Of a DNA stretch of 64,000 nucleotides, positions 1-64,000 are shown piece after piece (within the stretch, counting starts at the first letter, position 1; each line of letters starts with the position of its first letter). The DNA is from an uncultured archaeon. GTDB lineage: Archaea; Aenigmatarchaeota; Aenigmatarchaeia; CG10238-14; SCSR01. The position numbers and the translations under genes were made by a program. The stretch lies in contig CAZYHQ010000002.1 of NCBI GenBank assembly GCA_964646855.1, positions 9,127 through 73,126 of the forward strand. Reading direction: 5' to 3'. Below the pieces are notes generated by a model that saw only the letters and a list, made by a program, of their open reading frames with translations, did not search any database and was not told the DNA's origin.

Positions 1-65
1 TGAATTCTAAAAATTCTTAAAATCTTTCAATAAAGATTTTCAGGCAAAACCTTTTACATTTTCCA

Positions 66-914
66 TTATCCGGCCAATAGGAAAATTATGATGCCGGCAA
101 AAACCATGAAGAAGCTGTGCTTTATCCCGGCGATTATCGCGCCTTCTGCCATTTTGCCTACCGCGAGCCCGGCAAACAGTCCCTGCACCACAATCAGGTT
201 CCTGAAAATTTCTTTGTAGGCTGGCCCCAAGTTTTCTTGCGCCGCGCCAAGCCCGGCACCCCCAAGCTGCAGTGGAGAAACATCTTCCAGGCTTGGAACC
301 AGGAATTTTTCCAGACCGATTATGACCAGAAGAAAAACAAAGAAAACTATGTACCCGGTTATTAGCTGCGAGTTTAGGTACAATTTTCTTTCCTGCCTAA
401 GCTTCTCGACTTCCAACGCAGTTCCGCTCAGCGCCTCAAAAGTTTCAGCAAGATTTCCGCCAAAATTGTGGCTTTCGATTACAGAAGATACGATCCTGCC
501 GATAAGTTTTGATCTGGTTTCTTTTATAAATTTAGTTAAGACTTTGTCGACCGGAATTCCCCACTCAAGCTGGGCAGACATTTTTTTAATGTACGGCGTC
601 AAACTTTTGTAGTCATTGCCAGAAACAGTTTTCAATGCCTGCGGCACAGACATGCCGCTTCGTATCGTCTCGACAAAGTCCCTGAGGAAAACAGGGAAGA
701 GCTCTTCCAACTGCTTGCCCCTGTTGTACTCAACATACTTTACAAGGACTATCGGGAAAATGAAAATGAAAGCCGCGAGTATGTATACCAGCTGGCTGAC
801 CAATTCCAAACCTGTCAAATACAAATAAGTGAGTACCATCATCGATGCTGCTATTCCCGCATTTGCAAGAATCAAATACCAAAACTTTTTTTCAATTCCG
901 AACAAAGCCTTCAT
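66..914 (-). CDS. T2SS-F domain membrane protein (type IV pilus/archaellum platform, FlaJ/TadC-like half)
   Basis: 282-aa polytopic ORF. A helical cytoplasmic domain (RDFVETIRSGMSVPQAL...) lies between TM segments, as in T2SSF/TadC. Its ATG overlaps the upstream ORF stop (ATGA at 911-914). Confidence 0.75.
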   Translation of the reverse strand: MKALFGIEKKFWYLILANAGIAASMMVLTYLYLTGLELVSQLVYILAAFIFIFPIVLVKYVEYNRGKQLEELFPVFLRDFVETIRSGMSVPQALKTVSGNDYKSLTPYIKKMSAQLEWGIPVDKVLTKFIKETRSKLIGRIVSSVIESHNFGGNLAETFEALSGTALEVEKLRQERKLYLNSQLITGYIVFFVFLLVIIGLEKFLVPSLEDVSPLQLGGAGLGAAQENLGPAYKEIFRNLIVVQGLFAGLAVGKMAEGAIIAGIKHSFFMVFAGIIIFLLAG

Positions 915-1783
915 ATCTCCACCTCGACGCTCTGCAAGAATATCAGAAACACGCTATTCATTATCGGGACAATTGCATAGATGCTAAGTTTTGTCAGGAA
1001 CAAGATGTCGTAGCCGGCAATCTGCGGCTGGATCATGTTCATTACTGCAAACAGCGCGATTATGAACAACGGCGCGGCGATGAGCAGGCCAGTGTAGAAT
1101 TCTGCGTACGCAGAAAGTTGCTGCAGGAACCTTTCGCGTTTAATCCTCCATTCAAACAAGGCTTGGTTTCCCGCGTTTTTCAAGAAAAGTTTTATATCCC
1201 CGCCGGACTCCGTTGTCGAAATGAAACCCAACAGCAGCTGGCGAAAAGAGTCGGAGGGAGTTCTTTCTGCAACTTCTTTCACAGCAGTCAGCGGGTCGCT
1301 GCCAAAATTTTCTATGTTTCTCACTACTTTTCTCATCTCGACTGCAACTTCTCCGTATTCTTTGAATCCGCCGATGAGTTTGAAAATTACATAAGGCGGC
1401 ACGCCCGACTCGGCAACCGCTCCCATGTGCGTCAGGACAAAAGGCAAATTGGACTCGATGCTTTTCTTCCTTGAAGAGGATTTCTGGTACGGATAAAAGG
1501 CAAGGACCGCAAAAGTTGCCATCGCAGTGATTATCGGGACGAACGCGTAGTACCCGATTTGCAGAAACGTGGTCAGCTGTAGATACCTTAAAGCTAGCGG
1601 CAACATGGCCAACGTCGAGAAATAGGCTATGATGCAGGTGAAAAAAATCACGCTCAGATAAGTCCTGTATGGAATTTTTATGTCTGCCCTAGGCAGGCTG
1701 ACCTTGATAAAATTAAAACTTTGCGCGTTTGCATCGGCAAAACCTCCAAAGAGTCTTGTTGCGAACCCGCTGTAGTTGAACAT
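911..1783 (-). CDS. T2SS-F domain membrane protein (FlaJ/TadB-like half)
   Basis: 290 aa with the same TM-helical domain-TM architecture (MGAVAESGVPPYVIF...). Translationally coupled to the ATPase gene (TAATG overlap at 1783). Confidence 0.75.
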   Translation of the reverse strand: MFNYSGFATRLFGGFADANAQSFNFIKVSLPRADIKIPYRTYLSVIFFTCIIAYFSTLAMLPLALRYLQLTTFLQIGYYAFVPIITAMATFAVLAFYPYQKSSSRKKSIESNLPFVLTHMGAVAESGVPPYVIFKLIGGFKEYGEVAVEMRKVVRNIENFGSDPLTAVKEVAERTPSDSFRQLLLGFISTTESGGDIKLFLKNAGNQALFEWRIKRERFLQQLSAYAEFYTGLLIAAPLFIIALFAVMNMIQPQIAGYDILFLTKLSIYAIVPIMNSVFLIFLQSVEVEI

Positions 1784-3588
1784 TATTTCTCCCTAATTAT
1801 TTTGAAACCCAAAAGTTCCAGTATCGAAGTTCTGCTCGGCCTTTCTTTCTCCTTGATCTCCACCGGCACGGCCTGCGGCAGCGGCACAGGTTCAGTCATT
1901 TTTGGCTTCTCCGTCTTGGCCGGGACGGCTGGCGCAAGCGGCGATGCGAGCTCCGGCTTGGTAAAATGTTCTCCTATTTCGGCAAACAGTTTTTCTGGCT
2001 CTTTGTAGTAGCGGTTGACTATTTTTGCAACTTCCAAATAATCTTTAACTCCTTTCGCCTGCATCCATTCAATCACCTTTTTTCTTTGCTCAATTTCTTT
2101 CACGGCCGCATCCATTGTTGCTCCGCGTGCTGTTGCAAATTTTTCAATTTTTACGCTGTCGTTCACCTTTTCGTATCCGTCGGTTATTGGATTCCAACGG
2201 AAAATCACGTTCGTGTTTACCTCTCCGGTTTTCGGATCCACGCCAACAATTTCTACAACTTCCTTGGTTCTTCTTGCAGACTTCCCCTTTTCTCGCGCGT
2301 GGGTTAAGATCGTGATGACATCCAGGCTTTCTAGCAAGGTCGGAGACAGATCTATTGGCGGGGTGGTAAGTCTTTTGATCACAGTGTCGACAGAACCTGC
2401 GTGGAACGTGCTCATTGACGGATGGCCAGATGACATACCCTGAAACATGACATAAGTCTCCTCGCCTCTGACTTCCCCGACGATAACATAGTCAGGATTT
2501 TGCCTGAAACTTTCTTTCAGCAAGTCAAAAAGAGTAACCTCTCCGTACTTTTCCCCTGACGGCAGCGGAATGCCGAAGCCCACACGGGCCAGTCCTGGAA
2601 TCCAGTGTTCGTGGGGAATTCTTATTTCCCTTGTGTCCTCTATCGAGACAATTTTCGCCTCGGGGGGGATGAATATTGATATTGAATTCAGCAAGGAAGT
2701 CTTCCCAGTCGCCACACCACCCACGACTAGCATTGACGCGCCGTGTTCAATCAAATACCAAAAGTAAGCTAGGATTTGCGCGTCGACAGTGTTCAATTCA
2801 ATCTGCTCTATCGGAGAGAACGGTTTTTCGCTGAACTTTCTTATTGTGAACGTCGGTCCGTGGGTTACCACATCACCGGCTATGTTGGCAGAAATTCTGC
2901 TTCCGTCAGGCAGGGTGCTGGCAAGTATCGGCTCGGCATAGCTCACATACCTTCCGGAGCGCTCAGCTAGCTTGACAATGAATTCTCTTAGGTTTTCCGT
3001 TTTGTCGTAAACTACGTTTGTCTTCAGCGAACCGTATTTCCTGTGAATGATGTAGACTGGTGTGTTGACCCCGTCGCACGATATGTCCTCGATGTTGGGA
3101 TCCTGCAAAAGGGGCTCGATTTCATTGAAACCTACAAAATTTCTGTAAATGTAGTACATGACCTTTGTATACTGATTTTGAGTTAGCGACAAACCAAAAT
3201 CGTGGATGACTTTCGCAATCTGTTTTTCCAGATATTCTATTGTCTTAGTCGGTTCTTTTATCGAAGTCAGACCGATTTCTACGAGCTCTATTAGCGCATC
3301 GGAAATTTTTTCTATTAATGACTGCTCCTCTGTTGTTAGCTGGGGCTCAACTAGGTTGTACAAAAGCTCTTTGTTTACCGCATCCCACGTGATGTTTGCG
3401 TATGCGAAAGGCTCGATTAACGGATAAGTAATATTTATTTTTGTCAAATCTGCTGTGGAAGGGAACTCGATTATCCTTTTCGGTTTTTCTACAGCAAACC
3501 CTGGAATTATTTCTTCCGGCTTTTCCTTGGTTTCGACAGTCTTCCTGTAAAGCGCTCCCCTAAGAGCTTTAATTTTTTCAAATACCAT
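1783..3588 (-). CDS. FlaI/PilB/VirB11-family secretion ATPase (type IV pilus/archaellum assembly)
   Basis: 601 aa. Walker A GGVATGKTSLLNS, VirB11/GspE-like core (VGEVRGEE, HPSMSTFHA), and an extra Pro/Ala/Lys-rich C-terminal tail. Confidence 0.85.
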   Translation of the reverse strand: MVFEKIKALRGALYRKTVETKEKPEEIIPGFAVEKPKRIIEFPSTADLTKINITYPLIEPFAYANITWDAVNKELLYNLVEPQLTTEEQSLIEKISDALIELVEIGLTSIKEPTKTIEYLEKQIAKVIHDFGLSLTQNQYTKVMYYIYRNFVGFNEIEPLLQDPNIEDISCDGVNTPVYIIHRKYGSLKTNVVYDKTENLREFIVKLAERSGRYVSYAEPILASTLPDGSRISANIAGDVVTHGPTFTIRKFSEKPFSPIEQIELNTVDAQILAYFWYLIEHGASMLVVGGVATGKTSLLNSISIFIPPEAKIVSIEDTREIRIPHEHWIPGLARVGFGIPLPSGEKYGEVTLFDLLKESFRQNPDYVIVGEVRGEETYVMFQGMSSGHPSMSTFHAGSVDTVIKRLTTPPIDLSPTLLESLDVITILTHAREKGKSARRTKEVVEIVGVDPKTGEVNTNVIFRWNPITDGYEKVNDSVKIEKFATARGATMDAAVKEIEQRKKVIEWMQAKGVKDYLEVAKIVNRYYKEPEKLFAEIGEHFTKPELASPLAPAVPAKTEKPKMTEPVPLPQAVPVEIKEKERPSRTSILELLGFKIIREK

Positions 3589-3609
3589 TTTTATCGCATT
3601 ATCAGTTGG

Positions 3610-3891
3610 TTATCGCATATGTTTTTTACGTATGCTTTTTCCAGGCTGGACTATGCCCCTGAACCTGGCGCATGACGGACACACATGCATTTTTCGCTGT
3701 AGCATGTGAACCATCCTTCTGTCCACCTGCTGCAAAATCGCCGGGTCGGAAATTCTGAATCCCCTAGTTATTGAAAATGTTTTGTATTTCGGAACTTCCC
3801 TGTTGCAATAATCGCAGCGGACTGTGGTTTCGCTGCCGCGGCTTTTCGTGTGCCAATATTTCCTTGTATATGGGGCTGTACTAATCGGCAT
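3610..3891 (-). CDS. rps26e: 30S ribosomal protein eS26
   Basis: 93 aa. RCDYCNREVPKYK ... HVCPSCARFRGIV aligns with the eukaryotic/archaeal S26e zinc-ribbon pattern (RCxxCxxxVPKDK ... YCVSCAIH). Confidence 0.7.
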   Translation of the reverse strand: MPISTAPYTRKYWHTKSRGSETTVRCDYCNREVPKYKTFSITRGFRISDPAILQQVDRRMVHMLQRKMHVCPSCARFRGIVQPGKSIRKKHMR

Positions 3892-3949
3892 TTTCTCTAT
3901 AATTATTTGGTTTTTAATCTTATTATTTGCTTAAAATGAAAAGGTAATT

Positions 3950-4609
3950 ATGGGCGTTCTGGATAAAATCAAATGGTTCGGCCACGCAAGTTTTTCGTTG
4001 GAAAACAGCAACAAAAATTTCTACTTTGTGGATCCTTTTGACTTGAAAAGCAAGCCCAAAGAAGAAGCCGACGCTGTTTTCATAACCCACGCGCATTACG
4101 ACCACTGGAGCCCGAAAGATATAGAAAAAACTTTGGGCAAAGAGACAATTGTTGTACTAGTGAACGGTTGTGAAACTGCTTTGCCAGTTTCTACAGTCAA
4201 AATAATTAAAACAGAACCCTTTCGCGAGATAAATGTTGGCGGTATAAAAGTTCTTACTGTGCCTGCGTACAATACAAAACCAGAAAGAAAAAATTTCCAT
4301 CCAAAAGAAAACAAATGGGTCGGCTACATCTTTGAATTGGACAACGCAAGAATCTACCATGCAGGTGATACAGATTTTATTCCTGAAATGAAAGAGTTAG
4401 GGAATTTGGATGTTGCGATGTTGCCGATTGGTGGTACGTACACGATGGACGTAAGCGAAGCAATAGAAGCAGCAAATGTAATTAAATCAAAAATCACTGT
4501 ACCGATGCACTATCGCAGATTGCTGGGTGTAAAAGCAAAAGACGCGGAAGAAAAATTTGTTTCTAGTGTGAAAGGCAGAGTGGAAATTCTAGAAGAAGTT
4601 TCTTTGTAA
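3950..4609 (+). CDS. MBL-fold metallo-hydrolase
   Basis: 219 aa with the HAHYDH motif (FITHAHYDHWSP) and downstream GDTD and H residues typical of the beta-lactamase fold. Confidence 0.8.
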   Translation: MGVLDKIKWFGHASFSLENSNKNFYFVDPFDLKSKPKEEADAVFITHAHYDHWSPKDIEKTLGKETIVVLVNGCETALPVSTVKIIKTEPFREINVGGIKVLTVPAYNTKPERKNFHPKENKWVGYIFELDNARIYHAGDTDFIPEMKELGNLDVAMLPIGGTYTMDVSEAIEAANVIKSKITVPMHYRRLLGVKAKDAEEKFVSSVKGRVEILEEVSL

Positions 4610-4720
4610 GTTTTAAATAGTTTGATATTTAATTTATTCAAAGCGTGTGCTCGGCGGAATTTCAACGCAAACGAGTGCATGCGGACTTGTTCTGCATGTG
4701 TTTGATTAGTGGTGAATTTA

Positions 4721-6193
4721 ATGCCGTTTAATCAAAATCTGAAAAAACCTGAATTCAAGAAAATTTCAGACGTAGTCTGGGAAATTCCTACAAGTTTTAA
4801 GAAAGGAATGAAAGTTCCTGCTAGAATTTACGCTACAAAAAAATTGATTGACGAAATGGATTTGGCAGTTTTCGATCAGATAACAAACGTTGCAACACTT
4901 CCTGGAGTAATTAACTATGCTTTTTGCATGAGTGACGGTCACTCTGGCTACGGTTTTCCAATCGGCGGGGTAGCCGCAATGGATACAGAAACTGGTGTAA
5001 TTTCACCAGGCGGAGTAGGCTTCGACATAAACTGCGGGATGCGATTGGTTTTGACTAATCTGACTTACGACGACGTCAAACCGCATTTGAAAGAAGTGGT
5101 TGACAATTTGTTCCAGCAGGTGCCAGCAGGAGTTGGCAGCTCGGGTTTTGTTAAGTTGACTCCAGAAAAATTTGTCGAGGTCGCGGAAGACGGCGCGGTA
5201 TGGGCAATCGAAAACGGCTATGGTTGGAAAAAGGATTTGCAGCGAACTGAAGAAAACGGAAAAATGCAGGCAGACTCTTCAAAAATTTCTAAAAAATCGA
5301 TCCAGCGTGGTATGACTCAGGTTGGAACACTCGGCTCGGGTAATCACTATTTAGAAATTCAGGTTGTCAAGCCAGAATTTATTTACGATGAAAAAATTGC
5401 AAAGGCTTTCGGAATTTTCCCAAATCAAGTTGTGATTATGTTCCACTGTGGAAGCAGGGGTTTTGGTCATCAGGTCGCAAGCGATTATCTTGAGTTGGCG
5501 TTAAGCGTGATGGAAAGAAAATACGGGATAAAAGTTATTGACAGAGAGCTTGCAGCACTGCCGTTCAACTCGAAGGAAGGTCAGGATTATTTTGCAGCGA
5601 TGAAATGCGGAGTCAACATGTCCTTTGCAAACCGCCAAGTTATTCTGCACAGAATTCGCGAGGTTTTTGCAAAAGTTTTCAAAAAGGACGCAGAGAGTCT
5701 TGGAATAGAAATGGTTTATGATGTTGCGCACAACACGGCAAAACTAGAGAAGCACAAAATTGACGGCGAGACGAGGGAGGTTGTTGTCCATAGGAAAGGG
5801 GCAACTAGAAGCTTCGGCCCAAACAGGGAGGAAATCATAACAAAAGAATTCATGCCAGTTGGCCAGCCGGTGATTATCGGCGGAAGCATGGAAACCGGAA
5901 GCTATCTTTTGGTTGGGACTGACAAAGCGATGGACGAGACTTTTGGGAGCACTTGCCACGGTTCAGGCAGAACAATGAGCAGAACGCAAGCTCGCAGGCA
6001 GTATAGAGGGGAAACTTTACAGAGAGATATGGAAAAGCGAGGAGTTTATGTAAAATCAGTTTCTTTCTCAGGTTTGGCAGAAGAGGCAGGACCTGCGTAC
6101 AAAGATATTGATGATGTTATTGATGCTGTGCACACGGCTGGAATTTCCAAAAAAGTGGTAAGATTTATACCAATCGGAAATGTTAAGGGTTAG
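4721..6193 (+). CDS. rtcB: RNA-splicing ligase RtcB
   Basis: Motifs GFDINCGMR, GSGNHYLE, HCGSRGFGH, HNTA. The ORF track begins at GTG 4709; ATG 4721 (MPFNQNL) was chosen. Confidence 0.95.
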   Translation: MPFNQNLKKPEFKKISDVVWEIPTSFKKGMKVPARIYATKKLIDEMDLAVFDQITNVATLPGVINYAFCMSDGHSGYGFPIGGVAAMDTETGVISPGGVGFDINCGMRLVLTNLTYDDVKPHLKEVVDNLFQQVPAGVGSSGFVKLTPEKFVEVAEDGAVWAIENGYGWKKDLQRTEENGKMQADSSKISKKSIQRGMTQVGTLGSGNHYLEIQVVKPEFIYDEKIAKAFGIFPNQVVIMFHCGSRGFGHQVASDYLELALSVMERKYGIKVIDRELAALPFNSKEGQDYFAAMKCGVNMSFANRQVILHRIREVFAKVFKKDAESLGIEMVYDVAHNTAKLEKHKIDGETREVVVHRKGATRSFGPNREEIITKEFMPVGQPVIIGGSMETGSYLLVGTDKAMDETFGSTCHGSGRTMSRTQARRQYRGETLQRDMEKRGVYVKSVSFSGLAEEAGPAYKDIDDVIDAVHTAGISKKVVRFIPIGNVKG

Positions 6194-6194
6194 T

Positions 6195-6527
6195 ATGGAA
6201 GATTTGACAAAAAAGAAGTGTGTTCCATGCGAAGGTGGAACACCGCCGTTCACAACCAAAGAGGCCGAAGATTATCTAAAGCAGGTCAAGGATTGGAAAT
6301 TGGTTGGAAACAAAATTGAACGAGATTTGAAATTCAAGGATTTTGTTGCAGCAATGAAGTTTATTAACAAAGTTGCTGATTTGGCTGAACAAGAACAGCA
6401 CCATCCTGACATAACCGTTTATTCTTGGAACAAAGTAAAGCTTGTCACGTATACTCATGCCATAGGCGGTTTGTCAGAAAACGATTTCATTCTTGCTGCA
6501 AAAATCAATAAACTTTTGAAAAAGTAA
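6195..6527 (+). CDS. Pterin-4-alpha-carbinolamine dehydratase (PCD/DCoH family)
   Basis: About 110 aa with the EQEQHHPD motif and the family's beta-alpha fold pattern. ATG 6195 lies just after the rtcB stop. Confidence 0.8.
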   Translation: MEDLTKKKCVPCEGGTPPFTTKEAEDYLKQVKDWKLVGNKIERDLKFKDFVAAMKFINKVADLAEQEQHHPDITVYSWNKVKLVTYTHAIGGLSENDFILAAKINKLLKK

Positions 6528-6535
6528 GTATTCTT

Positions 6536-6967
6536 ATGCCGTACAAATTTTTGGAGGGTTTGACAGTCGCGGATGTCGCATTCGAAGCCACAGGCAAGAC
6601 TCTGAAGGAACTTTTTCAATCTGCTGCTGATGCAACAACAGAAACGATGGTTAGGGATCTTTCTTCTGTAAAGCAAACTGTAAAAAAGAAATTTGAAGTC
6701 GAAGCTGAAAACGTCGAAATGCTGCTCTACAAATTTTTGCAAGAAATAATTTTTTATAAAGATGCAGAAATGCTGTTGTTCAGCAAGTACGAATTAGATT
6801 TTATTCCACAAAAAAAAAGATGGAAGCTAATTGCACTAGTGCACGGCGAGAAACTTGACATGAATAAGCACGAACTTATAGTCGACGTGAAAGCAGTAAC
6901 TCTTCACAAATATTCGGTTGAAGAAGGTAGCAACGGATGGAGAGCACAAGTAATTCTAGATATTTAA
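6536..6967 (+). CDS. Archease (RtcB activator)
   Basis: 143 aa. The N-terminus MPYKFLEGLTVADVAFEATG and C-terminus KAVTLHK...VILDI are typical of archease. Confidence 0.9.
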   Translation: MPYKFLEGLTVADVAFEATGKTLKELFQSAADATTETMVRDLSSVKQTVKKKFEVEAENVEMLLYKFLQEIIFYKDAEMLLFSKYELDFIPQKKRWKLIALVHGEKLDMNKHELIVDVKAVTLHKYSVEEGSNGWRAQVILDI

Positions 6968-6976
6968 TTATGCAAC

Positions 6977-7423
6977 TTAATATGTTGTTGAATTTTTTTT
7001 CGTTAACTTTAAAAACTGGTTATGCGTGTCAATCGCATCATGAAAAACCTTAATTTCCAACTCCCTGCCACCGATTAATTCTGCAACATGCCTGATTTCT
7101 TGGCAAAAAATTCTCCAATTCGTATACTGTCGCGATTTCTCCCCCCTCGAAAAATATTTGGAAACCGAATCTAAGGAGTGCAATAATAAGAGATATCTAT
7201 TCTGCTCCTTTGACGCAATACCAAGAGCCCTGACAACGTAAAAAAGATGTGGCAAACAGCCATCAGGACTCGTAATATCCGACAATTTTGCATAATTTTT
7301 AAGACAGTCTTCTTTGATGCCCAATCGTTGTAAAAAAGCATCATTTAACCCTCGAATTTCCTCTTCAGGAGTTTTCTTTTTCACACCATTGTATATCGGG
7401 TTTCTTGCCTTCTGCATAAACAA
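6977..7423 (-). CDS. Hypothetical protein
   Basis: 148-aa ORF with no recognisable motif. It lies 20 nt downstream of the 7443..8156 ORF on the same strand. Confidence 0.5.
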   Translation of the reverse strand: MFMQKARNPIYNGVKKKTPEEEIRGLNDAFLQRLGIKEDCLKNYAKLSDITSPDGCLPHLFYVVRALGIASKEQNRYLLLLHSLDSVSKYFSRGEKSRQYTNWRIFCQEIRHVAELIGGRELEIKVFHDAIDTHNQFLKLTKKNSTTY

Positions 7424-7442
7424 GCCGATTTTATTTTTGTTA

Positions 7443-8156
7443 TCAACCGTCGTCTTTCGGCTCCAACCCTTTACCTATGTTAGAGTACCAAAAATCATCT
7501 TGAAAATCATCAAATTCCGGATCAATAACGACTGGGAAATGTTCTTCTTCACCTACAGTAGCAGAAGGAAATTGTTTTCCGGCACGTGAAATCTCTTTCC
7601 ACAATTCTATTTTTCTTTTTTCACGTCCAACTCTCTTTGCCTGTCTTTCAAACAGCTCCCTACTTAGATATGGTGCTGTCTTATGCCAGTCCACCACTTG
7701 TACACTTCTGTAATCGACACTGCCTTTGGACGGCATTCCCTTCACACGTACTTTTATCGTGTAATTTCCTTGAAGATCCAATGCAGCCAACGCATCATAA
7801 AATATTTTTAGGCTTTCCAAATCTCCCTCATGCAGATTTTTTGGATTTAACCTACCAGCGTAAATGCGTTCTTTATCGTCCATGTCATAAACAATTAAAA
7901 ATGGGGGCAACTTTCTTCTGTTTTTATGCAGATAGTTTCTAATTTGGAGTAAGGCATCCGCTACTACAGTCTCTCTGACAATCTCTTCTTTTCTAAGTTC
8001 CATTTTTATTCTAAAAGGTATTTCAGTTTCGTAACTGACAGTTGTCCCATTTATTTTTAACCCTGAGGGATCGAAAGGGACAGCACCATCGTATTTTCTA
8101 TCTAAAAATCGTCCGGTAAGCTCTACTAGGTCGAGATCGTTTTTCATTGCCCTCAA
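7443..8156 (-). CDS. Hypothetical protein with acidic C-terminal tail
   Basis: 237-aa ORF with no recognisable family. The C-terminus DPEFDDFQDDFWYSN is strongly acidic and aromatic. Confidence 0.55.
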   Translation of the reverse strand: MRAMKNDLDLVELTGRFLDRKYDGAVPFDPSGLKINGTTVSYETEIPFRIKMELRKEEIVRETVVADALLQIRNYLHKNRRKLPPFLIVYDMDDKERIYAGRLNPKNLHEGDLESLKIFYDALAALDLQGNYTIKVRVKGMPSKGSVDYRSVQVVDWHKTAPYLSRELFERQAKRVGREKRKIELWKEISRAGKQFPSATVGEEEHFPVVIDPEFDDFQDDFWYSNIGKGLEPKDDG

Positions 8157-8287
8157 TTAAAATTTAAAAATTACAGATTTAAACCTATCTTTTTTTAAGG
8201 ACCAGCTACTCATTTACCACAATATTTATAAACTAAAATTTACTAATTTAACTTGTATACTTTTCGTGTTAATTAATTCTAAAAATT

Positions 8288-10000
8288 TTACTTCAAACTT
8301 TTCAACATTTTTTCTGCCGACAGCGTATTAATGACATCTTTTGCTTCAGCCCATCCTCTGCGAGCTTGCGCAATTCCGAATTCCAAGTAACGAAAATGCA
8401 GTTTGCTGTGCGCGTCGGAGTCGATGGAAAGTTTGCAACCAATTTCCACAGCTTTTTTAACGTGCTCATCCTTCAAATCTAATCTGTCTGGATAAGAATC
8501 AATCTCCAAAACAGTTCCTGTATCTTTAGCCGTTTGCAAAATTTTTTCGATGTCAACATCAATAGGTTCTCTTTGTTGTATCTGCCTGCCGGTGACATGA
8601 AACAAGATATCCACGTTTTCATTTTCCATAACAGCAATTAGCCTTTTTGTCTGCTCTGATCGAGGCAGTTTGAAATAGCCGTGTACTGCTGCACCAACAA
8701 CGTCAAGCTGTGCAAGTGTTTTGTTATCAATGTCCAGTTTACCGTCTTTCAAGATATTCACTTCAGCACCCGACAAAATTTTTATTCCCGACAACTGCTT
8801 GCCAATTTTTTCAATTTCGGTTTTTTGTTTCAACAATTTTTTCTCATCCAAACCCCCGGTCATTGCAAGCGATTTCGTGTGATCGGTAATAACAACGTAC
8901 TCAAGTCCGAATTTCTTAGCTTCTTCGGCCATTTCCTTTATGTTGTTGTTCCCATCAGTCCAATTTGTTTGCACCTGCAAATCCCCTTTCAAATCTTTGT
9001 ATCCAATTAAGTTCGGCAACATGTTTTTCTTGGCGGCATCGATTTCCCCTGCGTTTTCTCTAAGTTCCGGCGGCATCCATCTCAAACCAAGTTTCTCATA
9101 AACTTCTTCTTCTGTTTCTCCAGCAATTTGCTTGGTTCCCTTGAAAATGCCGTACTCGTTCAGCTTCCAACCTTTTTCGATCGCAATTCTTCTCAGAGCA
9201 ACATTGTGATCTTTGTTGCCAGTGAAGTATTGCATCGCCGACCCAAAACTTTTTTTATCTACTACCAGCAAATCGGCATCCAAACCAATTTTCAGCCTTA
9301 CAAGAGTTTTTCTTTCACCCTTTCCATAGACATGCGCGACTTCTGGCATCGAAACAAAAAAATCCATAACTTTCTGCGGATGTTTTGCCACCACCAAAAA
9401 GTCTACATCTCCGATAGTCTCCTTCATTCTTCTGGTGCTGCCCCCAATAACAACTTTTTCAGTTTCAGGGAATTCTTTCAGCTTGTTTTCCATTTCTCTC
9501 AGTACAGGCAAAACAAAACCAAGGACAAATCTTCCTTTGCTGCGTTTGAAAAATTCTATGCCCTTCAAAATTTTTTCTTCGCTTTTTTCGCCGAAATGTT
9601 CAAGCTTTCTGATTTTCCCGGCCTTTACGGCTTTCTCCAAATCGTCAACGGTTTTTATTTTTAGTTTTTTGTAAAGCGTCAACACAATTTTCGGCCCGAC
9701 GCCCTCTATCGCAGTTAGACTTTCTAAGTCAACAGGGATTTTTTTCTTCAGTTGTTCGTAGTAAGAAATCTTTCCAGTTTTCAGAGCTTCTTCGATTTTT
9801 TCCGCAATGCTCTGCCCAACCCCAGGAATTTCTAACAGCGCTTTAAATCCGCCACGGATGTAAATCTCTCTGACTTCCTGATCGAGTGCCTCAATCGAAT
9901 GCGCAGCACGCTCGTATGCCCTCGGTTTGAATTTTTCGCCTTTCATTTCTTCGAATATTCCGATGTTGCGCAGAATTTTTGCAATTTCAAAATTTTTCAT
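8288..10000 (-). CDS. polX: DNA polymerase X family with C-terminal PHP domain
   Basis: 570 aa. N-terminal HhH region (KPRAYERAAHSIE, GVGQSIAEKI, GVGPKI), nucleotidyltransferase GDVDFLV, and a PHP histidinol-phosphatase-like C-terminal half. Confidence 0.9.
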   Translation of the reverse strand: MKNFEIAKILRNIGIFEEMKGEKFKPRAYERAAHSIEALDQEVREIYIRGGFKALLEIPGVGQSIAEKIEEALKTGKISYYEQLKKKIPVDLESLTAIEGVGPKIVLTLYKKLKIKTVDDLEKAVKAGKIRKLEHFGEKSEEKILKGIEFFKRSKGRFVLGFVLPVLREMENKLKEFPETEKVVIGGSTRRMKETIGDVDFLVVAKHPQKVMDFFVSMPEVAHVYGKGERKTLVRLKIGLDADLLVVDKKSFGSAMQYFTGNKDHNVALRRIAIEKGWKLNEYGIFKGTKQIAGETEEEVYEKLGLRWMPPELRENAGEIDAAKKNMLPNLIGYKDLKGDLQVQTNWTDGNNNIKEMAEEAKKFGLEYVVITDHTKSLAMTGGLDEKKLLKQKTEIEKIGKQLSGIKILSGAEVNILKDGKLDIDNKTLAQLDVVGAAVHGYFKLPRSEQTKRLIAVMENENVDILFHVTGRQIQQREPIDVDIEKILQTAKDTGTVLEIDSYPDRLDLKDEHVKKAVEIGCKLSIDSDAHSKLHFRYLEFGIAQARRGWAEAKDVINTLSAEKMLKSLK

Positions 10001-10031
10001 ATTAATTACTTGGATTTAAAATGTAATTAGC

Positions 10032-10619
10032 CTAAATTTTTGGCCGAGTCTTGTCTTTACCGTACGTTTTTAGAAGGTACGCCACTTTGGCCCAGTCTTT
10101 TTTAGGTACGATCTTCATCAAGTCCTGTTCTATTTTATCTGGATTTTTATTTTTAGTCCACCCAAACTGTTGCGACAATTTAATTACCCAAGTGTCGACT
10201 GGAATTCCTTCTACGATTCCGTAAGCGTTAATCAAAATCGTGTTGGCAGTTTTTCTCCCTATTCCAGGCAAGGCAGTCAACTCTTCCATAGTTTTAGGTA
10301 TCTTTCCGCCATGTTTTTCCACAAGTGTTTTGCAGGCTTCTTTGATGAACTTGGCTTTGTTCGCAGCAAATGTTACTGAACTTATGTCTTTTGTTAATTC
10401 TTGCAAATCAGCTTCAGCATACTCTTTCGCAGTTTTGTATTTAGCAAAAAGTTTTGGTGTCAATGCATTGACAACCTTGTCTCTTACTTGGGCGGACAAA
10501 ATCGCAGCAACCATCAATTCTAGAGGATTAGAAAAATTTAGATAGTATTTTGCATTGGGATATTCTTTTTTCAGTTTCTGCAAAACTTCAGAGACTTTAT
10601 GCCGGCCAGAAAGTTTCAT
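10032..10619 (-). CDS. HhH-GPD superfamily DNA glycosylase (endonuclease III-like, no Fe-S cluster loop)
   Basis: 195 aa with the HhH motif LPGIGRKTANTIL and a following catalytic Asp region. No C-terminal Cx6Cx2Cx5C cluster is present. Confidence 0.75.
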   Translation of the reverse strand: MKLSGRHKVSEVLQKLKKEYPNAKYYLNFSNPLELMVAAILSAQVRDKVVNALTPKLFAKYKTAKEYAEADLQELTKDISSVTFAANKAKFIKEACKTLVEKHGGKIPKTMEELTALPGIGRKTANTILINAYGIVEGIPVDTWVIKLSQQFGWTKNKNPDKIEQDLMKIVPKKDWAKVAYLLKTYGKDKTRPKI

Positions 10620-10637
10620 AATATACTATACAATTGC

Positions 10638-10802
10638 CTAGACGAATAAAAATTTGACTATAAGTTCAAAAACAACAACACCCACAACTATGCCAACCAC
10701 ATGCTTTGGCGTCATTTTTATGAGCTGTTCCTCTTCCTCAGAGTACCTGATCAGTCCACCCATGCCTGAGGGCATGTAAACTTTCTCGCTATCTTTAGCC
10801 AT
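10638..10802 (-). CDS. secG: Preprotein translocase subunit Sec61beta (SecG)
   Basis: Absent from the ORF track (54 aa): MAKDSEKVYMPSGMGGLIRYSEEEEQLIKMTPKHVVGIVVGVVVFELIVKFLFV. It has the archaeal Sec61beta signature GLIRY followed by a C-terminal TM anchor. Confidence 0.85.
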   Translation of the reverse strand: MAKDSEKVYMPSGMGGLIRYSEEEEQLIKMTPKHVVGIVVGVVVFELIVKFLFV

Positions 10803-10837
10803 ACTCTTCACTTAGTTTTTACACTTAAATTTTCTTG

Positions 10838-10993
10838 CTATTTGCCTTTTTTCAGCAAAAACAGGGTCGAAAGAGCAATCAATACAAGAACTCCGCCACC
10901 GCTAACTGTTGCCAAATCATGAGCCAGAACAGTTGGAGCAAGCGTCGAACTTCCAATCAGCAAACCAGCAAGAAAGCTTTTGAGTTTTTGCAT
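10838..10993 (-). CDS. Small hypothetical exported/anchored protein
   Basis: Absent from the ORF track (51 aa): MQKLKSFLAGLLIGSSTLAPTVLAHDLATVSGGGVLVLIALSTLFLLKKGK. Signal-like N-terminus, Gly-rich linker, and a C-terminal TM helix followed by KKGK. Confidence 0.3.
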   Translation of the reverse strand: MQKLKSFLAGLLIGSSTLAPTVLAHDLATVSGGGVLVLIALSTLFLLKKGK

Positions 10994-11038
10994 AATTATC
11001 TATTGGTTAGACAATTTAAAAAGCTTGAATAAAAAGTA

Positions 11039-11329
11039 GGCGTGCTGGTCATAGCCTCTCTTCTGTTTTTGCGTTCGCAGCCTTTTACAGCAGAAAACAC
11101 ATAGGTAGCATTTGTCTGAGCGCTCAACGCTTGCATCCAATTCACACTGTACCGTTTCATCCTGCTTTATCCCAACTCGCTTGCGCACATCGTTAACGGA
11201 ACAAAGCGGTGCCGTTTCTGATTACAGTGTAACCCTCTCGGGCTGCCTGTTATTCGGCGAATTAGCGGATGGAGAGAACTTCCTCACCCTGCGTTTGAAG
11301 GCAGAGCGAAGCTACCCAACCAGCTCGCC
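11039..11329 (-). ncRNA. rnpB: RNase P RNA
   Basis: GC-richer segment of about 291 nt.
- P1: 5' GGCGAGCUGGU pairs with 3' ACCAGCACGCC (one mismatch).
- P2: GGUAGC pairs with GCUACC.
- P3: hairpin CUCUGC..GCAGGG.
- CR-I-like GAGGAAGUUC; CR-II/III-like AGGAUGAAACGGUACAGUG; CR-V-like ACAGAAGAGAGGCUAU. Confidence 0.8.
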
Positions 11330-11364
11330 TGAAAATTAGTAGTATTCCTGCTTTATAAAATTAT

Positions 11365-11952
11365 CTACACGTGAATCCCAGTTGCATGTTCCTCTCCACC
11401 ACAGCCGTCAGATAAATTCCAAACATCTGCTATCTGTGCAGAATTAAATCCATAATTTTTGATCAAATATTTAGCAAGACCCTCATACACATACCATCTC
11501 CAGCACATACAGCAGCAAGGCCCACCTTCATCCGACATTTTCATAGCTTCATCGTAAATTTTCTGCTCCTCAGATGTTAAAATTATACTGGTGTCATAAT
11601 TTAGTAATTCTTTTGCAAGACCCACAGTAATGTTGTAGGGATCTGTAGGAATTTTATCTATGTGCGAATATTTTTTCAATCCCTCAATTTGCTCATCGTA
11701 TCTGTGCAAGCTCATTTCGTCGCAACAAGATCCTTTCAAGGTTTCAGAATCAGATTTTCGTAAAACAGCATCCGGTCCGAAACAAAAAACATTTCCATTT
11801 GTGCTCAACTCTTCAAACCTTGCAACTATATTTTTATCTACGCCAGATATGGAAGCACTCTGACTAGTCTTATACGGTGCACCAACGAAAACAGAAATCA
11901 GTACAATTAATGAAACACTTACTGCTAAAATGTAAAAATAACTGTTTTTCAT
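11365..11952 (-). CDS. Membrane-anchored Cys-rich protein (PCC/CxC motif, possibly PCYCGC-family-like), paralog of 13148..13639
   Basis: N-terminal TM anchor, then motifs GSCCDE, GGPCCCMCWRW, YEGLAKYLIKNYG and SDGCGG. ATG 11952 (MKNSYFYIL) was chosen because it avoids overlap with the upstream gene. Confidence 0.65.
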   Translation of the reverse strand: MKNSYFYILAVSVSLIVLISVFVGAPYKTSQSASISGVDKNIVARFEELSTNGNVFCFGPDAVLRKSDSETLKGSCCDEMSLHRYDEQIEGLKKYSHIDKIPTDPYNITVGLAKELLNYDTSIILTSEEQKIYDEAMKMSDEGGPCCCMCWRWYVYEGLAKYLIKNYGFNSAQIADVWNLSDGCGGEEHATGIHV

Positions 11953-11959
11953 TTTTATT

Positions 11960-12715
11960 TCAAATCCCTTTATTTTCGGAATAAAAAATGTCAATTTTTC
12001 TTTTGACCGATTTCAAGTAAAAACTTGTTCCTTGTTCCTTCACGGTAAAACCATCTGCAAATTTTTCTTCTTTACTCGAATCATGATAGAATTTTACAAA
12101 AACTGAAAGCGGCGAGAAAAATCTTAGGATAGAAAAAGACAATTTTAGCAACGAACTTTTTCTTGCAATGTGTGCAATCTCGTGCAGCAAAACAGCTTCG
12201 AGCTCCTTTCTGTCAAGTACATCAAGCAAACCTACCGTGAAAAAGATTGCAGATTTAAAATTTCTGAAAGAGAACGCAGCAGGGATCGCTTTGTTCAGAG
12301 CATAGATTTTTGGGATCGGAAAATTTAATTTACTTGCATAACGCGTTACAATCTTCGTCATCCAGCTTATTTTTATTTCTCTGCTTTTGTTTGAAAAAAT
12401 ATAGTATGAAGGAATTACAATTGCGCCCACCAAAGTGCTCGCCAGAAAAGTAGTTGGCAAGGCCAGCAAAGTTAGACTTGTCAGATTGTTCTGACAAGGT
12501 GCGCACGCCACACTGCAGCCAACATTTGTTGTGAACAAGACAAACGGGAAAAACAGAAATGTAAGATGGCTGTAAATCAAAGCCAATTTGGTTTTCGTTC
12601 CGAAATTAGTACCTTTCAAAAAAATTAAAGTCACTATTGCGAGAAAGAAAGAGAAGACGGATAGCAGAACTTTGTCGTCAACCACTAATGGTATGCCAGC
12701 GAAGCAGCCAATCAT
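11960..12715 (-). CDS. BlaR1/MecR1-like M56 (M48-clan) zinc metallopeptidase without sensor domain
   Basis: 251 aa with N-terminal TM helices and the HExxH motif LLHEIAHIARK. A GCSVACAPC motif sits between TM helices. The ORF ends about 70 aa after HExxH. It overlaps the BlaI-like gene by 4 nt. Confidence 0.75.
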   Translation of the reverse strand: MIGCFAGIPLVVDDKVLLSVFSFFLAIVTLIFLKGTNFGTKTKLALIYSHLTFLFFPFVLFTTNVGCSVACAPCQNNLTSLTLLALPTTFLASTLVGAIVIPSYYIFSNKSREIKISWMTKIVTRYASKLNFPIPKIYALNKAIPAAFSFRNFKSAIFFTVGLLDVLDRKELEAVLLHEIAHIARKSSLLKLSFSILRFFSPLSVFVKFYHDSSKEEKFADGFTVKEQGTSFYLKSVKRKIDIFYSENKGI

Positions 12716-13089
12716 TTTTTCCTCCCTCTAAACCTTTCGTTAAAGTAAGTGACTGCTGCAGACCCGAAATCGTCGATCAACTTGTTTACAGTTTTTTCTA
12801 TTATGGACTGCTCTAAAGTAGCTTTAGAGAATTTTGGAAAATAAATGTAGTGCGCTCCCCCCCTCCCAACTTCTACCTTCCTCTCGACTATGCCTTTTTT
12901 GTGCAGCCTGTCCAAAATTACTGCGACACTCGTGAGCGCAACTTTCCTCCTCCGCTTTAAAATTTTGTGCAATTCCCTCACCCTTGATTGCTCCTTCTTC
13001 CAAAGAATTTCCAGAACATCGCACTCGAGGGGGCTTAGAAGAGACTTCACGCCGCTTTTATCGAAACTCATCTTGTTTACGCCAAGCAT
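12712..13089 (-). CDS. BlaI/MecI/CopY-family winged-helix transcriptional repressor
   Basis: 125 aa. LSPLECDVLEILWKK..RVRELHKIL......TSVAVILDRLHKKGIVERK matches the Penicillinase_R pattern. It is first in an operon with the M56 peptidase. Confidence 0.8.
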   Translation of the reverse strand: MLGVNKMSFDKSGVKSLLSPLECDVLEILWKKEQSRVRELHKILKRRRKVALTSVAVILDRLHKKGIVERKVEVGRGGAHYIYFPKFSKATLEQSIIEKTVNKLIDDFGSAAVTYFNERFRGRKK

Positions 13090-13147
13090 ATTTATTTAAA
13101 TATAGCTACCAGTATTTATAAGTATTACAAAATTTGTAAAGGATAGC

Positions 13148-13639
13148 ATGCAGCCCAAAAATGGAAATTTCATAGCGGCAATTGCAGTCGTTGTAGCAAT
13201 TTTCGTCGGGTTCCAAGTGTGGATTCTTTCCGGGGTTTACAGCGATCCTTATCAAGAGAAATTCGGTGCAGGACTTTTCGGTCTTGTAGATCATTCTGGA
13301 GTTAGCTCAAAATCTGGCATTGGCAAATACAGCAATCTTCCTCTTGGCGAAGATGGTTTCAACACAATGGTCGAATGGGACAAAACAATAACTTTAAGCG
13401 ACGAACAGAAAAAGCAATTTGCCGGGTTTAACACGAGATTGCCTTGCTGCGGTTTCGGTTTAACAACCGAGGACGAATTTAGCGACTGCAGATGCGGACA
13501 CCATCTTGCTTACGCCGGTTTGATTAAGTATGGTTTGACGAATGGTTGGGCGCGAGGGCAAATACAAGAAGAAATTGATCAATGGAAAACGGTATTTTAT
13601 CCAATCTGTTCGCAAAATCCAAAATTGTGTGATTTATGA
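13148..13639 (+). CDS. Membrane-anchored Cys-rich protein (PCC/CxC motif), paralog of 11365..11952
   Basis: 163 aa with an N-terminal TM anchor. Shares with the paralog the block WDKTITLSDEQKK...LPCCGFG...DCRCGHHLAYAGLIKYGLTNGW. Confidence 0.7.
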   Translation: MQPKNGNFIAAIAVVVAIFVGFQVWILSGVYSDPYQEKFGAGLFGLVDHSGVSSKSGIGKYSNLPLGEDGFNTMVEWDKTITLSDEQKKQFAGFNTRLPCCGFGLTTEDEFSDCRCGHHLAYAGLIKYGLTNGWARGQIQEEIDQWKTVFYPICSQNPKLCDL

Positions 13640-14151
13640 TGGGTAAATTAACATTAGGTTTGAAAATGCTGTTTAATGAAATGCGTTATGCCGCACTCAT
13701 TGTAATTTCTTCTGTAACCATTTCAATTTTGTTCATGTATTCGATGGGCGCGTTGTACCTAGATCCTTTATTTTTCAATTACTTTGAATTCTTTGAAGAC
13801 GGGTTGCTGAACATATCGTTGAATTTTGTTTATGTAACAATTGCGCCGATATTTGCGGGCATAACAGTTGCAAGCATTGTGTACAAGTTAGTAAACTTCA
13901 AAAAAAGTGTTTTCAAAGAAGGAAGCGCAGGATCTTTAGGTTTTGCATCTGCAGCTTTTGTAACAACATGCTCGAATTGCGTGCCTGTTGCATTATATTC
14001 TTTGGGGATAACGTATGGTTTATTTCAAGCAGCATTCGCTCCATTTGTTTTGCCGTTCAAACTTCTGACAATTGCAATAATATCTTTATCTTTTTATTTT
14101 GCCACAACTAGTTTAGGACAATTTTGTAAACTGAAAAAAACTCGGAGGTGA
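13636..14151 (+). CDS. Polytopic membrane protein with TM-embedded CSNC motif
   Basis: 171 aa with about 5 hydrophobic helices and GSAGSLGFASAAFVTTCSNCVPVAL. ATGA overlap with the upstream ORF. Confidence 0.6.
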   Translation: MMGKLTLGLKMLFNEMRYAALIVISSVTISILFMYSMGALYLDPLFFNYFEFFEDGLLNISLNFVYVTIAPIFAGITVASIVYKLVNFKKSVFKEGSAGSLGFASAAFVTTCSNCVPVALYSLGITYGLFQAAFAPFVLPFKLLTIAIISLSFYFATTSLGQFCKLKKTRR

Positions 14152-14155
14152 ATGA

Positions 14156-14332
14156 ATGAAATTTGATTTGACAATGGTAATGATAATTGCCGTGTTGGCC
14201 CTAGTTTCTGTCCAGACCATCCAACTTGTCGGGGTTATGTCAACAGTAAGCTCGCTGACTACAGGCAATTTGGCAACAGCAGCTACCGCTGCCAGCAGCT
14301 CACAGGCAATTTCAGGAATTGGTGGGTGCTAA
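14156..14332 (+). CDS. Small membrane peptide ending in Cys
   Basis: Absent from the ORF track (58 aa): MKFDLTMVMIIAVLALVSVQTIQLVGVMSTVSSLTTGNLATAATAASSSQAISGIGGC. A strong SD, GGAGGTGA, ends 5 nt before the ATG. Confidence 0.5.
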   Translation: MKFDLTMVMIIAVLALVSVQTIQLVGVMSTVSSLTTGNLATAATAASSSQAISGIGGC

Positions 14333-14370
14333 ATTTTTTTAGATGAAGCCAACTAAGGAGTCGAAAGATT

Positions 14371-15504
14371 TTGAAATCTATCAAGAAACACAAAGAGAAA
14401 GTTTTAGCAATAGAATTGAAGGATTTTGATTTGAAGAGAATCATTCTCTTGATACTTACAGTCATATTGATTGTAGAAGTTCTTGTTACGTTCAATATCA
14501 ACACAACAATATTCAACAAACTCCGCCCCTCGAATCTGGAACTCATTCGTGTCGTTGACTCTTCTTGCTCGGATTGTCTTAACATAGACACAATTTCTTC
14601 AAAAATCCAGGACCAAAATGTAAAAATCTTGTCGGACAAGACTTTGGAAAGAAACTCTGCAGAAGCACAACAGATTATAAACAAATACGGATTAAAGAGG
14701 GTTCCAGTACTTTTGGTTTCCGGCGAAATAAGCAGAGACGAAAATCTAAAAAGCTCTTTCATCCAACTCGGCGGCATGATGACTCAGGATGTCATCCTTA
14801 TCGAAACCGAACCACCTTACGTGGACTTGTCTATGGAAGAAGTCAGGGGAAGAATTGCAATTACGAATATTATTGACAGTTCCTGCGACCTTTGCAGCAG
14901 CTTTGACGGCTTTGTCAGTACACTCGAAAATAATGGAGTTAGGATAACAGAAAGGAAGACACTCGAATATACTGCCACCGAAGCCAAAGATTTGATAAGC
15001 AAATTTTCAGTCCAAAAAATTCCAGCGATTGTCCTGTCGGCGGACATAGTCGAATACAAATTTGTCCAGAGTTTCTGGTCTCAGCTGAACGCCACAGAAA
15101 AATCTGGATTTTTCGCGCTGCACACAACCACACCACCTTACAGGAACACTTCAACAAACAAAATAGACGGGTTGGTTACCCTGTATACAATTACTGATGA
15201 CAGCTGCGCAAATTGTTACAACGCTTCCGTCCACAAACAAATTTTGCTCAGCTTCGGCATCAAACCGCAAAAGGAGTCAGTGATAGATATTTCTTCGCCG
15301 AGCGGCAAGGAAATCACAATCAAGTACAACATAACAAAAGTGCCTACGATTATGCTTTCGCCTGATGCGTCTCTGTATTCGTCTCTTGTGCAAATATGGC
15401 CTACAGTCGGTACAGTGGACAAGGACGGCTGGTTCGTTTTCAGAAATGTAGAAATAATGGGAACATACAAAGATTTGTCTAGTGGTAAAATTGTTGCCGG
15501 CTAA
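14371..15504 (+). CDS. Membrane-anchored protein with three tandem thioredoxin-fold CxxC modules
   Basis: 377 aa with a TM anchor. Three repeats of about 95 aa each carry D-S-C-x-x-C (SSCSDC, SSCDLC, DSCANC), a cis-Pro-like (V/I)P (KRVPVLLVS, QKIPAIVLS, TKVPTIMLS), and the first two end in PPY. TTG start is preceded by AAGGAG. Confidence 0.75.
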   Translation: MKSIKKHKEKVLAIELKDFDLKRIILLILTVILIVEVLVTFNINTTIFNKLRPSNLELIRVVDSSCSDCLNIDTISSKIQDQNVKILSDKTLERNSAEAQQIINKYGLKRVPVLLVSGEISRDENLKSSFIQLGGMMTQDVILIETEPPYVDLSMEEVRGRIAITNIIDSSCDLCSSFDGFVSTLENNGVRITERKTLEYTATEAKDLISKFSVQKIPAIVLSADIVEYKFVQSFWSQLNATEKSGFFALHTTTPPYRNTSTNKIDGLVTLYTITDDSCANCYNASVHKQILLSFGIKPQKESVIDISSPSGKEITIKYNITKVPTIMLSPDASLYSSLVQIWPTVGTVDKDGWFVFRNVEIMGTYKDLSSGKIVAG

Positions 15505-16099
15505 ATACAGGATTATTGCTCTGCTTGCAGCAGTAATCATAATCTCTGGTGCAGTTTATTCAAACATGTCGGCGAAAGACGCAACTCAAAAAACAAAGCA
15601 AAGTACTTTATCCACGATTACAGCCCTTGTGAGTATAAGCCAGCACAGGATACTCACACCTTCAGACTTTTCTGAACTTTCAAAAATGGTTGAAGGAGAC
15701 GCCATTGCTTCCAAGCAAGTGAAATATGCAATATGGTTTTCAGAGAACGGTATAGCAGAACACATGTCCCACAAGCTAGGAGACTTGTACAATTATATCG
15801 ATAAGGGCCAATACGAAGTTTGCATACCGCACGAAGTAGAACATATTCTGGATTACATAACGCTTGGGGATTCAGAAAAGCTAAAGGAAACTTTAGATGT
15901 TATCGATGACAATTACCAAGGGTGGTTCTCGAAATCATATTCTTTGAAACAGCAATATCCAAATACGTATGCCGCCTTGGACCAAGTCGTACTTGCAATA
16001 AATTCTGCCCTGACAAAACTAAAAAATGAAAATTACCAGATAGCTGCAGAAGTCGGTTTTATCAAAGGCTACAGCGAGCTTGGCTGTTCAGGTTTGTAA
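15482..16099 (+). CDS. Membrane-anchored hypothetical protein (His-containing helical ectodomain)
   Basis: 205 aa with an N-terminal TM anchor and motifs EHMSH and IPHEVEH. No family recognised. GTG start overlaps the upstream gene by 23 nt. Confidence 0.5.
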   Translation: MVKLLPAKYRIIALLAAVIIISGAVYSNMSAKDATQKTKQSTLSTITALVSISQHRILTPSDFSELSKMVEGDAIASKQVKYAIWFSENGIAEHMSHKLGDLYNYIDKGQYEVCIPHEVEHILDYITLGDSEKLKETLDVIDDNYQGWFSKSYSLKQQYPNTYAALDQVVLAINSALTKLKNENYQIAAEVGFIKGYSELGCSGL

Positions 16100-16144
16100 T
16101 CACAAAGAATAAATACTAACTTTTACAAATCTTGTAAAGGTAAA

Positions 16145-16744
16145 ATGCAAACTAAAATAAAAAAGACGCATTTTGCAATAATTGTTGTCGCTTTAGTCGT
16201 CTTGGTTGCAGCATCGGGATACTTTTTGTTAAATCCGTTTGGGACTTCTGGCGACGTGTTTTCTGCGAAAAGTTCACCTGCTTCTACTGGCGTAAGTCAG
16301 TCCTCATCCAAGGGCTTGTCGCCAGGCAACAAGGCACCAGATTTTGAGGTTACTACTGTTGACGGCAAAAAAATAAGTTTGGCTTCCCTAATCCAACAGA
16401 AGAAACCTTTTGTTTTATATTTTTTTGCAAGCTGGTGCCCATTTTGTACTGATGAGCTGACTAGACTGAAAGGCATCTACCCGGATTATCAGGATAAAGT
16501 AGGATTCGTTGCGGTGGATTTAGATTTGCAGGAAACTGAAGAAACAGTGACCAAATACAAGCTTTCGCACCAGTTTTTGGGCGACTTCGCTGCTGGCAAC
16601 AGGGACATATTGATAAATTACATGGTCATTGCAACCACAACAAAATATTTCATTGACAGCGACGGAGTTATTCTTACAAAGGGTTCGGGGGAAATTTCAG
16701 ATGCCCAGTGGAAGGCGCTGTTCCAAGATTTGGTAAACTTGTGA
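16145..16744 (+). CDS. TlpA/ResA-like membrane-anchored thiol-disulfide oxidoreductase
   Basis: 199 aa with a TM anchor and the redoxin-fold motif FVLYFFASWCPFCTDE. Confidence 0.85.
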   Translation: MQTKIKKTHFAIIVVALVVLVAASGYFLLNPFGTSGDVFSAKSSPASTGVSQSSSKGLSPGNKAPDFEVTTVDGKKISLASLIQQKKPFVLYFFASWCPFCTDELTRLKGIYPDYQDKVGFVAVDLDLQETEETVTKYKLSHQFLGDFAAGNRDILINYMVIATTTKYFIDSDGVILTKGSGEISDAQWKALFQDLVNL

Positions 16745-16748
16745 TTGT

Positions 16749-17432
16749 ATGGTAGATTTTGTACTGCTGTCATTAGCTCTAGCAGCCGGGGCTGCAGCCT
16801 TTTTTAATCCGTGCGGATTTGCAGTTCTGCCTGCTTACATTTCAAATTATTTTTCAAAATCTCAAAAGAAAAGTTCTCCAGCGAAAAGTCTTTTCAGTGG
16901 TGTTTCAGTCGGTGTCATAGCAACTTTAGGTTTTATTTTTCTTTTTGTAATCCTTGGAATGCTGCTGAAATTTGTAAGTCGGGATATCGGAAATTATATC
17001 CCGTGGATTGATTTTGTTCTAGGGCTGGTTTTAATTGGATTTGGATTACTGTTGATAGTCGGTAGGGGTTTTGGTTTTACAGTTCCAGTAAGATCCTTGC
17101 CTTTAGAAAACAATTTCTCCTTTTTCCAATACGGAATTGTTTATGGTCTAGCATCTTTAGGATGCACTCTGCCGATCTTCTTGTCTGTCGCATTCGGCTC
17201 GCTGGCCGCAACTTTTGTTGAAGGAATTTTCATGTTTTTTGCCTATGCTATAGGAATGAGTCTACCGTTTATTGCAGTCACGATCGCTACAGTTCTGTCT
17301 AAAGATATTTTCGTCAGCAAACTGCAGTCTTATCTTAAGTATATGAAAACAATCAATGCAATCATACTGATTTTCGTCGGTCTTTATTTGATTTACTTCC
17401 AACTAAATGCTGGTTTGTTGGTTAGAGTATGA
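16749..17432 (+). CDS. ccdA: CcdA/DsbD-family transmembrane thiol-disulfide electron transporter
   Basis: 227 aa, polytopic. The two conserved TM cysteines lie in FFNPCGFAVLPAYI and LASLGCTLPIFL. Confidence 0.85.
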   Translation: MVDFVLLSLALAAGAAAFFNPCGFAVLPAYISNYFSKSQKKSSPAKSLFSGVSVGVIATLGFIFLFVILGMLLKFVSRDIGNYIPWIDFVLGLVLIGFGLLLIVGRGFGFTVPVRSLPLENNFSFFQYGIVYGLASLGCTLPIFLSVAFGSLAATFVEGIFMFFAYAIGMSLPFIAVTIATVLSKDIFVSKLQSYLKYMKTINAIILIFVGLYLIYFQLNAGLLVRV

Positions 17433-17481
17433 AAATAAAACCAAAATAAGGCAATAAATATTTAAAAATAAAAGTGATTAC

Positions 17482-18150
17482 ATGGAAAAAGCTGAATGCA
17501 AACATTGCGGAAAAAAGTTCGACTCATCAAGATCTTTAGAGCAGCATATAGCAGCTAAACATTCTGGCACCTACCAGTCAGCGAAAGTTGTCAAGAAAAA
17601 ATTTACATACAAGAGTTTGATTTTGTATGCAATAATTTCTTCGATAGCTGGCATTGGAATTTACGGCATTATCTGGGCTGTAACTTCGCCAAGTCAGATT
17701 GGTCCCATAGGATCCACACACATACATGCAGACATAGCAGTTTTTCTTGACGGAAGGCAGATAACTCCGTTTGGTCCGCAATACTACGTGCGAGCCAGCC
17801 ATGTTCATGTCGAATCTGGCCCTGGGGAAGGTACTGTGATCCACATACATGCAACTGGTGTGCCATTGGGAAACTTCTTCAGCACTTTGGGAATGAAGTT
17901 TAACAAAGACTGCTTTGTTAGTGACAACAAAGTTAATTACTGCAATTCTGATAGCAAAACTTTGAAAATGTTTGTAAAGCATGAAGGCGGCAATTGGACA
18001 CAAAACTTTGATTATGATAAATATGTGTTTACCGATTTGGACAAAATTTTAGTAACATACGGAGGCGAAACTCCAGACCAATTAGAATTGCATATGAACG
18101 CAGTTACGGATTTCTCGAAGGACAATTCAGGTAGAAAAATGCCCGTGTGA
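17482..18150 (+). CDS. C2H2 zinc finger - TM helix - His-rich ectodomain protein
   Basis: 222 aa. N-terminal CKHCGKKFDSSRSLEQHIAAKH (Cx2Cx12Hx4H), one TM helix, then an ectodomain with THIHADIAVF and HVHVESG..GTVIHIHATG. Confidence 0.6.
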   Translation: MEKAECKHCGKKFDSSRSLEQHIAAKHSGTYQSAKVVKKKFTYKSLILYAIISSIAGIGIYGIIWAVTSPSQIGPIGSTHIHADIAVFLDGRQITPFGPQYYVRASHVHVESGPGEGTVIHIHATGVPLGNFFSTLGMKFNKDCFVSDNKVNYCNSDSKTLKMFVKHEGGNWTQNFDYDKYVFTDLDKILVTYGGETPDQLELHMNAVTDFSKDNSGRKMPV

Positions 18151-18154
18151 TTTG

Positions 18155-18289
18155 ATGCAAGATCCAGTTTGTAAAATGGAAGTTGGTGAGGCAGGAATTA
18201 AAGCAGAGCATAAAGACAAAACTTATTATTTTTGCAGCGAAAACTGCAAAGCAGAATTTTTGATCAATCCGAAAAAATTCGCGAAGTGA
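18155..18289 (+). CDS. YHS/TRASH-domain metal-binding mini-protein
   Basis: Absent from the ORF track (44 aa): MQDPVCKMEVGEAGIKAEHKDKTYYFCSENCKAEFLINPKKFAK. The pattern matches the N-terminus of the CopA at 22488 (DPVCGM...YFCSEVC). Confidence 0.7.
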   Translation: MQDPVCKMEVGEAGIKAEHKDKTYYFCSENCKAEFLINPKKFAK

Positions 18290-18292
18290 GAT

Positions 18293-18835
18293 ATGAAAAA
18301 TAAAATTTTCGTACTTGTCCTTGTGGCAGTTGTATTAGCTTCGAGTAGCGTGTTAGCCCACCAAGTCGAAAAAACAAAGACAGTCGAAGAAATTCTCGCA
18401 GAAATTACGAGAGAACAAAATGTTGTTGCTGTGAGTCAGATCGACTGCAATAAAGTTTCTAATTTGCAATTTGAAGACCTTGGGGATGCTGTAATGGAAA
18501 GAATGGTTGGTAGCCACGAGCAGCATGAACAAATGGATGCAATGATGGGCGGAGAAGGCTCAGCTAGTCTTGTGCAAATGCACACGATTATGGGAAAAAA
18601 TTGGTTGAGTTGCAACAATTTGCAGGGAATGATGGTTGTAGGAATGACAGGAACTAACATGATGCCAATGATGATGAGAATGATGGGGAATTACTATCCA
18701 GCGTACTACAGCAGATACGATTCCTTGTTGGTTTTTACTTTAATCGGATGGGCACTCGCAATAATTCTGCTTGTGGTGTTATTAATTTTTTCAACAACTG
18801 GAAAATTAAAATTCCGAAAGAGAAGAATTGAATAA
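18293..18835 (+). CDS. Exported Met/His-rich protein with C-terminal TM anchor (putative Cu(I) binding)
   Basis: 180 aa with a signal peptide, then HEQHEQMDAMMGGEG and GMMVVGMTGTNMMPMMMRMMG, and a C-terminal TM helix. Confidence 0.6.
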   Translation: MKNKIFVLVLVAVVLASSSVLAHQVEKTKTVEEILAEITREQNVVAVSQIDCNKVSNLQFEDLGDAVMERMVGSHEQHEQMDAMMGGEGSASLVQMHTIMGKNWLSCNNLQGMMVVGMTGTNMMPMMMRMMGNYYPAYYSRYDSLLVFTLIGWALAIILLVVLLIFSTTGKLKFRKRRIE

Positions 18836-18870
18836 CTTATAAATAGTCTTCGTTTGTTATATCTAATTGT

Positions 18871-19368
18871 ATGTCTCGATTTTTTTCAAACACAAATAGA
18901 GTTTTAGGTTTTTTGATTATTGTCGTTTCTGTAATTTCCTTTCTTTCCCTTTACAATGTCACTATGAAAATAGCCGAGACCACACACACGCAATGCTTAG
19001 CAGTTCACACTGAAACAAGCTGTACGGTTTTAGGGCATATACCATACGAGTCTTTTCTGGGTTTAGGCGGTCTGACTTTTCTAGGTTTCAGTGGCATGTA
19101 CATAATTCTCAAAGAGGGGGCGAAACTTAGGTCTACAAGCAGGACAATCAGGAACGTTAATGAGGCATTGAAAAATCTTGATGGCGAGGAAAAAACTATT
19201 TACGGCCAAATAAAAGATTCTGACGGTTTCATCTTCCAAAACGATCTGATACAAAAAACTGGGTTTTCGAAAGTAAAAGTTAGTAGATTGTTAGATAAAC
19301 TAGAAGCAAAAAATTTAGTTGAGAGAAGAAGGCGCGGAATGAGCAACGTTGTCGTTTTGAAATACTGA
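18871..19368 (+). CDS. Membrane-tethered winged-helix transcriptional regulator
   Basis: 165 aa with two N-terminal TM helices and a C-terminal wHTH (LIQKTGFSKVKVSRLLDKLEAKNLVERRRRG). Confidence 0.65.
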   Translation: MSRFFSNTNRVLGFLIIVVSVISFLSLYNVTMKIAETTHTQCLAVHTETSCTVLGHIPYESFLGLGGLTFLGFSGMYIILKEGAKLRSTSRTIRNVNEALKNLDGEEKTIYGQIKDSDGFIFQNDLIQKTGFSKVKVSRLLDKLEAKNLVERRRRGMSNVVVLKY

Positions 19369-19431
19369 GCAGAAGCAGGTGAAACTAGTTTCACTTAAAA
19401 TGTTATATGCTATTTCTTGTATTGAAAATGC

Positions 19432-19884
19432 ATGGAAGTAAAAATAAAAAACAGTACAGCAGTGGCAATAAGCTTGGTGATAATCGCTGCTCTGATAGGT
19501 GCTACAGGTTTTTTGTTGGCGCAGATGTACCTGCCTAAAACCGGATACGTTGTTTCAGCCGGACAAGTTGCGGTACCCACTGGCGTTGACCAGTCAAACA
19601 TCTTTGAAGGTAAGATAACCAGTCCAAAAGTCAGCCCTGGAAAATTGGAAGGGGTCACGACGTACGATGCAAACTGTGTTGGTAACGAAATTACTCAGTG
19701 TGATTCTGGCATAATGACCGTGGAATATGGCGTGCTCAATTTCCATTACTCGCACAAGATGGAAATCCAACCTTGCTTGCACATGTTCGGACCTGAGAAA
19801 GTTATTGTAGACATCCTAGATTCAGATGGGAATGCAAAAATTACAAGGACCATCGACGTCAGCATGATGGGTCATCACGAGTGA
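19432..19884 (+). CDS. Membrane-anchored hypothetical protein (Cys/His ectodomain)
   Basis: 150 aa with a TM anchor. The ectodomain has 3 Cys, HYSHKME, and a C-terminal MMGHHE. Confidence 0.5.
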   Translation: MEVKIKNSTAVAISLVIIAALIGATGFLLAQMYLPKTGYVVSAGQVAVPTGVDQSNIFEGKITSPKVSPGKLEGVTTYDANCVGNEITQCDSGIMTVEYGVLNFHYSHKMEIQPCLHMFGPEKVIVDILDSDGNAKITRTIDVSMMGHHE

Positions 19885-20042
19885 ATTGCGTGGTAGGATT
19901 ATTCGGATTTGGCAAACCAAAATGTGCACAATGCGGAATGGCGTTGGGAGAACAGACATACGAATGGGAAAACAGAAAATTCTGTTGCCATGACTGCAAA
20001 ACAGCTTTCAGAAAGGGCAAGTCAAAAGCAAGCTGTCATTAA
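19881..20042 (+). CDS. TRASH-like zinc-ribbon mini-protein
   Basis: Absent from the ORF track (about 53 aa): ...KCAQCGMALGEQTYEWENRKFCCHDCKTAFRKGKSKASCH. GTG start overlaps the upstream stop (GTGA); the exact start is uncertain. Confidence 0.5.
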   Translation: MNCVVGLFGFGKPKCAQCGMALGEQTYEWENRKFCCHDCKTAFRKGKSKASCH

Positions 20043-20050
20043 GTGATTTC

Positions 20051-20581
20051 ATGAAAACTCTGCTGGTAAAGGTTTCGTTTACGGTAATTTTTTTAGCGTT
20101 ATTCTTGAACTTTGTCCAGCCAGTCTATGCACATTGCCCGTTGTGCACAGCTGCAACTGGCGCGGCTATAGCAGTAACGCGTTGGTACGGAATTGACGAT
20201 TCTGTGGTAGGTTTGTTTGTAGGTGGAATGATAATCTCAACAGCATTTTGGTTCAACAACATCTTGAAAAAGAGAAACAAAGGGAAAGAGTATATTGCCT
20301 ACCAAGGTTTGATTTTGATTTTCATCTCTTTGCTTTCTACCCTTGTATCATTTTACTTTGGTGGTCTGATCGGCACAGGCATTTATATTTTGTACGGAAT
20401 TGACAAACTATTGATAGGTATTTTCATCGGCTCATTTTTAACTTGGTTCGCATTTTACTTGCACGACATGTTAAGGCAAATTAATAGAGATAAAAATTAC
20501 ATACCGTTCCAGGCTATCGTACTGGCTTTTGTGTTTCTATCAACAGCGAGCGTCAGCTTTTATTTTGCAGGGTGGCTGTAA
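20051..20581 (+). CDS. Polytopic membrane protein with N-terminal CPLC and an internal two-fold repeat
   Basis: 176 aa with a signal-like N-terminus ending VYA|HCPLCTAATG. Two units of about 70 aa share (W/L)YGID..G.F.G...N(K/R).K.YI..Q...L.F......SVSFYF.G. Confidence 0.6.
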   Translation: MKTLLVKVSFTVIFLALFLNFVQPVYAHCPLCTAATGAAIAVTRWYGIDDSVVGLFVGGMIISTAFWFNNILKKRNKGKEYIAYQGLILIFISLLSTLVSFYFGGLIGTGIYILYGIDKLLIGIFIGSFLTWFAFYLHDMLRQINRDKNYIPFQAIVLAFVFLSTASVSFYFAGWL

Positions 20582-20986
20582 ATGGACGAAAATAAAAAAG
20601 TTGACTTGACACAAAAGGAGGACATGAGCATCGCTGTTATGAATCTAATCAGCCTGGAAGAACATTTTGCGTTTACTGCGATGAAAACCGGAAATGAAAT
20701 TTATCTGGAGGTTTTGAAAGAAGTGAGAAAAATACGAGTCAGCTTGATGAAAAGGTTAGTTGTGAACACCGAAGGCGAGCTGTGGTGCATCAGCAAACAC
20801 TTGCTTGCAGCTACAATAAGGCTGATGGAGACTTCCACCAAATACCTCGACTCCGATGTGAAACTTGCTATGCAGACTGAAAAGCAGGCGCTTGATCTGT
20901 ACAGCCTATTTTGGTTTTTGCAAAAGACCGGTGAAAAAAATGCTGCTAGAAAATTTAAGCAAGCGACTAAAAAAGTCAAAAAATAA
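20582..20986 (+). CDS. Hypothetical cytoplasmic helical protein
   Basis: 134-aa ORF that starts on the base after the upstream stop. No TM helix and no recognised motif. Confidence 0.5.
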   Translation: MDENKKVDLTQKEDMSIAVMNLISLEEHFAFTAMKTGNEIYLEVLKEVRKIRVSLMKRLVVNTEGELWCISKHLLAATIRLMETSTKYLDSDVKLAMQTEKQALDLYSLFWFLQKTGEKNAARKFKQATKKVKK

Positions 20987-21016
20987 AATTTCACAAACAA
21001 TGAAAGAGGTTTTGGA

Positions 21017-21439
21017 ATGTTGTTTGGAAAAATAAACAGGTTAAAAGGGAAATTGTCAGCTGTATTTGGAAATGCCGCTGGTGTCGGCAGCATCATCTCC
21101 GCGCACAACGTTTGTCATTGGCTGTGCCTTGCTGCGGTAGCCGCACTTTCTGTTTTTGGTATTGCAGTCTCGAGTACGGCTTTGATGTTTCTAGAAGATT
21201 ACAATTTACTTTTTTGGGGTATGGGTTTGGCCTTTCTTGCCGTTAGTTTGTTTCTTTACTCAAAAAATCCAAAATGCATTTCAAAAAAACTTATTTTGTT
21301 TAACGTTGGTTTGCTTGTTATCGGCACGCCCTTCGTTGCACAGTTCAGTTCATTTTTTTGGCTTACCGGAGGTTTAATTGTCGCCATGACTTCTGGATTT
21401 TATTTCAAAGAAAAATTTTTTGCTGGTGAAAAAGAATGA
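21017..21439 (+). CDS. Polytopic membrane protein with TM-embedded CHWLC motif
   Basis: 140 aa with GNAAGVGSIISAHNVCHWLCLAAVAAL. This resembles GSAGSLGFASAAFVTTCSNCVPVAL in ORF 13636..14151. Confidence 0.55.
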   Translation: MLFGKINRLKGKLSAVFGNAAGVGSIISAHNVCHWLCLAAVAALSVFGIAVSSTALMFLEDYNLLFWGMGLAFLAVSLFLYSKNPKCISKKLILFNVGLLVIGTPFVAQFSSFFWLTGGLIVAMTSGFYFKEKFFAGEKE

Positions 21440-21666
21440 AAAACCGAAATGCGAAACTGATCTACATTGCATTAGTCGCAATCGCTGCAATTTTTATTTT
21501 TACTGTTTACGTATACTACCAGACTTATTTCGGTACAGAATATACGCGGGCTGTTTCAAGTCAGAACACAAACAACATTTGTCAAGTCCCTCTGGGCTAC
21601 ACAGAGGAAGCGTGGAAAGAACACATGAGCCATCATCCAGATCAGTATAGAGAGTGTCTCAGATGA
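21436..21666 (+). CDS. Small single-TM protein with Cys/His tail
   Basis: 76 aa with a TM anchor, then NNICQVP...EEAWKEHMSHHPDQYRECLR. ATGA overlap with the upstream ORF. Confidence 0.45.
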   Translation: MKNRNAKLIYIALVAIAAIFIFTVYVYYQTYFGTEYTRAVSSQNTNNICQVPLGYTEEAWKEHMSHHPDQYRECLR

Positions 21667-22037
21667 AGAAAGTAACATACGCAATAACTATTTTAGTTAT
21701 TGCGGTAGTAACGATTGCATATTACTTATTTTCACAATCTGCAAGCGGGCTAGGGAAGTACGATGATTTTGCAAAATGTATCACTGAAAAAGGGATAGTT
21801 GTTTACGGCGCATACTGGTGCCCGCACTGTTTGAATCAAAAAAACATATTTGGTAGCAGTTGGAAATACGTTGACTACGTTGAGTGCGACCCGAAGGGTA
21901 TAAATGCAAACCTGCAACTCTGCCAAGAAAAGGGAATCAGCGGATACCCAACCTGGGATATCGGCGGTAGACAATACGCAGGTGAACTAACTTTGTCTAG
22001 TTTGGCGAAACTTTCCGGCTGCAGCCTGCCAAAATAA
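21654..22037 (+). CDS. Membrane-anchored thioredoxin-like protein of the type fused to bacterial VKOR
   Basis: 127 aa with a TM anchor. YGAYWCPHCLNQKNIFG...YVECDPKG...LCQEKGISGYPTW.IGG matches the Trx-like domain appended to cyanobacterial VKOR homologs. Confidence 0.75.
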   Translation: MSQMKKVTYAITILVIAVVTIAYYLFSQSASGLGKYDDFAKCITEKGIVVYGAYWCPHCLNQKNIFGSSWKYVDYVECDPKGINANLQLCQEKGISGYPTWDIGGRQYAGELTLSSLAKLSGCSLPK

Positions 22038-22121
22038 ATTAGTGTTCACATACACATTTGCAGACTGCCTCATTTTCACAGCCACAATCACAGACGTGTT
22101 TATTCTCAGCTCTCATAGCCA
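22038..22121 (-). CDS. Metallothionein-like mini-ORF (tentative)
   Basis: Absent from the ORF track (27 aa): MAMRAENKHVCDCGCENEAVCKCVCEH, a symmetric H-x-CxCxC-x5-CxCxC-x-H. It starts 13 nt downstream of the Trx gene on the same strand. There is no clear SD, and the sequence is CA-rich on the plus strand. Confidence 0.35.
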
Positions 22122-22133
22122 TTAACCATTAAA

Positions 22134-22445
22134 TTATTTCATTTTAGAAAGGCTGATTCCTGCTCTGGCCGTATGCTCATTCCCAATCGCCCATTTCTTC
22201 AGATTTTCGTACGAAGTTGCCCCGCAAATCCACTTTCCTGTTCGCTTGTTGAAGAAAAACGGGACCCCGCCGCAGAAGTCTTTGTCGAATTCCATCATCG
22301 TTTCAGCGTTTTTTTCGTTGTGCCAGACTTCAAGTTTTTGCACTTTCAATCCTATTTCTGATTCTAGCTTTTGAACAAGTGGATCCATATCGTGGCAGTG
22401 AGGACACTCTGTTCCGTAGAATTCTAACAAATCACTTTCAAGCAT
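22134..22445 (-). CDS. Thioredoxin-fold protein (CPHC)
   Basis: 103 aa: EFYGTECPHCHDM ... GGVPFFFN (cis-Pro), a glutaredoxin/thioredoxin_3-like small protein. Confidence 0.8.
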   Translation of the reverse strand: MLESDLLEFYGTECPHCHDMDPLVQKLESEIGLKVQKLEVWHNEKNAETMMEFDKDFCGGVPFFFNKRTGKWICGATSYENLKKWAIGNEHTARAGISLSKMK

Positions 22446-22487
22446 ACTTATTCTTTGTTTTTATAAAATAAATGTTGTGTATAATTT

Positions 22488-24554
22488 ATGGCAACCGATC
22501 CTGTTTGTGGAATGCACGTTGATGAAAAGAAAGCAGTGTTCAAAAAAGAAGTTGATGGTAAGACAGTATATTTCTGCAGCGAGGTTTGCTTGAGGACTTT
22601 TGAAAAACCTGAAGCTGAGTTGAAAAGATTAAAACTTTTAGTAATTTTGGGTGCAATAATTTCTATTCCGACTATTGCGCTCTCCTTTTTTATAAAAATC
22701 CCTTACAACAATTTTGTTTTGTTAATTTTGTCGGCTCCTGTCCAATTCTATGCAGGCTGGAGATTTTACAAAGGTACGTTTGATGCGCTGAAAGCAAAAT
22801 ACGCGAATATGGATACACTAATTGCAACAGGCACAACAGCAGCCTGGCTTTATAGTACAGCAGTGACTTTCTTTCCAACAATAATTCAAGGCGAAACTTA
22901 CTTTGACGTTTCTGTAATAATTGTGACTTTGATTTTGTTCGGCCGTTATCTCGAAGACATCGCAAAGGGCAAAGCATCTTCTGCAATCAAACGACTGATG
23001 GGTCTACAACCAAAAACAGCAACAGTCATTCGCGCAGGAAAAGAAATCGAAGTCCAGATAGAGGATTTAAAAGTTGGGGATATCGTAGTTGTCAAACCTG
23101 GTGAAAGAATTCCGGTTGATGGTATTGTTGTTGAAGGGCATTCCTCGGTTGACGAATCAGCAATTACTGGAGAGAGCATGCCTGTTGGCAAAAAAATCGG
23201 TGACGAAGTTATCGGAGCTACTATCAATAAATCTGGTTTGCTAAAATTCAAAACGACAAAAGTTGGTAAGGATACAGTTCTGTCGCAAATAATACAAATA
23301 GTCCAGCAAGCATTGACAACCAAAGCACCAATTCAGCGTCTGGCAGACAAAGTGTCATCCTATTTTGTACCAGCTGTAATTTTAGTTGCACTAGCTTCTT
23401 TCTTCTTATGGTTCTATTTGACTGGTTTCAACTTTTTGTTCGCTCTAACAATTACGATTGCAATCTTGATCATTGCCTGCCCGTGTGCTTTAGGAATAGC
23501 AACACCAACTGCGATTCTTATTGGAACAGGACTGGGAGCAGAAAGCGGGATTCTAATCAAAGGTGGAGAGGCTTTGGAAACCACGCACAAACTTACAACT
23601 GTTGTTTTTGACAAGACTGGCACTCTAACAAAAGGTCAACCATCAGTCACAGATGTGATACCTGTTGGAGTCGAACAGAAGGAAGCTCTGATGCTTGCAG
23701 CTGTAGCTGAAAAAGGATCTGAACACCCGATTGGTGAAGCAATAGTAAAACGTGCAGAAGAACTGAAAATAAAATTAGCAAATGTAAAGAACTACGAAAC
23801 AATTGCAGGCAAAGGGATAAAAACAAAATATCTGAACAAAATAATTTTGGTAGGAAATAGGGAATTCATAAAGGAAAACAAAATCGATGCAGAAAAAATT
23901 GAGAGCACGCTGCAAAAATTAGAAGGGGAAGGAAAAACTGCAGTTATCGTTTCGTTCGGAGGCGTAGTCAAAGGTGTCATTGCAGTTGCGGATACGCTGA
24001 AGAAGTTTTCAAAGGAAGCAGTAGAGGAGCTGCACAAAATGGGTAAAGAGGTTATTATGATTACTGGTGACAACGAAAGAACTGCCGACGCGATCGCAAA
24101 GCAAGTTGGTATCGATAGAGTTTTTGCACGAGTTCTGCCCGGTGAGAAAGCGAGCATTGTCAAGAAATTGCAGGAAGAGAAAAAAATTGTTGCAACTGTC
24201 GGCGACGGCATTAACGATGCACCAATGCTTGCTCAAGCCGATGTCGGGATTGCCATAGGCAGCGGTACGGATGTAGCATTGGAAACTGGGAAAATAGTTT
24301 TGATAAAAAATGATTTGCGGGATGTGGTTACTGCAATAGATTTGAGCAAATTCACAATAAACAAAATAAAACAGAATTTATTTTTGGCTTTTGTTTACAA
24401 TGTTGCAGGCATACCGATTGCTGCTGGTCTGCTTTATCCTTTCTTCGGATTCCTGTTGAGTCCGATAATTGCCGGAGCGGCCATGGCTTTCAGCTCTGTT
24501 TCTGTTGTAGGCAACTCACTGCTGATGAAAAGATATAAACCCAAATTGCGTTAG
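22488..24554 (+). CDS. copA: Copper-translocating P1B-type ATPase with N-terminal YHS/TRASH domain
   Basis: 688 aa. N-terminus [12 protein letters not shown]...YFCSEVC, TM CPC motif ([13 protein letters not shown]), [18 protein letters not shown]. Confidence 0.95.
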
Positions 24555-24561
24555 TGGATTT

Positions 24562-24846
24562 ATGCTCGACAAAAAAACTGTTTTGAAGGCTTTGGAGAGG
24601 GTGACAGATCCGGAGGTAAACGTTTCTATAACAGAAATGCAGTTGGTAGACAAAGTTGAAATCGACAAGGGAAATGTTTTTGTCGAATTCCATGTCACAA
24701 CCCCAGCCTGCCCTCCTGTTTTTGCAGTAAAGCTTGCAATGGATGTGAAGGACGCAGTTTCTAAACTTGAAGGAGTGAAAGCAGTAAAGCTGAAAGTCAC
24801 TGGCCACTACATGACAGATTTCATCAACAAAGAAGTAAACAAATAA
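24562..24846 (+). CDS. DUF59/MIP18 (SufT-like) Fe-S assembly domain protein
   Basis: 94 aa: VTDPEVNVSITEMQLV ... TTPACP, typical of the DUF59 family. Confidence 0.75.
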   Translation: MLDKKTVLKALERVTDPEVNVSITEMQLVDKVEIDKGNVFVEFHVTTPACPPVFAVKLAMDVKDAVSKLEGVKAVKLKVTGHYMTDFINKEVNK

Positions 24847-25116
24847 TTATTTTATCTCAAACTTATCGTAATCACCACGAACTTTTTCCTCTTTCAATTC
24901 GATTTTGTCAACTCTTGACATTTCTGGTCCTTGCTTGCAAAATTCAACAATTTGGTTCACTTCTGCATCATTTCCCTCTGCCAAAATTTCCACAGTCCCG
25001 TCAAAATTATTTTTTGCAAAGCCCCTTACCCCCAACCTGTCAGCAAGCTCCTTTGCGGAATAGCGGAAGAAAACTCCTTGGACCTTTCCGAAAACTTTTA
25101 TCCTTACTCTCTTCAT
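24847..25116 (-). CDS. acyP: Acylphosphatase
   Basis: 89 aa: VFGKVQGVFFRYSAKELADRLGVRGFAKNNFDGTVEI matches the acylphosphatase signature (V.G.VQGV.FR...G..G...N..DG.V). Confidence 0.9.
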   Translation of the reverse strand: MKRVRIKVFGKVQGVFFRYSAKELADRLGVRGFAKNNFDGTVEILAEGNDAEVNQIVEFCKQGPEMSRVDKIELKEEKVRGDYDKFEIK

Positions 25117-25153
25117 AATTCGTTACTGATGACCGAAAGCCTTAAATACTTAT

Positions 25154-25189
25154 ATATGAATTTAATTTCATATGAAATTAAATTCATAT
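25154..25189. promoter_or_regulatory. 36-bp perfect palindrome (putative ArsR-family operator)
   Basis: ATATGAATTTAATTTCAT|ATGAAATTAAATTCATAT was verified base by base. Its symmetry centre (25171/25172) coincides with the annotated ATG of the ArsR-family gene, in the divergent intergenic region shared with acyP. Confidence 0.6.
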
Positions 25190-25489
25190 GTTTTGTTTGT
25201 TAGGGCATTCGGGAGTCCCTTAAGATTGCAAATTCTTGAAGTGTTAAAGAAATCGCCTAAATCTGTAACGCAAATTTGTGATGAACTGGGAGTCGAACAA
25301 AGCAAGATTTCTCATAACTTAAGATGTCTTGTAGATTGCGGTTTTGTGAAAAACAAGAAGGAAGGTAGGAAGCGAGTTTATTCTTTAAATAAAGAAACGG
25401 TTTTCCCGTTGATGAAAATCATAGATAGACACATCGACAAATACAAAGACCATTTAGTTGCTTGTGGTGTGATAAAGGAGGTTGTATAA
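25172..25489 (+). CDS. ArsR/SmtB-family metalloregulator
   Basis: 105 aa: FGSPLRLQILEVLKKSPKSVTQICDELGVEQSKISHNLRCLVDCGFV (wHTH) with C-terminal Cys residues. It lies immediately upstream of merA. Confidence 0.85.
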   Translation: MKLNSYVLFVRAFGSPLRLQILEVLKKSPKSVTQICDELGVEQSKISHNLRCLVDCGFVKNKKEGRKRVYSLNKETVFPLMKIIDRHIDKYKDHLVACGVIKEVV

Positions 25490-25570
25490 ATGAAAACGAA
25501 AACATTGTGTGGCAATGAGGGAGAAGGCGGTTGTTCTCCATTCGTTCCAGATAATTTTAAAAAAATGTGA
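25490..25570 (+). CDS. Mini-ORF with Cys pair, in frame with merA across a TGA
   Basis: Absent from the ORF track (26 aa): MKTKTLCGNEGEGGCSPFVPDNFKKM. The strong SD AAGGAGGT ends 7 nt before the ATG. Its TGA stop (25568-70) is in the same frame as the merA ORF. Confidence 0.4.
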   Translation: MKTKTLCGNEGEGGCSPFVPDNFKKM

Positions 25571-25600
25571 GGTGAAAAAATTATACAAGAAAAATTTGAC

Positions 25601-27001
25601 TTGATAATTCTAGGACAAGGGTCAGCTGCTTTCGCCGCAGCGATAAAAGCAAATGATTTGGGAATAAAAACAGCTATGGTTGGAGGCAATGCAACTCCTG
25701 GCACAGTTATTGGTGGAACTTGTGTTAATGTCGGTTGCATGCCGAGCAAAAATCTGATCACAGTAGGAACTCTCTACTATCATGCTATGAACAATTCTTT
25801 TGAAGGCATTAAATACGAGAAAGGAAGGCTCAATTTCAAGAAAGTTATTGAACAAAAAGATAGGCTAGTAAAGAAATTCAGAAAAGAAAAATATGCTAAT
25901 GTTATAAAAAGCTTAGAGAATGTCACCCACTACGAAGGTAGAGGAAAGTTCGTTTCGAAAAACGAAGTAAAAGTTGGAAATAAAGTTTTGCTCGGAGGAA
26001 AATTTGTAATTGCAACGGGTGCGCGAGCACACATTTTACCGATAAAAGGAATTGAAAAGATTGGTTATCTGACGAACGAAGAAGCTTTGGATTTGAAAGA
26101 ATTACCGAAGTCCATGTGTGTGATCGGTGGGCGTGCGTTGGGTTTGGAATTCGCACAGATGTACGCACAATTCGGAACGAAAGTTACTGTTTTGCAGCGT
26201 AGTGAAAGAATATTACCAGAAGACGAACCGGAAATTTCTTTAGCACTTACACGATACCTCGAAGAAATAGGAATAAAAATTCATACCAACACTTCAATAA
26301 ATTTCGTTGCTAAGAAAAGTAAAAATAAGATAATCAACTTCACTACTGGCGGTCGGACGAAAGAAATTGTATGTGAACAACTTCTATTAGCTACTGGTAG
26401 AAAACCCAACACTGAATATCTTGACTTGGAAAAAGTTGCAGTGAAAACTAATGAGAAAGGTTTTATTCTGGTTAACAACGAAATGCAAACATCTACTTCG
26501 CATATTCGGGCTGCTGGAGATGTGATCGGCGAGCCTATGCTTGAAACCATAGCAGCAAAAGAAGGGGCTGTTGCCGTGGAAAACACATTCACCAAAAATA
26601 AAAAGAAAATTAATTTTACAGAAGTACCAAGTGCCGTTTTCACCTATCCTGAAGTCGCTCGCGTTGGACTGACGGATGCCGAGGCTGTCAAACAAGGCAT
26701 AAGATGTAATTGTGGAGTTCTGCCGTTAGAATTAGTTCCAAAAGCGCATGTTATCGGCGATACGAGAGGGCTAGTAAAAATCGTAGCCAACAATGATACA
26801 AAACAGATATTAGGTGTGCACATATTGGCTCCGCATGCCGCAGACTTGATACACGAGGGAGTACTTGCAGTTAAAAATAAACTCACCATTGATGATATAA
26901 TCGACACTGTTCACATTTTCCCCACATTATCGGAAGCTATTAAATTAGCTGCACAGTCATTCTACAAGGACGTAAGTAAATTAAGTTGTTGTATCGAGTG
27001 A
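25601..27001 (+). CDS. merA: Mercuric reductase core (no NmerA domain)
   Basis: Redox-active GGTCVNVGCMPSK, FAD and NAD(P) Rossmann motifs, and a C-terminal vicinal Cys pair (KDVSKLSCCIE) diagnostic of MerA. The start is uncertain: TTG 25601 truncates the KFDLIILGQGSAAF strand (see finding). Confidence 0.85.
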   Translation: MIILGQGSAAFAAAIKANDLGIKTAMVGGNATPGTVIGGTCVNVGCMPSKNLITVGTLYYHAMNNSFEGIKYEKGRLNFKKVIEQKDRLVKKFRKEKYANVIKSLENVTHYEGRGKFVSKNEVKVGNKVLLGGKFVIATGARAHILPIKGIEKIGYLTNEEALDLKELPKSMCVIGGRALGLEFAQMYAQFGTKVTVLQRSERILPEDEPEISLALTRYLEEIGIKIHTNTSINFVAKKSKNKIINFTTGGRTKEIVCEQLLLATGRKPNTEYLDLEKVAVKTNEKGFILVNNEMQTSTSHIRAAGDVIGEPMLETIAAKEGAVAVENTFTKNKKKINFTEVPSAVFTYPEVARVGLTDAEAVKQGIRCNCGVLPLELVPKAHVIGDTRGLVKIVANNDTKQILGVHILAPHAADLIHEGVLAVKNKLTIDDIIDTVHIFPTLSEAIKLAAQSFYKDVSKLSCCIE

Positions 27002-27006
27002 TATGA

Positions 27007-27165
27007 ATGGTAAAAAGAATAGCACATGAAGGGGTAAATTATTTTGCATGCAACATCTGCGATTTCAGATATGCAGATAAAAAAACCGCAGAGGAGTGCG
27101 AAAATTATTGCAGAACTCACAAGAGCTGTTCGATGGAAATCACGAAGCATGCCGTGAAGATTTAA
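27007..27165 (+). CDS. Small Cys-rich zinc-ribbon-like protein
   Basis: Absent from the ORF track (52 aa): MVKRIAHEGVNYFACNICDFRYADKKTAEECENYCRTHKSCSMEITKHAVKI (CxxC...CxxxC...C). It begins 6 nt after the merA stop. Confidence 0.5.
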   Translation: MVKRIAHEGVNYFACNICDFRYADKKTAEECENYCRTHKSCSMEITKHAVKI

Positions 27166-27197
27166 ATTGTAAATAGCGAATAAATAAAAGAGGCTGT

Positions 27198-27449
27198 TTG
27201 ATGACCAAAGTAACTGTGGTTTACACAAAGACATGCCAGTATTGTCCAATTGCTAAGACATTGTGGAAAAGTTTGCAGAAACAACTGAAATTCGATTACG
27301 AAGAGGTTGACGCGGTTTCTACCAAAGGCCAACAGCTGGTGGCAAAATTCGGCATAATGGCTGTGCCGACAACGATAATCAATGACGGCAAAGATGTCAT
27401 CGTAGGCGTGCCGTCAAAAGAAAAAGCGATTGCAGCTGTGAGCAAGTGA
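27198..27449 (+). CDS. Small thioredoxin/glutaredoxin-like protein (CQYC)
   Basis: 83 aa: VVYTKTCQYCPIAK ... MAVPTTIIND, a thioredoxin fold with cis-Pro. Confidence 0.8.
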   Translation: MMTKVTVVYTKTCQYCPIAKTLWKSLQKQLKFDYEEVDAVSTKGQQLVAKFGIMAVPTTIINDGKDVIVGVPSKEKAIAAVSK

Positions 27450-27453
27450 TGAA

Positions 27454-27585
27454 ATGGCGGAAGAAGTTAAACATGTCGGTGAAAAAACCCAGCTAATTTT
27501 CGAGTGTGCAGTCTGCAAAAAAATTTACAAGCAGCCTGGCATGTGTGCCGAGTGCCAATTAATTCTAAAGCCCAAGGGCGGTTGA
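27454..27585 (+). CDS. Small CxxC...CxxC zinc-ribbon protein
   Basis: Absent from the ORF track (43 aa): MAEEVKHVGEKTQLIFECAVCKKIYKQPGMCAECQLILKPKGG. Confidence 0.4.
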   Translation: MAEEVKHVGEKTQLIFECAVCKKIYKQPGMCAECQLILKPKGG

Positions 27586-27589
27586 TCGA

Positions 27590-28681
27590 TTGCAGCAATT
27601 GTTAGAGAAACCAAAAGACATAGAAGAAATTAGTAGCGAAACTGTTCAAACTACTGTTCAAATTCAGCCTGCAGAAGAAGAGAAAGATGTATACGACACA
27701 ATAATCGTAGGCGGCGCCGGAGCAGCACTGACAGCAGCAATTTACGCTGCACGACGTGCGATGAAGACTTTAGTCGTAATGAAGGGATTGGGAGGGCAAG
27801 CTGCTATGACTGACCAGATTGAAAATTATCCAGGTTTTCTTAATGTCGGTGGCCTGCCACTGATGCAGAGATTTTTGAAACAAGCAACAAAATCCGGCGC
27901 CGAAGTTCTTACAGGTTTGGAAGTAAAAGAAATTATAGAAGAGAAGGGAACCGACGGCAAGCCAGAATTTATTGTGAAAGCCGACTCGTCAGAGTACAGG
28001 GCGAAAACTGTAATACTTTCATTTGGAAAAACTCCGAGAAATTTGGATGTTCCTGGTGAGGACAAATTCGGGAACAAGGGAGTCTCCTACTGTGCCACCT
28101 GCGACTTGCCGTTGTTTGCGAATAAAACTGTTGCTGTTGTAGGCGGAGGAAATTCTGCTCTCGATGCCGCAACTTATGCGTCAAAAATTTGCAAAAAAGT
28201 CTACCTCATTCATAGGCGAGACGAATTTCGTGGGTTCGAATATTTGATTGAAAGGGCAAAGACTGATCCAAAAATCGAAATTCTGTACAGCAATGTTGTA
28301 AAAGAAATAAAAGGCGAAGTCAAGGTCCATTCGGTCGTTGTGCAAGATTTGAAAACAAATCAGACGAAAGAAATTTCTGTAGAGGGGGTTTTCGTCGAAG
28401 TTGGCTCTATCGCAAAAACGGACTTTATAAAAAGCTTGGTCAAGCTGGATAATATCGGACAGGTAATCATAAGCAGAAATTGTGAAACGTTTTATCCAGA
28501 CAAAGATGAAATCCGTCCCGGAATATTCGCTGCAGGCGACTTGACAACCACACCTTTCAAGCAGATTGTTGTTTCAGCCGGCGAAGGTTGCATTGCTGCC
28601 CTGCAGGCGTATAATTATCTACATGAACTACAACCTACTTTTGTTGCGGACTGGGTTGCAAAGAAACATGTCAAGAAATAA
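27590..28681 (+). CDS. trxB: Thioredoxin-disulfide reductase with acidic N-terminal extension
   Basis: 363 aa with GGAGAA FAD motif, redox CATCD, and GGGNSALD NADPH motif. TTG start, and an extension of about 35 aa (QPAEEEKDVYD) precedes the Rossmann fold. Confidence 0.9.
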   Translation: MQQLLEKPKDIEEISSETVQTTVQIQPAEEEKDVYDTIIVGGAGAALTAAIYAARRAMKTLVVMKGLGGQAAMTDQIENYPGFLNVGGLPLMQRFLKQATKSGAEVLTGLEVKEIIEEKGTDGKPEFIVKADSSEYRAKTVILSFGKTPRNLDVPGEDKFGNKGVSYCATCDLPLFANKTVAVVGGGNSALDAATYASKICKKVYLIHRRDEFRGFEYLIERAKTDPKIEILYSNVVKEIKGEVKVHSVVVQDLKTNQTKEISVEGVFVEVGSIAKTDFIKSLVKLDNIGQVIISRNCETFYPDKDEIRPGIFAAGDLTTTPFKQIVVSAGEGCIAALQAYNYLHELQPTFVADWVAKKHVKK

Positions 28682-28705
28682 ATCTGTAACGTCTATTATG
28701 TTTTT

Positions 28706-29866
28706 ATGTCATTGCGTGAAGATTCTCTAAAAATTCACAAAGATCTTCGAGGTAAAATTGAAATAAAAAACAAAATTTCTGTAAAAAATTTTGATGAATT
28801 GAAATTGATTTACACTCCAGGAGTCGCTGAGGTTAGCAAGGAAATTGCTGCAAACAAAGAAAAGGTTTACGAATATACTTCAAAATGGAATAGTGTTGCG
28901 ATAGTTACGGACGGTTCACGGGTTCTGGGTTTGGGAAACATCGGACCTGAAGCGGCCTTACCTGTTATGGAAGGCAAGTCGTTGCTGTTCAAAACTTTTG
29001 CAAATGTAGATGCTTTTCCCATTTGTCTGCGTACGCAAGACACCGAAGAAATCATCGCAACTGTAAAGAATATAGCACCAGTTTTCGGAGGCATAAACAT
29101 CGAAGACATAGATTCTCCAAAATCATTTGAAGTTGAAGAACGACTAGAAAACGAACTTGATATTCCAGTTTTTCAGGATGACCATTATGGAGTAGGTATT
29201 GTAACGTTGGCCGCATTGAGTAATGCTCTAAAGGTAGTCGGAAAAAAATTTTCTGACGTAAAAATTACTATAGCTGGCGCAGGTTCTGCAGGATTTGGTA
29301 TAGCTAGGATGTTAAAAACAACGAAAACAAGCATACTTGTTGTTGATTCAAAAGGAATAATTTCTGCTGGCAGAAAGGATTTGAACAAATATAAGCAGAG
29401 TTTGCTTGAATTCACAAATAAAGAAAATTTAGAGGGTACACTGAAAGATGCGATGAAAGACTCCGATGTTTTCATAGGTGTGTCGGCAGTTCCAAACCTG
29501 ACTGATGTGGGAATGATTAAGACAATGGCAGACGATTCTATTGTTTTCGCTCTTTCGAACCCCGACCCTGAAATTGATCCTGAAGAAGCGAAACGAGTTG
29601 CAAAGATTGTTGCCACAGGAAGATCCGATTATCCTAATCAGGTGAACAATGCACTAGTCTTTCCAGGTTTGTTTCGTGGAGTTTTAGACGCACATGTAAA
29701 AAAAATTACAGAGGAAATCAGACTAACCGTGGCAGATACTTTGACTAAGCTTGTAAATGAAAACGAACTTAACGAAGAAAACATAATACCAAAAATTTTT
29801 AATAAGAATGTTGTATTAAGTATTGCTGAAGCAGTTTCAAACGCTGTGAAAAGCAAAAAATGTTAA
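28706..29866 (+). CDS. NAD(P)-dependent malic enzyme (short form)
   Basis: 386 aa: IYTPGVA, DGSRVLGLGNIG, GAGSAG, typical of malate dehydrogenase (oxaloacetate-decarboxylating). Confidence 0.9.
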   Translation: MSLREDSLKIHKDLRGKIEIKNKISVKNFDELKLIYTPGVAEVSKEIAANKEKVYEYTSKWNSVAIVTDGSRVLGLGNIGPEAALPVMEGKSLLFKTFANVDAFPICLRTQDTEEIIATVKNIAPVFGGINIEDIDSPKSFEVEERLENELDIPVFQDDHYGVGIVTLAALSNALKVVGKKFSDVKITIAGAGSAGFGIARMLKTTKTSILVVDSKGIISAGRKDLNKYKQSLLEFTNKENLEGTLKDAMKDSDVFIGVSAVPNLTDVGMIKTMADDSIVFALSNPDPEIDPEEAKRVAKIVATGRSDYPNQVNNALVFPGLFRGVLDAHVKKITEEIRLTVADTLTKLVNENELNEENIIPKIFNKNVVLSIAEAVSNAVKSKKC

Positions 29867-29888
29867 AAAACAAAGAGTCGATTGAATT

Positions 29889-30653
29889 ATGTTGCTGAAA
29901 GGGAAAGTTGCAATAGTTACAGGTTCAACAAAAGGTAATGGAAAAGCAATTGCAGAGATTTTCTCCGAGCACGGCGCAAATGTCGTCATAACAGGTAGAA
30001 ATGAGCAAGAGATACAAAGCGTTACTGAAGGAATAAGAAAAAAGTACAAAACTAATCCACTGGGTTTACGAATAGACGTGTCTTCGATAAACGATGTCAA
30101 ACAACTTGTTAGAAAAGCAACAGACAAATTTAAAAAAATAGACATACTTGTGAACAACGCTGGCTATCCGATTGCGAACGAATTGTGGGATGTCGCATTC
30201 GAAAAGATTTCCGACGAAGACATAGAAAAAGTTTTTAATGTTGATACCTTGGGCACTTATCGTTGTTGTCGAGAAGTGTTGCCAATAATGGTAAAACAAA
30301 AGTCAGGAGTAATAATAAACATTTCATCAACCCCAGCTATTAGTGGTTATGACAAAGGTGCGCCTTACACTGTTGCAAAATCTGCAAATCTTGGAATAAC
30401 AAAACACATTGCAAAAGAATACGGCAAATATGGGATTCGTTGCAACACAATAGCTCCCGGCACTATTGCAACACAAAGAAACTGGGAAAGACTTTCAGAA
30501 AAAGAGAAGAAAGAACTTCTATCAACAATTCCATTAGGTAGACCTGGAAAGCCAGATGAAATTGCAGGAGTTGCATTAATGCTTGCTAGCGACTATACAT
30601 CGTTTGTCAATGGTCAGACAATTGTCGTTGATGGTGGAGAAGTTACATTGTAG
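29889..30653 (+). CDS. SDR-family oxidoreductase (FabG-like)
   Basis: 254 aa: TGSTKGNGKAIA, NNAG, catalytic YTVAKSA (YxxxK). Confidence 0.85.
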   Translation: MLLKGKVAIVTGSTKGNGKAIAEIFSEHGANVVITGRNEQEIQSVTEGIRKKYKTNPLGLRIDVSSINDVKQLVRKATDKFKKIDILVNNAGYPIANELWDVAFEKISDEDIEKVFNVDTLGTYRCCREVLPIMVKQKSGVIINISSTPAISGYDKGAPYTVAKSANLGITKHIAKEYGKYGIRCNTIAPGTIATQRNWERLSEKEKKELLSTIPLGRPGKPDEIAGVALMLASDYTSFVNGQTIVVDGGEVTL

Positions 30654-30685
30654 ATAGTTAATTTATATTAATTTCAAATAAAATT

Positions 30686-31837
30686 ATGGAAATAGAAAAA
30701 TTTGCGGATGAGTTCGGTCCTGAGCTTGTCCTTGAAGTTTACAATAAAAAAGTCGGCTTGAAAGGGATTTTAGTTATTGATAACACAGCGCTAGGTCCTG
30801 GCAAGGGAGGAATACGTATGACCCCTACTCTTGATGTGGAAGAAGTTTTTCGTCTGGCGAGAACAATGACTTGGAAAACTGCGCTTGCCGAATTGCCTTT
30901 TGGCGGAGCCAAGTCAGGAATAATTGCAGATGTAAAAAATATTTCTAAAGAAAAAAAGAAAGAACTGATCCAAAATTTTTCTCGGGAATTGAAAATTGTT
31001 TCACCAAAAAAATACGTAGCTGCACCAGATGTGAACACAGCAGAAGAAGAGATGCGATGGTATGTTGAAGCAAACGGAAACTGGAGATCTGCCACTGGCA
31101 AGCCAGCGAATTTGTGCATGAAACTTTTTGGTAAGTCCGGAGAGAAGTGCGGCATCCCTCACGAATACGGTTCGACTGGCTTTGGAGTTGCACATGCGAC
31201 TCTGGTTGCCGTAGAGCATTTGCGTTTAGAAGAAACTCTTACTGTAGCGATAGAAGGTTTCGGCAATGTCGGGAGTTTTGCTGCAAAATATTTGTCTGAT
31301 TTTGGCTTGAAAATTGTTGCGGTCAGCGACAGCAAAGGCTGCATTTATGTTCCTGAAGGAATCGATGTTAAACGTCTGCAGGAAATAAAAGAAAAAACAG
31401 GTTCTGTGATAAATTATACAGGTGGGAAATCCCTGCCGGCAAAAGAATTGTTCGGGTTGCCGGTTGACGTGGTCATACCCGCTGCGCTCCCAGATTCGAT
31501 AAACATGGACAATGTAAACAGAATTAAAGCAAAGATTGTTGTGGAGGCTGCCAACATTCCTGCAACTGTTGAGGTTGAAGACCGCCTAGATAAAAATGGA
31601 ATTTTAGTCATTCCGGATTTTGTTGCCAACTCAGGCGGGGTCATTTCTTCTTACGCGGAATACCGTGGATACAACCCGCACAGGATGTTCGAACTTGTCC
31701 AGAAAAAAATCAGAAAAAACACGAAACTGGTTTTGCAGCTAGCAAAAAAAGAAAATATTAAACCAAGAGACGCCGCATTATCAATAGCTCAAGACAGAGT
31801 AAAAAAGGCAATGGAAAAAAAGAAAATGGACTGGTGA
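30686..31837 (+). CDS. Glu/Leu/Phe/Val dehydrogenase family (glutamate dehydrogenase-like)
   Basis: 383 aa: GPGKGGIRM, PFGGAKSGI, GFGNVG nucleotide-binding motif. Confidence 0.85.
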   Translation: MEIEKFADEFGPELVLEVYNKKVGLKGILVIDNTALGPGKGGIRMTPTLDVEEVFRLARTMTWKTALAELPFGGAKSGIIADVKNISKEKKKELIQNFSRELKIVSPKKYVAAPDVNTAEEEMRWYVEANGNWRSATGKPANLCMKLFGKSGEKCGIPHEYGSTGFGVAHATLVAVEHLRLEETLTVAIEGFGNVGSFAAKYLSDFGLKIVAVSDSKGCIYVPEGIDVKRLQEIKEKTGSVINYTGGKSLPAKELFGLPVDVVIPAALPDSINMDNVNRIKAKIVVEAANIPATVEVEDRLDKNGILVIPDFVANSGGVISSYAEYRGYNPHRMFELVQKKIRKNTKLVLQLAKKENIKPRDAALSIAQDRVKKAMEKKKMDW

Positions 31838-31838
31838 C

Positions 31839-32648
31839 ATGGCTTCAAAAACTCGTAGTAGTTCGCGGACAAAAATCTTGATTGTTATTTTGGTTTTGTT
31901 AATTGGTAGCTCGTCGTATTTTCTTTACACATTCTCGCAAAAAATTACAGAGCAGAACAATATAATCCAAAATTTGGAAATGAGCTTAGCGAACAAAAGT
32001 CTGACTGTTGAAAATTTGCAGGAAGAAATTGATAAATTAAATCTTGACGCAAAAACAAAACAATCGCTGATAAGGTACCTGAGCGACAGATTGCAGTTAA
32101 GCGAAATAGAAGTCCAGGGACTGACTCCTGTCATAAAACGTTACTATGCAGCCGCAGTCAGAGAAGATGGAAGCGGATCAATAATACCATTTGAAATAAA
32201 ACTTCTCAAGGGCACAGGTGCAGTTTCTATCAACATAAAAAATGTTGCCCCGCTAACTGGCGTGCAGGATTCGATAAGAATCGCCGCAAAAGTTGCAGGC
32301 GATTTTACTAATGTTGACATGTCTAAAAAAGACATTGATGTTACTTTTATCAACGAAGGCGGTGGAATTGTTGTGGTTGACGGCCCATCAGCAGGCGCAG
32401 CGATGACTGTGGCAATCATTGCTGGTCTGGAAAACAAAACAATCAACACAAAAATTTTCATGACAGGAACAATTAATGAAGACGGCACATCGGGACCTGT
32501 TGGTGGAATACAGCAGAAAGCCGCAGCTGCAAGGGATTTTGGGGCGAATACTTTCCTTGTGCCGGAGGGCCAGAAATCCCAAGTTACTGGGATAGAAGTT
32601 GCAGAATATGGCAACATCGTATCTGCAGTTAGCTTGGTTTTGAAATAA
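31839..32648 (+). CDS. Membrane-anchored S16 (Lon C-terminal) serine protease domain protein
   Basis: 269 aa with a TM anchor and coiled coil. The Lon proteolytic domain has DGPSAGAAMTVAI (Ser) and GGIQQKAAAA (Lys). Confidence 0.8.
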   Translation: MASKTRSSSRTKILIVILVLLIGSSSYFLYTFSQKITEQNNIIQNLEMSLANKSLTVENLQEEIDKLNLDAKTKQSLIRYLSDRLQLSEIEVQGLTPVIKRYYAAAVREDGSGSIIPFEIKLLKGTGAVSINIKNVAPLTGVQDSIRIAAKVAGDFTNVDMSKKDIDVTFINEGGGIVVVDGPSAGAAMTVAIIAGLENKTINTKIFMTGTINEDGTSGPVGGIQQKAAAARDFGANTFLVPEGQKSQVTGIEVAEYGNIVSAVSLVLK

Positions 32649-32677
32649 ATTTATTACTTGCTTGTATAATGTAAATT

Positions 32678-33367
32678 ATGCAAAAGGTCGCAATCTGTTC
32701 TACAGGCAATAAAAAGTTTCTGTCCTCCGAACTTAGAAAAGCCGGGTTTAAAATTGTAGACGAAAAACCTGATTGGGTATTATCCTATGGAGGGGACGGA
32801 ACAATACTCTATGCCGAGCGCAAATTTCCCGGTGTGCCCAAGCTGGCAGTAAAGAACACAAAAATCTGCCACCGCTGTGAAATAAAATCAGACGGATTGA
32901 AAGGCCCGCTTGCCAGCATCAAGTCGCACAATTACACGATCACAAAGGAAACTAAACTCGAGGCTGCAGTCGGTAGACAAAAGGTGGTCGCGTTAAACGA
33001 AATCCAAATACACAACAAGCTTCCGACAAGGGCTATAAGATTTTCCATGCAGGTTGACGAAAAAAAGTTTGACGACTTGATCGGAGACGGAGTCATCACT
33101 GCAACTCCTTACGGCTCGACAGCCTACTACCAGTCAACCGGAGGGATTCCTTTTGAAGCAGGCATCGGCATCTCCTTCAATAATTTGTTCTTGAAAAAAG
33201 TTAGCAGTTTTATTGTTAGCGATAATTCTGTGATAAAAATTAAAATCGGGCGCGGGCCAGCTTTGCTGATTGCTGACAACAGCGAAAAATTTATTGAATT
33301 GAAAGACGGGGATGTTGTAGAAGTCAAGAAGTGCGAAGAGAAAGCACAATTTATCAAAATTTACTAA
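32678..33367 (+). CDS. nadK: NAD kinase
   Basis: 229 aa: SYGGDGTILYA (GGDGT), NEI, TPYGSTAY. Confidence 0.8.
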   Translation: MQKVAICSTGNKKFLSSELRKAGFKIVDEKPDWVLSYGGDGTILYAERKFPGVPKLAVKNTKICHRCEIKSDGLKGPLASIKSHNYTITKETKLEAAVGRQKVVALNEIQIHNKLPTRAIRFSMQVDEKKFDDLIGDGVITATPYGSTAYYQSTGGIPFEAGIGISFNNLFLKKVSSFIVSDNSVIKIKIGRGPALLIADNSEKFIELKDGDVVEVKKCEEKAQFIKIY

Positions 33368-33537
33368 AAATCACTTTGGCACGATAGGGCCATTTATGGT
33401 GTCATTTGCGGGCCCTGTTTTTACCGGTCCCTAAAACGACCCGTATTTGACCCTGTCAAATTAAATATAAAAAAGACGTCGGAGGAACTTCCGCTTTTAG
33501 CGAAAGTTTCGAACCCGCGAGCCTTTTTTATTTTTCC

Positions 33538-34200
33538 TTACAATTTTTCTAAAATTTCTGGTAATTCGGTCAATGCAGTTACAATATAACTAGCTCCAGC
33601 TTGTTCAAGACTTTTTGAATCTGTTGTGCCGATCCTGCCAATCCCGACTATACCAAGCCTCTTTGCTAGCTCCATATCGGGTTTTCCGTCACCTACAAAC
33701 ACAACAGTTTTCCTAAAATCTTCTTCTGAAAGATCGTAAATTCTTTTCACATGATCAAAGTGTTCTTCTTTTCTCTTGAAACCGTTCGTGCCAAAATAAT
33801 GGTCCAAATGTTTTTCCAAACCGTGGTGCAATACTCTGCCGTTCAAAATATCTTGTCTGGTATTCGTTGAAATTATCCTTTTGTGACCCGCCAATTTTTC
33901 AAAAGCAGGTTTTATATCAGGAAATATATCAGGAACATTCTTTGCAGCCAATTCAAAAAATTCATTTACAAGTTCTTGAATTTTGTCAGTTGGTTTTCGG
34001 TGTTTTGTTAGCATCATCTCAAATTGTTTTCCCAACGGAATTCCTGCTGATGAGTTATACAAAATTGAGCTATCCTCTCTCGGAATTCCAAATTTTCTTT
34101 CCAGTTGACCCGAAAATATCTCGGTATAAATTGGCATGGAGTTGAAGATTGTTCCGTCTGCATCAAATACAACAATTAAAACTCCAGTCATGACAATCAA
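33538..34200 (-). CDS. HAD-superfamily hydrolase
   Basis: 220 aa: VFDADGTIF (DxDxT), STNT, GDGKPD. Confidence 0.85.
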   Translation of the reverse strand: MIVMTGVLIVVFDADGTIFNSMPIYTEIFSGQLERKFGIPREDSSILYNSSAGIPLGKQFEMMLTKHRKPTDKIQELVNEFFELAAKNVPDIFPDIKPAFEKLAGHKRIISTNTRQDILNGRVLHHGLEKHLDHYFGTNGFKRKEEHFDHVKRIYDLSEEDFRKTVVFVGDGKPDMELAKRLGIVGIGRIGTTDSKSLEQAGASYIVTALTELPEILEKL

Positions 34201-35096
34201 CCAGGCGCTTTATACGGATTTTCCTCAACTATTTTGAAGCCAAGCTCATTCAACTGGCTCACCAAATCATCGTGCCATTTTCTGCCAAATCTCAATCTGC
34301 CATGCAACAGAGTAGCCCCGATTCCATTACCTACAAAATTAGACGCATCATTTAAAACAAAATCGTGCAAAACTTTTTCATCAAGCTGCTTCGGAATTAG
34401 TCTTTCGCTTTCTTCTTCAGCCGTTAAGTTTTTTGCTACTTGATATTTTTCTCTCACCTGCTCCGAAGTTTTCGGTGTGTTCATGATGAAAACTAACGCC
34501 GGGTTCCAAGACTCCATCCTGTCTCTAACAACTCCTATCAGTGAAACGTCAGTCTCGTGCATGTCTTTGCTATCAAAACCAACCTCTTTGTTTGCTCTCT
34601 GGTACAAACCTTCAATAGGAGTTTGCATCTTTCCGCTACATTCGTAATCTTCCAAATTTCCAGCAGGAAGCTGAATAATTTTACCTGGCACTTGGACTGA
34701 CTTGCCTCTAACTTCGTAAATAGTTTGATAGTCTGACGTTTCGATTATGCCGATGAAACCAATGGCTGCAACATACTTGGCAAGCGTTTCTCGCCCGCCT
34801 TCGTCTAGTCTTTTAGGTACTTTTCTTGCTCCAAAAAGCGTTTTCATATCACTCAAGTTGTAACCAATCTTAAGATGGCCGGGGGCATACTCGAGATTTT
34901 GCAAATTAGCAACCCATGTGTTTTTTCTCGGTTTTTCAGCACCGACCTCCGCTTCAACCCAATCGGGCAATCCTGGAACCTTCTGATAAGGAAAGTCTAC
35001 TTTGTGCAGGCTTGTAAAAAACGGATTCAACGCAAATTCTATCTGGTCCTGTTTTATTGGAGCCTCAAAATACTCGATTATATCTATTCTGTTCAT
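34197..35096 (-). CDS. Hypothetical protein
   Basis: 299-aa ORF overlapping the HAD gene start by 4 nt. No confident motif was found, and a Nudix-like resemblance is too weak to call. Confidence 0.5.
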   Translation of the reverse strand: MNRIDIIEYFEAPIKQDQIEFALNPFFTSLHKVDFPYQKVPGLPDWVEAEVGAEKPRKNTWVANLQNLEYAPGHLKIGYNLSDMKTLFGARKVPKRLDEGGRETLAKYVAAIGFIGIIETSDYQTIYEVRGKSVQVPGKIIQLPAGNLEDYECSGKMQTPIEGLYQRANKEVGFDSKDMHETDVSLIGVVRDRMESWNPALVFIMNTPKTSEQVREKYQVAKNLTAEEESERLIPKQLDEKVLHDFVLNDASNFVGNGIGATLLHGRLRFGRKWHDDLVSQLNELGFKIVEENPYKAPG

Positions 35097-35207
35097 TAAA
35101 ATCTATAAACAACTTAAAAATTAAAGATTTAAAACTTGTTATGGGATGGGCGAATTATCAAAGAATTCAGTTTGAAATAATATTTATTCACAACTCCAAA
35201 AGATATT

Positions 35208-36209
35208 ATGGCTGAAATTTTAAACGGTATAGTTCTTGCTTTGTTGGCCGGGTTATTTCAAGGAACATGGGCTCTTTTCTTAAAATACACTGGCCCGTGG
35301 AAATGGGAAAATTTTTGGAGCGTATATTCCGTTGTAGCATTAATCGCATTTCCCGTGCTTTGGACAGCGGTAGCAGTTCCAAATTTTGTTGCGATATTAT
35401 TTTCTGTATCCAGCGTAGATCTGTTGGTGCCTTTGATTTTCGGCTCAATATGGGGAATCAGTAGCGTACTCTTTGGGCTCTCGGTCGTACGACTTGGATT
35501 GTCACTCACCTATAGTGTTGTTGTTGGAATGAGCGCCTTAATCGGCACAGTTTCTCCGTTGTTCATCAATGGAATTTTCCCCGCAGGCAATGTGTTAATT
35601 GCTTTCGTAGCTGGTTTATTGGCGATGTTGCTAGGAATAATATTGAGCGGCTATTCTGGCTATGTTAAGGAAAAAAAATTCAGCAAAGTCCAAAAAACAA
35701 CTTCGAAAGCATACCTGCACGGATTGTTAATAGCTATAGCTGCAGGATTCATGTCACCTATGCTGAACGTAGGGTTTGTCTACGGCAACCAAATCAGTGA
35801 AACTGCAATAAAGTTCGGTGCTTCGATAAACGATGCTACTTTACCTGTTTGGATTATAGTACTTCTTGGCGGCTTCGTACCAAACATTTTTTATGCAGTT
35901 TATCGACTTTTCAAAAACAACACGCTAAAATTATTTTTATCCACCAAACCAAAAGCAGCGTTGAGTGCAACGGTTGCCGGATTACTTTGGTTCGGTGCAT
36001 TCGGACTATTTGGAATATCCACAGTACTTCTCGGAAATTTGGGGGCATCAGTCGGATGGGCCATTTTAATGGGCTCGATGATAATCATCAGTAATGGCTG
36101 GGGTATTTTCACGGGCGAATGGAAAGCGGCTAAAAAACCTTTGGCAATTCAACTAGCTAGCATTTTTATTTTGATCGTCGGTATCGTCACACTATCCTCA
36201 ACACTCTAA
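35208..36209 (+). CDS. RhaT-family sugar:proton symporter-like membrane protein
   Basis: 333 aa with about 10 TM helices. The N-terminus GIVLALLAGLFQGTWALFLKYTGPWKWENFWSV...PNF resembles L-rhamnose-H+ transporter RhaT. Confidence 0.7.
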   Translation: MAEILNGIVLALLAGLFQGTWALFLKYTGPWKWENFWSVYSVVALIAFPVLWTAVAVPNFVAILFSVSSVDLLVPLIFGSIWGISSVLFGLSVVRLGLSLTYSVVVGMSALIGTVSPLFINGIFPAGNVLIAFVAGLLAMLLGIILSGYSGYVKEKKFSKVQKTTSKAYLHGLLIAIAAGFMSPMLNVGFVYGNQISETAIKFGASINDATLPVWIIVLLGGFVPNIFYAVYRLFKNNTLKLFLSTKPKAALSATVAGLLWFGAFGLFGISTVLLGNLGASVGWAILMGSMIIISNGWGIFTGEWKAAKKPLAIQLASIFILIVGIVTLSSTL

Positions 36210-36469
36210 ATCAACTGTTCTCCAGTTTCCAGATCAAAAATATGTATGACAGCAACAGGGCAGACTCTTGCTGCTTCCATGTTTGCTTTCAAATCTTCCT
36301 CATCGATTATCAGTTCAAAATTCTTTGTTTTAGGATTTTCAACACCGCCGATTAAAACTGCCTTTTCCAATTCTTCATCCATCTTCCAATGTTTGGGGTT
36401 AGCTACCGCGCACGGTCCGGCATTGATGCAGCCAGCCATGTCGTAAACAATCTTGTATTTCTTGCCCAT
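36206..36469 (-). CDS. Small mono-cluster ferredoxin
   Basis: 87 aa: AGCINAGPCAV ... EAARVCPVAVI, the divergent single [3Fe/4Fe-4S] ferredoxin pattern. Confidence 0.65.
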   Translation of the reverse strand: MGKKYKIVYDMAGCINAGPCAVANPKHWKMDEELEKAVLIGGVENPKTKNFELIIDEEDLKANMEAARVCPVAVIHIFDLETGEQLI

Positions 36470-36473
36470 AGCA

Positions 36474-36554
36474 AACTATTTGCAGTTAAAGTTTTATAAC
36501 GTTTCCGAACCTTCGCTTGAATCCTTTCTTGTACTGTTTATGCTTCTTCTTTTT
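36474..36554. repeat. 81-bp perfect direct repeat, copy 1
   Basis: AACTATTTGCAGTTAAAGTTTTATAACGTTTCCGAACCTTCGCTTGAATCCTTTCTTGTACTGTTTATGCTTCTTCTTTTT is identical to 37574..37654. It begins 5 nt upstream of the ferredoxin ATG. Confidence 0.95.
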
Positions 36555-36590
36555 TCTCTCCGGCATTACTTCGTCAATGTCTAATTCCAT
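36486..36590 (-). CDS. Tentative small basic ORF partly encoded by repeat copy 1
   Basis: 34 aa: MELDIDEVMPERKKKKHKQYKKGFKRRFGNVIKL. The last 23 residues (KKKKHKQYKKGFKRRFGNVIKL plus part of the preceding R codon) lie inside the repeat. Confidence 0.25.
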   Translation of the reverse strand: MELDIDEVMPERKKKKHKQYKKGFKRRFGNVIKL

Positions 36591-36640
36591 TTGTACCACT
36601 AAATCTTAAATATTATAACTACAAGTAATTAATTGATTGC

Positions 36641-37105
36641 GTGCCACTACTGTATAAATTTTTTAATCTAATCGACAAAATCAAACCAGCTAAGACAGCA
36701 TACGCGCACTGTGACATACCATGTGGAATTTACAACAGCTTTCCGTCAATGATGGCAGCACAGACTGTGTTGAAGATGGTCCAAAAAATTAAGGAGCTTA
36801 CCAAAGATCCCGACAAGATGACTGTCAACGATAGAAACAATTTTGTTCGTATGGTTAACGTAAAGGAAGAGCACGCGCAACTCTGCAAAAAAGAAATACT
36901 AATTTTGTGGACTGACTACTTCAAACCCGAACATTTGAAAATGTTTCCAGATTTGCATGAAAAAGTTTGGAATGCATGCAAACTATGCTCGAAGAACAAG
37001 CAGGAAATTAATGAGGGTGTTGCAAATGAGTTAATTGAAGCAGTTCACGAAATCGGTCATATGTGGGAACAAGCTGAAGAGGCTAAAAGGAAAGTTTCTA
37101 AGTGA
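36641..37105 (+). CDS. sodN: Nickel superoxide dismutase precursor
   Basis: 154 aa with a GTG start. A pro-peptide ends ..TAYA, followed by the Ni-hook HCDIPCGIY. ILWTDYFKPEHL matches Streptomyces NiSOD (VLWSDYFKPPHF). Confidence 0.9.
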   Translation: MPLLYKFFNLIDKIKPAKTAYAHCDIPCGIYNSFPSMMAAQTVLKMVQKIKELTKDPDKMTVNDRNNFVRMVNVKEEHAQLCKKEILILWTDYFKPEHLKMFPDLHEKVWNACKLCSKNKQEINEGVANELIEAVHEIGHMWEQAEEAKRKVSK

Positions 37106-37121
37106 TTTTGTGTTTCCCCTG

Positions 37122-37394
37122 ATGCGATTTAAAATTCGAGATGAAAGTATGCTCCCAACTCTAAAGCCAGGAGACTATCTTTTTGTAAATAAATTTTCCA
37201 AAAAACTTTTTACAATGGACATTATCGTTTTTAAACACGATGATAAATTTCTTGTAAAGAGGATTGAAAAAATTTTTGGAGATAAAATTTTCGTGATTGG
37301 TGACAACACATCATCAAGTACTGATAGCCGGACACTTGGTTACATCGATAAAAATTCTGTAGTCGGAAAAGTTCTCATGAAAGCGAGGCAATAA
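37122..37394 (+). CDS. sodX: S26-family signal-peptidase-like NiSOD maturation protease
   Basis: About 90 aa: MRFKIRDESMLPTLKPGDYLFV (catalytic Ser in SMLPT), VKRI, GDNTSSSTDSR. The track ORF (from 37035) overlaps sodN, so ATG 37122 was chosen. Confidence 0.8.
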   Translation: MRFKIRDESMLPTLKPGDYLFVNKFSKKLFTMDIIVFKHDDKFLVKRIEKIFGDKIFVIGDNTSSSTDSRTLGYIDKNSVVGKVLMKARQ

Positions 37395-37398
37395 AACT

Positions 37399-37566
37399 TC
37401 AGACACCTTTGACCAGCACAACTACACCCACAATCCAGAAGAAGCTGTAATTAATTCCAGAATACATAGCAAACATCACGACCCCTGTCAGCACATCAAT
37501 TATTCCAAGTAGGTCGTACTGGAAGCCACTTCCCAGTGCAGCAAGTATAGACCAACCACCTTTTGA
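37399..37566 (-). pseudogene. 5'-truncated paralog of the 101-aa membrane protein gene at 38940..39245
   Basis: Encodes SKGGWSILAALGSGFQYDLLGIIDVLTGVVMFAMYSGINYSFFWIVGVVVLVKGV*, about 70% identical to residues 40-94 of ORF 38940..39245. There is no start codon; the frame is closed by TGA next to repeat copy 2. Confidence 0.75.
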
Positions 37567-37573
37567 TCACATG

Positions 37574-37654
37574 AACTATTTGCAGTTAAAGTTTTATAAC
37601 GTTTCCGAACCTTCGCTTGAATCCTTTCTTGTACTGTTTATGCTTCTTCTTTTT
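37574..37654. repeat. 81-bp perfect direct repeat, copy 2
   Basis: Identical to 36474..36554 and offset by exactly 1100 bp. It abuts the stop codon region of ORF 37660..38256. Confidence 0.95.
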
Positions 37655-37659
37655 AGGCA

Positions 37660-38256
37660 CTATGTCTTCGTTGTTATTTCTAATTGTTGCGGCCCTTCAA
37701 AACTTTCAGAATCACTTGAAGCAATCATTTGTTCTTTTCTAGCCGCCATTTCTTTATCTGAGCTTGATGCTTTTGATGAATGAAAAACACGCACTTTATA
37801 TGCTGTTCCTTGTGAAATTCCCTTCTTTTTTAATTGCCTGCCTACCCATGTCAAATTGTACGGTGATATGTGAAATTTTGAACCCACTGACGTTCGTGCA
37901 ACTGCCTTATTTTCCTCCACATAATTTTTAATTTCTTCCATTTGCCTTTGCAGACCGTAACAATCTGATAATATATCGTGCATTCTTTCCAGAGCCAGCG
38001 TAGCGTATTTTCCTGTTCCTATTCCAGGCTCCTCGCGAACAAGATGCCAGTGAGCGTCTGCGTACTCTGAAAGATTTTTGAACTGGTTGTAATCCGGGGT
38101 GCACCCGAATTTCACCAGAACGTCAGGATTTCTACGCATATATTTACAGAGTGATTTGAGACGTTTAGATGAATGCGCGCCGTTTTTTGTCCTAAAAACA
38201 ACGTAGTCTAAACAAGCTTTTGTATCGAGACTTTCATACATACTTTGCGTCTGCAT
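37660..38256 (-). CDS. Hypothetical protein
   Basis: 198-aa ORF with no recognised family and a Ser-rich C-terminal region. It ends at TAG just before repeat copy 2. Confidence 0.55.
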   Translation of the reverse strand: MQTQSMYESLDTKACLDYVVFRTKNGAHSSKRLKSLCKYMRRNPDVLVKFGCTPDYNQFKNLSEYADAHWHLVREEPGIGTGKYATLALERMHDILSDCYGLQRQMEEIKNYVEENKAVARTSVGSKFHISPYNLTWVGRQLKKKGISQGTAYKVRVFHSSKASSSDKEMAARKEQMIASSDSESFEGPQQLEITTKT

Positions 38257-38276
38257 GAGATATCACATAAAGAATG

Positions 38277-38891
38277 CTACTTGCTGAATCTTTTCTCAAC
38301 GTCGTCCCAATTTACAACATTCCACCATGCCGCCACATAGTCCGCCCTTTTGTTTTGGTACTTCAGATAATAAGCGTGTTCCCATACATCCAAACCTAAG
38401 AGAGGAATCAATTTAAGCGCTCGTGGACTGTCTTGATTAGGCGTTGTAATAAATTCTACTTCGTTGCTTTGCGGATTGAAAACAAGCCAGCCCCAACCGC
38501 TTCCCTGAATAGCTGTCGTATCTTTTGAAAATTTTTCTTTGAAACTTGCAAAATTCTTGAAAGAAGAAATTATAGCATCGGCAATTTTTCCTCCGGGCTC
38601 CCCTCCCCCGTCTGGCTTCATGTTCGTCCAAAATATTCTGTGGTTGTCATACCCTCCTCCATGAAAATTCACAGCTTTTCGTATGCTCTCCGGAACTTTT
38701 GAAATATTTTCGAGGATTTCTTCAATGCTGTTCGCCAGCAACTGTGCTTCTGGACTTTCAAGGGCAATGTTCAGTCCGTTAACATAAGCCTGATGATGTT
38801 TGGTGTGGTGAATTTCCATTGTTCTTGCATCAATATGCGGTTCTAACGCATCATACGCATAAGGCAAGGGAGGCAGTTCATATTTTTTCAT
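38277..38891 (-). CDS. sodA: Fe/Mn superoxide dismutase
   Basis: 204 aa: HHTKHHQAYVN, FNGGG-like HGGGYDNH, DVWEHAYYLKYQNKRADY. Confidence 0.95.
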   Translation of the reverse strand: MKKYELPPLPYAYDALEPHIDARTMEIHHTKHHQAYVNGLNIALESPEAQLLANSIEEILENISKVPESIRKAVNFHGGGYDNHRIFWTNMKPDGGGEPGGKIADAIISSFKNFASFKEKFSKDTTAIQGSGWGWLVFNPQSNEVEFITTPNQDSPRALKLIPLLGLDVWEHAYYLKYQNKRADYVAAWWNVVNWDDVEKRFSK

Positions 38892-38939
38892 AATCCTTTA
38901 TTGAACGAACTGTTTTAAATTCTTTTACGCAGCCGCAGT

Positions 38940-39245
38940 TCACGAGAGTGAAAAAAACGAACTCCACACTCCTTTCAGCAACAGTACTGCTCCAACGACC
39001 CAAAAGAAGCTGAAGCTAATTTCAGAATACATTATGAACATGACAAATCCAGAGAGCACGTCAATAATTCCAGGAATATCAAAATAAAATCCGCTTCCCG
39101 CAGCAGTAAGCACAGACCAGCCGCCTTTTGCCAAGTGGAACAGCGCAAGGTAAAAATAGAACAGCGATCCGAAAATCGGCAGAGAAGGATAAATTATACT
39201 TACTCCTGCGAGGACGTCCATAGCTGACAAAAACATCAAGAGCAT
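38940..39245 (-). CDS. Small polytopic membrane protein (unknown family)
   Basis: 101 aa with about 3 TM helices. A truncated paralog lies at 37399..37566. Confidence 0.55.
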   Translation of the reverse strand: MLLMFLSAMDVLAGVSIIYPSLPIFGSLFYFYLALFHLAKGGWSVLTAAGSGFYFDIPGIIDVLSGFVMFIMYSEISFSFFWVVGAVLLLKGVWSSFFSLS

Positions 39246-39295
39246 TTTGATTTTGATTCACCAAAAATTTTATGCAAAAAATCTAAAAAAATCTT

Positions 39296-42200
39296 TTAGC
39301 TGCAACCGCTAGTCGTGCCGCATGACGTGCACACGTAACACGTGCCGCTTCTGACCATCATGCCTCCGCATTCGTAGCAAGTCGGCGCATCCCCGCTCAT
39401 GTCGAAATTGTCCTTCTCCTGCTTGGTGAAAACTTTTAGGTTCACGATTTCACTGCTTTGAGTTTTCGATTCCTCAGCTGTTTCATTAGTTTCCATGAGT
39501 TTCTCGCCGTTCAGCAAGCCAAGCTCTTTCAAATCTTCCTTTGGAAGGAACTTGAACGCCATCCATTTGAAAATGTAATCCATTATTGATTTTGCCACAG
39601 GCACTTCAGGATTGTCGGTCCAACCCTGCGGTTCGAATCTTGTGTTGGTGAATTTTTGTATCCAGACTTTCAGCGGCACCCCGTACTGCAATCCAACTGA
39701 AATAGCGATAGCAAACGAATCCATCAACCCGGACAGGGTGCTGCCCTGCTTGGCCATTTTGACAAACAATTCTCCGGGCGAACCATCTTCGAACAATCCG
39801 ACATGCAGATAGCCTTCCTGGTTTCCTACTCGGAATTTGTGTGCTATTGCTTTTCTTTCTTCTTGCAATTTTCTCCTAACTGCTTTGAATTCCTCTTTCT
39901 TTTCTCTGAAAACCGCCAGCGGCTGGACAACTTTGCTTCCGTCCCTGTAAAGTGCAACAGACTTGAGCGCGAGCCTCCAAGATTCAAAGTAAACTTGTTT
40001 TATGTCTTCCACAGTTGCGTGGTTGGGCATGTTTATTGTTTTGCTGATGCTGCCTGAAAGCAGCGGCTGGGTCACGGCCATCATTTTGACATGAGCCATG
40101 TAGTCTATGTACCTAACTCCTTTCTTTCCGCACCTGTTCGCGCAATCGAAAATCGGGTAATGTTCCAACTTCAGGTGCGGCGAACCTTCTATTGTCTGTG
40201 TGCCGCAGATGAATTCTGTAGCTGCTTCAATCTCGTCATCTCTAAATCCGAGAGCTTTCAGCAAATTGAAATCATGCGAGGAGTACTGGGATTCTCTGAA
40301 TCCCAACTTTTCCAAACATTCTTTGCCCAAAGTGTTAATGTTGAACACAAAAGACAAATCCAGGGCAGTAGGCAAAACAGCTTCCATCTTAGCTATGTCA
40401 CTATAAGCGAACCCTTTTGTCTTCAATGCGAATGTGTTGATATGCGGAGCTCCTTCAAAAGTTCCGCTGCCGACCACGTATTTTGTCATGTCTTTTATTT
40501 GTTCTTCCGTGTAGCCAAGTCTCTTCAATGAACCGGGCACGCTCTGGTTCACGATTTTGAAATAACCGCCGCCAACCAATTTTTTGAACTTCACTAATGC
40601 AAAATCAGGTTCGATCCCAGTCGTATCCGCACCCATGACCAAACTTATTGTTCCTGTCGGAGCAATCAAGGTTGCCTGCGCGTTTCTGTATCCATAGCGC
40701 TCGCCAAAAGCCAGCGCCCTGTCCCAAGATTCGATTGCCGCCTTGAGCAAATACTCCGGGCACTGCGTGTGTTCTATCCCAGGCGGTACTGTGTTCAAGC
40801 CTTCGTACTCTTCCTTCGGCGCATTGTAAACAATTCTTCTGTGGTTTCTGACAACTTTCAGCATGTGTTCCTTGTTCTTTTCGAAAGCGGGAAACGGACC
40901 GAGGAAGCCTGCGATTTCAGAACTGGTTGCATAACTTTCTCCAGTCATCACCGCTGTTAGCACTGCGGAGATGGCTCTTGCTTTGTCCGAATCGTACGGA
41001 ATTCCCATCAGCATCAACAGCGAGCCGAGGTTTGTGTAGCCCAGTCCAAGAGTTCTGTATTCATAACTCAACTGCGCGATTTCTTTTGACGGATACTGGG
41101 CCATCAGCACAGAAATTTCCAGGACAATCGTCCACAACCTTGCCGCATGTTTGTAACCTTCCACATTGAAAGTTCCATTTTCCAAAAACTTTGCAAGGTT
41201 TATTGATGCGAGATTGCAGGCTGTGTTGTCCAAAAACATGTATTCGCTGCACGGGTTGCTAGCGTTTATCCTGCCGGAAGCAGCACATGTGTGCCAGTCG
41301 TTTATCGTTGTGTCGAACTGCAACCCAGGGTCTGCGCACTCCCATGCCGCTTGTGCAATCTTGTCCCACAGTTGCGCAGCCTCAACTGTTTTTGCAGTTC
41401 TTCCATCAGTCCTCCAAGTCAGATTCCATTCTTTGCCGTTGATAACAGAGTTCATGAAGTCATCAGTCACACGAACAGAGTTGTTTGAATTCTGCCCGAA
41501 AACATGCTCGCCTGCCGACTCGACGCTGTCAGCTTTCACCAACCCCATTTGTACGAGTGCAGAGAATTTTTTCTCTTCGTTGGCCTTCCATCGGACAAAT
41601 TCCTCGACCTCCGGATGATCGACATTCAAAATTACCATCTTCGCCGCTCTTCGTGTGGTCCCGCCAGATTTTATCGCACCTGCAACTTGGTCGTAAATTT
41701 TTAGGAAAGACATCACGCCGCTTGAAATTCCACCGCCAGACAGGTGCTCACCTTTTGCTCGCAACGATGAAAAATTTGTACCGGTTCCGCTTCCATACTT
41801 GAAAATTCTCGCCTCTCTTGTGGCAAGATCCAGAATCCCGCCCTCGTTGACTAAGTCGTCCCTAACTGGCTGGATGAAGCACGCATGGCATTGCGGATGC
41901 GAGTAAGCGTCTGCAGACTGCGTCAGCAATTTCGTATCGGGATCAACATACCAGTGTCCTTGCGAAGGTCCTGCGATGCCGTAAGCCCAATTCAATCCTG
42001 TGTTGAACCACTGCGGCGAGTTCGGTGCAGCAAACTGGTGCAGCAGCATGAACGCGATCTCGTCGTAAAACGCCTTCGCATCTTCTTCTGTAGCAAAGTA
42101 GCCGTACTTTTTGCCCCACCATGTCCAACAGCCTGCAAGCCTGTGTACAGTCTGCCTAGCTGAAGTTTCGCTGCCGAGAATTTGTTTGCCCGTTGCATCT

Positions 42201-42481
42201 AAAATTGGATTTCCGTTTGTATCAAACTGCGGGACCCCGCGCTTCCTAAAATATTTTTGTGCGAGAATGTCCGTTGCTGTTTGCGACCAAAATTCAGGAA
42301 CTTCGACATTGTCCATTTTGAAAACTGTCGTTCCGTCCGGATTCTTTATCAAAGAAGTTCTCTTTGTCCATTTGCAAGTATCGTAAAGATTTTGATCCGC
42401 TTTTGTGAAAAGCCTAGGTATTTTCAAGCCTTTTGCTTCACCAACGAGAGCAACGCGCTGACTTAGATCAAAGCCGTCCAT
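39296..42481 (-). CDS. nrdJ: Class II (adenosylcobalamin-dependent) ribonucleotide reductase, long form with C-terminal zinc finger
   Basis: 1061 aa with an RNR barrel (NPCSEYMFLDNTACNLASINL, GLGYTNLG). C-terminus CYECGGMMVRSGTCYVCTSCG. Visibly GC-richer than its neighbours. Confidence 0.9.
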   Translation of the reverse strand: MDGFDLSQRVALVGEAKGLKIPRLFTKADQNLYDTCKWTKRTSLIKNPDGTTVFKMDNVEVPEFWSQTATDILAQKYFRKRGVPQFDTNGNPILDATGKQILGSETSARQTVHRLAGCWTWWGKKYGYFATEEDAKAFYDEIAFMLLHQFAAPNSPQWFNTGLNWAYGIAGPSQGHWYVDPDTKLLTQSADAYSHPQCHACFIQPVRDDLVNEGGILDLATREARIFKYGSGTGTNFSSLRAKGEHLSGGGISSGVMSFLKIYDQVAGAIKSGGTTRRAAKMVILNVDHPEVEEFVRWKANEEKKFSALVQMGLVKADSVESAGEHVFGQNSNNSVRVTDDFMNSVINGKEWNLTWRTDGRTAKTVEAAQLWDKIAQAAWECADPGLQFDTTINDWHTCAASGRINASNPCSEYMFLDNTACNLASINLAKFLENGTFNVEGYKHAARLWTIVLEISVLMAQYPSKEIAQLSYEYRTLGLGYTNLGSLLMLMGIPYDSDKARAISAVLTAVMTGESYATSSEIAGFLGPFPAFEKNKEHMLKVVRNHRRIVYNAPKEEYEGLNTVPPGIEHTQCPEYLLKAAIESWDRALAFGERYGYRNAQATLIAPTGTISLVMGADTTGIEPDFALVKFKKLVGGGYFKIVNQSVPGSLKRLGYTEEQIKDMTKYVVGSGTFEGAPHINTFALKTKGFAYSDIAKMEAVLPTALDLSFVFNINTLGKECLEKLGFRESQYSSHDFNLLKALGFRDDEIEAATEFICGTQTIEGSPHLKLEHYPIFDCANRCGKKGVRYIDYMAHVKMMAVTQPLLSGSISKTINMPNHATVEDIKQVYFESWRLALKSVALYRDGSKVVQPLAVFREKKEEFKAVRRKLQEERKAIAHKFRVGNQEGYLHVGLFEDGSPGELFVKMAKQGSTLSGLMDSFAIAISVGLQYGVPLKVWIQKFTNTRFEPQGWTDNPEVPVAKSIMDYIFKWMAFKFLPKEDLKELGLLNGEKLMETNETAEESKTQSSEIVNLKVFTKQEKDNFDMSGDAPTCYECGGMMVRSGTCYVCTSCGTTSGCS

Positions 42482-42485
42482 AAAC

Positions 42486-42935
42486 CTATGCTCCTTTCTT
42501 CAACTCTTTGAGTTCCTTTTCCAAGGATTCTATGTCTTTAAACTTTTTATAGACTGATGCAAAGCGGATGTAAGCAATGTTGTCCAATTCCTTAAGTTTC
42601 TCCATTACCAAGTCTCCAACAATTTTAGATTTTATCTCTGTAGTGTCCATGTTTTTCAATTCGGCTTCGATTTCATCGACAGTTTTTTCTATCCGATCTT
42701 GCGAAATTGGCCGTTTGCCACAAGCAGTCATAACGCCTTTCAAAATTTTGTTTCTGTTGAAAGGTTCTCTCCTGCCGTCCTTTTTTATTATTATCAATGG
42801 TTTTCCTTCAAATCTTTCGTATGTCGTGAATCTTTTTTTACAATCATCGCATTCTCTGCGTCTTCTGATTGTTTCCGCCGTCTCCCTCGAGTCAACCACT
42901 TTTAGTTTGTCGCTTTGGCAAAATGGACATTGCAT
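42486..42935 (-). CDS. nrdR: Transcriptional repressor NrdR
   Basis: 149 aa. Zinc ribbon MQCPFCQSDKLKVVDSRE...RRRECDDCKKRFTTYE followed by an ATP-cone. It lies 4 nt upstream of nrdJ. Confidence 0.9.
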   Translation of the reverse strand: MQCPFCQSDKLKVVDSRETAETIRRRRECDDCKKRFTTYERFEGKPLIIIKKDGRREPFNRNKILKGVMTACGKRPISQDRIEKTVDEIEAELKNMDTTEIKSKIVGDLVMEKLKELDNIAYIRFASVYKKFKDIESLEKELKELKKGA

Positions 42936-42996
42936 GCATTATATTGTGTCCTTGTAGCTATTTATACACAATCTGTAGTGCTACTATATGTTGTGG
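42934..42996. promoter_or_regulatory. Candidate NrdR boxes upstream of nrdR-nrdJ
   Basis: Three 16-mers resemble the ACACnATATATnGTGT-type box:
- 42934-49 ATGCATTATATTGTGT
- 42966-81 ACACAATCTGTAGTGC
- 42981-96 CTACTATATGTTGTGG
The first two are 32 bp apart centre to centre. Confidence 0.45.
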
Positions 42997-43103
42997 TTGA
43001 AAATTTCAAAAGCCACAAGATACAGTTCAGCTTTTTACTTATAAACCATTTTCGTTAGGACAACTTATATTATGCAGACGATGATTCTGTAGTCACACAC
43101 TAG

Positions 43104-43742
43104 TTATGATTCGTCAACCTGTGCAAATTTTTGCTCGTCCAACGATTTGCCGCCTGCAAAGTCTTCAATTTTATAATTGAACTCCTGATAGCTTTTTATT
43201 TTGTCCCGCTCTTTCAAGATTTCCCTCGCAAGCAGCCAGAACAAAGTTGCTAGCGAGCGCCTGCCGTTGTTGTTGGCCGGAATTATTATATCAACATCCC
43301 GCGTTTCATTGAACGTATCTGACAACGCAACCACAGGAACGCGGGCTTTCACAGCTTCGCGGAGCGCCTGCACATCGGCCAGAGTATCTACAATGAATAT
43401 CGCATCTGCCTCAAAAAATTTTTTGTATCTGGGATTAGTCAGAGTGCCAGGCATAAACCTGCCTGTGATGACTTCGGTGCCAACAATCTCAGCGAATTTT
43501 TTTATCGCATCTACCGCAGCAGGTTTTCTGCTTACAACCATTATCTTGCTTAGCCTTGCCAGGAATTTTGCAGCAGTCTTTATCCGCTGATCAATTTTGC
43601 TCAAATTCAAAACTGCCAGTCCGTCGGGACGAATTTTATAGATGAATTCCTTCATCTGCGCAGTTCTCTGCTTCATACCGATATGTACGCCGGAAGCCAG
43701 GTACTCTTCCCTTGAAAGCAAAAGTTTCGTAGGCATATTCAA
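43104..43742 (-). CDS. rps2: 30S ribosomal protein uS2
   Basis: 212 aa: LLSREEYLASGVHIGMKQRT, IFIVD, archaeal S2 pattern. Confidence 0.9.
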   Translation of the reverse strand: MNMPTKLLLSREEYLASGVHIGMKQRTAQMKEFIYKIRPDGLAVLNLSKIDQRIKTAAKFLARLSKIMVVSRKPAAVDAIKKFAEIVGTEVITGRFMPGTLTNPRYKKFFEADAIFIVDTLADVQALREAVKARVPVVALSDTFNETRDVDIIIPANNNGRRSLATLFWLLAREILKERDKIKSYQEFNYKIEDFAGGKSLDEQKFAQVDES

Positions 43743-43806
43743 CTATTTGTTAGAATAAGTTTTTAAACATTAGATGCAACTTAACTCAGGTTTTAAAATT
43801 TTTGGA

Positions 43807-44607
43807 TTAACCAATGTAAGTCAATTTATCCTTTTCTTCCCCAGGTTTTCCTGTAGGTGCGCTATGCATCATCTGCATCATTGTCCTCTTTTCAACGTCC
43901 TGTATTTTCTTTATGAATTCTTCCATTTCCTTTACTTTCTTGTCCAGTCTGCTAGTGTCGATTTTCAAATTTAAAATTTTCGCCAGCACCTTCAAAACCA
44001 CTTCCGCGCTTTTCGGATCAGGAATAATAGGAAAACCAACGGTTTCCCCGAGCAAACAAATGCCTTTTATCCCGTAGTACCTGCCTATGCCGATAAGCAA
44101 ACCCGAAGCGCCCACTATAGTGCCGACTCTGCTGCCAGCATCAAAATCGATTCCAGCGTCTTTGTACTTTTTTATCAAATCAGGGTCGCTGACAGCGCCG
44201 ATCACTTTTGGAGTTTTCACTTCCTGTCCGACCGACAAACCGGCAAGAGTAATCATATCCTTTGTCCCAAATTTTTTTACGAACGTTAAAATTTCGTGGA
44301 CAATTTCGTAATGCCCATCCGGATCTATCGACTGGCTGTCGCCGATTAGAATTATCAAATCCCTCTGCCCTTTTTTGCCTTTCAGATAATAAAACTCGTT
44401 TTTCAAAACGTGCACTGCTGACGACTGGTGCAGCAGTACAAAAGGCATGAAATGGGACGAAGTAAGGTCGGCAAATTTTTTCGCACCAAGCTCCTCGACA
44501 ATATAACCAGCTGCTATCCTGCCGACGTTTCCTACCCCAGGAAGGCCTTCGATGAAGATTGGATTGTTCAACTTCGGTTTTTCGAACTCAACAATTTTTG
44601 TTGCCAT
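43807..44607 (-). CDS. PAC2-family proteasome assembly chaperone
   Basis: 266 aa: FIEGLPGVGNVGRIAAGYIVEEL and the overall PAC2 (COG1938) pattern. Confidence 0.75.
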   Translation of the reverse strand: MATKIVEFEKPKLNNPIFIEGLPGVGNVGRIAAGYIVEELGAKKFADLTSSHFMPFVLLHQSSAVHVLKNEFYYLKGKKGQRDLIILIGDSQSIDPDGHYEIVHEILTFVKKFGTKDMITLAGLSVGQEVKTPKVIGAVSDPDLIKKYKDAGIDFDAGSRVGTIVGASGLLIGIGRYYGIKGICLLGETVGFPIIPDPKSAEVVLKVLAKILNLKIDTSRLDKKVKEMEEFIKKIQDVEKRTMMQMMHSAPTGKPGEEKDKLTYIG

Positions 44608-44703
44608 GTATAATGAATTTTGTGCTGCTGGTATTTATTGTTTCCTGAAAATAGATAATTTAAACTTTCGTTAGCTATTTACAGATTACAACAGCGATAA
44701 AAT

Positions 44704-45834
44704 ATGGACAAATTAAGAGCGGCTATACTAGGCGCAACCGGTCGTGAAGGACAAGAATTCATAGAAGCGCTTTATGAACATCCGTTATTTGAATTGACTA
44801 CTTTAGCAGCATCAGAAAGATCTGAAGGCAAACTTTATGGAGATGCGTGCAAATGGTTGCTTGACAATGACGAGATTAGAGAATTCGCAGCTAAAGAAAG
44901 AGTAATCAATGCTTCTCATGTTGATTTGTCCGGGTCTGACATAATATTTTCTGCTTTGCCGACAGACAAACCAGAAGACAAAGAATATACTCAAAAAATT
45001 GAGGCGGAGTATGCCAAAAAATTACCGGTCTTTAGCATTACCTCAGCTCATCGCTATGACGAAGATGTCCCAATAATTATACCAGAAGTTAATGCAGAAC
45101 ATTATAAGCTGATTGAAGCTCAACGGAAAAATAAGGATTTCAAGGGATTTATCGTAACCGGACCGAACTGCACGACAGTAGGTCAGGCAATTTCTTTGGC
45201 TCCTGTATATACCGGCTCTAATTTGAGATTAGTTGTCATGACTTCGATGCAGGCTATCTCAGGTGGAGGGCAAAGGTTAATAGAATTGCGTGACAGACAG
45301 GAGGCTAACAATTTTGTGGAAGGCGAAGTGATTTTAAAAAGAAATGTTGTTCCCTACATACCTAATGAAGAAGAAAAAGTCCGGCGAGAGACTTTAAAAA
45401 TACTTGGCAAATACGACAGAGGCACTTCTAAAATAATTGATGCTGGTTTTCAAGTCGAACCAAGTTGCAATAGAGTTGATACAAAGGATGGACATTTGGA
45501 GAGTATGACAGTTTTCTTTAATTCTAATTACTCCCCAGAAGATTTTGTTGAAGCTATAGATATTTTTAATCGCCGATCTGGACAAGCATTCGGCAATCTT
45601 TATTCTGCACCCAAAGAGACTATCCACGTCTTTGGCGATCCTTACAGACCACAACCTTTGTTAGATGCAAAATTAGGGAATGGTATGACGACGTCTATAG
45701 GGAGAATTAGGCATGGTGACACCAAGAATTGTATAAAGTATACCGTTTTATCTAACAATTCAGTAAAAAGCGGGTCTGGAGGAGAAGTCATGGTAGCAGA
45801 ACTTTTTCATCGAGAAGGTTATTTATTTCATTAG
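44704..45834 (+). CDS. asd: Aspartate-semialdehyde dehydrogenase
   Basis: 376 aa: [15 protein letters not shown](P) motif, active-site GPNCTT, and a C-terminal dimerisation domain. Confidence 0.8.
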
Positions 45835-45966
45835 CCTTCTGTATTTTCCGTACTTGTCCTCTGGAGAAAATCTTGGCGGGTGCGGATTCGATGTCTTATT
45901 GCTGCAAACAGAACAAATTTCTTTGAAAGTGTAACGTTCGCAGTTTTCGCATTTTTTCAGTTTCAA
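45823..45966 (-). CDS. nop10: H/ACA RNP protein Nop10
   Basis: Absent from the ORF track (47 aa, TTG start): [47 protein letters not shown], the canonical Nop10 zinc ribbon plus PxRFSPxDKY. It starts 4 nt after the aIF2alpha stop. Its 3' end overlaps the asd 3' end by 12 nt. Confidence 0.85.
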
Positions 45967-45970
45967 AAAA

Positions 45971-46750
45971 TCACTTCACGAATTTGTAGCTGCCTTCTCC
46001 GTGAAGCTGCTTTATAGTTTTGAGTGCTGATTCCAAGTTTTCTCTCAATTTTTTTTCGTCGTGTTTCGGATCCTTGGTTTTCAACTCTATTCTATACTTT
46101 GGCGCAGAAATGTATCTAACGTTTGCTCCGGAGTTTTGCAAATCCGACAATAATTTTTTAATGTCATTTATTCCGCTACCGCTGTAACTCTTCAACTCAA
46201 GCTCGGCCTTCAAAACAATTTCCTTTTCTTTAATGGTTTTTTCAATGATTTCGACTAACACATCGGTCCATTTTTTTGGAATGTTTAGCTTGTCTAAAAC
46301 TTTTTTGTCTTTCTTTATCTCTTCCACGGCAACGAACAGCTCTCCAAATTTTTCCTGAAGCAGGTAGCCGACTTCTTCGTAGGCTTGCTGAAGGTTCTTC
46401 CCTAGAATTTGCGCAGACTGTTCGAGAATCTTTTCTGCCCGCTGCTCCTTGCGGAAGGAATTCAGCTTGTTCTTTTCTTCGTTTTTCGAAACTTTTTTGA
46501 TGCTCAGATTTATTATTCCTTTCTCCTCGTCTATCCGCACAACTTTTGTTACGTATTGCTTGTTTTGCTTTACAAACTCGCGGATGTCGTGGACCCACTT
46601 CCCTGCAACTTCGGAGATATGAATCATGCCCTCCAAATTCTCGTACTCGTCCAGAGTGCACCAGGCAGCATATGGAGAAATTTTGCTAACTGTGCACAAA
46701 ACAAGTTCTCCGAATGTCGGCAAACCTTTTCGTTTAATCATTGGAACCAT
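45971..46750 (-). CDS. eif2a: Translation initiation factor aIF-2 alpha
   Basis: 259 aa with an S1 domain (GELVLCTV...[22 protein letters not shown]) and helical plus alpha-beta domains. Confidence 0.9.
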
Positions 46751-46780
46751 TTTAAAGCTGTAAAGTTATATTTTTTAACT

Positions 46781-47521
46781 ATGGTCTCATTTGTTTATAT
46801 ACTGTTTTTTGTCGTGGTCAGCAGCCTTTTGGGCCTGACAGGCGGGGTCCTGCTCCTGCTGAATAAAAAACTCGCCTACAAAATTTCAAAGTACATGATG
46901 AGTTTTGCCGCAGGAGCGTTGATTGGGGTCGCCTTCCTTGACTTGTTGCCTGAGGCTGTGACAAAAGTTGGTTTTGAATCAGCGTCGATTTTTACGCTGG
47001 CAGGTTTAGTAATTTTTCTTGTAATCGAAATTGCTGTGTGGCATCACCATCATGCCTATGGAAAAGAAACTCATTCGTTCAGTTCCATCGTTATTTTGGG
47101 CGACACGTTGCACAATTTCATAGACGGAATAATTCTTGCTATAACATTTTTGGTTTCCGCACCGCTCGGAATAGCAACTTTTGTTGCAGTAATCTTGCAC
47201 GAAATACCTCAGGAGATAGGTGACTTTAGTGTGCTTTTGTATGCAAAAATGAAAAAACCAAAAATAGTTTTCTACAACATTCTATCAGCTTTAATTTCAG
47301 TTTTTGGGGCGGCATTAGCCTATTTTGTACTTCAGCCGATGACATCCGTAATCTACTTTTTAGTCGCATTCGTTGCCGGGGGCTTCATTTACATTTCAGC
47401 AGCAGATCTGATTCCTGAAACAAGAAAAGAGACGAAATTCAAAAAATCAATAGTTAACATTATTTTGCTGCTGTTCGGAATCTTGGTTATGTGGTACGTC
47501 GGATTTATTTTTGCCGAGTAG
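46781..47521 (+). CDS. ZIP-family divalent metal transporter
   Basis: 246 aa from ATG 46781 (MVSFVYILFF). Has HHHH loop and HEIPQEIGDF. The track ORF 46409.. is an artefactual 5' extension antisense to eif2a. Confidence 0.85.
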   Translation: MVSFVYILFFVVVSSLLGLTGGVLLLLNKKLAYKISKYMMSFAAGALIGVAFLDLLPEAVTKVGFESASIFTLAGLVIFLVIEIAVWHHHHAYGKETHSFSSIVILGDTLHNFIDGIILAITFLVSAPLGIATFVAVILHEIPQEIGDFSVLLYAKMKKPKIVFYNILSALISVFGAALAYFVLQPMTSVIYFLVAFVAGGFIYISAADLIPETRKETKFKKSIVNIILLLFGILVMWYVGFIFAE

Positions 47522-47573
47522 CCCGTATTTAAAACTGCAAAGCTTATATTTGCCTTTAACATAAAAGTAACTA

Positions 47574-48371
47574 ATGACGCAACATCCTATCAGCAAAAAT
47601 ATTATTTACATTATAGCGGCGATCTTGCTTGGTGTTGGAATTTTAATTTATTCTCAGTACGGCGCCCAAAAAACCAGTACATCTGAGCAACAAACAGATG
47701 CCAAACAATCAAGCCTCAGTGTTAGTTCGCAGCCTCTAGTTGGAAATGAAATTACGATCGACAGTTTGTATTTGGACAAGCCTGGTTATGTCGTTGTGCA
47801 CAAAGATGCTGAAGGCAGACCTGGAGCCGTCATAGGTCACAGCGATCTGATATCCGGCGCGAAAACAAATCTTAAGATAAATGTCAACGCAAATCAATCA
47901 GGTACAAAAGTTTTTGCGATGCTCCACTACGATGACGACAACGACGGTGTGTACGGATTTCCAGACGAGGACAAACCTGTAGTGCTTGAAGGCAACGTAG
48001 TAGTCAAACCGATTACGGTTATCACTGAACAGATAACTCCGCAAACCCAGCAACAAACACAAACGATAACAGGAAGTGTTACTGCAGCAAAAGAATTTTC
48101 AATTGAGGCAGACGACAACAAATTCAGTCCATCAAGCATTACAGTAAATAAAGGTGACACTGTCAAGATAACTTTTAAATTTTTAGATTCGAATATATAC
48201 TTTGGTGGTTTGGACGTCAAAAGCCCCAAGTGGCCAACAGTTGAATACAAAAAGGGCTCTGCAACTAACGAGAAGACCGTCGAGTTTACTTCAGACAGCA
48301 CTTTTACATTTTCATCTTATTGGCCAGCTTCCGGCGTCAAGAAAGCTGATGGGCAAGTAATTGTAAAGTGA
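47574..48371 (+). CDS. Membrane-anchored protein with a C-terminal cupredoxin-like fold that lacks Cu ligands
   Basis: 265 aa with a TM anchor. The N-terminal beta domain is LDKPGYVVVHKDAEGRPG...MLHYDDDNDGVYGFPDED. The C-terminus FSPSSITVNKGDTVKITFKF is homologous to the next ORF but has no Cys/His/Met ligand set. Confidence 0.6.
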   Translation: MTQHPISKNIIYIIAAILLGVGILIYSQYGAQKTSTSEQQTDAKQSSLSVSSQPLVGNEITIDSLYLDKPGYVVVHKDAEGRPGAVIGHSDLISGAKTNLKINVNANQSGTKVFAMLHYDDDNDGVYGFPDEDKPVVLEGNVVVKPITVITEQITPQTQQQTQTITGSVTAAKEFSIEADDNKFSPSSITVNKGDTVKITFKFLDSNIYFGGLDVKSPKWPTVEYKKGSATNEKTVEFTSDSTFTFSSYWPASGVKKADGQVIVK

Positions 48372-48375
48372 TTTC

Positions 48376-48822
48376 ATGGCTAGAAAAGTCGAAGGTGCGC
48401 AGGATTTCAAAAAAACTTTGATACTGGTAGCGATAGCAGTTGTAATTCTCGTGGGTGGAGTCTACTTCGTGCAAACTGGTGGATATCAGCCTGCACAGAC
48501 TTCGGAGCAACAAAAAACTTCACAACCAACTGTAACAGAAACTTCTGCAGGAGTAAAAGAAATTACCATTCACGGGAAGAGTTTTGATTTTGACTCGAAT
48601 ACGATTACTGTGAACAAGGGCGACAGAGTAAAAATAACTTTTATTTCTGATGATGTTTCACACGACATATGTGTTGAAGGCTACGGCTGTAGTGAAGTAA
48701 TCTCCAAAGGTCAGACTACTACCTTGGAATTCGTTGCAAAAGAGTCTGATAAGTTGAAATTTTTCTGCTCTGTAGACGGCCACAGACAATTCGGAATGGA
48801 AGGCGACCTCGTAATTCAATAA
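48376..48822 (+). CDS. Membrane-anchored type-1 (blue) copper cupredoxin-domain protein
   Basis: 148 aa with a TM anchor: TITVNKGDRVKITFISDDVSHD ... KFFCSVDGHRQFGMEG, giving a His, Cys, His, Met ligand pattern. Confidence 0.75.
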   Translation: MARKVEGAQDFKKTLILVAIAVVILVGGVYFVQTGGYQPAQTSEQQKTSQPTVTETSAGVKEITIHGKSFDFDSNTITVNKGDRVKITFISDDVSHDICVEGYGCSEVISKGQTTTLEFVAKESDKLKFFCSVDGHRQFGMEGDLVIQ

Positions 48823-48853
48823 ATTTTTCTTCTTCTAAAACAATTCTCAATTA

Positions 48854-49642
48854 ATGAATTTGTCCGAAGCTTACAAAAATTTTGATGTTTACTGGCAGAT
48901 GATTGTCACCCTTGTTGTTCTCGCTGGTTTTGGTGTATACAAATACGGTTTTGCTGACACCCTGCCTCAGCTTGCTGTCGCCGTAGCGGTTGCAACAGTT
49001 TCGGATTTGCTGATAAATTTTTTCCTTCACAAGCAGAGAGTTTTTTCCAAGTCAGCAATAATTTCCGGCTTGTTTGTTGGCATGCTGCTGAACGTAGGAC
49101 TAGTTTGGTACGCTTCAGCTATTGCGGCTTTGCTCGCCATACTGACAAAGCACCTAATCCGTTTCAGAAGAATTAACATCTTTAATCCGGCGGCACTCGG
49201 GGTTTTGATAACTTTGTTCTTGTTTCCAAATTCAAGCGCGTGGTGGGGAGGCGAGCAGATGATTGCGATTATTGTCTTGGGTCTGCCGATTTTGTACAGG
49301 ATTAAAAGGCTGCAGATGGTAGCAATATTTCTTGTTTCTTACGCCGTCGTCTCTTTGGTTTACGACCGGTCTCTGGTAAATGTTTCTTCACTGCAAAACT
49401 TAATACTCAATCCGACTTTGTTATTCTTTTCATTTTTCATGCTGACCGAACACAAAACAAATCCTTTTACCAGTAGAGGCAGGATTATTTATGCGCCTGT
49501 AGTTGCAGCAATTTCTTTCTTCAGTTTAATTTTCTTACCACAATACAATTTTATTTTAGGATTAGTGATTAGCAATTTGATTTCTGTTTTGCTGAATCAG
49601 ATTAGAACAAAAACTTCATCACCAACAACTTTAACTTCGTAA
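48854..49642 (+). CDS. RnfD/NqrB-like polytopic membrane protein
   Basis: 262 aa: SAIISGLFVGMLL, INIFNPAALGVLI, FFMLTEHKTNPFTSRGRIIYA. These resemble RnfD/NqrB family blocks (FNPA..., F..TDP.T.P). The 3' end overlaps the convergent Rieske gene by 46 nt. Confidence 0.55.
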   Translation: MNLSEAYKNFDVYWQMIVTLVVLAGFGVYKYGFADTLPQLAVAVAVATVSDLLINFFLHKQRVFSKSAIISGLFVGMLLNVGLVWYASAIAALLAILTKHLIRFRRINIFNPAALGVLITLFLFPNSSAWWGGEQMIAIIVLGLPILYRIKRLQMVAIFLVSYAVVSLVYDRSLVNVSSLQNLILNPTLLFFSFFMLTEHKTNPFTSRGRIIYAPVVAAISFFSLIFLPQYNFILGLVISNLISVLLNQIRTKTSSPTTLTS

Positions 49643-49902
49643 GTAGGCTCGTCTTCCTCTGCAGGCGGTGCTAAAACTTTTCCAGTCTTCACATCAAACT
49701 GAGCATAATGGCAATGACAAGTCAACACATTTCCTTGAAGTATGCCTTCTGCAAGCGAACATTCTTCATGAGTACAAACATCGCCTATAGCATACAACTT
49801 GCCGTCCAAATTTGTAATCATTATGTCCTGCCCGTTTACAACAACTCTTTTCTTGTCGTTAGCTGGAAAGTCAGACAACTTGCCGACCTTTACCTGTGTC
49901 AT
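49597..49902 (-). CDS. Rieske [2Fe-2S] ferredoxin
   Basis: 101 aa: CTHEECSL (CxH) and CHCHYAQF (CxxH). Confidence 0.85.
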   Translation of the reverse strand: MTQVKVGKLSDFPANDKKRVVVNGQDIMITNLDGKLYAIGDVCTHEECSLAEGILQGNVLTCHCHYAQFDVKTGKVLAPPAEEDEPTYEVKVVGDEVFVLI

Positions 49903-49998
49903 AAAAATTTTATGTCAGATTTGATATTTAAGTTTAAAATCTTTAGTGAAAAGTATCACGGCGTTATATTTAAATAGTTTTAAGCTGAAGAATAAACC

Positions 49999-50373
49999 AT
50001 GCGTGTGCTTTGCGAGGTTGTGGTTTCTGATATCCTACCTACCTTGCGGTCTTTGATTACTCGAGAACTCGTACGAAATTACAAACTAAGTCAGGTTGAC
50101 ATATCTAAAAAATTAGGCATCACACAGCCGGCTGTTTCACAATACAAAAGTGGAATGAGGGCTTCGAAGGCCAAAAAAATTACCGGGAATAAGACAATCA
50201 TGAGCGCCATAAAAAAGCTGTCTGCTGATATTGCTAGCAAGGAATTCTCTCCTGTCGACGTGCACGTGAGAATTTGCCAGTTATCCGAAAAATTAATCGA
50301 AGAAAAAATTTTTACTGACGAGGAAATTTCTCCAGGGCCTTGTATTATTGATAGAAAAAGGTTTGGAAAATGA
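49999..50373 (+). CDS. HTH (XRE-like) transcriptional regulator upstream of the suf operon
   Basis: 124 aa: LSQVDISKKLGITQPAVSQYKSG HTH, with C-terminal Cys residues. ATGA overlap with sufC. Confidence 0.65.
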   Translation: MRVLCEVVVSDILPTLRSLITRELVRNYKLSQVDISKKLGITQPAVSQYKSGMRASKAKKITGNKTIMSAIKKLSADIASKEFSPVDVHVRICQLSEKLIEEKIFTDEEISPGPCIIDRKRFGK

Positions 50374-51125
50374 GTTTGGAAATTAAAAACCTACACGTTT
50401 CGGTTGATGGAAAAGAAATTCTGAAAGGTATAACTCTGCAGATGGAAAAGGGAGAAGTTCATGCGTTGATGGGGCCTAACGGAAGCGGAAAAACTTCGTT
50501 GTCTTTCGCTTTGATGGGGCATCCCAAGTACAAAATTGAGCGCGGAGAAATTGTTTTTGAAGGTCAGGACATCACAAAACTCTCCACGGATAAGCGAGCA
50601 AAGCTAGGTTTGTTCTTGGGTTTCCAGTACCCTGTTGCTGTTTCGGGCGTTACAGTTTCAAATTTTTTGTGGACTGCATATAAAAATCTTCAATCCAACG
50701 GCAACCAAAAATTCGTCTCTCGCATAGATTTCAACGACCTGCTTTCTGAAAAGCTGAAACTCCTGGGTATGGACTCTAGTTTTGCTGATCGACACTTGAA
50801 CGATAACTTTTCTGGCGGGGAAAAAAAGCGAACAGAAATTTTGCAGCTTGCAGTGTTGCAGCAACCGTTTGCACTTTTGGATGAAACCGATTCTGGTACC
50901 GACATAGATGCGCTGAAGATAATATCCAATGGAATAAACCGTTTGGTAAATGAACAGAAAATGGGGATACTCCTAATCACGCACTACAACAGGATTTTGA
51001 ATTACGTGAAGCCGGACTTTGTCCACATCCTAGTTGACGGTAGGATAATCAAAAGCGGAAAAGCAGAACTCGCCGATGAGATCGAAGCCAAAGGCTACGG
51101 CTGGTTGGAAAATAATTCAAGCTGA
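50370..51125 (+). CDS. sufC: Fe-S cluster assembly ATPase SufC
   Basis: 251 aa: Walker A GPNGSGKTS, signature FSGGEKKR, Walker B LLDETDSG. Confidence 0.95.
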   Translation: MSLEIKNLHVSVDGKEILKGITLQMEKGEVHALMGPNGSGKTSLSFALMGHPKYKIERGEIVFEGQDITKLSTDKRAKLGLFLGFQYPVAVSGVTVSNFLWTAYKNLQSNGNQKFVSRIDFNDLLSEKLKLLGMDSSFADRHLNDNFSGGEKKRTEILQLAVLQQPFALLDETDSGTDIDALKIISNGINRLVNEQKMGILLITHYNRILNYVKPDFVHILVDGRIIKSGKAELADEIEAKGYGWLENNSS

Positions 51126-51131
51126 TTGCAT

Positions 51132-52541
51132 ATGAACCAAATTGGAATACGAGAAAGCTATGCAGAAAAGTTCGGTTTTAAGTTTGCAGACAAATCTGTG
51201 CACAAATCAGAACCAGGTCTGTCCAAAAAAACTGTGAATGAAATTTCAGAAATCAAAAATGAAAACAAAGAAAACGAGTGGATAAATAAATTCAGACTTC
51301 AGGCATTGCAACATTTTTTTAACAGGCCGATGCCAACATGGGGGGCCGACATTTCCAGTATAAATTTCGACGACATCACTTACTATGTGAAACCTACTGA
51401 GAAAGCGGAATCCAGTTGGGAAGATTTGCCCAAGGAAATTAAACAAACTTTTGACAAACTTGGGATACCAGAAGCAGAAAGAAAGTTTCTAGCTGGCGTC
51501 GGCGCTCAATACGACTCTGAAGTTGTTTACCACAAAATTCAAGAGGATTTGGCTAAGCAAGGTGTTATTTTTGTTGACCCTGATACGGGTTTGCAGAAAT
51601 ATCCGCACATTTTCAAAAAATGGTTCGGAACAATCATCCCATCCAACGACAACAAGTTTGCTGCATTGAATTCCGCGTGTTTCAGTGGTGGAAGTTTTAT
51701 CTACATACCACCAAATGTTGAAGTCAAACTGCCGTTACAAGCATACTTCAGGATAAATGCGGATGCAATGGGACAATTTGAAAGAACGTTAATTATTGCT
51801 GACCGTGGAAGCAAGGCCCACTACATCGAAGGTTGCTCAGCCCCAGTTTATTCAAGAGATTCTTTGCACGCAGCAGTAGTAGAAATTGTTGCATTGCCCG
51901 GGGCACACATTCGCTATACAACTCTGCAAAATTGGTCCAACAATGTTTACAATCTTGTCACCAAGCGCGCCCATGCGTTTGAAGGGTCTACTGTTGAGTG
52001 GGTGGATGCGAATATTGGAAGCAAGGTAACGATGAAATTCCCAAGCGTGTTCATGCTGGGCGCGAAATCCAAAGCTGACATTTTGTCTGTCGCGTTTGCA
52101 GGCAATGGCCAGCATCAGGACACTGGAGGAAAGGCGGTGCATCTCGCCCCTGACACGACTTCAAGGATAACTGCAAAATCCGTAAGCAAAGATGGCGGCA
52201 GGACAACTTACAGGGGTTTGCTGCGAGTTGCAAAAAACGCTACCAACGTTAAGTCAAGCGTCAGGTGTGACGCCTTGTTGCTAGACGAATTGTCGAAAAC
52301 TGACACCTACCCATACAATCAGATTGAAAACGAGAGCGCAGCCATCACGCACGAAGCAACAGTAGGAAAAATTGGAGAAGAACAATTGTTTTACCTCATG
52401 TCCAGAGGCTTGACAGAAAACGAAGCATTAAATCTCATAGTGATGGGTTTTTTCGATGCGTTTGCCAAAGAAATTCCTCTTGAATATGCAATCGAGTTCA
52501 ACAGGCTTATCCAACTAGAAATGTCCGGCTCTGTCGGCTGA
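51132..52541 (+). CDS. sufB: Fe-S cluster assembly scaffold SufB
   Basis: About 469 aa: GGSFIYIPPNV, EGCSAP, typical SufB C-terminal beta-helix. ATG 51132 was chosen over TTG 51126. Confidence 0.95.
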   Translation: MNQIGIRESYAEKFGFKFADKSVHKSEPGLSKKTVNEISEIKNENKENEWINKFRLQALQHFFNRPMPTWGADISSINFDDITYYVKPTEKAESSWEDLPKEIKQTFDKLGIPEAERKFLAGVGAQYDSEVVYHKIQEDLAKQGVIFVDPDTGLQKYPHIFKKWFGTIIPSNDNKFAALNSACFSGGSFIYIPPNVEVKLPLQAYFRINADAMGQFERTLIIADRGSKAHYIEGCSAPVYSRDSLHAAVVEIVALPGAHIRYTTLQNWSNNVYNLVTKRAHAFEGSTVEWVDANIGSKVTMKFPSVFMLGAKSKADILSVAFAGNGQHQDTGGKAVHLAPDTTSRITAKSVSKDGGRTTYRGLLRVAKNATNVKSSVRCDALLLDELSKTDTYPYNQIENESAAITHEATVGKIGEEQLFYLMSRGLTENEALNLIVMGFFDAFAKEIPLEYAIEFNRLIQLEMSGSVG

Positions 52542-52550
52542 GGTGTTTGC

Positions 52551-53774
52551 TTGCAGATAAAAGAAGCTTTTCAGAATTCTTTAAAAAATGGGCAGGAATT
52601 TTCAAAAGACTTTAGAAAGAAATCTTTTGAAAACTTTGAAAAGTTGCCAACAGAAAGCTCCCAGGTTTTCAAATATGAAACTTATTTCAACAATTTTGAT
52701 TTCGATATGCAGACAACGAGCGAAAAAAATAACGTAATGGTAAGCTCTGACGGCCTGGTCGTGCGCAGTATCGAAGAAATGATTGCTGAAAATCCAAAAG
52801 AATTGGAAAATTTTCTTCACGTTTCAGACGACAAGTTTCTGAGTTTCAACAACGCCATGTTTGACTCAGGATATTACGTTTACATACCTAAGAACACCGC
52901 GGTCGCGACGCCACTTGTGATAAGAAAAGAATTTCAGGAGAACAGCTTTTCAAAATTAATTATTGTTGTTGACGCAAACAGCAGCTTGAATGTCATAGAA
53001 GAGCTTACTTCCTCGCCCGACAAAATTCTGTGCAGCGAGTCGACTGAAATCGTTTTGAAGGAAAATGCTGAATTGAAATTTTTATCCGTGCAAAATCTTG
53101 GAAAAAATACCGTACATCTGACAAACAAAAACGCATACTGCTCCCGAGATAGCAAAATTTTTTGGAACATCGGGCTTTTCGGTTCGGGCAAAGTCAGATC
53201 ACGGATTAACAATTTTCTTGAAGGCGACGGCTCAAATTGCGAGGATGTGGAATTGGTTTTTTCTGACGGTGAGCAGACGTTTGACACATTTTCTAGTCTT
53301 ATTCATAAAGGAAGGCATACCACCGGTAAAGTTTTGTCTAAAAGTGTGTTGAAGGACAAATCGGCATGTGTGTTCAAGGGTATGATTAAAATCGGTTCAA
53401 ATGCAAAAAATACCAACTCCTTCCTTGCGGAGCATGCCATGCTGCTGGGCAAAGATGCAAGAGCCAATGCGATTCCTAGTTTGGAAATTGAAACAAACGA
53501 TGTGAAAGCAACTCATGCGGCCTCGGTTTCGCAGATTGACGAGGAAAAAATCTTTTATCTCATGTCCCGAGGACTAGACGAAGACACCGCAAGAAAACTT
53601 ATAATTTTTGGATTTTTCGACCCGCTGATAATGAGAATTTCAGATAAAAACATTAGGGAAAAAATTGTTCAGGTGATTGAAAGTAAATGGTCAGGCAAAC
53701 TTGGCGATTATCAAACAATTGACAGTAAATTAAAATCCACTGACATGTTTGAAGGTCATTACAAATACAGGTGA
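52551..53774 (+). CDS. sufD: Fe-S cluster assembly protein SufD
   Basis: 407 aa, a SufB/D-family beta-helix paralog (GYYVYIPKNT, FYLMSRGL). TTG start. Confidence 0.85.
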   Translation: MQIKEAFQNSLKNGQEFSKDFRKKSFENFEKLPTESSQVFKYETYFNNFDFDMQTTSEKNNVMVSSDGLVVRSIEEMIAENPKELENFLHVSDDKFLSFNNAMFDSGYYVYIPKNTAVATPLVIRKEFQENSFSKLIIVVDANSSLNVIEELTSSPDKILCSESTEIVLKENAELKFLSVQNLGKNTVHLTNKNAYCSRDSKIFWNIGLFGSGKVRSRINNFLEGDGSNCEDVELVFSDGEQTFDTFSSLIHKGRHTTGKVLSKSVLKDKSACVFKGMIKIGSNAKNTNSFLAEHAMLLGKDARANAIPSLEIETNDVKATHAASVSQIDEEKIFYLMSRGLDEDTARKLIIFGFFDPLIMRISDKNIREKIVQVIESKWSGKLGDYQTIDSKLKSTDMFEGHYKYR

Positions 53775-54997
53775 GTTTTCTGGATATTGAAAAAATTAGG
53801 CAAGATTTTCCAATACTTAATAGAAAAATAAACGGAAAGCAACTGGTTTTTTTGGACAATGCTTCAACTTCGCAAAAGCCACGACAGGTTATTGATGCGA
53901 TTAAAAATTACTACGAAGAACATAATGCAAATCCTCATAGGTCAATTTACAAACTTTGTGAAGAAGCAACAGAAATTTATGAGAAGTCGCATGAAGACGC
54001 TTCAAAATTCATTAAAGCCTCAGGCAAAGAAGAAATTGTTTTTGTTCGAAATACAAACGAGGCAGTAAATCTTGTGTTGCATTCGTGGGCCATTGACAAT
54101 TTGAAAAAGGGCGACGAGATACTGCTGACTATGATGGAGCATCATGCAAACATCGTACCCTGGCAGTATCTCCAAAAATTTGGAATCAAATTAAAATTTG
54201 TCGGTCTGAATGGTAACGGCACTTTGGATTCGGATGATTTTGAGAAACAGCTCACAAAAAATGTGAAATTGGTCTCTTTAACTCATTGTTCGAATGTTTT
54301 GGGTACAATAAACGGCGTGAAAGGGATTTCCAAATTAGCGCATGATAACGGCAGTTTGTTCTTTGTAGACGGAGCGCAGTCGGTTCCGCACATGCCTGTT
54401 GACGTAAAAGATATTGGTTGCGATTTTCTTGCATTTTCTGGGCACAAGATGCTCGCACCTATGAACATCGGCGTTCTGTACGGCAAAAAGGAGCTCCTAG
54501 AAAAAATGGAGCCATTCATGCGCGGCAGCGACATGATCAAAGAAGTTAAAACCACTGGAGCAACTTGGAATGATTTGCCATGGAAGTTTGAAGCCGGCAC
54601 GCCGAACGTTGAAGGCGCAGTCGGACTTTCTGCGGCCATTGATTATTTGAAAAAATTAGGCATGGAAGAAATCGAGAAGCACGAAGAAGAATTAACTGAG
54701 TATGCTTTAGAAAAATTGTCTGCTATCGATGGTATAGCAATTTACGGCCCGAATGGTGGAGAAAAAAGAGCAGGAATAATTTCTTTCAATTTGAAAGGCG
54801 TCCATTCTCATGATACCGCGCAAATTCTCGATGATTTTGGAATTGCAATAAGGTCAGGCCATCATTGTGCTATGCCTCTTATGGAATTTTTAGGAATACA
54901 ATCTGCTGCACGGGCCAGTTTCTATTTGTATACGACCAAAGAAGAGATTGATGCTCTGGTGAGCGGTTTGCATAAAGTCAGACAGGTGTTCAAATGA
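53771..54997 (+). CDS. sufS: Cysteine desulfurase SufS
   Basis: 408 aa, class V aminotransferase: FLDNASTSQKP, FSGHKM (PLP Lys), RSGHHCAMPL (catalytic Cys). GTG start overlaps the sufD stop. Confidence 0.9.
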   Translation: MSFLDIEKIRQDFPILNRKINGKQLVFLDNASTSQKPRQVIDAIKNYYEEHNANPHRSIYKLCEEATEIYEKSHEDASKFIKASGKEEIVFVRNTNEAVNLVLHSWAIDNLKKGDEILLTMMEHHANIVPWQYLQKFGIKLKFVGLNGNGTLDSDDFEKQLTKNVKLVSLTHCSNVLGTINGVKGISKLAHDNGSLFFVDGAQSVPHMPVDVKDIGCDFLAFSGHKMLAPMNIGVLYGKKELLEKMEPFMRGSDMIKEVKTTGATWNDLPWKFEAGTPNVEGAVGLSAAIDYLKKLGMEEIEKHEEELTEYALEKLSAIDGIAIYGPNGGEKRAGIISFNLKGVHSHDTAQILDDFGIAIRSGHHCAMPLMEFLGIQSAARASFYLYTTKEEIDALVSGLHKVRQVFK

Positions 54998-55377
54998 ATT
55001 CAGACTTGTACCAGGAAAATATTTTGGAACATTTCAAGAATCCTGCAAACCGCGGAAAGTTGGACAATGCAGATGCAAAATCCTACGAAGTTAATCCATT
55101 ATGCGGCGATGAAATCGAAGTTGCGATAAAGGTAAACGGTGGCCATATTTCAGAAGCAAAATTTAACGGCGTGGGCTGCGCAATCAGTCAGGCATCAGCG
55201 GATATTTTGTTAGATCAGGTGAAAGGGAAACTAGTAAAAGATGCGGCAACACTTGACAAAGACAAGTTTCTAAAAAGTTTAGGCATCGAACTTAGTGCAC
55301 TTCGATTGAAATGCGCACTGCTCGCATTTAAAGCCCTCAAGCTTGCAGCAATAAAAATGATTTCAAAAGGCGAATGA
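54994..55377 (+). CDS. sufU: SufU/IscU-like sulfur acceptor/scaffold
   Basis: 127 aa: NPLCGDEIEV, GVGCAISQASA, RLKCALLA. Confidence 0.85.
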   Translation: MNSDLYQENILEHFKNPANRGKLDNADAKSYEVNPLCGDEIEVAIKVNGGHISEAKFNGVGCAISQASADILLDQVKGKLVKDAATLDKDKFLKSLGIELSALRLKCALLAFKALKLAAIKMISKGE

Positions 55378-55680
55378 ATGCAATTCCAGGAAAAAGTTTG
55401 GAAGCTGATGAAAAGAATTCCTGAGGGAAAAATAACTACTTATAAAATTATTGCGGAAAAACTTGGAACTAAGGCTTATCGTGCTGTTGGTAACGCCTGC
55501 GCAAACAACCCTTACTCTCCAGAAGTCCCATGTCATCGCGTAGTTAATTCTGATGGACGTGTTGGAAACTTCTCTGCGCCTGGTGGCATACAAGCAAAGA
55601 TAAAACTATTGCAGTCAGAAGGACTAGAAATTAAGCGTGGTGTTGTCGTGTCATTTGAAAAAAGTTTATTCAAATTATAA
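55378..55680 (+). CDS. ogt: MGMT-family methylated-DNA--protein-cysteine methyltransferase domain protein
   Basis: 100 aa, C-terminal MGMT domain only: IPEGKITTYKIIA...NPYSPEVPCHRVV (PCHR active site). Confidence 0.8.
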   Translation: MQFQEKVWKLMKRIPEGKITTYKIIAEKLGTKAYRAVGNACANNPYSPEVPCHRVVNSDGRVGNFSAPGGIQAKIKLLQSEGLEIKRGVVVSFEKSLFKL

Positions 55681-55869
55681 ATCTTTGTCGAGAACTCGGA
55701 CACCACAGTATTCCAGTGCTCTTTTGCGAGCTTCCGACTTTTCAACATTCGCCCCTAGAAGCCCTATATATTTTTCTTTGAATCTTTCAAGGTTCCCCTT
55801 TTCAGATAATTCAGAGTATACAGAGTCTCCAAGAACCCAGTAGATTTTCATTGTTGACAATCTTCCCAT
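55675..55869 (-). CDS. Hypothetical small protein
   Basis: 64-aa ORF with no motif. Its 3' end overlaps the 3' end of the convergent ogt gene by 6 nt. Confidence 0.35.
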   Translation of the reverse strand: MGRLSTMKIYWVLGDSVYSELSEKGNLERFKEKYIGLLGANVEKSEARKRALEYCGVRVLDKDL

Positions 55870-55905
55870 TTTAGAATGAACGTAAGAAAGAGATTTAAAC
55901 CTTTG

Positions 55906-56004
55906 TGCAGGAGGCCGGATTTGAACCAGCGAAGGGACTAACCCACGAGGTTTCTTCCTGATGACCTAAGCCTCGCGCCATTGACCAGACTAGGCGACTC
56001 CTGC
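55906..56004 (-). tRNA. tRNA-Leu (anticodon UAG) with a canonical-position intron of about 13 nt
   Basis: GCAGGAG/CTCCTGC acceptor, D arm GCC..GGC, anticodon stem CGAGG/CCTCG. The loop CUUAGG is interrupted after position 37 by TCATCAGGAAGAA. Long variable arm, T arm GCTGG-TTCAAAT-CCGGC. 99 nt total. Confidence 0.85.
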
Positions 56005-56042
56005 GTAAAAAAATAATAACACGCTTCACTTATAAACTATTA

Positions 56043-56489
56043 ATGGTGGAGCTGAATTATCCCTTTCTCGTTTTGATATTTGCGCTTGTATTTGTCACTG
56101 TTTTTCTTGCATACTATAAATCCGATAAAAAATTTGCAGTTGTCGAAATCGATGGCATTAAGGTGAATGCAGAAGTTGCGAATAATTTTGCTAAACAAGC
56201 GGTCGGATTGATGTTCAGAGAAAAACTCGGGAAGAACGATGGTATGATTTTTGTATTTGGCAAAGAGGATTACCACAAATTCTGGATGATGAATGTGAAA
56301 TTCCCGCTTGATTTCATTTGGATTAGCGGCAACAAAACTGTTGTTGATGTGACAGAGAATGCACAGCCCTGTTTGATTAATTGTACCAGCTTTACATCCA
56401 AAGGAAAAGCACAGTATGTGTTAGAACTGAATACAGGATTTGTTAAAGAAAATAAAATTAAAGTTGGGGATAAAGTTAAAGGCATCTAG
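56043..56489 (+). CDS. DUF192 domain protein
   Basis: 148 aa with a TM/signal N-terminus: GLMFRE...DGMIFVF...FWMMNVKFPLDFIWI, typical of DUF192. Confidence 0.75.
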   Translation: MVELNYPFLVLIFALVFVTVFLAYYKSDKKFAVVEIDGIKVNAEVANNFAKQAVGLMFREKLGKNDGMIFVFGKEDYHKFWMMNVKFPLDFIWISGNKTVVDVTENAQPCLINCTSFTSKGKAQYVLELNTGFVKENKIKVGDKVKGI

Positions 56490-57094
56490 AATCCTAGTTT
56501 TTCCTTTACAAAAATCAAAGTTATTCTTCCGGCTATCTTTTCCTTGTTAATAATTAGAAGTTTATTGACACCACTGCCTACGCCGTACGCTTTTTTCGCT
56601 CGTTCATCCTCAAGTGGAAAAGTATACTCGTAAATTCGCTTTATTCCGTCTTCAACATTCTTTACAATTTTCTGTGTGCCTACAACCCAGATAACTTTTT
56701 CTGCAGCGTAGGCATACGCAGGCAACTGACTTCCACTTGCAGAAGCTATCAAAACACTGCCATCTTCAGCAACAGCATGCACACTTCCCACCGTAATCTG
56801 CGGTGCTGCTCCTACAGCATTCATATCCCTGCTTTGTGTTTTCTTGTCCATCGACATCAGCTTATTGCGAACAGAATTAAATTTTGCAGATTCGTTTATT
56901 TCCTTTGTCAATCCCAAAGAGTCGAGAGTGGTAGAACTCATCGTCATCACTTCGGCTCCAGCAGGAATTATTTCCAAAACTTTCTTTTTCGTCTGGTCAC
57001 CATTTTCAACTACTGACGCTTCAATTCCATTTACCTTCAAAGCTTTGATAGTTTTTTCTATTGTTTCGTTGTCAGCCAATTTGTCCCATGCCAT
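56486..57094 (-). CDS. LUD (lactate utilisation B/C-like, DUF162) domain protein
   Basis: 202 aa from ATG 57094 (MAWDKLADNET). The track ORF extends to 57145, into the tRNA-Glu gene, and was trimmed. Confidence 0.65.
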   Translation of the reverse strand: MAWDKLADNETIEKTIKALKVNGIEASVVENGDQTKKKVLEIIPAGAEVMTMSSTTLDSLGLTKEINESAKFNSVRNKLMSMDKKTQSRDMNAVGAAPQITVGSVHAVAEDGSVLIASASGSQLPAYAYAAEKVIWVVGTQKIVKNVEDGIKRIYEYTFPLEDERAKKAYGVGSGVNKLLIINKEKIAGRITLIFVKEKLGF

Positions 57095-57114
57095 AGTAAG
57101 TCTCCAAAAATTCA

Positions 57115-57189
57115 TGCTCCCTACGGGATTTGAACCCGTGTCCACGGCTCGAGAAGCCGCTATCCTTGGCCGGACTAGACGAAGGGAGC
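57115..57189 (-). tRNA. tRNA-Glu (anticodon CUC)
   Basis: 75 nt: GCTCCCT/AGGGAGC acceptor, anticodon arm GCGGC-TTCTCGA-GCCGT, T arm ACGGG-TTCAAAT-CCCGT. No intron. Confidence 0.9.
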
Positions 57190-57223
57190 GTTAATGAATA
57201 ATTACTCTAAATAAATTAAATAA

Positions 57224-57694
57224 TTAAAATTCTTGCGGCGGCAGATATTCCCACACCCAAGGTTTTTTATCTTCTATAGAAACAACTTCTTTATTCTTTT
57301 TAAGTATTGTCAAATAGTGTGCAATTGCGCCTGTTCCAAACCCCAGATCATTTGCAGCCTGCCTCGCTCGAATTCTAATCTTAGATTTGAGGTAGGCTCT
57401 CAATTTTGCAAGGATCTCTTCACCTAACTTCTTATGATCATTATTCTTGCGATTATAACTTGCAGTTGCGGCTATTTCGGAAGTATAAACTCTTCGCAAA
57501 ATTCCGAGCTTCACCGATTCGTTATAAAATGTTCTAGTATTGCTAACAAATTCATTAATTTCAGACTTGGTCAAAGGTCCGTGTAGAAAATGTTCGTATA
57601 TTGAGTCTTTCAATAGTATATCTCCACTTTCTAGTTTTTGTCTCCAGCGTTCAGTCAATTCGTATTTTTCCATAGAATTATTTTTTAATAACAA
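57224..57694 (-). CDS. Hypothetical protein (possible C-terminal wHTH)
   Basis: 156-aa ORF: ARQAANDLGFGTGAIAHYLTILKKNKEV is HTH-like. No family recognised. The start could be M8 (57673). Confidence 0.5.
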   Translation of the reverse strand: MLLKNNSMEKYELTERWRQKLESGDILLKDSIYEHFLHGPLTKSEINEFVSNTRTFYNESVKLGILRRVYTSEIAATASYNRKNNDHKKLGEEILAKLRAYLKSKIRIRARQAANDLGFGTGAIAHYLTILKKNKEVVSIEDKKPWVWEYLPPQEF

Positions 57695-57710
57695 AACTTA
57701 TAAATATCAT

Positions 57711-58652
57711 ATGTTTGAAAAACCTGCCATAGAGTTTGAAGGCATAAAAACCTGGATAAATTCTCCCCCACTAACTCTACAAAAACTAAGAGGAAAAGCT
57801 ATCCTTCTGGATTTCTGGACCTACAGCTGCGTTAACTGCATACGTACTCTGCCTGCGCTCAAGGCAATGCACGAAAAGTATTCGAAGAAAGGTTTGGTAA
57901 TTGTAGGGGTACACACTCCTGAATTCGGATTTGAAAAAGATTTGAAGAACGTGCAAGCTGCAGTCGATAAGCATGGCATAAAGTATCCCGTTGCGCTAGA
58001 CAGCGACAACGCAACATGGCAGTTGTATGGAAATCGGTATTGGCCACGAGCAACTCTGATTAACCAGGAAGGAAAAATCGTTATGGAGCACATCGGAGAA
58101 GCCGGATACGACGAAATTGAAGAAAGGATTGCAGAACTATTAAAAATCCATACTGATGTTCCAGAAGAAGAAAGAGAGTTTGCATTAATTCCAATCACTC
58201 CGGAAATTTACACCGGCTCTCTGCGAAGCGGCGGATTCGGCAGTTCGCAGGTATGCGCGCTCGATGGCAGCTGTGATGTGCACGTTGACCAAGGTGAACA
58301 CCAGAGAGACGTAGTTTATCTCAGCGGTGAATGGAAACAAGAGCCAGAGAGAATTGTTCACATTCAAAATAAAGAAGGCTATGTTCTCCTCAAGTACTCT
58401 GCCCGAGTTGTCAATGCAGTTATGCTGCCCGCAAGTGGAAAAAAATTTACTGCAGAAATTTTGCTGGACGGCAAACCCCTACAAAAATCGCAGGCAGGTA
58501 AGGATATTAAATTTGCAGGCAAAAAAAGTTTTGTTGAAGTTGATCATGCAGACATGCACGAGCTTGTGAATACGAAAACTGTAGAAACCCACGAAATAAA
58601 AATTGTTACTAATTCCCCAGAGTTTACTCTTTATACTTTTACCTTTGGATAA
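57711..58652 (+). CDS. DipZ-C-terminal-like thioredoxin-fold protein with an additional beta domain
   Basis: 313 aa from ATG 57711: AILLDFWTYSCVNCIRTLP, GVHTPEFGFE, YPVALDSDN..W..YGNRYWP. The track ORF 57540.. is a 5' over-extension. Confidence 0.8.
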   Translation: MFEKPAIEFEGIKTWINSPPLTLQKLRGKAILLDFWTYSCVNCIRTLPALKAMHEKYSKKGLVIVGVHTPEFGFEKDLKNVQAAVDKHGIKYPVALDSDNATWQLYGNRYWPRATLINQEGKIVMEHIGEAGYDEIEERIAELLKIHTDVPEEEREFALIPITPEIYTGSLRSGGFGSSQVCALDGSCDVHVDQGEHQRDVVYLSGEWKQEPERIVHIQNKEGYVLLKYSARVVNAVMLPASGKKFTAEILLDGKPLQKSQAGKDIKFAGKKSFVEVDHADMHELVNTKTVETHEIKIVTNSPEFTLYTFTFG

Positions 58653-58734
58653 ATATATTAAAAAAACATGAAGTTCTAGACAAAGTTCAGTTGGACCTTA
58701 TAAAAAAATTTAGAAAAGTCAAAAGTGAATACAA

Positions 58735-59289
58735 ATGAATTTAAAAAATTATTTTGTACCGTTCATAATTTTAGCTATAGGAACATTCGCTTTCTTTTTG
58801 ATTGGTAATTTTGCTATTGCTACTATTTATCTATTTATTTGGGTCGATAAAACATTTTTAGGAAAACTACAACTTCCAGGAGAATTTGGTCTGGAGCTTA
58901 CTTTTCTACCTTCGATTTTGTCTGGCATACTCTATGGTCCTGCTGTTGGTTTTCTTTTCTCGTTCTTGGCAATTCCAGTAATAGGGAGTTTGATAGACAT
59001 CGTATATGCACGACGCAGCGGATTTATTGATACGAAACATGAGATATTCTTTCCAAACTTGGATACGTTCATCAACGGCATGATGGCTGTGCTAGCCAGC
59101 TTCCTAAAAGCTTCATTACCATTCCTTTTAGTTGCTGTGGTTTGCATAGCAATTAAGAATACAATAAATCTAATCAAAGGTATTATGTCCGGTCAAACTC
59201 CAATTGTGAAAATTCTTATTAACTTAGGATTAAATATCGGTGTCGCTTTTTATATTCAAAGCTTCATCCCCTTTATTTTAGGAACTTAG
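58735..59289 (+). CDS. Polytopic membrane protein (unknown family)
   Basis: 184 aa with about 5 TM helices and no motif recognised. Confidence 0.5.
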   Translation: MNLKNYFVPFIILAIGTFAFFLIGNFAIATIYLFIWVDKTFLGKLQLPGEFGLELTFLPSILSGILYGPAVGFLFSFLAIPVIGSLIDIVYARRSGFIDTKHEIFFPNLDTFINGMMAVLASFLKASLPFLLVAVVCIAIKNTINLIKGIMSGQTPIVKILINLGLNIGVAFYIQSFIPFILGT

Positions 59290-59334
59290 AAGCAAGAAAA
59301 TATATTTTATGACAAATATATTAAATTATCTTTG

Positions 59335-59420
59335 TGGCCCCGACGGGACTCGAACCCGCAACCGGAGGTTGCCTCCCGCAGTCCGAAGCCTCCTCGGTTA
59401 TCCAATTACCACACGGGGCC
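59335..59420 (-). tRNA. tRNA-Arg (anticodon UCG) with a canonical-position intron of about 13 nt
   Basis: GGCCCCG/CGGGGCC acceptor, anticodon stem GGAGG/CCTCC. The loop CUUCGG is interrupted by ACTGCGGGAGGCA. T arm GCGGG-TTCGAGT-CCCGT. 86 nt. Confidence 0.85.
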
Positions 59421-59487
59421 GATAATATCGTTGGTAATTTAATATAAGAACTTTTGTGAAATTAACCTTAATTGAAATTTGTTAAAA

Positions 59488-60468
59488 CTACTTTTCTTGA
59501 AAATATGGAATTACTTTTTCTCCCACCAAACGTATAGCAGAAAGAATATTTTCATGCGATATTTTTTCGTTAAAAGAAGGTCTAAGAACTATGTGGTCAA
59601 CATTGATTTCCTTTTTGTATTTTTCAATTTCAGCAATAGCTTCGTCTGGATTTCCTACAATAAACATGTCCTTACCATCTTCCCGTGGATTAAAATCTTG
59701 TTTAATTACGGGATGTCCGTGGTTCGCATAATCTAGATACGAACGAGTCAAAGCGGGCTCGCAAGCATTCCACGCAGAATCAGCATCATTAGCAACGAAC
59801 GAGTCTCGAGTCAAAATAATTTTAGGTCCTTTACCAATTTTTTGTGATTCTTCAGTGTAAGTTCTCGAATACTCGACTACGTCAGATCTAAAACTTGCAG
59901 GCCCCTCTATCCATCCGTCTCCCAATTTTGCCGCTCTTGTCAGAGCAGCCCTCGACCTACCACCAACATAAATTGATGGACCATTTTTATCAACTGGTCT
60001 TGGCTCAATCCTAACATCTTTTACTCTATAAAATTTTCCTTCATGCGCCACAGATTCTTCTGACCAACATTTTCTCAGAAAAGGTATAGTTTCATCCAGC
60101 CATCCGCCTCTTCTCTTGTACAAATCTGGCAAACCTAGAGCTTCATATTCTTCTGGTCTATAGCCTATGCCTACTCCCAAAACAAACCTTCCGCCGGAAA
60201 TAACATCAAGATGAGCAACATCTTCAGCCAATCTCACAGGGTTGTAGAGGGGCGCAATAAGTATGTTCGTCCCCAAGATCATACCTTCGAGTTCGCCAGC
60301 CAAAGCAGTCAACGCCTTTAAAGGGGAAGAAAGATAACCTGCCTTATCGTACCCGTGATGTTCCATGAACCAAATAGACGAAAAACCTAATTTTTTCGCA
60401 AGTAAAGCTTGCTCTAGAGCTTCGTTATAGAAGTTACCCCACTGTTTAGTGTTTAACCCGAATTTCAT
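59488..60468 (-). CDS. LLM-class (luciferase-like) flavin/F420-dependent oxidoreductase
   Basis: 326 aa: MKFGLN...LGFSSIWFMEHHG, GRFVLGVGIGY. Confidence 0.85.
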   Translation of the reverse strand: MKFGLNTKQWGNFYNEALEQALLAKKLGFSSIWFMEHHGYDKAGYLSSPLKALTALAGELEGMILGTNILIAPLYNPVRLAEDVAHLDVISGGRFVLGVGIGYRPEEYEALGLPDLYKRRGGWLDETIPFLRKCWSEESVAHEGKFYRVKDVRIEPRPVDKNGPSIYVGGRSRAALTRAAKLGDGWIEGPASFRSDVVEYSRTYTEESQKIGKGPKIILTRDSFVANDADSAWNACEPALTRSYLDYANHGHPVIKQDFNPREDGKDMFIVGNPDEAIAEIEKYKKEINVDHIVLRPSFNEKISHENILSAIRLVGEKVIPYFQEK

Positions 60469-60499
60469 ATCTACAGTTAATTAAGCAAATATTTAAAAT

Positions 60500-60721
60500 C
60501 TAAATTTTTTTTACAATCATGTATCTTACTTTCTGCGGATCAGCCCTGCCAAAAGATTTTTTCATTGCAATGGAAACGAGCTTTTCCAGCGCAGATGCCA
60601 TACCAGCTCTGTACTCGAGAATAAGTTTGCTGTTCGATTCTATAACTTCGTTGACAAGCTTTTCTAAATCAATTTCCACCGGGAGTTTCAAAAAGACTTC
60701 CTCCTTTCTCCTGCCGCTCAT
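60500..60721 (-). CDS. Stand-alone GatB/YqeY-like C-terminal domain protein
   Basis: 73 aa: LILEYRAGMASALEKLVSIAMKKSFGRADPQKVRYMIVKKI resembles the GatB_Yqey tail (..G....lvGqvMK...G+A.P..v...l). Confidence 0.6.
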   Translation of the reverse strand: MSGRRKEEVFLKLPVEIDLEKLVNEVIESNSKLILEYRAGMASALEKLVSIAMKKSFGRADPQKVRYMIVKKI

Positions 60722-60755
60722 AATTCAGAGTTGATTTCAAAGGATAAAAACGACT

Positions 60756-61859
60756 CTAATTTTTACGTCTGGGCAATTCTGCGAAGGCGTACCAGCCCAA
60801 TGTTTTTCTGCCATCGCCTCGCCGCTTGATGCCAAAATAGCTTTCTTCCAGCGGATGTGCGATCTCTTCCGGGGCAAAAATTCTGTATTTCGGGAGCATG
60901 GACATTGCTGATGCGTACTTGTGCAGGTAGACAAGGTTAGTTCCTTCTGTCAACGCAGGTATTGAATGTATATAGTCTGCCTGCTCCTTTTCTGTGTAAT
61001 GCGAAACGTAAGAATCTGGTCGAAAAATAGTTTCACTCTTTTTGTAGTTCTTGCTCATGTCCAGCAAAGCTCTGACCTCCTGTGATTTTGTTCTCGACCA
61101 CAAAAATTTCATGAAAAACTCCAGATTGGAAAACACATTTTTCGGCAGACTCGGTCCGCACGGGCATCCAGTTTCGGTTATGACCAAAGGGCCACCAACA
61201 TCTTTTTTCACCTCTGCGATGAAATTCTTAACTTCATCAGAGCTTGGCTCGAAGAATTTTGGATACTGCGGGTAGAAATTCAGGGACGGAAAATCGACGA
61301 AATTGCGCAGCTTCTTGAATGCAGTCAAATCTTTTTCGTAGAACCCACTCCTTTTGGGTTTTAATAGGTCCGTGTTGATTGTTATCAAGGCATCCGGATT
61401 CCCGTCTCTAATTGCTCCGCACATCTCTCTGGCAAGTTCGTACTTAAAGTCACCGTCGCGGTCTAACCAGTCCTTGTCACGCCAGCCAATCATGGCGTGA
61501 ACTTGAGAGTGATTGAGTTCATTTTCGGGTTGAAAAATTTTGACCACGCCGCGAAGTTTTCTCGCAATCTTCCCAGCCTGATTTGAAGCATATTCAATAT
61601 ACTTTTCTGGTTCTGATAGCGGGCCACGTGTTACGTCTTTGTATCCGCACAATATCGGTAGCATGATTGAGATGCCTTGCTTCTGCAGCAATCTGATTAT
61701 CTCATCCTGTCGAACCTGGTTGCTGTACCACCTTAATCTGAAATGCCTAACGCCGAATTCCTGCAGTTCGTTAACAGACTCCCGGTTTACGTCACAAAAA
61801 TCAATGTTAATTCCGTACATCTGCCTTTCTGCTGTTCGTAATGTTTCTAAGAATTCCAT
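60756..61859 (-). CDS. TIM-barrel glycoside hydrolase (clan GH-A-like)
   Basis: 367 aa from ATG 61859 (MEFLETL): FQPENELNH (acid/base NE) and LVITETGCP (nucleophile E). The track ORF ran into the tRNA gene and was trimmed. Confidence 0.6.
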   Translation of the reverse strand: MEFLETLRTAERQMYGINIDFCDVNRESVNELQEFGVRHFRLRWYSNQVRQDEIIRLLQKQGISIMLPILCGYKDVTRGPLSEPEKYIEYASNQAGKIARKLRGVVKIFQPENELNHSQVHAMIGWRDKDWLDRDGDFKYELAREMCGAIRDGNPDALITINTDLLKPKRSGFYEKDLTAFKKLRNFVDFPSLNFYPQYPKFFEPSSDEVKNFIAEVKKDVGGPLVITETGCPCGPSLPKNVFSNLEFFMKFLWSRTKSQEVRALLDMSKNYKKSETIFRPDSYVSHYTEKEQADYIHSIPALTEGTNLVYLHKYASAMSMLPKYRIFAPEEIAHPLEESYFGIKRRGDGRKTLGWYAFAELPRRKN

Positions 61860-61888
61860 TAGAATAAATTGAAAGTTAAAAATAAATG

Positions 61889-61977
61889 CGCCCTCGGGGG
61901 GATTTGAACCCACGACCAACCGGTTAACAGCTTCACCTGCTATAGCATCGGGTGCTCTACCGCTGAGCTACGAGGGC
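61889..61977 (-). tRNA. tRNA, probably Asn (GUU), with an atypically placed insertion/intron
   Basis: 89 nt: acceptor GCCCTCG/CGAGGGC, D arm GCTC-AGCGGTA-GAGC, T arm GTGGG-TTCAAAT-CCCCC (one mismatch), and a perfect loop CUGUUAA followed by CCGGT. About 17 extra nt (ATGCTATAGCAGGTGAA) lie 5' of the loop inside the 5' anticodon-stem strand. Confidence 0.65.
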
Positions 61978-61986
61978 TTACTTAAA

Positions 61987-63285
61987 TTATGGATAAATTC
62001 TATTTATTAGCCTTGGGAAGAGGATTGCATCCCGTATGTGGTCAAGCTTGCAAATCCATGCAACTACACGCTCCACACCAAATCCGAATCCCGAGTGCGG
62101 GACGCTTCCATACTTTCGCAAATCGATATACCACTGGTAGGCTTTTGTGTCAAGTTTTTCTTCCTTTATTCTCTGCAGCAATTCCTTGTAGTCATGAATC
62201 CTCTGCCCGCCCCCTGTGATTTCCCCGTACCCTTCAGGCGCAAGCAAATCCGCAGACAAAGTCACTTCCTTTCTTTTCGGATCTGGTTTGTGGTAAAATG
62301 CCTTTATCCCCTTCGGAAAGTGGGTCAAGAAAAACGGTTTGTCAAAATGCTGTGTAAGAACTTTTTCAAGTTCCCATGTTATGTCGTCTCCCCACTTGAT
62401 TTTTACTTTATCTTTTTTCAACAGTTCAATTGCCTCGTCATATGTAACTCTTTTGAATGGAGGTCTGACAGATTTCAAAAACTCCGGGTCTCTGCCGAGC
62501 TTTTTCAATACTTCTGGCATATCTTCTGCAAGTTTCTGGCAAATAAAACTGACCAACTGCTCTTCGGTTTTCATTATGCAATCCAAATCACACCACGGCT
62601 CTTCAGCTTCCAAGTGCCAGTATTCTGTTAGATGCCTGCGTGTGCGAGATTTTTCTGCTCTGAACGACGGAGCAACAGTAAAAATTTTTCCGAGTGCAAC
62701 TATTACAGCTTCTGCATACAGTTGCCAGGATTGAGTCAAGTAAGCTTTCTGGTCAAAATATTTTAGTCCGAACAAGGTAGACCCACCTTCGACAGCAGCA
62801 CCGACAATTGTTGGAACTTGTATTTCAGTATAACTGTGTTTTTCAAACCATTCTCTTGCCGCATGTAAAATTTTCGCCTTTATTCTCATAACCATTTGTA
62901 GTTTCTCACTTCGTATGTAGAAATGTCTCTGGTCAAGCAAAAAATCCGGACCATGTTTTTTCTTAGCAATCGGAAAATCTTCTGCAGCTTTGTCTTCTAC
63001 AGAAATTTTTTCAACTACAATTTCGTATCCTCCAGGAGCACGCGGATCTTTTTTTGCAGTTCCAGAAATTTCAACAACAGATTCTACCGGAAGCTTTTCG
63101 ATCTCATCGAAAGTTTTTTCTCCAGTTTTGTCTTTCCGCAAAGTGCACTGTACCATACCGCTGCCATCTCTCAAAATCAAAAATTGAATGCCACCAGACG
63201 AGCGCTTGCTGTGAATCCACCCGTGTACTGCTACTTGACCTTCTTTTCCAGAAAGAACCTTCGAGATTTCAGTAAACTCTGTCAT
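61987..63285 (-). CDS. asnS: Asparagine--tRNA ligase (class IIb; AspRS not fully excluded)
   Basis: 432 aa from ATG 63285, preceded by AAAGGAGGAT. OB fold, motif 2 FRAEKSRTRRHLTEYWHLEAE (AsnRS-like S.T.RHL.E.W..E.E), GGGQRIH, GFGFGVER, FPR. Confidence 0.75.
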   Translation of the reverse strand: MTEFTEISKVLSGKEGQVAVHGWIHSKRSSGGIQFLILRDGSGMVQCTLRKDKTGEKTFDEIEKLPVESVVEISGTAKKDPRAPGGYEIVVEKISVEDKAAEDFPIAKKKHGPDFLLDQRHFYIRSEKLQMVMRIKAKILHAAREWFEKHSYTEIQVPTIVGAAVEGGSTLFGLKYFDQKAYLTQSWQLYAEAVIVALGKIFTVAPSFRAEKSRTRRHLTEYWHLEAEEPWCDLDCIMKTEEQLVSFICQKLAEDMPEVLKKLGRDPEFLKSVRPPFKRVTYDEAIELLKKDKVKIKWGDDITWELEKVLTQHFDKPFFLTHFPKGIKAFYHKPDPKRKEVTLSADLLAPEGYGEITGGGQRIHDYKELLQRIKEEKLDTKAYQWYIDLRKYGSVPHSGFGFGVERVVAWICKLDHIRDAILFPRLINRIYP

Positions 63286-63464
63286 CGAATATCCTCCTTT
63301 AGAATTTGTTCGCACGGGTAGAAAAGAGTTTTGGCTGAGCAAAAGTCAGAATCAGTTAAGCAGATTTTGTCTATCGCCTTTCATTTTTTCCCACCGATAT
63401 AGCTTGTTTGTAGCAGATAGTATTTAAAGATTAGTATTTAAATTTAGTTTCGGCAACAATTTTT

Positions 63465-64000
63465 ATGACTAAACAAAAAACGCGCGAACAATTCGATGAA
63501 GAGCTATTCAATGAGCAATTGTTGAAAGAAGTTCTTGGTGAAGGCAGGGCTTATGTGAGCAAGCATGCCAAGGCTTTGGACATCCCTATCACAGCCGTGC
63601 AGCATGAGATAGCCACAAGCACATGCAAGGAAAAATCGGATTTATTGAGACGCACGCACGGAGACTACTGGACACCAGACAGAATTGTCAAAGCACTGTA
63701 TTTCGCGTTTGCAAATCGGTTAAAGCGTGAGGTGTACGGGTTTGTAGTGCCCGAACTTGGGAAAAGATTAGATGCTGACGTTGTCCATGGTGTGATTGCT
63801 GCAAAAAATAATAGATCTCCAAGCTATGACGCAGTTTATATGGGATTGAATGGACAAGGCCCCTTCGGTCATTATATTCCAAATGAGATGGCAAGAGGAA
63901 CCTGCACACCGTTTCCAACTGCAGGTGAGATGGATCAGATCTCAAGGATATACATACACAACATGCCTTCGCTCAGTGGACGTCCCGTTGACATCTCCAT
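63465..64000 (+). CDS. Hypothetical protein, 3'-truncated by the window end (weak YbaK/ProX-like editing-domain resemblance)
   Basis: Open frame from ATG 63465 to the window edge (178 codons, no stop). It is absent from the ORF track because it is incomplete. KALYFAF...VVPELGKRLDADVV is only loosely YbaK-like. Confidence 0.55.
   Translation, partial: MTKQKTREQFDEELFNEQLLKEVLGEGRAYVSKHAKALDIPITAVQHEIATSTCKEKSDLLRRTHGDYWTPDRIVKALYFAFANRLKREVYGFVVPELGKRLDADVVHGVIAAKNNRSPSYDAVYMGLNGQGPFGHYIPNEMARGTCTPFPTAGEMDQISRIYIHNMPSLSGRPVDIS

What the first reader, a model, noticed from the sequence alone, without database searches (positions are those of the whole stretch)
11365..13639. Sensor-less BlaR1/BlaI-type proteolytic switch with a CxxxCxxC loop, bracketed by two paralogous PCC-motif envelope proteins
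ORF 12712..13089 is a BlaI/MecI/CopY-type winged-helix repressor. It is translationally coupled (4-nt overlap) to 11960..12715, an M56-like peptidase with HEIAH.

That peptidase stops about 70 aa after the HExxH, so it has no penicillin-binding or other extracellular sensor domain. Instead it carries GCSVACAPC between its TM helices.

Two membrane-anchored paralogs bracket the pair: 11365..11952 lies downstream on the same strand, and 13148..13639 is divergent across a 58-nt promoter region. They share (Y/W)D.(S/T)I.L(T/S).E.QK ... PCC ... CxC ... Y.GL.KY...N.G.

Inference: a thiol-reactive (metal or redox) signal sensed by the membrane Cys cluster could drive BlaR-like cleavage of the repressor and so control Cys-rich envelope proteins. 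I know of no described archaeal system of this kind.
Basis: partly seen in the sequence, partly recalled or inferred. Interest (0 to 1): 0.8.

Follow-up and report, generated by a model that had tools for sequence, protein, structure and literature searches.

The report
Archaeal BlaI–protease switch with cysteine sensor
A tiny-celled (DPANN) archaeon carries a stripped-down relative of the bacterial BlaI/BlaR1 antibiotic-sensing switch; two always-conserved outward-facing cysteines replace the antibiotic-binding domain, and the switch appears to control uncharacterised cysteine-rich envelope proteins linked to copper and mercury resistance.

Summary
At 11365–13639 there is a BlaI-type repressor (Pfam Penicillinase_R, 60 bits). 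It overlaps by 4 nt a 251-aa membrane HExxH peptidase that ends 69 aa after the motif. Two homologous Cys-rich anchored proteins flank the pair (hhalign 95%, E 2e-8).

Corrections:
- The peptidase scores as M48 (above the Pfam cutoff), not M56 (below it).
- Only C67 and C74 are invariant (82/82 homologues). C4 is in 78% and C71 in 44%.
- Only the divergent paralogue (PCC-B) is conserved next to the pair. The downstream one (PCC-A) sits there only in the window, its closest relative and one more distant locus.

New evidence:
- The repressor–peptidase pair is adjacent in 80 of 83 DPANN loci.
- A palindrome, TTACA-N5-TGTAA, carries BlaI/CopY-type half-sites. It occurs exactly twice in the window (0.08 expected), at the divergent promoter and upstream of a ResA/CcdA pair.
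- The same palindrome is about 45-fold enriched in related loci, almost always at promoters of the same genes.
- The predicted regulon comprises PCC-B, a 4-TM CxxC protein, a small peptide ending …GGC, a triple thioredoxin, ResA and CcdA.
- Nearby lie a copper ATPase and MerA. PCC-A relatives in CPR bacteria sit beside ArsR, CopA, MerA and MerC genes.

Verdict: a new archaeal variant of BlaIR-type proteolytic signalling, probably sensing thiophilic metal or thiol stress. Cleavage and the signal are untested.

The parts
12712..13089 (-). BlaI/MecI/CopY-family winged-helix repressor (125 aa) with no C-terminal Cys motif
   Evidence: Pfam Penicillinase_R, 60.2 bits against 22.6. Best PDB sequence hit is M. 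tuberculosis BlaI 2g9w, E 3.6e-6, followed by S. aureus BlaI and MecI. 75 of 79 homologues have no Cys in the last 40 aa.
12742..12747 (-). Y115-F116, the candidate scissile bond inside the most conserved C-terminal motif (A-V-x-Y-F-N-E-R-F)
   Evidence: Y and F are at least 90% conserved among 79 homologues. HMMER aligns repressor residue 105 with BlaI residue 91. Extending without gaps puts Y115-F116 on the BlaI N101-F102 cleavage site, which has a P1' Phe. This is an inference; BlaI residues 92-102 were taken from memory.
11960..12715 (-). 251-aa membrane zinc metallopeptidase of the M48/M56 superfamily: three TM helices plus a cytoplasmic HExxH...E domain, with no TM4 and no C-terminal sensor
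   Evidence: Pfam M48, 50.3 bits (passes); M56, 20.2 bits (fails). AF2 model pLDDT 84.6. Foldseek matches HtpX, ZMPSTE24 and BepA, and also BlaR1 8exp/8exr. H178/E179/H182/E217/D221 are conserved in 81/82 homologues.
12494..12520 (-). GCSVACAPC loop (residues 66-74) between TM2 and TM3, predicted to face outward; C67 and C74 are invariant
   Evidence: C67 and C74 are present in 82/82 homologues and C71 in 36/82. The loop has mean K+R 0.09, against 3.4 and 5.8 for the flanking cytoplasmic segments. Its position matches EL1 of BlaR1, between helices alpha2 and alpha3.
11365..11952 (-). PCC-A: anchored extracytoplasmic Cys/His-rich protein (195 aa), starting 7 nt after the peptidase stop
   Evidence: At least 760 homologues in DPANN archaea and CPR bacteria, none with a Pfam domain. 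Eight invariant Cys and a C-terminal His-rich tail. AF2 pLDDT 88.3 with no PDB fold neighbour.
13090..13147 (.). 58-nt divergent promoter region with AT-rich TATA-like elements
   Evidence: Read directly. Promoter elements are inferred, not tested.
13125..13139 (.). Operator 1: perfect palindrome TTACAAAATTTGTAA (TACA/TGTA half-sites, N5 spacing), 9 nt upstream of the PCC-B ATG
   Evidence: One of only two exact matches in 64 kb, where 0.08 are expected. The same motif lies upstream of the repressor gene in 41/77 loci. There are 86 sites in 1.19 Mb of related loci against 1.9 in shuffles.
13148..13639 (+). PCC-B: anchored Cys-rich paralogue (163 aa) and first gene of the divergent operon
   Evidence: hhalign against the PCC-A profile: 95.4%, E 2e-8. 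PCC-B-like genes occur in 61/83 loci, usually divergent from the repressor.
13636..14151 (+). 4-TM membrane protein with CxxC (TTCSNC) in a TM helix ('TM4')
   Evidence: Hydropathy and Cys positions. Homologues carry C-P-x-C and often a C-terminal CxxC. It is fused to a PCC-B-like domain in L011, L009 and L088. No Pfam match, and it is not MerC.
14156..14332 (+). 58-aa anchored peptide ending ...SGIGGC-COOH
   Evidence: 50 of 53 homologues end in GGC, usually (N/D)LPxMVGGC.
14371..15504 (+). Anchored protein with three thioredoxin-like domains, each with CxxC
   Evidence: Pfam Thioredoxin_3 and further weak Trx hits. Cys pairs at 66/69, 172/175 and 279/282. Present in 48/83 loci.
15482..16099 (+). 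205-aa anchored protein of unknown function, last gene of the operon
   Evidence: ORF only. No significant family match and no homologue in the related loci. A 210-aa gene occupies the same position in L170.
16123..16137 (.). Operator 2: TTACAAATCTTGTAA, 7 nt upstream of the ResA-like ATG
   Evidence: The second of the two exact matches in the window.
16145..16744 (+). ResA/TlpA-like anchored thiol-disulfide oxidoreductase (WCPFC)
   Evidence: Pfam AhpC-TSA 66 bits and Redoxin 44.8 bits. NCBIfam ResA subfamily E 9e-19, below its cutoff.
16749..17432 (+). CcdA/DsbD-type membrane thiol electron transporter (two Cys in TM segments)
   Evidence: BLASTP to proteins annotated DsbD_TM in L005 and L003. 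CcdA-like genes occur in 38/83 loci.
22488..24554 (+). Context: Cu(I)-type P1B ATPase with an N-terminal YHS domain
   Evidence: NCBIfam TIGR01511, 625 bits against 397. CPC, N(x6)YN(x4)P and MxxSS motifs read from the sequence; their assignment to the Cu(I) class rests on my own knowledge. Homologous ATPases lie within +-10 kb of the pair in 23/83 loci.
25172..27001 (+). Context: ArsR/SmtB metalloregulator (25172..25489) followed by mercuric reductase MerA (25601..27001, ends ...SCCIE)
   Evidence: NCBIfam HTH_metalloreg 76.5 bits; MerA TIGR02053 548 bits against 454.

Best explanation
This is a BlaI/BlaR-type proteolytic derepression switch of DPANN archaea. The window is most likely from Aenigmatarchaeota.

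Proposed mechanism
1. The 125-aa winged-helix repressor binds TTACA-N5-TGTAA palindromes as a dimer.
2. This shuts off three units. The first is its own operon (repressor, peptidase, PCC-A). The second is the divergent operon (PCC-B, 4-TM CxxC protein, GGC-tailed peptide, triple thioredoxin, 205-aa protein). The third is the ResA-CcdA pair.
3. The partner is a minimal M48/M56-superfamily zinc protease with three TM helices and a cytoplasmic catalytic domain. It has no sensor domain.
4. Its input element is instead an invariant Cx6C pair, CxxxCxxC in this lineage, in the short outward-facing TM2-TM3 loop, together with an N-terminal outward-facing Cys. In BlaR1 the same loop (EL1) relays the signal to helix alpha3 and the protease.
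5. A thiophilic metal, Cu(I) or Hg(II) being the most likely, or a thiol oxidant, cross-links or oxidises these cysteines. That shifts TM3 and activates the protease.
6. The protease cuts the repressor near its conserved C-terminal Y115-F116. The dimer falls off the DNA.
7. The cell then makes extracytoplasmic Cys-rich metal-binding and thiol-repair proteins.

Shown: gene identities, conserved pairing, cysteine conservation, predicted topology, operator enrichment and placement, and the metal/thiol context.
Inferred: DNA binding, cleavage, the cleavage site, the nature of the signal and the direction of regulation.
For: Identity and pairing
- Repressor and peptidase family assignments.
- The pair is adjacent in 80/83 loci from Aenigmatarchaeota, Woesearchaeota, Pacearchaeota, Micrarchaeota, Iainarchaeota, Nanohaloarchaea and Nanoarchaeota. 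The commonest spacing is the 4-nt overlap.
- The family is discrete. 154 clusters score E<=1e-30, the full-length ones among the 150 listed are about 220-270 aa, and none has a C-terminal extension. The median is 66 aa after HExxH.

Cysteines and topology
- C67 and C74 are present in 82/82 homologues, matching the zinc ligands (81/82). C4 is present in 64/82.
- Topology: K+R averages 0.07 for the N-terminus and 0.09 for the Cys loop, against 3.4 and 5.8 for the other two loops. AF2 helices 14-34, 40-69 and 78-108.
- In BlaR1, EL1 lies between alpha2 and alpha3, and its displacement moves alpha3 and the protease domain (PMC9834060).

Operator
- Two exact sites in the window against 0.08 expected, both just upstream of start codons.
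- 86 sites against 1.9 expected across related loci. 76 of them lie within 150 nt upstream of the repressor, PCC-B, TM4, ZF222 or ResA genes.
- The half-sites equal those of the BlaI/MecI/CopY TACAxxTGTA box (PMC5772342).
- The repressor lacks CopY-type Cys ligands, so it cannot sense metal the way CopY does.

Metal link
- CopA, ArsR and MerA lie within 14 kb.
- CopA-like ATPases lie near the pair in 23/83 loci, and MerA in L011 and L025.
- PCC-A relatives in CPR bacteria sit in ArsR / PCC-A / TM4-PCC-B fusion / MerA and MerA / MerC / PCC-A operons, and beside CopA in 12/46 loci.
Against: - No experiment or structure shows cleavage, DNA binding or metal binding.
- By sequence the peptidase is nearer HtpX/M48 than BlaR1/M56. 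HtpX enzymes are quality-control proteases.
- The repressor ends only about 10 residues after the putative scissile bond, whereas BlaI has 24 more by my recollection of its 126-aa sequence. Cleavage there may therefore not break the dimer.
- C71 is not conserved. A Cys pair can also be a structural disulfide.
- The regulon is as rich in thiol-redox genes (triple thioredoxin, ResA, CcdA) as in metal genes, so the signal could be redox rather than metal.
- CopA and MerA are absent from most loci, and here MerA has its own ArsR regulator.
- ORFs in the related loci were called mechanically, and the iterated profiles for TM4 and the small peptide may have drifted at the weak end.
Confidence: 0.55

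Rival explanations
1. The switch is the same, but the input is purely the extracytoplasmic thiol-disulfide balance. C67-C74 cycle between dithiol and disulfide, possibly through exchange with the triple thioredoxin, ResA or the GGC-tailed peptides. The regulon is then an envelope disulfide-reduction or isomerisation pathway. Metals are involved only indirectly.
For: The predicted regulon is dominated by CxxC thioredoxin-fold proteins and CcdA. The conserved unit is a Cys pair, Cx6C, typical of a redox switch, and the third Cys varies. Thioredoxin reductase and glutaredoxin-like genes are nearby in the window and in L001.
Against: PCC-A carries a His-rich tail and CC/CCC clusters, which are more typical of metal sites. 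The same cargo genes sit beside ArsR/SmtB metalloregulators, CopA, MerA and MerC in other genomes. A Met-rich protein and a Cu ATPase lie in the island.
Confidence: 0.22
2. The cysteines are structural: a disulfide staple or a lipid-facing packing element. The signal reaches the protease in trans from a regulon protein that stands in for the missing sensor domain, for example PCC-B, the 4-TM CxxC protein or the LPxMVGGC-tailed peptide docking on the loop. Alternatively the protease is constitutively active and is controlled by its own abundance or turnover.
For: In BlaR1 the equivalent loop works by docking into a separate domain. PCC-B and the GGC peptide are the most constant neighbours of the pair. 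They share a strictly conserved C-terminal motif of the kind an interaction partner would recognise.
Against: There is no direct evidence of any interaction. About a quarter of the loci show the pair without PCC-B within 10 kb, although several of those contigs are short. Invariance equal to that of the catalytic residues is unusual for a purely structural disulfide in so short a loop.
Confidence: 0.13
3. The peptidase is an HtpX-like membrane quality-control protease that merely shares an operon with the repressor. The repressor is released by another route, such as a ligand or oxidation, and is not cleaved.
For: Pfam and PDB profile searches favour M48/HtpX over M56/BlaR1. The top Foldseek hits are HtpX and ZMPSTE24.
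Against: Scores are far below every HtpX equivalog cutoff: 55 bits against 245-422. The pair is adjacent and usually translationally coupled in 80/83 loci. That is the hallmark of BlaIR systems, in which 96% of BlaR homologues lie within five genes of BlaI. The HExxH-to-Glu spacing is about 35 residues, as in BlaR1 by my recollection (H201...E242). The repressor has no conserved Cys or other evident ligand site.
Confidence: 0.08

Closest known systems
S. aureus / B. licheniformis BlaI-BlaR1 and MecI-MecR1
   Same: A winged-helix repressor gene lies immediately upstream of a membrane HExxH...E protease gene. The protease has three N-terminal TM helices and a cytoplasmic catalytic domain. The pair is divergent from the regulated genes. 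The operator is a palindrome with TACA/TGTA half-sites. A conserved aromatic-Phe sits at the position of the BlaI N101-F102 scissile bond.
   Different: There is no TM4 and no extracellular penicillin-binding domain. The EL1 loop is shortened from about 40 to about 8 residues and carries an invariant Cys pair. Half-site spacing is N5 rather than N2. The Pfam M56 model is not passed. The host is archaeal. The regulon consists of Cys-rich and thiol-redox envelope proteins, not a beta-lactamase or PBP.
Non-canonical BlaIR systems: M. tuberculosis/M. abscessus BlaI-BlaR (Rv1846c/Rv1845c), C. difficile CenIR, P. aeruginosa PvmSR
   Same: These BlaR-like proteases also lack a transpeptidase sensor and are paired with BlaI-like repressors. 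Their signals are unknown and they do not regulate beta-lactam resistance. M. tuberculosis BlaI is the best PDB sequence match of this repressor.
   Different: The C. difficile BlaR-like proteins described there carry M56 domains with short, mostly unstructured C-terminal regions. This family stops right after the catalytic domain. No Cys-based input has been proposed for the bacterial systems. None is archaeal.
CopY/TcrY copper repressors (BlaI family)
   Same: Same repressor fold family and the same TACA/TGTA half-sites. The link is to copper homeostasis.
   Different: CopY senses Cu(I)/Zn(II) itself through C-terminal CxC motifs and needs no protease. This repressor has no C-terminal Cys and falls below the CopY_TcrY cutoff (38 bits against 122).
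HtpX / M48 membrane metalloproteases
   Same: Best sequence and profile similarity over the catalytic core.
   Different: It falls far below the HtpX equivalog cutoffs, is shorter, has a different TM layout, and is always coupled to a repressor gene.
Envelope thiol systems for copper tolerance (DsbD/CcdA with thioredoxin-like partners, e.g. Salmonella ScsABCD) and mer operon Hg(II) relay proteins (MerP/MerT/MerC)
   Same: The regulon combines a CcdA-type electron conduit, anchored CxxC thioredoxin folds, a membrane protein with an intramembrane CxxC, and secreted Cys-rich binders next to CopA and MerA. This comparison rests on my own knowledge of those systems.
   Different: PCC-A, PCC-B, the 4-TM protein and the GGC-tailed peptide have no detectable sequence or fold relationship to Scs or Mer proteins.

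Membership tests
BlaR1/MecR1 (Peptidase_M56, PF05569) | Score above the Pfam M56 gathering threshold | tested here: not met
   20.2 bits against a cutoff of 31. NCBIfam blaR1_generic scores 12.9 against 400. BlaR1 is not found at E<=1 in the PDB profile search.
BlaR1/MecR1 (Peptidase_M56, PF05569) | Gluzincin site HExxH plus a downstream Glu in a cytoplasmic domain after three TM helices | tested here: met
   H178/E179/H182/E217 are conserved in 81/82 homologues. There are three TM helices and positive-inside topology. Foldseek aligns the whole length with BlaR1 8exr/8exp (E 5e-3 to 4e-2).
BlaR1/MecR1 (Peptidase_M56, PF05569) | Gene adjacent to, and downstream of, a BlaI-family repressor gene | tested here: met
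   80/83 loci. A 4-nt overlap is the commonest spacing.
BlaR1/MecR1 (Peptidase_M56, PF05569) | Fourth TM helix plus an extracellular penicillin-binding (transpeptidase-fold) sensor domain | tested here: not met
   The protein ends 69 aa after HExxH. The family median is 66 aa after HExxH, and the full-length members listed are about 220-270 aa.
BlaR1/MecR1 (Peptidase_M56, PF05569) | Signal-dependent cleavage of the cognate repressor | not testable with these tools
   Needs biochemistry. There is only a positional match of the conserved Y115-F116 to BlaI N101-F102.
HtpX / Peptidase_M48 (PF01435) | Score above the Pfam M48 gathering threshold | tested here: met
   50.3 bits against 20.3, covering profile positions 5-116 of 186 only.
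HtpX / Peptidase_M48 (PF01435) | Equivalog-level match to HtpX (NCBIfam) | tested here: not met
   The best score is 55 bits, against cutoffs of 245-422.
BlaI/MecI/CopY repressors (Penicillinase_R, PF03965) | Pfam domain above threshold, with a winged helix followed by a C-terminal helical dimerisation region | tested here: met
   60.2 bits against 22.6, covering profile positions 1-95 of 115. PDB hits are 2g9w, 1sd4 and 1okr.
BlaI/MecI/CopY repressors (Penicillinase_R, PF03965) | Palindromic operator with TACA/TGTA half-sites at the regulated promoters | tested here: met
   TTACA-N5-TGTAA occurs at 13125 and 16123 and is conserved and enriched in related loci. The spacing differs from the canonical N2. 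Binding itself was not tested.
CopY/TcrY copper repressors | C-terminal CxC(...CxC) metal-binding motif and an equivalog score | tested here: not met
   75/79 homologues have no Cys in the last 40 aa. TIGR02698 scores 38.4 against 121.95.
PCYCGC-motif proteins (PF13798), suggested for the flanking ORFs | Pfam match | tested here: not met
   No Pfam family at E<=0.1 or <=1 for PCC-A, PCC-B or five diverse PCC-B homologues.
MerC/MerT Hg(II) transporters, considered for the 4-TM CxxC protein | Pfam MerC or MerT match | tested here: not met
   No match for the window protein or seven homologues. A genuine MerC from L087, run as a control, scored 38 bits.

The most novel reading that the evidence does not exclude
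The pair controls a previously undescribed extracytoplasmic 'thiol-arm' system that is specific to ultra-small DPANN archaea, with parts shared with CPR bacteria.

In this reading the system has four kinds of component. PCC-domain proteins have a fold with no solved relative. A 4-TM protein carries an intramembrane CxxC. Membrane-tethered peptides carry a strictly conserved C-terminal (N/D)LPxMVGGC, whose terminal cysteine acts as a swinging thiol. A triple thioredoxin is recharged through CcdA.

Together they would capture and relay soft metals, or reducing equivalents, across the envelope. The protease would read the state of this relay directly, by metal bridging or mixed-disulfide formation between its invariant loop cysteines and the GGC arm. 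That would make it the first BlaR-type receptor with a defined non-antibiotic, covalent-chemistry input.
Probability: 0.25. Interest if true: 0.85.

Novelty: new variant of a known kind. Interest (0 to 1): 0.64.

Why it matters
Most BlaR-like receptors lack a beta-lactam sensor, and their activating signals are unknown (Kurtz et al. 2026).

This clade offers an unusually clean case with a concrete, testable input and output. It has a minimal receptor, two invariant outward-facing cysteines at the position of the signalling loop, a sharply defined operator and a conserved regulon.

It also extends BlaIR-type regulated proteolysis to archaea.

Finally, it points to a set of abundant proteins in DPANN and CPR organisms that have no annotation: the PCC domain (at least 760 clusters in the search), the 4-TM CxxC protein and the LPxMVGGC-tailed peptides. 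These are probably involved in copper or mercury handling or in envelope thiol chemistry. Such organisms are common in metal-bearing groundwater.

Tried and rejected
- Pfam/NCBIfam assignment of PCC-A, PCC-B, the 4-TM protein and the small peptide, including the PCYCGC suggestion: nothing at E<=1.
- PDB sequence-profile search and Foldseek search with a confident PCC-A model: no neighbour, best E 3.2.
- MerC identity for the 4-TM protein: rejected, with a positive control.
- Using Foldseek to decide between M48 and M56: both families match with similar probability and low TM-scores, so fold does not discriminate.
- Literature search for the MVGGC motif and for archaeal BlaI/BlaR systems: nothing relevant.
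- Looking up the window's own contig through P0001: not on record. The taxon is therefore inferred from the nearest loci, which are Aenigmatarchaeota.
- CopY-type direct metal sensing by the repressor: rejected, because it has no Cys ligands.
- 'Two paralogues bracket the pair' as a conserved architecture: rejected.

Full report
**1. Observation**

The six-frame ORF list and the sequence confirm all four ORFs and their geometry.
- The repressor is at 12712..13089(-).
- The peptidase is at 11960..12715(-). Its ATG overlaps the repressor stop by 4 nt (ATGA).
- PCC-A is at 11365..11952(-), beginning 7 nt after the peptidase stop.
- PCC-B is at 13148..13639(+), across a 58-nt spacer.
- HEIAH (residues 178-182) lies 69 aa from the C-terminus. 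GCSVACAPC is at residues 66-74.
- An archaeal RNase P RNA gene (Rfam, 101 bits) follows PCC-A at 11040..11328, so the replicon is archaeal.

**2. Identity of the pair**

The repressor passes Pfam Penicillinase_R with 60.2 bits against a cutoff of 22.6. Its best match among solved structures is M. tuberculosis BlaI, ahead of S. aureus BlaI and MecI.

The peptidase passes Peptidase_M48 (50.3 bits) and fails Peptidase_M56 (20.2 against 31).
- It hits HtpX equivalogs at about 55 bits, far below their cutoffs of 245-422.
- A family profile finds HtpX and Ste24 in the PDB, but not BlaR1.
- A confident AF2 model (pLDDT 84.6) matches both M48 structures (HtpX, ZMPSTE24, BepA) and, over its whole length, BlaR1 (8exp, 8exr).
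- I therefore class it as a member of the M48/M56 superfamily, not as a member of M56.

**3. It behaves like a BlaIR pair**

A genome scan returned 80 loci, all from DPANN archaea, with Aenigmatarchaeota closest. With three loci found earlier, I called ORFs mechanically and searched them with iterated profiles.
- A BlaI-like gene lies directly upstream of the peptidase gene in 80/83 loci. The commonest spacing is the same 4-nt overlap.
- An exhaustive HMMER search of 1.84 billion representatives finds 154 clusters at E<=1e-30. The full-length ones among the 150 listed are about 220-270 aa. A long tail of generic M48/M56 hits follows.
- The family is therefore discrete and uniformly lacks any C-terminal extension.
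- This alone is not exceptional. Kurtz et al. 2026 report that only about 6% of M56 proteins have a transpeptidase domain and that 96% lie within five genes of a BlaI-like gene. Their survey does not mention archaea.

**4. The cysteines**

I aligned 82 unique homologues.
- C67 and C74 are invariant (82/82), on a par with H178, E179, H182, E217 and D221 (81/82).
- C4 is present in 64/82 and C71 in 36/82. The conserved unit is therefore Cx6C plus an N-terminal Cys. CxxxCxxC is a lineage feature.
- Hydropathy gives three TM segments, agreeing with AF2 helices 14-34, 40-69 and 78-108.
- Lys+Arg averages 3.4 in the TM1-TM2 loop and 5.8 after TM3. It averages only 0.07 in the N-terminus and 0.09 in the Cys loop.
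- With the catalytic domain in the cytoplasm, C4, C67 and C74 face outward.
- In the BlaR1 cryo-EM work, the loop between helices alpha2 and alpha3 (EL1) occupies the sensor's active site. Its displacement kinks alpha3 and moves the protease domain.
- The archaeal Cys loop sits at that same position, shortened to about 8 residues.

**5. Operator and regulon**

The spacer contains a perfect palindrome, TTACAAAATTTGTAA (13125..13139).
- The pattern TTACA-N5-TGTAA has exactly two matches in 64 kb, where 0.08 are expected. The second (16123..16137) lies 7 nt upstream of the ResA-like gene.
- TACA-N5-TGTA occurs upstream of the repressor gene in 41/77 loci. There are often two copies 60-70 bp apart.
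- Across 1.19 Mb of related loci there are 86 exact sites, against 1.9 in shuffles. Of these, 76 lie within 150 nt upstream of the repressor (51), PCC-B (40), TM4 (7), ZF222 (6) or ResA (2) genes.
- The half-sites are those of the BlaI/MecI/CopY box TACAxxTGTA, with a different spacing.

The conserved neighbourhood is a divergent operon of PCC-B, a small peptide and a triple thioredoxin, with or without the 4-TM protein and CcdA. It is found in roughly 50-60 loci. PCC-A follows the peptidase directly only in the window and its closest relative L170. In L039 it lies 1.7 kb from the peptidase start.

**6. The regulated proteins**

PCC-A:
- It has at least 760 homologues in DPANN archaea and CPR bacteria, at 50-60% identity, none with a Pfam domain.
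- It has eight invariant cysteines (C, CC, PCCCxC, C) and a His-rich tail.
- Its confident AF2 model has no PDB neighbour.

PCC-B shares the C-terminal domain of PCC-A.

The 4-TM protein carries CxxC in a TM helix. It is fused to a PCC-B-like domain in several genomes.

The small peptides end in GGC in 50/53 cases, usually as (N/D)LPxMVGGC. So do 38/65 PCC-B-like proteins. I found no literature on this motif.

**7. Metal context**

The window itself contains the following.
- A Met-rich protein at 18293..18835.
- A Cu-type P1B ATPase with a YHS domain (TIGR01511, 625 bits).
- An ArsR/SmtB regulator.
- A bona fide MerA (TIGR02053, 548 bits against 454) ending in a CC pair.

Elsewhere:
- CopA-like ATPases lie within 10 kb of the pair in 23/83 loci. 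MerA is present in L011 and L025.
- In CPR bacteria, PCC-A sits in MerA / MerC / PCC-A and ArsR / PCC-A / TM4-PCC-B fusion / MerA operons.
- I examined 46 PCC-A-centred metagenome loci of at least 4 kb. A TM4-like gene or the TM4-PCC-B fusion is present in most of them and is usually adjacent to PCC-A.
- Other neighbours in those 46 loci are CopA-like genes (12 loci), ArsR-type regulators (about 13), MerA (3) and the BlaI-peptidase pair (6).
- The same cargo is therefore placed under known metalloregulators in other lineages. That argues for a soft-metal function.

The repressor has no Cys ligands, so CopY-like direct sensing is excluded.

**8. Mechanism and rivals**

The best reading is a BlaR-like proteolytic switch whose input is thiol chemistry at the outward-facing Cys pair. 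Cu(I) or Hg(II) is the most likely trigger. The output is derepression of envelope Cys-rich and thiol-redox proteins.

By ungapped extension of the HMMER alignment, the conserved Y115-F116 falls on BlaI N101-F102. This step is inferred, and the repressor has only about 10 residues beyond that bond.

The rivals are as follows.
- A pure redox signal.
- Structural cysteines, with a sensor acting in trans.
- An HtpX-like housekeeping role.

None of the three is excluded by computation.

**9. Novelty**

The regulatory principle is known, and sensor-less BlaRs are common in bacteria. The new elements are these.
- The archaeal clade itself.
- The minimal architecture.
- The invariant Cys input at the EL1 position.
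- The N5 operator.
- The uncharacterised regulon.

I rate it a new variant of a known kind.

Noticed in passing
window 14156..14332; also L005 4537..4737, L005 4748..5455, L003 115..828 and about 85 more ORFs in L007-L086: A strictly conserved extreme C-terminal motif, (N/D)LPxMVGGC-COOH. It occurs on small membrane-anchored low-complexity peptides (50/53) and on many PCC-B-like proteins (38/65). The window peptide ends SGIGGC. No Pfam family and no literature were found.
   Followed up: partly
L087 3165..5576; L088 4685..8514: In CPR bacteria (Giovannonibacteria, Gottesmanbacteria) PCC-A homologues lie in mer-like operons. One is MerA / MerC / PCC-A. The other is ArsR / PCC-A / 496-aa fusion of the 4-TM CxxC domain with a PCC-B-like domain / MerA.
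   Followed up: partly
window 25172..28681: An ArsR/SmtB regulator, a core MerA without an N-terminal metal-binding domain (ends SCCIE), a glutaredoxin-like protein and a thioredoxin reductase. This is a compact archaeal mer/thiol cluster. Part of it is syntenic with L001.
   Followed up: partly
window 17482..18150: A 222-aa protein with an N-terminal C2H2 zinc finger, one TM helix and a His-rich extracytoplasmic domain (HIHAD..HVHVE..IHIHATG). It is found in 32/83 related loci. In 6 cases the TTACA-N5-TGTAA operator lies upstream of it.
   Followed up: partly
window 18293..18835: An anchored protein with Met-rich stretches (MMPMMMRMMG, HEQHEQMDAMMGGE) that resemble Cu(I)-binding Met motifs.
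   Followed up: no
window 21017..21439 and 21654..22037: A 140-aa membrane protein (NVCHWLC motif, in 26/83 related loci) and a 127-aa anchored thioredoxin-like protein (YWCPHC). Both recur near the pair in distant loci, e.g. L005 2182..2592 and 3838..4311.
   Followed up: no
window 61888..61977 (-): ARAGORN calls a 90-nt tRNA with a CUA (amber-reading) anticodon, labelled tRNA-Pyl. Rfam confirms a tRNA there (47.5 bits). The length suggests an intron or a mis-assigned anticodon.
   Followed up: no
window 11040..11328 (-): An archaeal RNase P RNA gene (Rfam RF00373, 101 bits) lies 37 nt downstream of the PCC-A stop, on the same strand.
   Followed up: no
peptidase residues 48, 50, 57 (window about 12545..12574): Y48, H50 and P57 inside TM2 are almost invariant (79-81 of 82). 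They could be a further metal ligand or part of the signal relay.
   Followed up: no

Follow-up and report, generated by a model that had tools for sequence, protein, structure and literature searches.

Four genes, coding for a PCC Cys-rich ectodomain, a CxxC membrane domain, a small membrane-anchored -VGGC protein and a protein with three thioredoxin folds (3x Trx), form a core module that many ultra-small archaea and bacteria carry beside the same partner genes. In the window (the whole stretch of 64,000 nucleotides that was analysed), the region 11365-28681 was found to be dense in membrane or exported proteins with Cys, His and Met motifs, beside copper and mercury detoxification genes (Table 1). 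We judge it an even call that this stretch is a modular chromosomal neighbourhood devoted to thiophilic metals (copper, mercury) and the resulting surface thiol damage.

Table 1. Features of the region and its left border.
Feature	Position	Strand	Remarks
RNase P RNA gene	11040-11328	-	borders region on the left
PCC-A, anchored exported Cys-rich protein, divergent PCC-domain paralogue	11365..11994	-	end gene of BlaI-M48-PCC-A unit
BlaR1-like membrane zinc protease, M48/HExxH (HEIAH)	11960..12715	-	Peptidase_M48 E 3e-13; M56 below cutoff
BlaI/MecI-family winged-helix repressor (Penicillinase_R)	12712..13089	-	Penicillinase_R 60 bits, cutoff 22.6
Palindrome TTACAAAATTTGTAA	13125..13139	.	divergent BlaI/PCC-B intergenic region, upstream of 13148; putative BlaI operator
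PCC-B, anchored extracytoplasmic Cys-rich domain (CC...C.C.H)	13148..13639	+	
CSNC polytopic membrane protein	13636..14151	+	remotely MerT-like Cys-pair hairpin, two extra helices before it
58-aa small anchored protein, Ser/Ala linker, C-terminal ...GIGGC	14156..14332	+	-VGGC tail family member
3x Trx, membrane-anchored, three thioredoxin-fold domains (CSDC, CDLC, CANC)	14371..15504	+	Thioredoxin_3 above cutoff
205-aa anchored helical protein, lineage-specific	15482..16099	+	
Second palindrome TTACAAATCTTGTAA	16123..16137	.	8 nt upstream of TlpA-like gene (16145)
TlpA/ResA-like anchored thiol-disulfide reductase (WCPFC)	16145..16744	+	AhpC-TSA, Redoxin above cutoffs
Divergent CcdA/DsbD-TM family membrane electron conduit	16749..17432	+	
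C2H2-TM-His protein: cytoplasmic C2H2 finger, one TM helix, extracytoplasmic His-rich domain	17482..18150	+	
Free YHS/TRASH mini-protein, candidate cytoplasmic metallochaperone	18152..18289	+	YHS E 2e-13
Exported Met/His-rich protein, C-terminal anchor	18293..18835	+	Met/His motifs conserved, 14 homologues
Membrane-bound (TM-) wHTH regulator (DUF7343/MarR_2), Cys pair in outer loop	18871..19368	+	
150-aa anchored protein	19432..19884	+	
53-aa Cys4 (TRASH-like) mini-protein	19881..20042	+	
CPLC polytopic membrane protein	20051..20581	+	AHCPLCT motif invariant
134-aa soluble helical protein	20582..20986	+	
CHWLC four-helix membrane protein, CHxxC + Cys after helix 2	21017..21439	+	related to CSNC family
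76-aa anchored His/Cys protein	21436..21666	+	
WCPHC Trx, anchored, VKOR-partner type	21654..22037	+	without VKOR domain
Cytoplasmic thioredoxin (CPHC)	22134..22445	-	Thioredoxin 25.2 bits, cutoff 23.5
YHS-CopA, copper-type P1B ATPase, N-terminal YHS/TRASH domain	22488..24554	+	TIGR01511, TIGR01525 far above cutoffs; YHS E 1e-11
FeS_assembly_P	24562-24846		not a thiol or metal component
Acylphosphatase	24847-25116		not a thiol or metal component
ArsR-family regulator	25172..25489	+	immediately upstream of MerA; HTH_5 E 2e-15
Mercuric reductase (MerA) core, without NmerA	25601..27001	+	TIGR02053 548 bits, cutoff 454
DUF7128-like Cys-rich mini-protein	27007..27165	+	weak DUF7128 match
Small thioredoxin/glutaredoxin-like protein (CQYC)	27198..27449	+	Thioredoxin_3 E 5e-13
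43-aa Cys4 mini-protein, putative gene (ORF only)	27454..27585	+	
Low-molecular-weight thioredoxin reductase-like flavoprotein, TrxR (CATC)	27590..28681	+	TIGR01292 314 bits, just under cutoff 343

Using the 3x Trx gene as anchor, 80 related DPANN/CPR loci were collected, and co-localisation was counted within 10 kb of that gene. Relatives in at least 5 of the 80 loci were observed for 16 of 30 region genes. Of 53 control genes taken from the rest of the window, only 4 reached this number, and the median number of loci with a relative was 0. The homologues lay together across DPANN phyla and some CPR bacteria and were not scattered, in line with what an earlier sequence-only reading of this DNA had supposed. 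In the reciprocal test, with the fusion proteins described below as starting point, the same neighbours were recovered, and cupredoxin and DUF411 were also seen near them. PCC, the -GGC tail and 3x Trx were all present in 36 of the 43 complete loci (flanks of 3 kb or more on each side). No relative of the non-Trx core families was found in Pfam, NCBIfam or PDB, and no description of the core was found in the literature; for the core, the term "undescribed" used in that reading is therefore justified.

The PCC family was detected in 61 of the 80 loci by iterated HMM, and its CC..C.C.H pattern is conserved. PCC-B had neither a family nor a PDB match, and PCC-A, with no match in Pfam or NCBIfam, could be aligned with the PCC part of the fusion family. 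In this family, which has at least 293 database members, PCC is joined to the CSNC membrane domain; such fusions occurred in 23 loci. The CxxC of the CSNC family was nearly invariant. For the small tailed protein, 67 short homologues were found in related loci, 61 ending in VGGC and 4 in GGCG. Because the stop codons that follow are mixed, -VGGC is the true C-terminus. In one locus (L069) a -GGC tail was fused to a PCC protein. Neither the tailed protein, the most distinctive feature here, nor the PCC/CSNC fusions had been mentioned in the sequence-only reading. All three CxxC motifs and the cis-Pro residues of 3x Trx were invariant (n = 20 sequences), and relatives with a fused cupredoxin were seen. 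A homologue of the neighbouring 205-aa ORF was sought in the 80 loci and none was found.

When compared by hhalign, the CSNC family matched MerT with a probability of 85% and the PCC/CSNC fusions with 71%, negative controls giving 2-3%; the CSNC and CHWLC families matched each other at 90%. The MerT query had been verified (100% identical to annotated merT genes), and the alignment paired the membrane Cys pair as well as the cytoplasmic one. The similarity is remote and limited to one hairpin, and the weak matches of the CSNC family to MerT, MerE and MerTP were below every curated cutoff. The window's protein has CSNC in place of CPxC and a single cytoplasmic Cys. The CSNC domain appears remotely MerT-like.

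The M48 protease resembles BlaR1 but lacks the penicillin-binding sensor domain. Its C-x3-C-x-P-C motif, located within a membrane segment or loop, is semi-conserved (22 homologues), and its gene adjoins BlaI in about 20 loci. CopY-type C-terminal CxC motifs were absent from the BlaI-family repressor when its sequence was read directly. BlaI, MecI and CopY bind to TACA/TGTA, and proteolysis is the means by which BlaI is controlled (PMC7253601). Both palindromes of the region were perfect, and identical to each other. In 1.13 Mb of related loci the TACAA-N3-TTGTA box occurred 12 times, with at least 8 copies lying a short way upstream of a PCC, CSNC or BlaI gene; distant loci, too, have it ahead of the core.

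The assignment of CcdA could be made via its family only, DsbD_TM being matched in 21 of 26 relatives with both Cys invariant; in 18-23 loci its gene lies close to that of the 3x Trx protein. The C2H2-TM-His protein, present in 41 of the 80 loci, has H80, H82, H109 and H121 invariant, and its AF2 model (pLDDT 86) gave only weak beta-grasp/DUF4430-like matches. No structural relatives of the His domain beyond these, and none of the PCC domain, were found, so metal binding by the two domains is proposed from their residues only. The loop Cys of the TM-wHTH regulator (19 loci) was conserved in 21 sequences; CHxxC was conserved in the CHWLC family (19 loci). His residues are conserved in the His protein, and Cys motifs in the 3x Trx, PCC, CSNC and CHWLC families, the latter as the earlier reading needed. 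Its view of the WCPHC Trx as a VKOR partner was borne out by a match to the Trx domain of Synechococcus VKOR (3kp8/3kp9, E 2e-23). Family searches gave no significant match for the 53-aa Cys4 ORF and none for the 134-aa and 76-aa ORFs; the 134-aa ORF also follows CPLC in L039, L064 and a sister genome.

Among the 80 loci, tblastn located the YHS mini-protein in 9, the Met-rich protein in 9 (14 by iterated HMM), ArsR in 11 (22 by iterated HMM) and CopA near the core in 15-17; TrxR was present in 8. MerA, which in the window has CVNVGC and the C-terminal CC (sequence read directly), was full-length in L005 and L022, and in L013 a C-terminal fragment of it lies where the contig ends; the CHWLC gene adjoins MerA in L005 and lies near it in L022, where ArsR again adjoins MerA. 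The DUF7128 protein (11 loci) adjoins ArsR, CopA or CHWLC, makes up one protein with a CC membrane hairpin in L047, and forms the same trio with Trx and TrxR in L003. A homologue of the 43-aa Cys4 ORF was sought and none was found.

All components named in the sequence-only reading were found again at the same positions, but its claim of nearly exclusive thiol and metal content was somewhat overstated, with FeS_assembly_P and acylphosphatase as exceptions. Its figure of two-thirds unassignable was an overestimate: 14 of 31 ORFs lacked a family match, and by bases the share was about 35% (56% inside 13636-22037). The tight same-strand run of 17 ORFs at 13636-22037 was confirmed, with gaps or overlaps of -23 to +63 nt. 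PCC-B, whose gene shares 4 nt with that for CSNC, belongs to it as well and brings the total to 18. The further idea of a single integrated 17-kb machine on one transcript is not supported, and several observations speak against it. The sister genome (77% identity) retains only 11365-21666, and its locus lacks TlpA, CcdA, the WCPHC Trx, CopA, ArsR, MerA, DUF7128 and TrxR, so that synteny of the right-hand module is not kept. There are three regulators (BlaI, the TM-wHTH protein and ArsR), and the two identical boxes, as putative operators, suggest that the supposed single run contains two or more regulated promoters. No anomaly of GC or tetranucleotides was found, and the region is not the compositional island that had been considered. 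Identities in the sister genome were 80% for PCC-A, 93% for the 58-aa tailed protein, 78% for the 205-aa ORF, 82% for the YHS mini-protein, 81% for the 53-aa Cys4 ORF and 71% for the 76-aa ORF; the position of the 150-aa ORF is occupied there by a PCC paralogue.

We infer a sensing step, the direction of a relay and its cargo, either metal ions or disulfide equivalents, as follows. Module 1 (11365-16099) is the local copy of the core, whose conservation extends over DPANN archaea and a part of the CPR bacteria. Its BlaR1-like protease, which carries the Cys triad, may detect an external thiol-reactive signal and clear the BlaI-type repressor off TACA-N5-TGTA boxes, switching on the exported PCC, the MerT-like CxxC protein, the -GGC tethered peptide and the anchored triple Trx. 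The -GGC protein is pictured as a flexible membrane-tethered peptide with a free terminal thiol, which, together with the PCC domain, would capture a soft ligand outside the cell and, through ligand exchange, hand it over to the Cys pair in the membrane, the CxxC presumably lying at the outer end of a helix; in most relatives the ligand would then pass to a cytoplasmic CxxC. The triple Trx would hold the relay thiols reduced and mend wrong disulfides caused by metal catalysis. Module 2 (16145-17432), TlpA and CcdA under the second copy of the box, would bring in reducing power that TrxR and Trx provide in the cytoplasm. Module 3 (17482-22037) would supply His-rich and Met-rich proteins that bind metal on the outside, more membrane proteins of the MerT-like kind (CHWLC and perhaps CPLC), the regulator bound to the membrane, TRASH/YHS mini-proteins and a Trx resembling DsbA. 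Module 4 (22134-28681) would form the cytoplasmic end of the pathway, where CopA may export Cu(I) and ArsR-controlled MerA may reduce Hg(II), with small Cys-rich proteins as chaperones and electrons from Trx and TrxR.

Mercury import as a general role of the core was rejected because most related loci have no MerA nearby, and copper import for detoxification would be unusual. A role of the core in general protein folding would also fit, the core being found with or without adjacent metal genes. For the metal-and-thiol reading there is a precedent in the Scs proteins, through which copper stress is tied to disulfide isomerases of the Trx fold that bind Cu(I) too (PMC8900818, PMC5524982). With chances that we place at about half, the region would defend this archaeon, under BlaI/BlaR1-like control, against thiol stress and thiophilic metals, combining outside-to-inside cysteine relays, thioredoxin-fold repair and Cop/Mer detoxification.

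Every component named in the sequence-only reading of the region at 11365-28681 was recovered by the ORF list and the family scans, and the nearest relatives of the window proteins were found in DPANN archaea (Aenigmatarchaeota, Woesearchaeota, Pacearchaeota, Micrarchaeota, and Nanoarchaeota). The same-strand run of 17 ORFs at 13636-22037 was likewise borne out, with spacings of -23 to +63 nt. Since PCC-B, a protein with the Cys-rich PCC ectodomain, overlaps the first ORF of the run by 4 nt, the run really comprises 18 ORFs. The estimate that two-thirds of the region was unassignable proved too high: 14 of the 31 ORFs, or about 35% of the bases, were without a family match (56% within the run). 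Annotation by profile HMMs assigned the peripheral parts and left without a family the PCC domain, the CSNC-type membrane domain, the small tail protein ending in -VGGC, the membrane proteins CHWLC and CPLC, and the ectodomain of the His protein. None of these, and none of the 205-, 150-, 134-, and 76-aa ORFs, had a match when every ORF and typical relatives were scanned against Pfam and NCBIfam. The PCC domain was considered as PCYCGC or DUF411/CopG and this was rejected, as there was no match. An iterated HMM for the 76-aa ORF was discarded because it drifted onto membrane proteins. The acylphosphatase and the FeS_assembly_P protein are passengers and not thiol or metal components.

The triple-thioredoxin anchored protein (3x Trx) was used as the anchor for 80 loci from species-representative genomes, with at most 10 kb on each side, and the 31 window proteins were compared with these loci by tblastn. 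The counts are given in the table. As a control, 53 putative genes from elsewhere in the window were treated likewise; their median was 0 loci, and 4 of the 53 reached 5 loci. These four, a cupredoxin and SUF genes, were the sole controls that recurred near 3x Trx. When iterated profile searches were run on the locus ORFs, the PCC, CSNC, and 58-aa (tail) families rose to 61-64 loci each, while relatives of the 205-, 150-, 134-, and 43-aa ORFs were confined to the genus in the 80-locus searches. The families are thus co-localised in relatives and not scattered, their gene order being kept across phyla and both domains of life and their recurrence lying far above that of the control genes. Several of the loci are labelled Gammaproteobacteria or Methanosarcinales (L050, L052, L079-L081, L045, L048, L060, L061, L073, L075), and their module proteins resemble CPR or DPANN versions; the labels may reflect unreliable bins, or the module may reach beyond DPANN and CPR. 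The window also holds a second metal and Fe-S neighbourhood, listed in the table.

Features of the window, with the number of related loci (out of 80) in which each protein was found by tblastn
Feature	Position	Loci	Remark
RNase P RNA	11040-11328		archaeal
Module 1	11365-16099
M48 protease	11960-12715	19	minus strand
BlaI repressor	12712-13089	17	minus strand
TTACAA-N3-TTGTAA	13125-13139		BlaI/PCC-B divergent region
PCC-B	13148-13639	15
CSNC	13636-14151
Tail protein	14156-14332		58 aa
3x Trx	14371-15504
TTACAA-N3-TTGTAA	16123-16137		8 nt upstream of TlpA-like gene
Module 2 (TlpA-CcdA)	16145-17432
CcdA		18
Module 3	17482-22037
His protein	17482-18150	33
YHS		9
Met-rich protein		9
TM-wHTH		11
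CPLC	20051-20581
CHWLC	21017-21439	18
VKOR-type Trx	21654-22037	11	WCPHC
Module 4	22134-28681
MerA	25601-27001
CopA		17
ArsR		11
DUF7128		10
TrxR		8
1061-aa ORF	39296-42481		minus strand
Second metal/Fe-S neighbourhood	46409-55377
ZIP-type transporter	46409-47521		His run
Exported cupredoxin-like protein	47574-48371
Exported cupredoxin-like protein	48376-48822		H...C-x4-H-x4-M ligands
Rieske-like small protein	49597-49902		minus strand
SUF operon: SufC-like	50370
SUF operon: SufB/D-like	51126 and 52551
SUF operon: SufS-like	53771
SUF operon: SufU-like	54994
tRNA, 99 nt	55906-56004		minus strand; Rfam alone; probably intron-containing
tRNA-Arg(TCG)	59334-59420		minus strand; ARAGORN alone
tRNA, 90 nt, anticodon CTA	61888-61977		minus strand; 'tRNA-Pyl' by ARAGORN; Rfam agrees on tRNA

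PCC and the tail lay within 3 kb of 3x Trx in 36 of the 43 loci that had at least 3 kb on both sides, and the presence of this core was independent of metal genes. The usual order in archaeal loci was PCC/CSNC, tail, 3x Trx. The CSNC-type membrane domain was joined to the PCC domain in a single protein of 400-470 residues at 23 loci; several CPR loci have this fusion gene on the downstream side of 3x Trx. The core measures about 1.9 kb where the membrane and ectodomain genes are fused and about 2.3 kb in the window. The reverse start, from two previously unused fusion proteins, recovered the same neighbours. A database search with the fusion alignment gave at least 293 clusters, every one of them 'hypothetical' and devoid of Pfam domains. 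The family is rare, for an exhaustive profile search across 1.84 billion representatives yielded 542 clusters.

The Cys motifs singled out from the sequence alone are conserved. The fusions keep CPxC, a later CxxC, and the PCC positions C..CCG.P...C.C.H; AHCPLCT is invariant in CPLC; and all three CxxC motifs of 3x Trx, together with its three cis-prolines, are invariant in an alignment of relatives, which occur across DPANN and in some CPR bacteria. The protein is distinct from archaeal PDO, a cytoplasmic protein of two Trx units: it has three units and an N-terminal anchor, and it scored 31.8 bits on TIGR02187 against a cutoff of 185. Some 3x Trx proteins (about 460 aa; the relatives P0013, P0017, and P0021, and the locus L020) carry a C-terminal cupredoxin domain with matches to Cupredoxin_1, Copper-bind, and Cu-oxidase_2, and thereby the Trx protein is physically tied to a copper centre. 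An in-frame fusion of the 58-aa ORF to the 3x Trx gene was rejected, as the frames differ.

The tail family has an N-terminal helix with QT(I/V)QL, a Ser/Ala-rich linker, and a near-invariant C-terminus, ...LP(S/G)MVGGC. The C-terminus was VGGC in 61 of 67 sequences and GGCG in 4 of 67; that of the window protein is GIGGC. The stop codon that follows the Cys is TAA in 37 cases, TAG in 16, and TGA in 13, and such a mixture shows the Cys to be the true C-terminal end. Read-through of this stop by Sec or Pyl was rejected, since the stops are mixed and the downstream frames closed. At the locus L069, a PCC protein itself bears this tail as a fusion. The sequence -VGGC loosely resembles a lipobox, which makes lipid modification of the terminal Cys conceivable. 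At positions 5041-5808 of both L087 and L088, a gene for LGT (prolipoprotein diacylglyceryl transferase) lies directly upstream of the PCC-CSNC fusion gene.

We know of no analogue of this carrier-like peptide besides the C-terminal GGCGG arm of SoxY. The SoxY arm carries its substrate covalently between enzymes (PMC6067878, PMC5336275), and in both proteins a flexible segment bears an invariant Gly-Gly-Cys at its very C-terminal end. However, the tail protein lacks the SoxY fold, having just a membrane helix and a low-complexity linker; it ends in the Cys itself in the 61 sequences and not in GGCGG; and its context is Trx and metal genes, whereas that of SoxY is sulfur oxidation. The tail had no Pfam or NCBIfam match that would make it a SoxY, the GGC(G) end being all that the two share, and the related loci contained no Sox genes that could supply the partners SoxZ, SoxAX, and SoxB.

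AlphaFold predicted five membrane helices for a PCC-CSNC fusion (model pLDDT 78.5). Judged from helix order and charges, helix 3 would carry the CPxC at its outer end, the CxxC that follows helix 4 would face the cytoplasm, and the PCC domain would lie outside the cell. A Foldseek search of the PDB with this model gave nothing better than E 0.15. Profile comparison (hhalign) to MerT gave 85% for the CSNC family and 71% for the fusions, the alignment spanning the helix-1 Cys pair, the hairpin, and the cytoplasmic Cys pair. CHWLC reached 90% against CSNC and 5% against MerT, and the controls against the CcdA family gave 2-3%. The MerT query was 100% identical to annotated merT genes. The CSNC and CHWLC proteins of the window did not match the curated Mer transporter models (MerT, MerC, MerE, MerF); their relatives reached 0.01 for MerT (2 of 27), 5e-5 for MerE (1 of 27), and 0.021 for MerTP, all below thresholds. 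Profile searches of PDB sequences with the CHWLC alignment gave noise. We treat the likeness between CSNC and MerT as a probable remote architectural relationship and not as membership.

Archaeal mer operons have an ArsR-type merR with a TRASH protein, MerH, as in Saccharolobus. The region resembles mer in its genuine MerA core, which has the C-terminal CC and is governed by an ArsR-family regulator, in its free TRASH/YHS mini-proteins, and probably in its membrane proteins, which bear a Cys pair in a helix and a further Cys or Cys pair predicted on the cytoplasmic side and are remotely similar by profile to the MerT hairpin. As in MerTP, an exported Cys-rich binder adjoins the membrane protein or is fused to it. 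In contrast, the membrane protein of the core has CxxC instead of CC and begins with two additional helices, its binder has the new PCC domain in place of the ferredoxin-like MerP/HMA fold, and the core mostly occurs without MerA. To our knowledge, the -VGGC tail peptide and a triple Trx are found in no mer operon.

At the left of the core, BlaI (Penicillinase_R, 60.2 bits) and an M48 protease with HEIAH (50.3 bits) overlap by 4 nt and form a repressor-protease pair, like BlaI/BlaR1 (MecI/MecR1), in which a Penicillinase_R repressor adjoins a membrane HExxH protease. The protease differs from BlaR1: its M56 score was 20.2 bits against a cutoff of 31, and it ends about 40 residues past the protease domain without a C-terminal penicillin-binding sensor domain. 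It has instead a semi-conserved Cys triad, C-x3-C-x-P-C. The copper repressors CopY and CopR bear a C-terminal CxC...CxC metal site (PMC7253601), which the repressor here (125 aa) does not have, there being no Cys in its C-terminal half. The perfect palindrome TTACAA-N3-TTGTAA occurs twice in the window, with no further perfect copies in the 64 kb; the chance expectation was 0.48, even allowing one mismatch. Related loci totalling 1.13 Mb contained the shorter box TACAA-N3-TTGTA only 12 times, and no fewer than 8 of these copies stood directly upstream of PCC, CSNC, or BlaI genes. BlaI, MecI, and CopY bind TACA/TGTA palindromes, and proteolysis inactivates BlaI (PMC7253601). The boxes in the divergent promoter are thus like those of BlaI/BlaR1 and CopY/CopR (PMC7253601), but their half-sites are spaced by 5 nt and not by 2 nt. 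A scan for sigma-70 promoters and terminators did no better than shuffles, the model being uninformative for an archaeon.

A sister genome (77% identity) keeps the genes from PCC-A through the 76-aa ORF, the small ORFs being 71-93% identical. Absent at its locus are TlpA, CcdA, the 150-aa ORF, the VKOR-type Trx, CopA, ArsR, MerA, DUF7128, and TrxR. It carries a PCC paralogue in place of the 150-aa ORF and, between the RNase P RNA region and PCC-A, an extra 255-aa gene (L083:6211-6978) that the window lacks. The boxes and the sister genome do not bear out the suggestion of one integrated machine and one co-transcribed unit; the region consists of several modules with a tendency to cluster. Nor is it a genomic island, as its GC and tetranucleotide profiles are flat against the rest of the window and its left border is common to the sister genome. 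Elsewhere in the window, GC is raised (0.46-0.48 vs about 0.40) at 1-3000 and at 39000-42500, the latter stretch coinciding with the 1061-aa ORF. The minus-strand tRNA calls of ARAGORN and Rfam differ. The tRNA with anticodon CTA has 26 nt in the anticodon arm against 9 in the model, which implies an intron of about 17 nt, so the CTA call may be an artefact; it is also possible that this is a true amber-reading tRNA.

Most accessory genes belong to known families. MerA scored 548.2 bits on TIGR02053 (cutoff 454.45), as befits a true mercuric reductase core, with the redox-active CxxxxC in the translation GGTCVNVGCMPSK (CVNVGC) and the C-terminus ...KLSCCIE; its relatives in the loci L005 and L022 also end in CC. 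In L005 MerA stands between the His protein and CHWLC, and in L022 the order is CHWLC, Trx, ArsR, MerA. The L005 protein (6660-8090) is 75% identical to that of the window while the two 3x Trx proteins are 42% identical, which suggests recent lateral transfer of merA among DPANN. CopA is a Cu(I) P1B-type ATPase (TIGR01511, 625 bits vs a cutoff of 397) with ACPCALG and FDKTGTLT, and its N-terminal domain is YHS and not HMA. The CcdA-like protein is very divergent and alone misses DsbD_TM (PF02683), which 21 of 26 aligned relatives match (best E 1.6e-18); with C22 and C139 invariant as well, it counts as a member of the family. The TlpA-like protein, with WCPFC and an N-terminal helix, scored above the cutoffs for AhpC-TSA (66 bits) and Redoxin (44.8 bits). 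Pfam and NCBIfam scans of the region ORFs detected no Sco or PCuAC homologue and no VKOR or DsbB domain. The VKOR-type Trx is nonetheless closely related to the Trx part of the cyanobacterial VKOR fusion protein (3kp8, E 2e-23). As in VKOR-Trx and DsbB-DsbA, membrane proteins with a CxxC predicted at the outer face adjoin Trx-fold partners here, but DPANN and CPR hosts are thought to lack quinones (PMC7507113).

Among the likely metal ligands, the His protein has four invariant histidines in its outer domain, and some relatives carry an outer CxxCGM motif in place of the cytoplasmic zinc finger. Its model (pLDDT 86) gave beta-grasp matches (transcobalamin C-domain, 3u7z) at E 0.07-0.09; these are too weak, and the assignment was rejected. 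A profile search of PDB sequences with the His-protein alignment gave the zinc finger or noise. The Met/His motifs of the Met-rich protein are conserved, as is a Cys pair in the outer loop of the TM-wHTH regulator. One related locus (L047:15094-15477) encodes a single protein in which the Cys-rich DUF7128 domain is joined to two membrane helices bearing a Cys-Cys pair (GLCCSP) and, after it, a further Cys; this MerF/MerT-like arrangement supports a metal-handling role of the DUF7128 mini-protein after MerA in the window.

Our favoured reading, to which we give about an even chance, is that the cluster defends the cell against thiophilic metals and the thiol damage that results from them. Boxes, gene identities, fusions, motifs, and synteny are established by the analysis; for the sensing step, and for the direction and the cargo of the relay, we infer the following. 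The sensor protease and the repressor would regulate the core and the TlpA-CcdA pair. Metal would be captured by the outer binders (the tail thiol, the PCC Cys cluster, and the His and Met-rich proteins) and handed inward by ligand exchange through the MerT-like membrane proteins, and the cytoplasmic TRASH/YHS and DUF7128 mini-proteins might then deliver it to MerA or CopA. The triple Trx, the TlpA-like protein, and the VKOR-type Trx would keep the outer thiols reduced or mend wrong disulfides, with electrons passing from TrxR and Trx through CcdA, as in Scs and DsbC/DsbD (PMC8900818, PMC5524982). With ScsABCD and DsbC/DsbD the region shares envelope Trx-fold proteins tied to copper stress, and with Scs and DsbD a membrane conduit of the CcdA/ScsB/DsbD class with a TlpA-like partner, fed by cytoplasmic thioredoxin; ScsC also binds Cu(I) (PMC8900818). 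The likeness is functional and lies in a Trx-fold protein, a conduit, and the copper context; general family scans of the region showed no homologues of ScsA, ScsB, or ScsC. Unlike Scs, the Trx protein is one anchored chain with three active domains and not an oligomer, PCC, CSNC, and the tail peptide have no counterpart, and the hosts are archaea or CPR bacteria without an outer-membrane-bounded periplasm.

The main rival, possible though in our view rather unlikely, is that the core is a general quinone-independent system of oxidative folding and isomerisation for hosts without respiratory chains. The membrane CxxC protein with its PCC domain would make or relay disulfides, doing the work of DsbB, VKOR, or DsbD; the tethered -GGC peptide would be a glutathione-like or carrier thiol, and the triple Trx would be PDI-like. 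The proximity of the metal genes would reflect nothing more than that these thiols are also targets of copper and mercury. The invariant partner is indeed a three-domain Trx with every CxxC conserved, CcdA, TlpA, VKOR-type Trx, and TrxR keep turning up in the vicinity, neither a VKOR nor a DsbB domain could be detected among the ORFs of the region, and the core is present in the 36 loci whatever their metal genes. Patescibacteria and DPANN are without electron transport chains (PMC7507113), and the cupredoxin fused to 3x Trx could serve as electron acceptor. Moreover, unknown pathways are to be expected, as about 20% of bacterial species have no DsbB, VKOR, or MauE (bioRxiv 10.64898/2026.03.05.709764). 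However, a housekeeping system is not expected under a sensor-protease/repressor pair, which is present in about one-third of the loci, and the membrane domain resembles MerT rather than DsbB, VKOR, or DsbD. This explanation does not identify the electron acceptor, and it leaves the strong enrichment of nearby metal binders and exporters unaccounted for. It is conceivable, if unlikely, that the core, with its MerT-like CxxC membrane domain, Cys5-His PCC ectodomain, tethered peptide with a free C-terminal thiol, and triple Trx, is an unrecognised extracytoplasmic cysteine relay of DPANN and CPR. The tail would then be a swinging-arm carrier or tethered thiol buffer, disulfides would be made or exchanged without quinones on the surface of cells that have no respiratory chain, and the fused cupredoxins would maybe be the electron sink.

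Copper acquisition with maturation of extracellular copper proteins, of the Sco/PCuAC/TlpA-like kind, appears quite improbable. The Cys/His/Met binders would then collect copper and load cupredoxins while Trx proteins kept the ligand Cys reduced, and this would suit the cupredoxin domains fused to or adjoining 3x Trx in relatives, the two exported cupredoxin-like proteins of the window, and the presence of a TlpA-like protein. But the ATPase next to the run belongs to an exporter class, and detoxification is indicated by MerA, ArsR, and the stress regulation of the BlaI type; the scans found neither Sco nor PCuAC, and cupredoxin neighbours occur in only about 12 of the 80 loci. Very improbable, finally, is mere chance adjacency of the kind that dense gene packing in a small genome would bring about. 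The lack of synteny with the sister genome over the right-hand third, the genus-restricted ORFs (205, 150, 134, and 43 aa), and the two unrelated passengers would fit that explanation, but it does not agree with recurrence so far above the controls, with domain fusions, with a gene order kept across phyla and two domains of life, or with operator boxes common to related loci. For 11365-21666 the synteny, fusion, and operator results largely refute it.

The periphery of the metal and thiol defence that we favour is already known (CopA, ArsR-MerA, Trx/TrxR, CcdA-TlpA), and the two regulators form a BlaI/BlaR1 variant that lacks the penicillin sensor. Of the core parts, Trx is a known fold, and the other three are families without annotation. 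The module was absent from the literature that we searched on the motif and on disulfide systems of DPANN and CPR; what Méheust et al. 2019 report is limited to an MdbA-like oxidoreductase beside VKOR in CPR (PMC6744442). The prospect that the core belongs to a category of its own, beyond envelope cysteine-based redox or metal relays, is a serious one.

DPANN and CPR make up a large share of microbial diversity and live attached to other cells. The module bears on how they form, repair, and protect their surface cysteines and withstand copper and mercury. It is conserved and regulated and is built from wholly unannotated families, the most distinctive member being the protein with the invariant C-terminal cysteine arm. 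The core genes are clonable candidates for a new metal-thiolate relay or a new oxidative-folding route, and the latter would address the acknowledged gap of the roughly 20% of bacterial species that have no DsbB, VKOR, or MauE. The core is also an example of a module common to ultra-small archaea and ultra-small bacteria.
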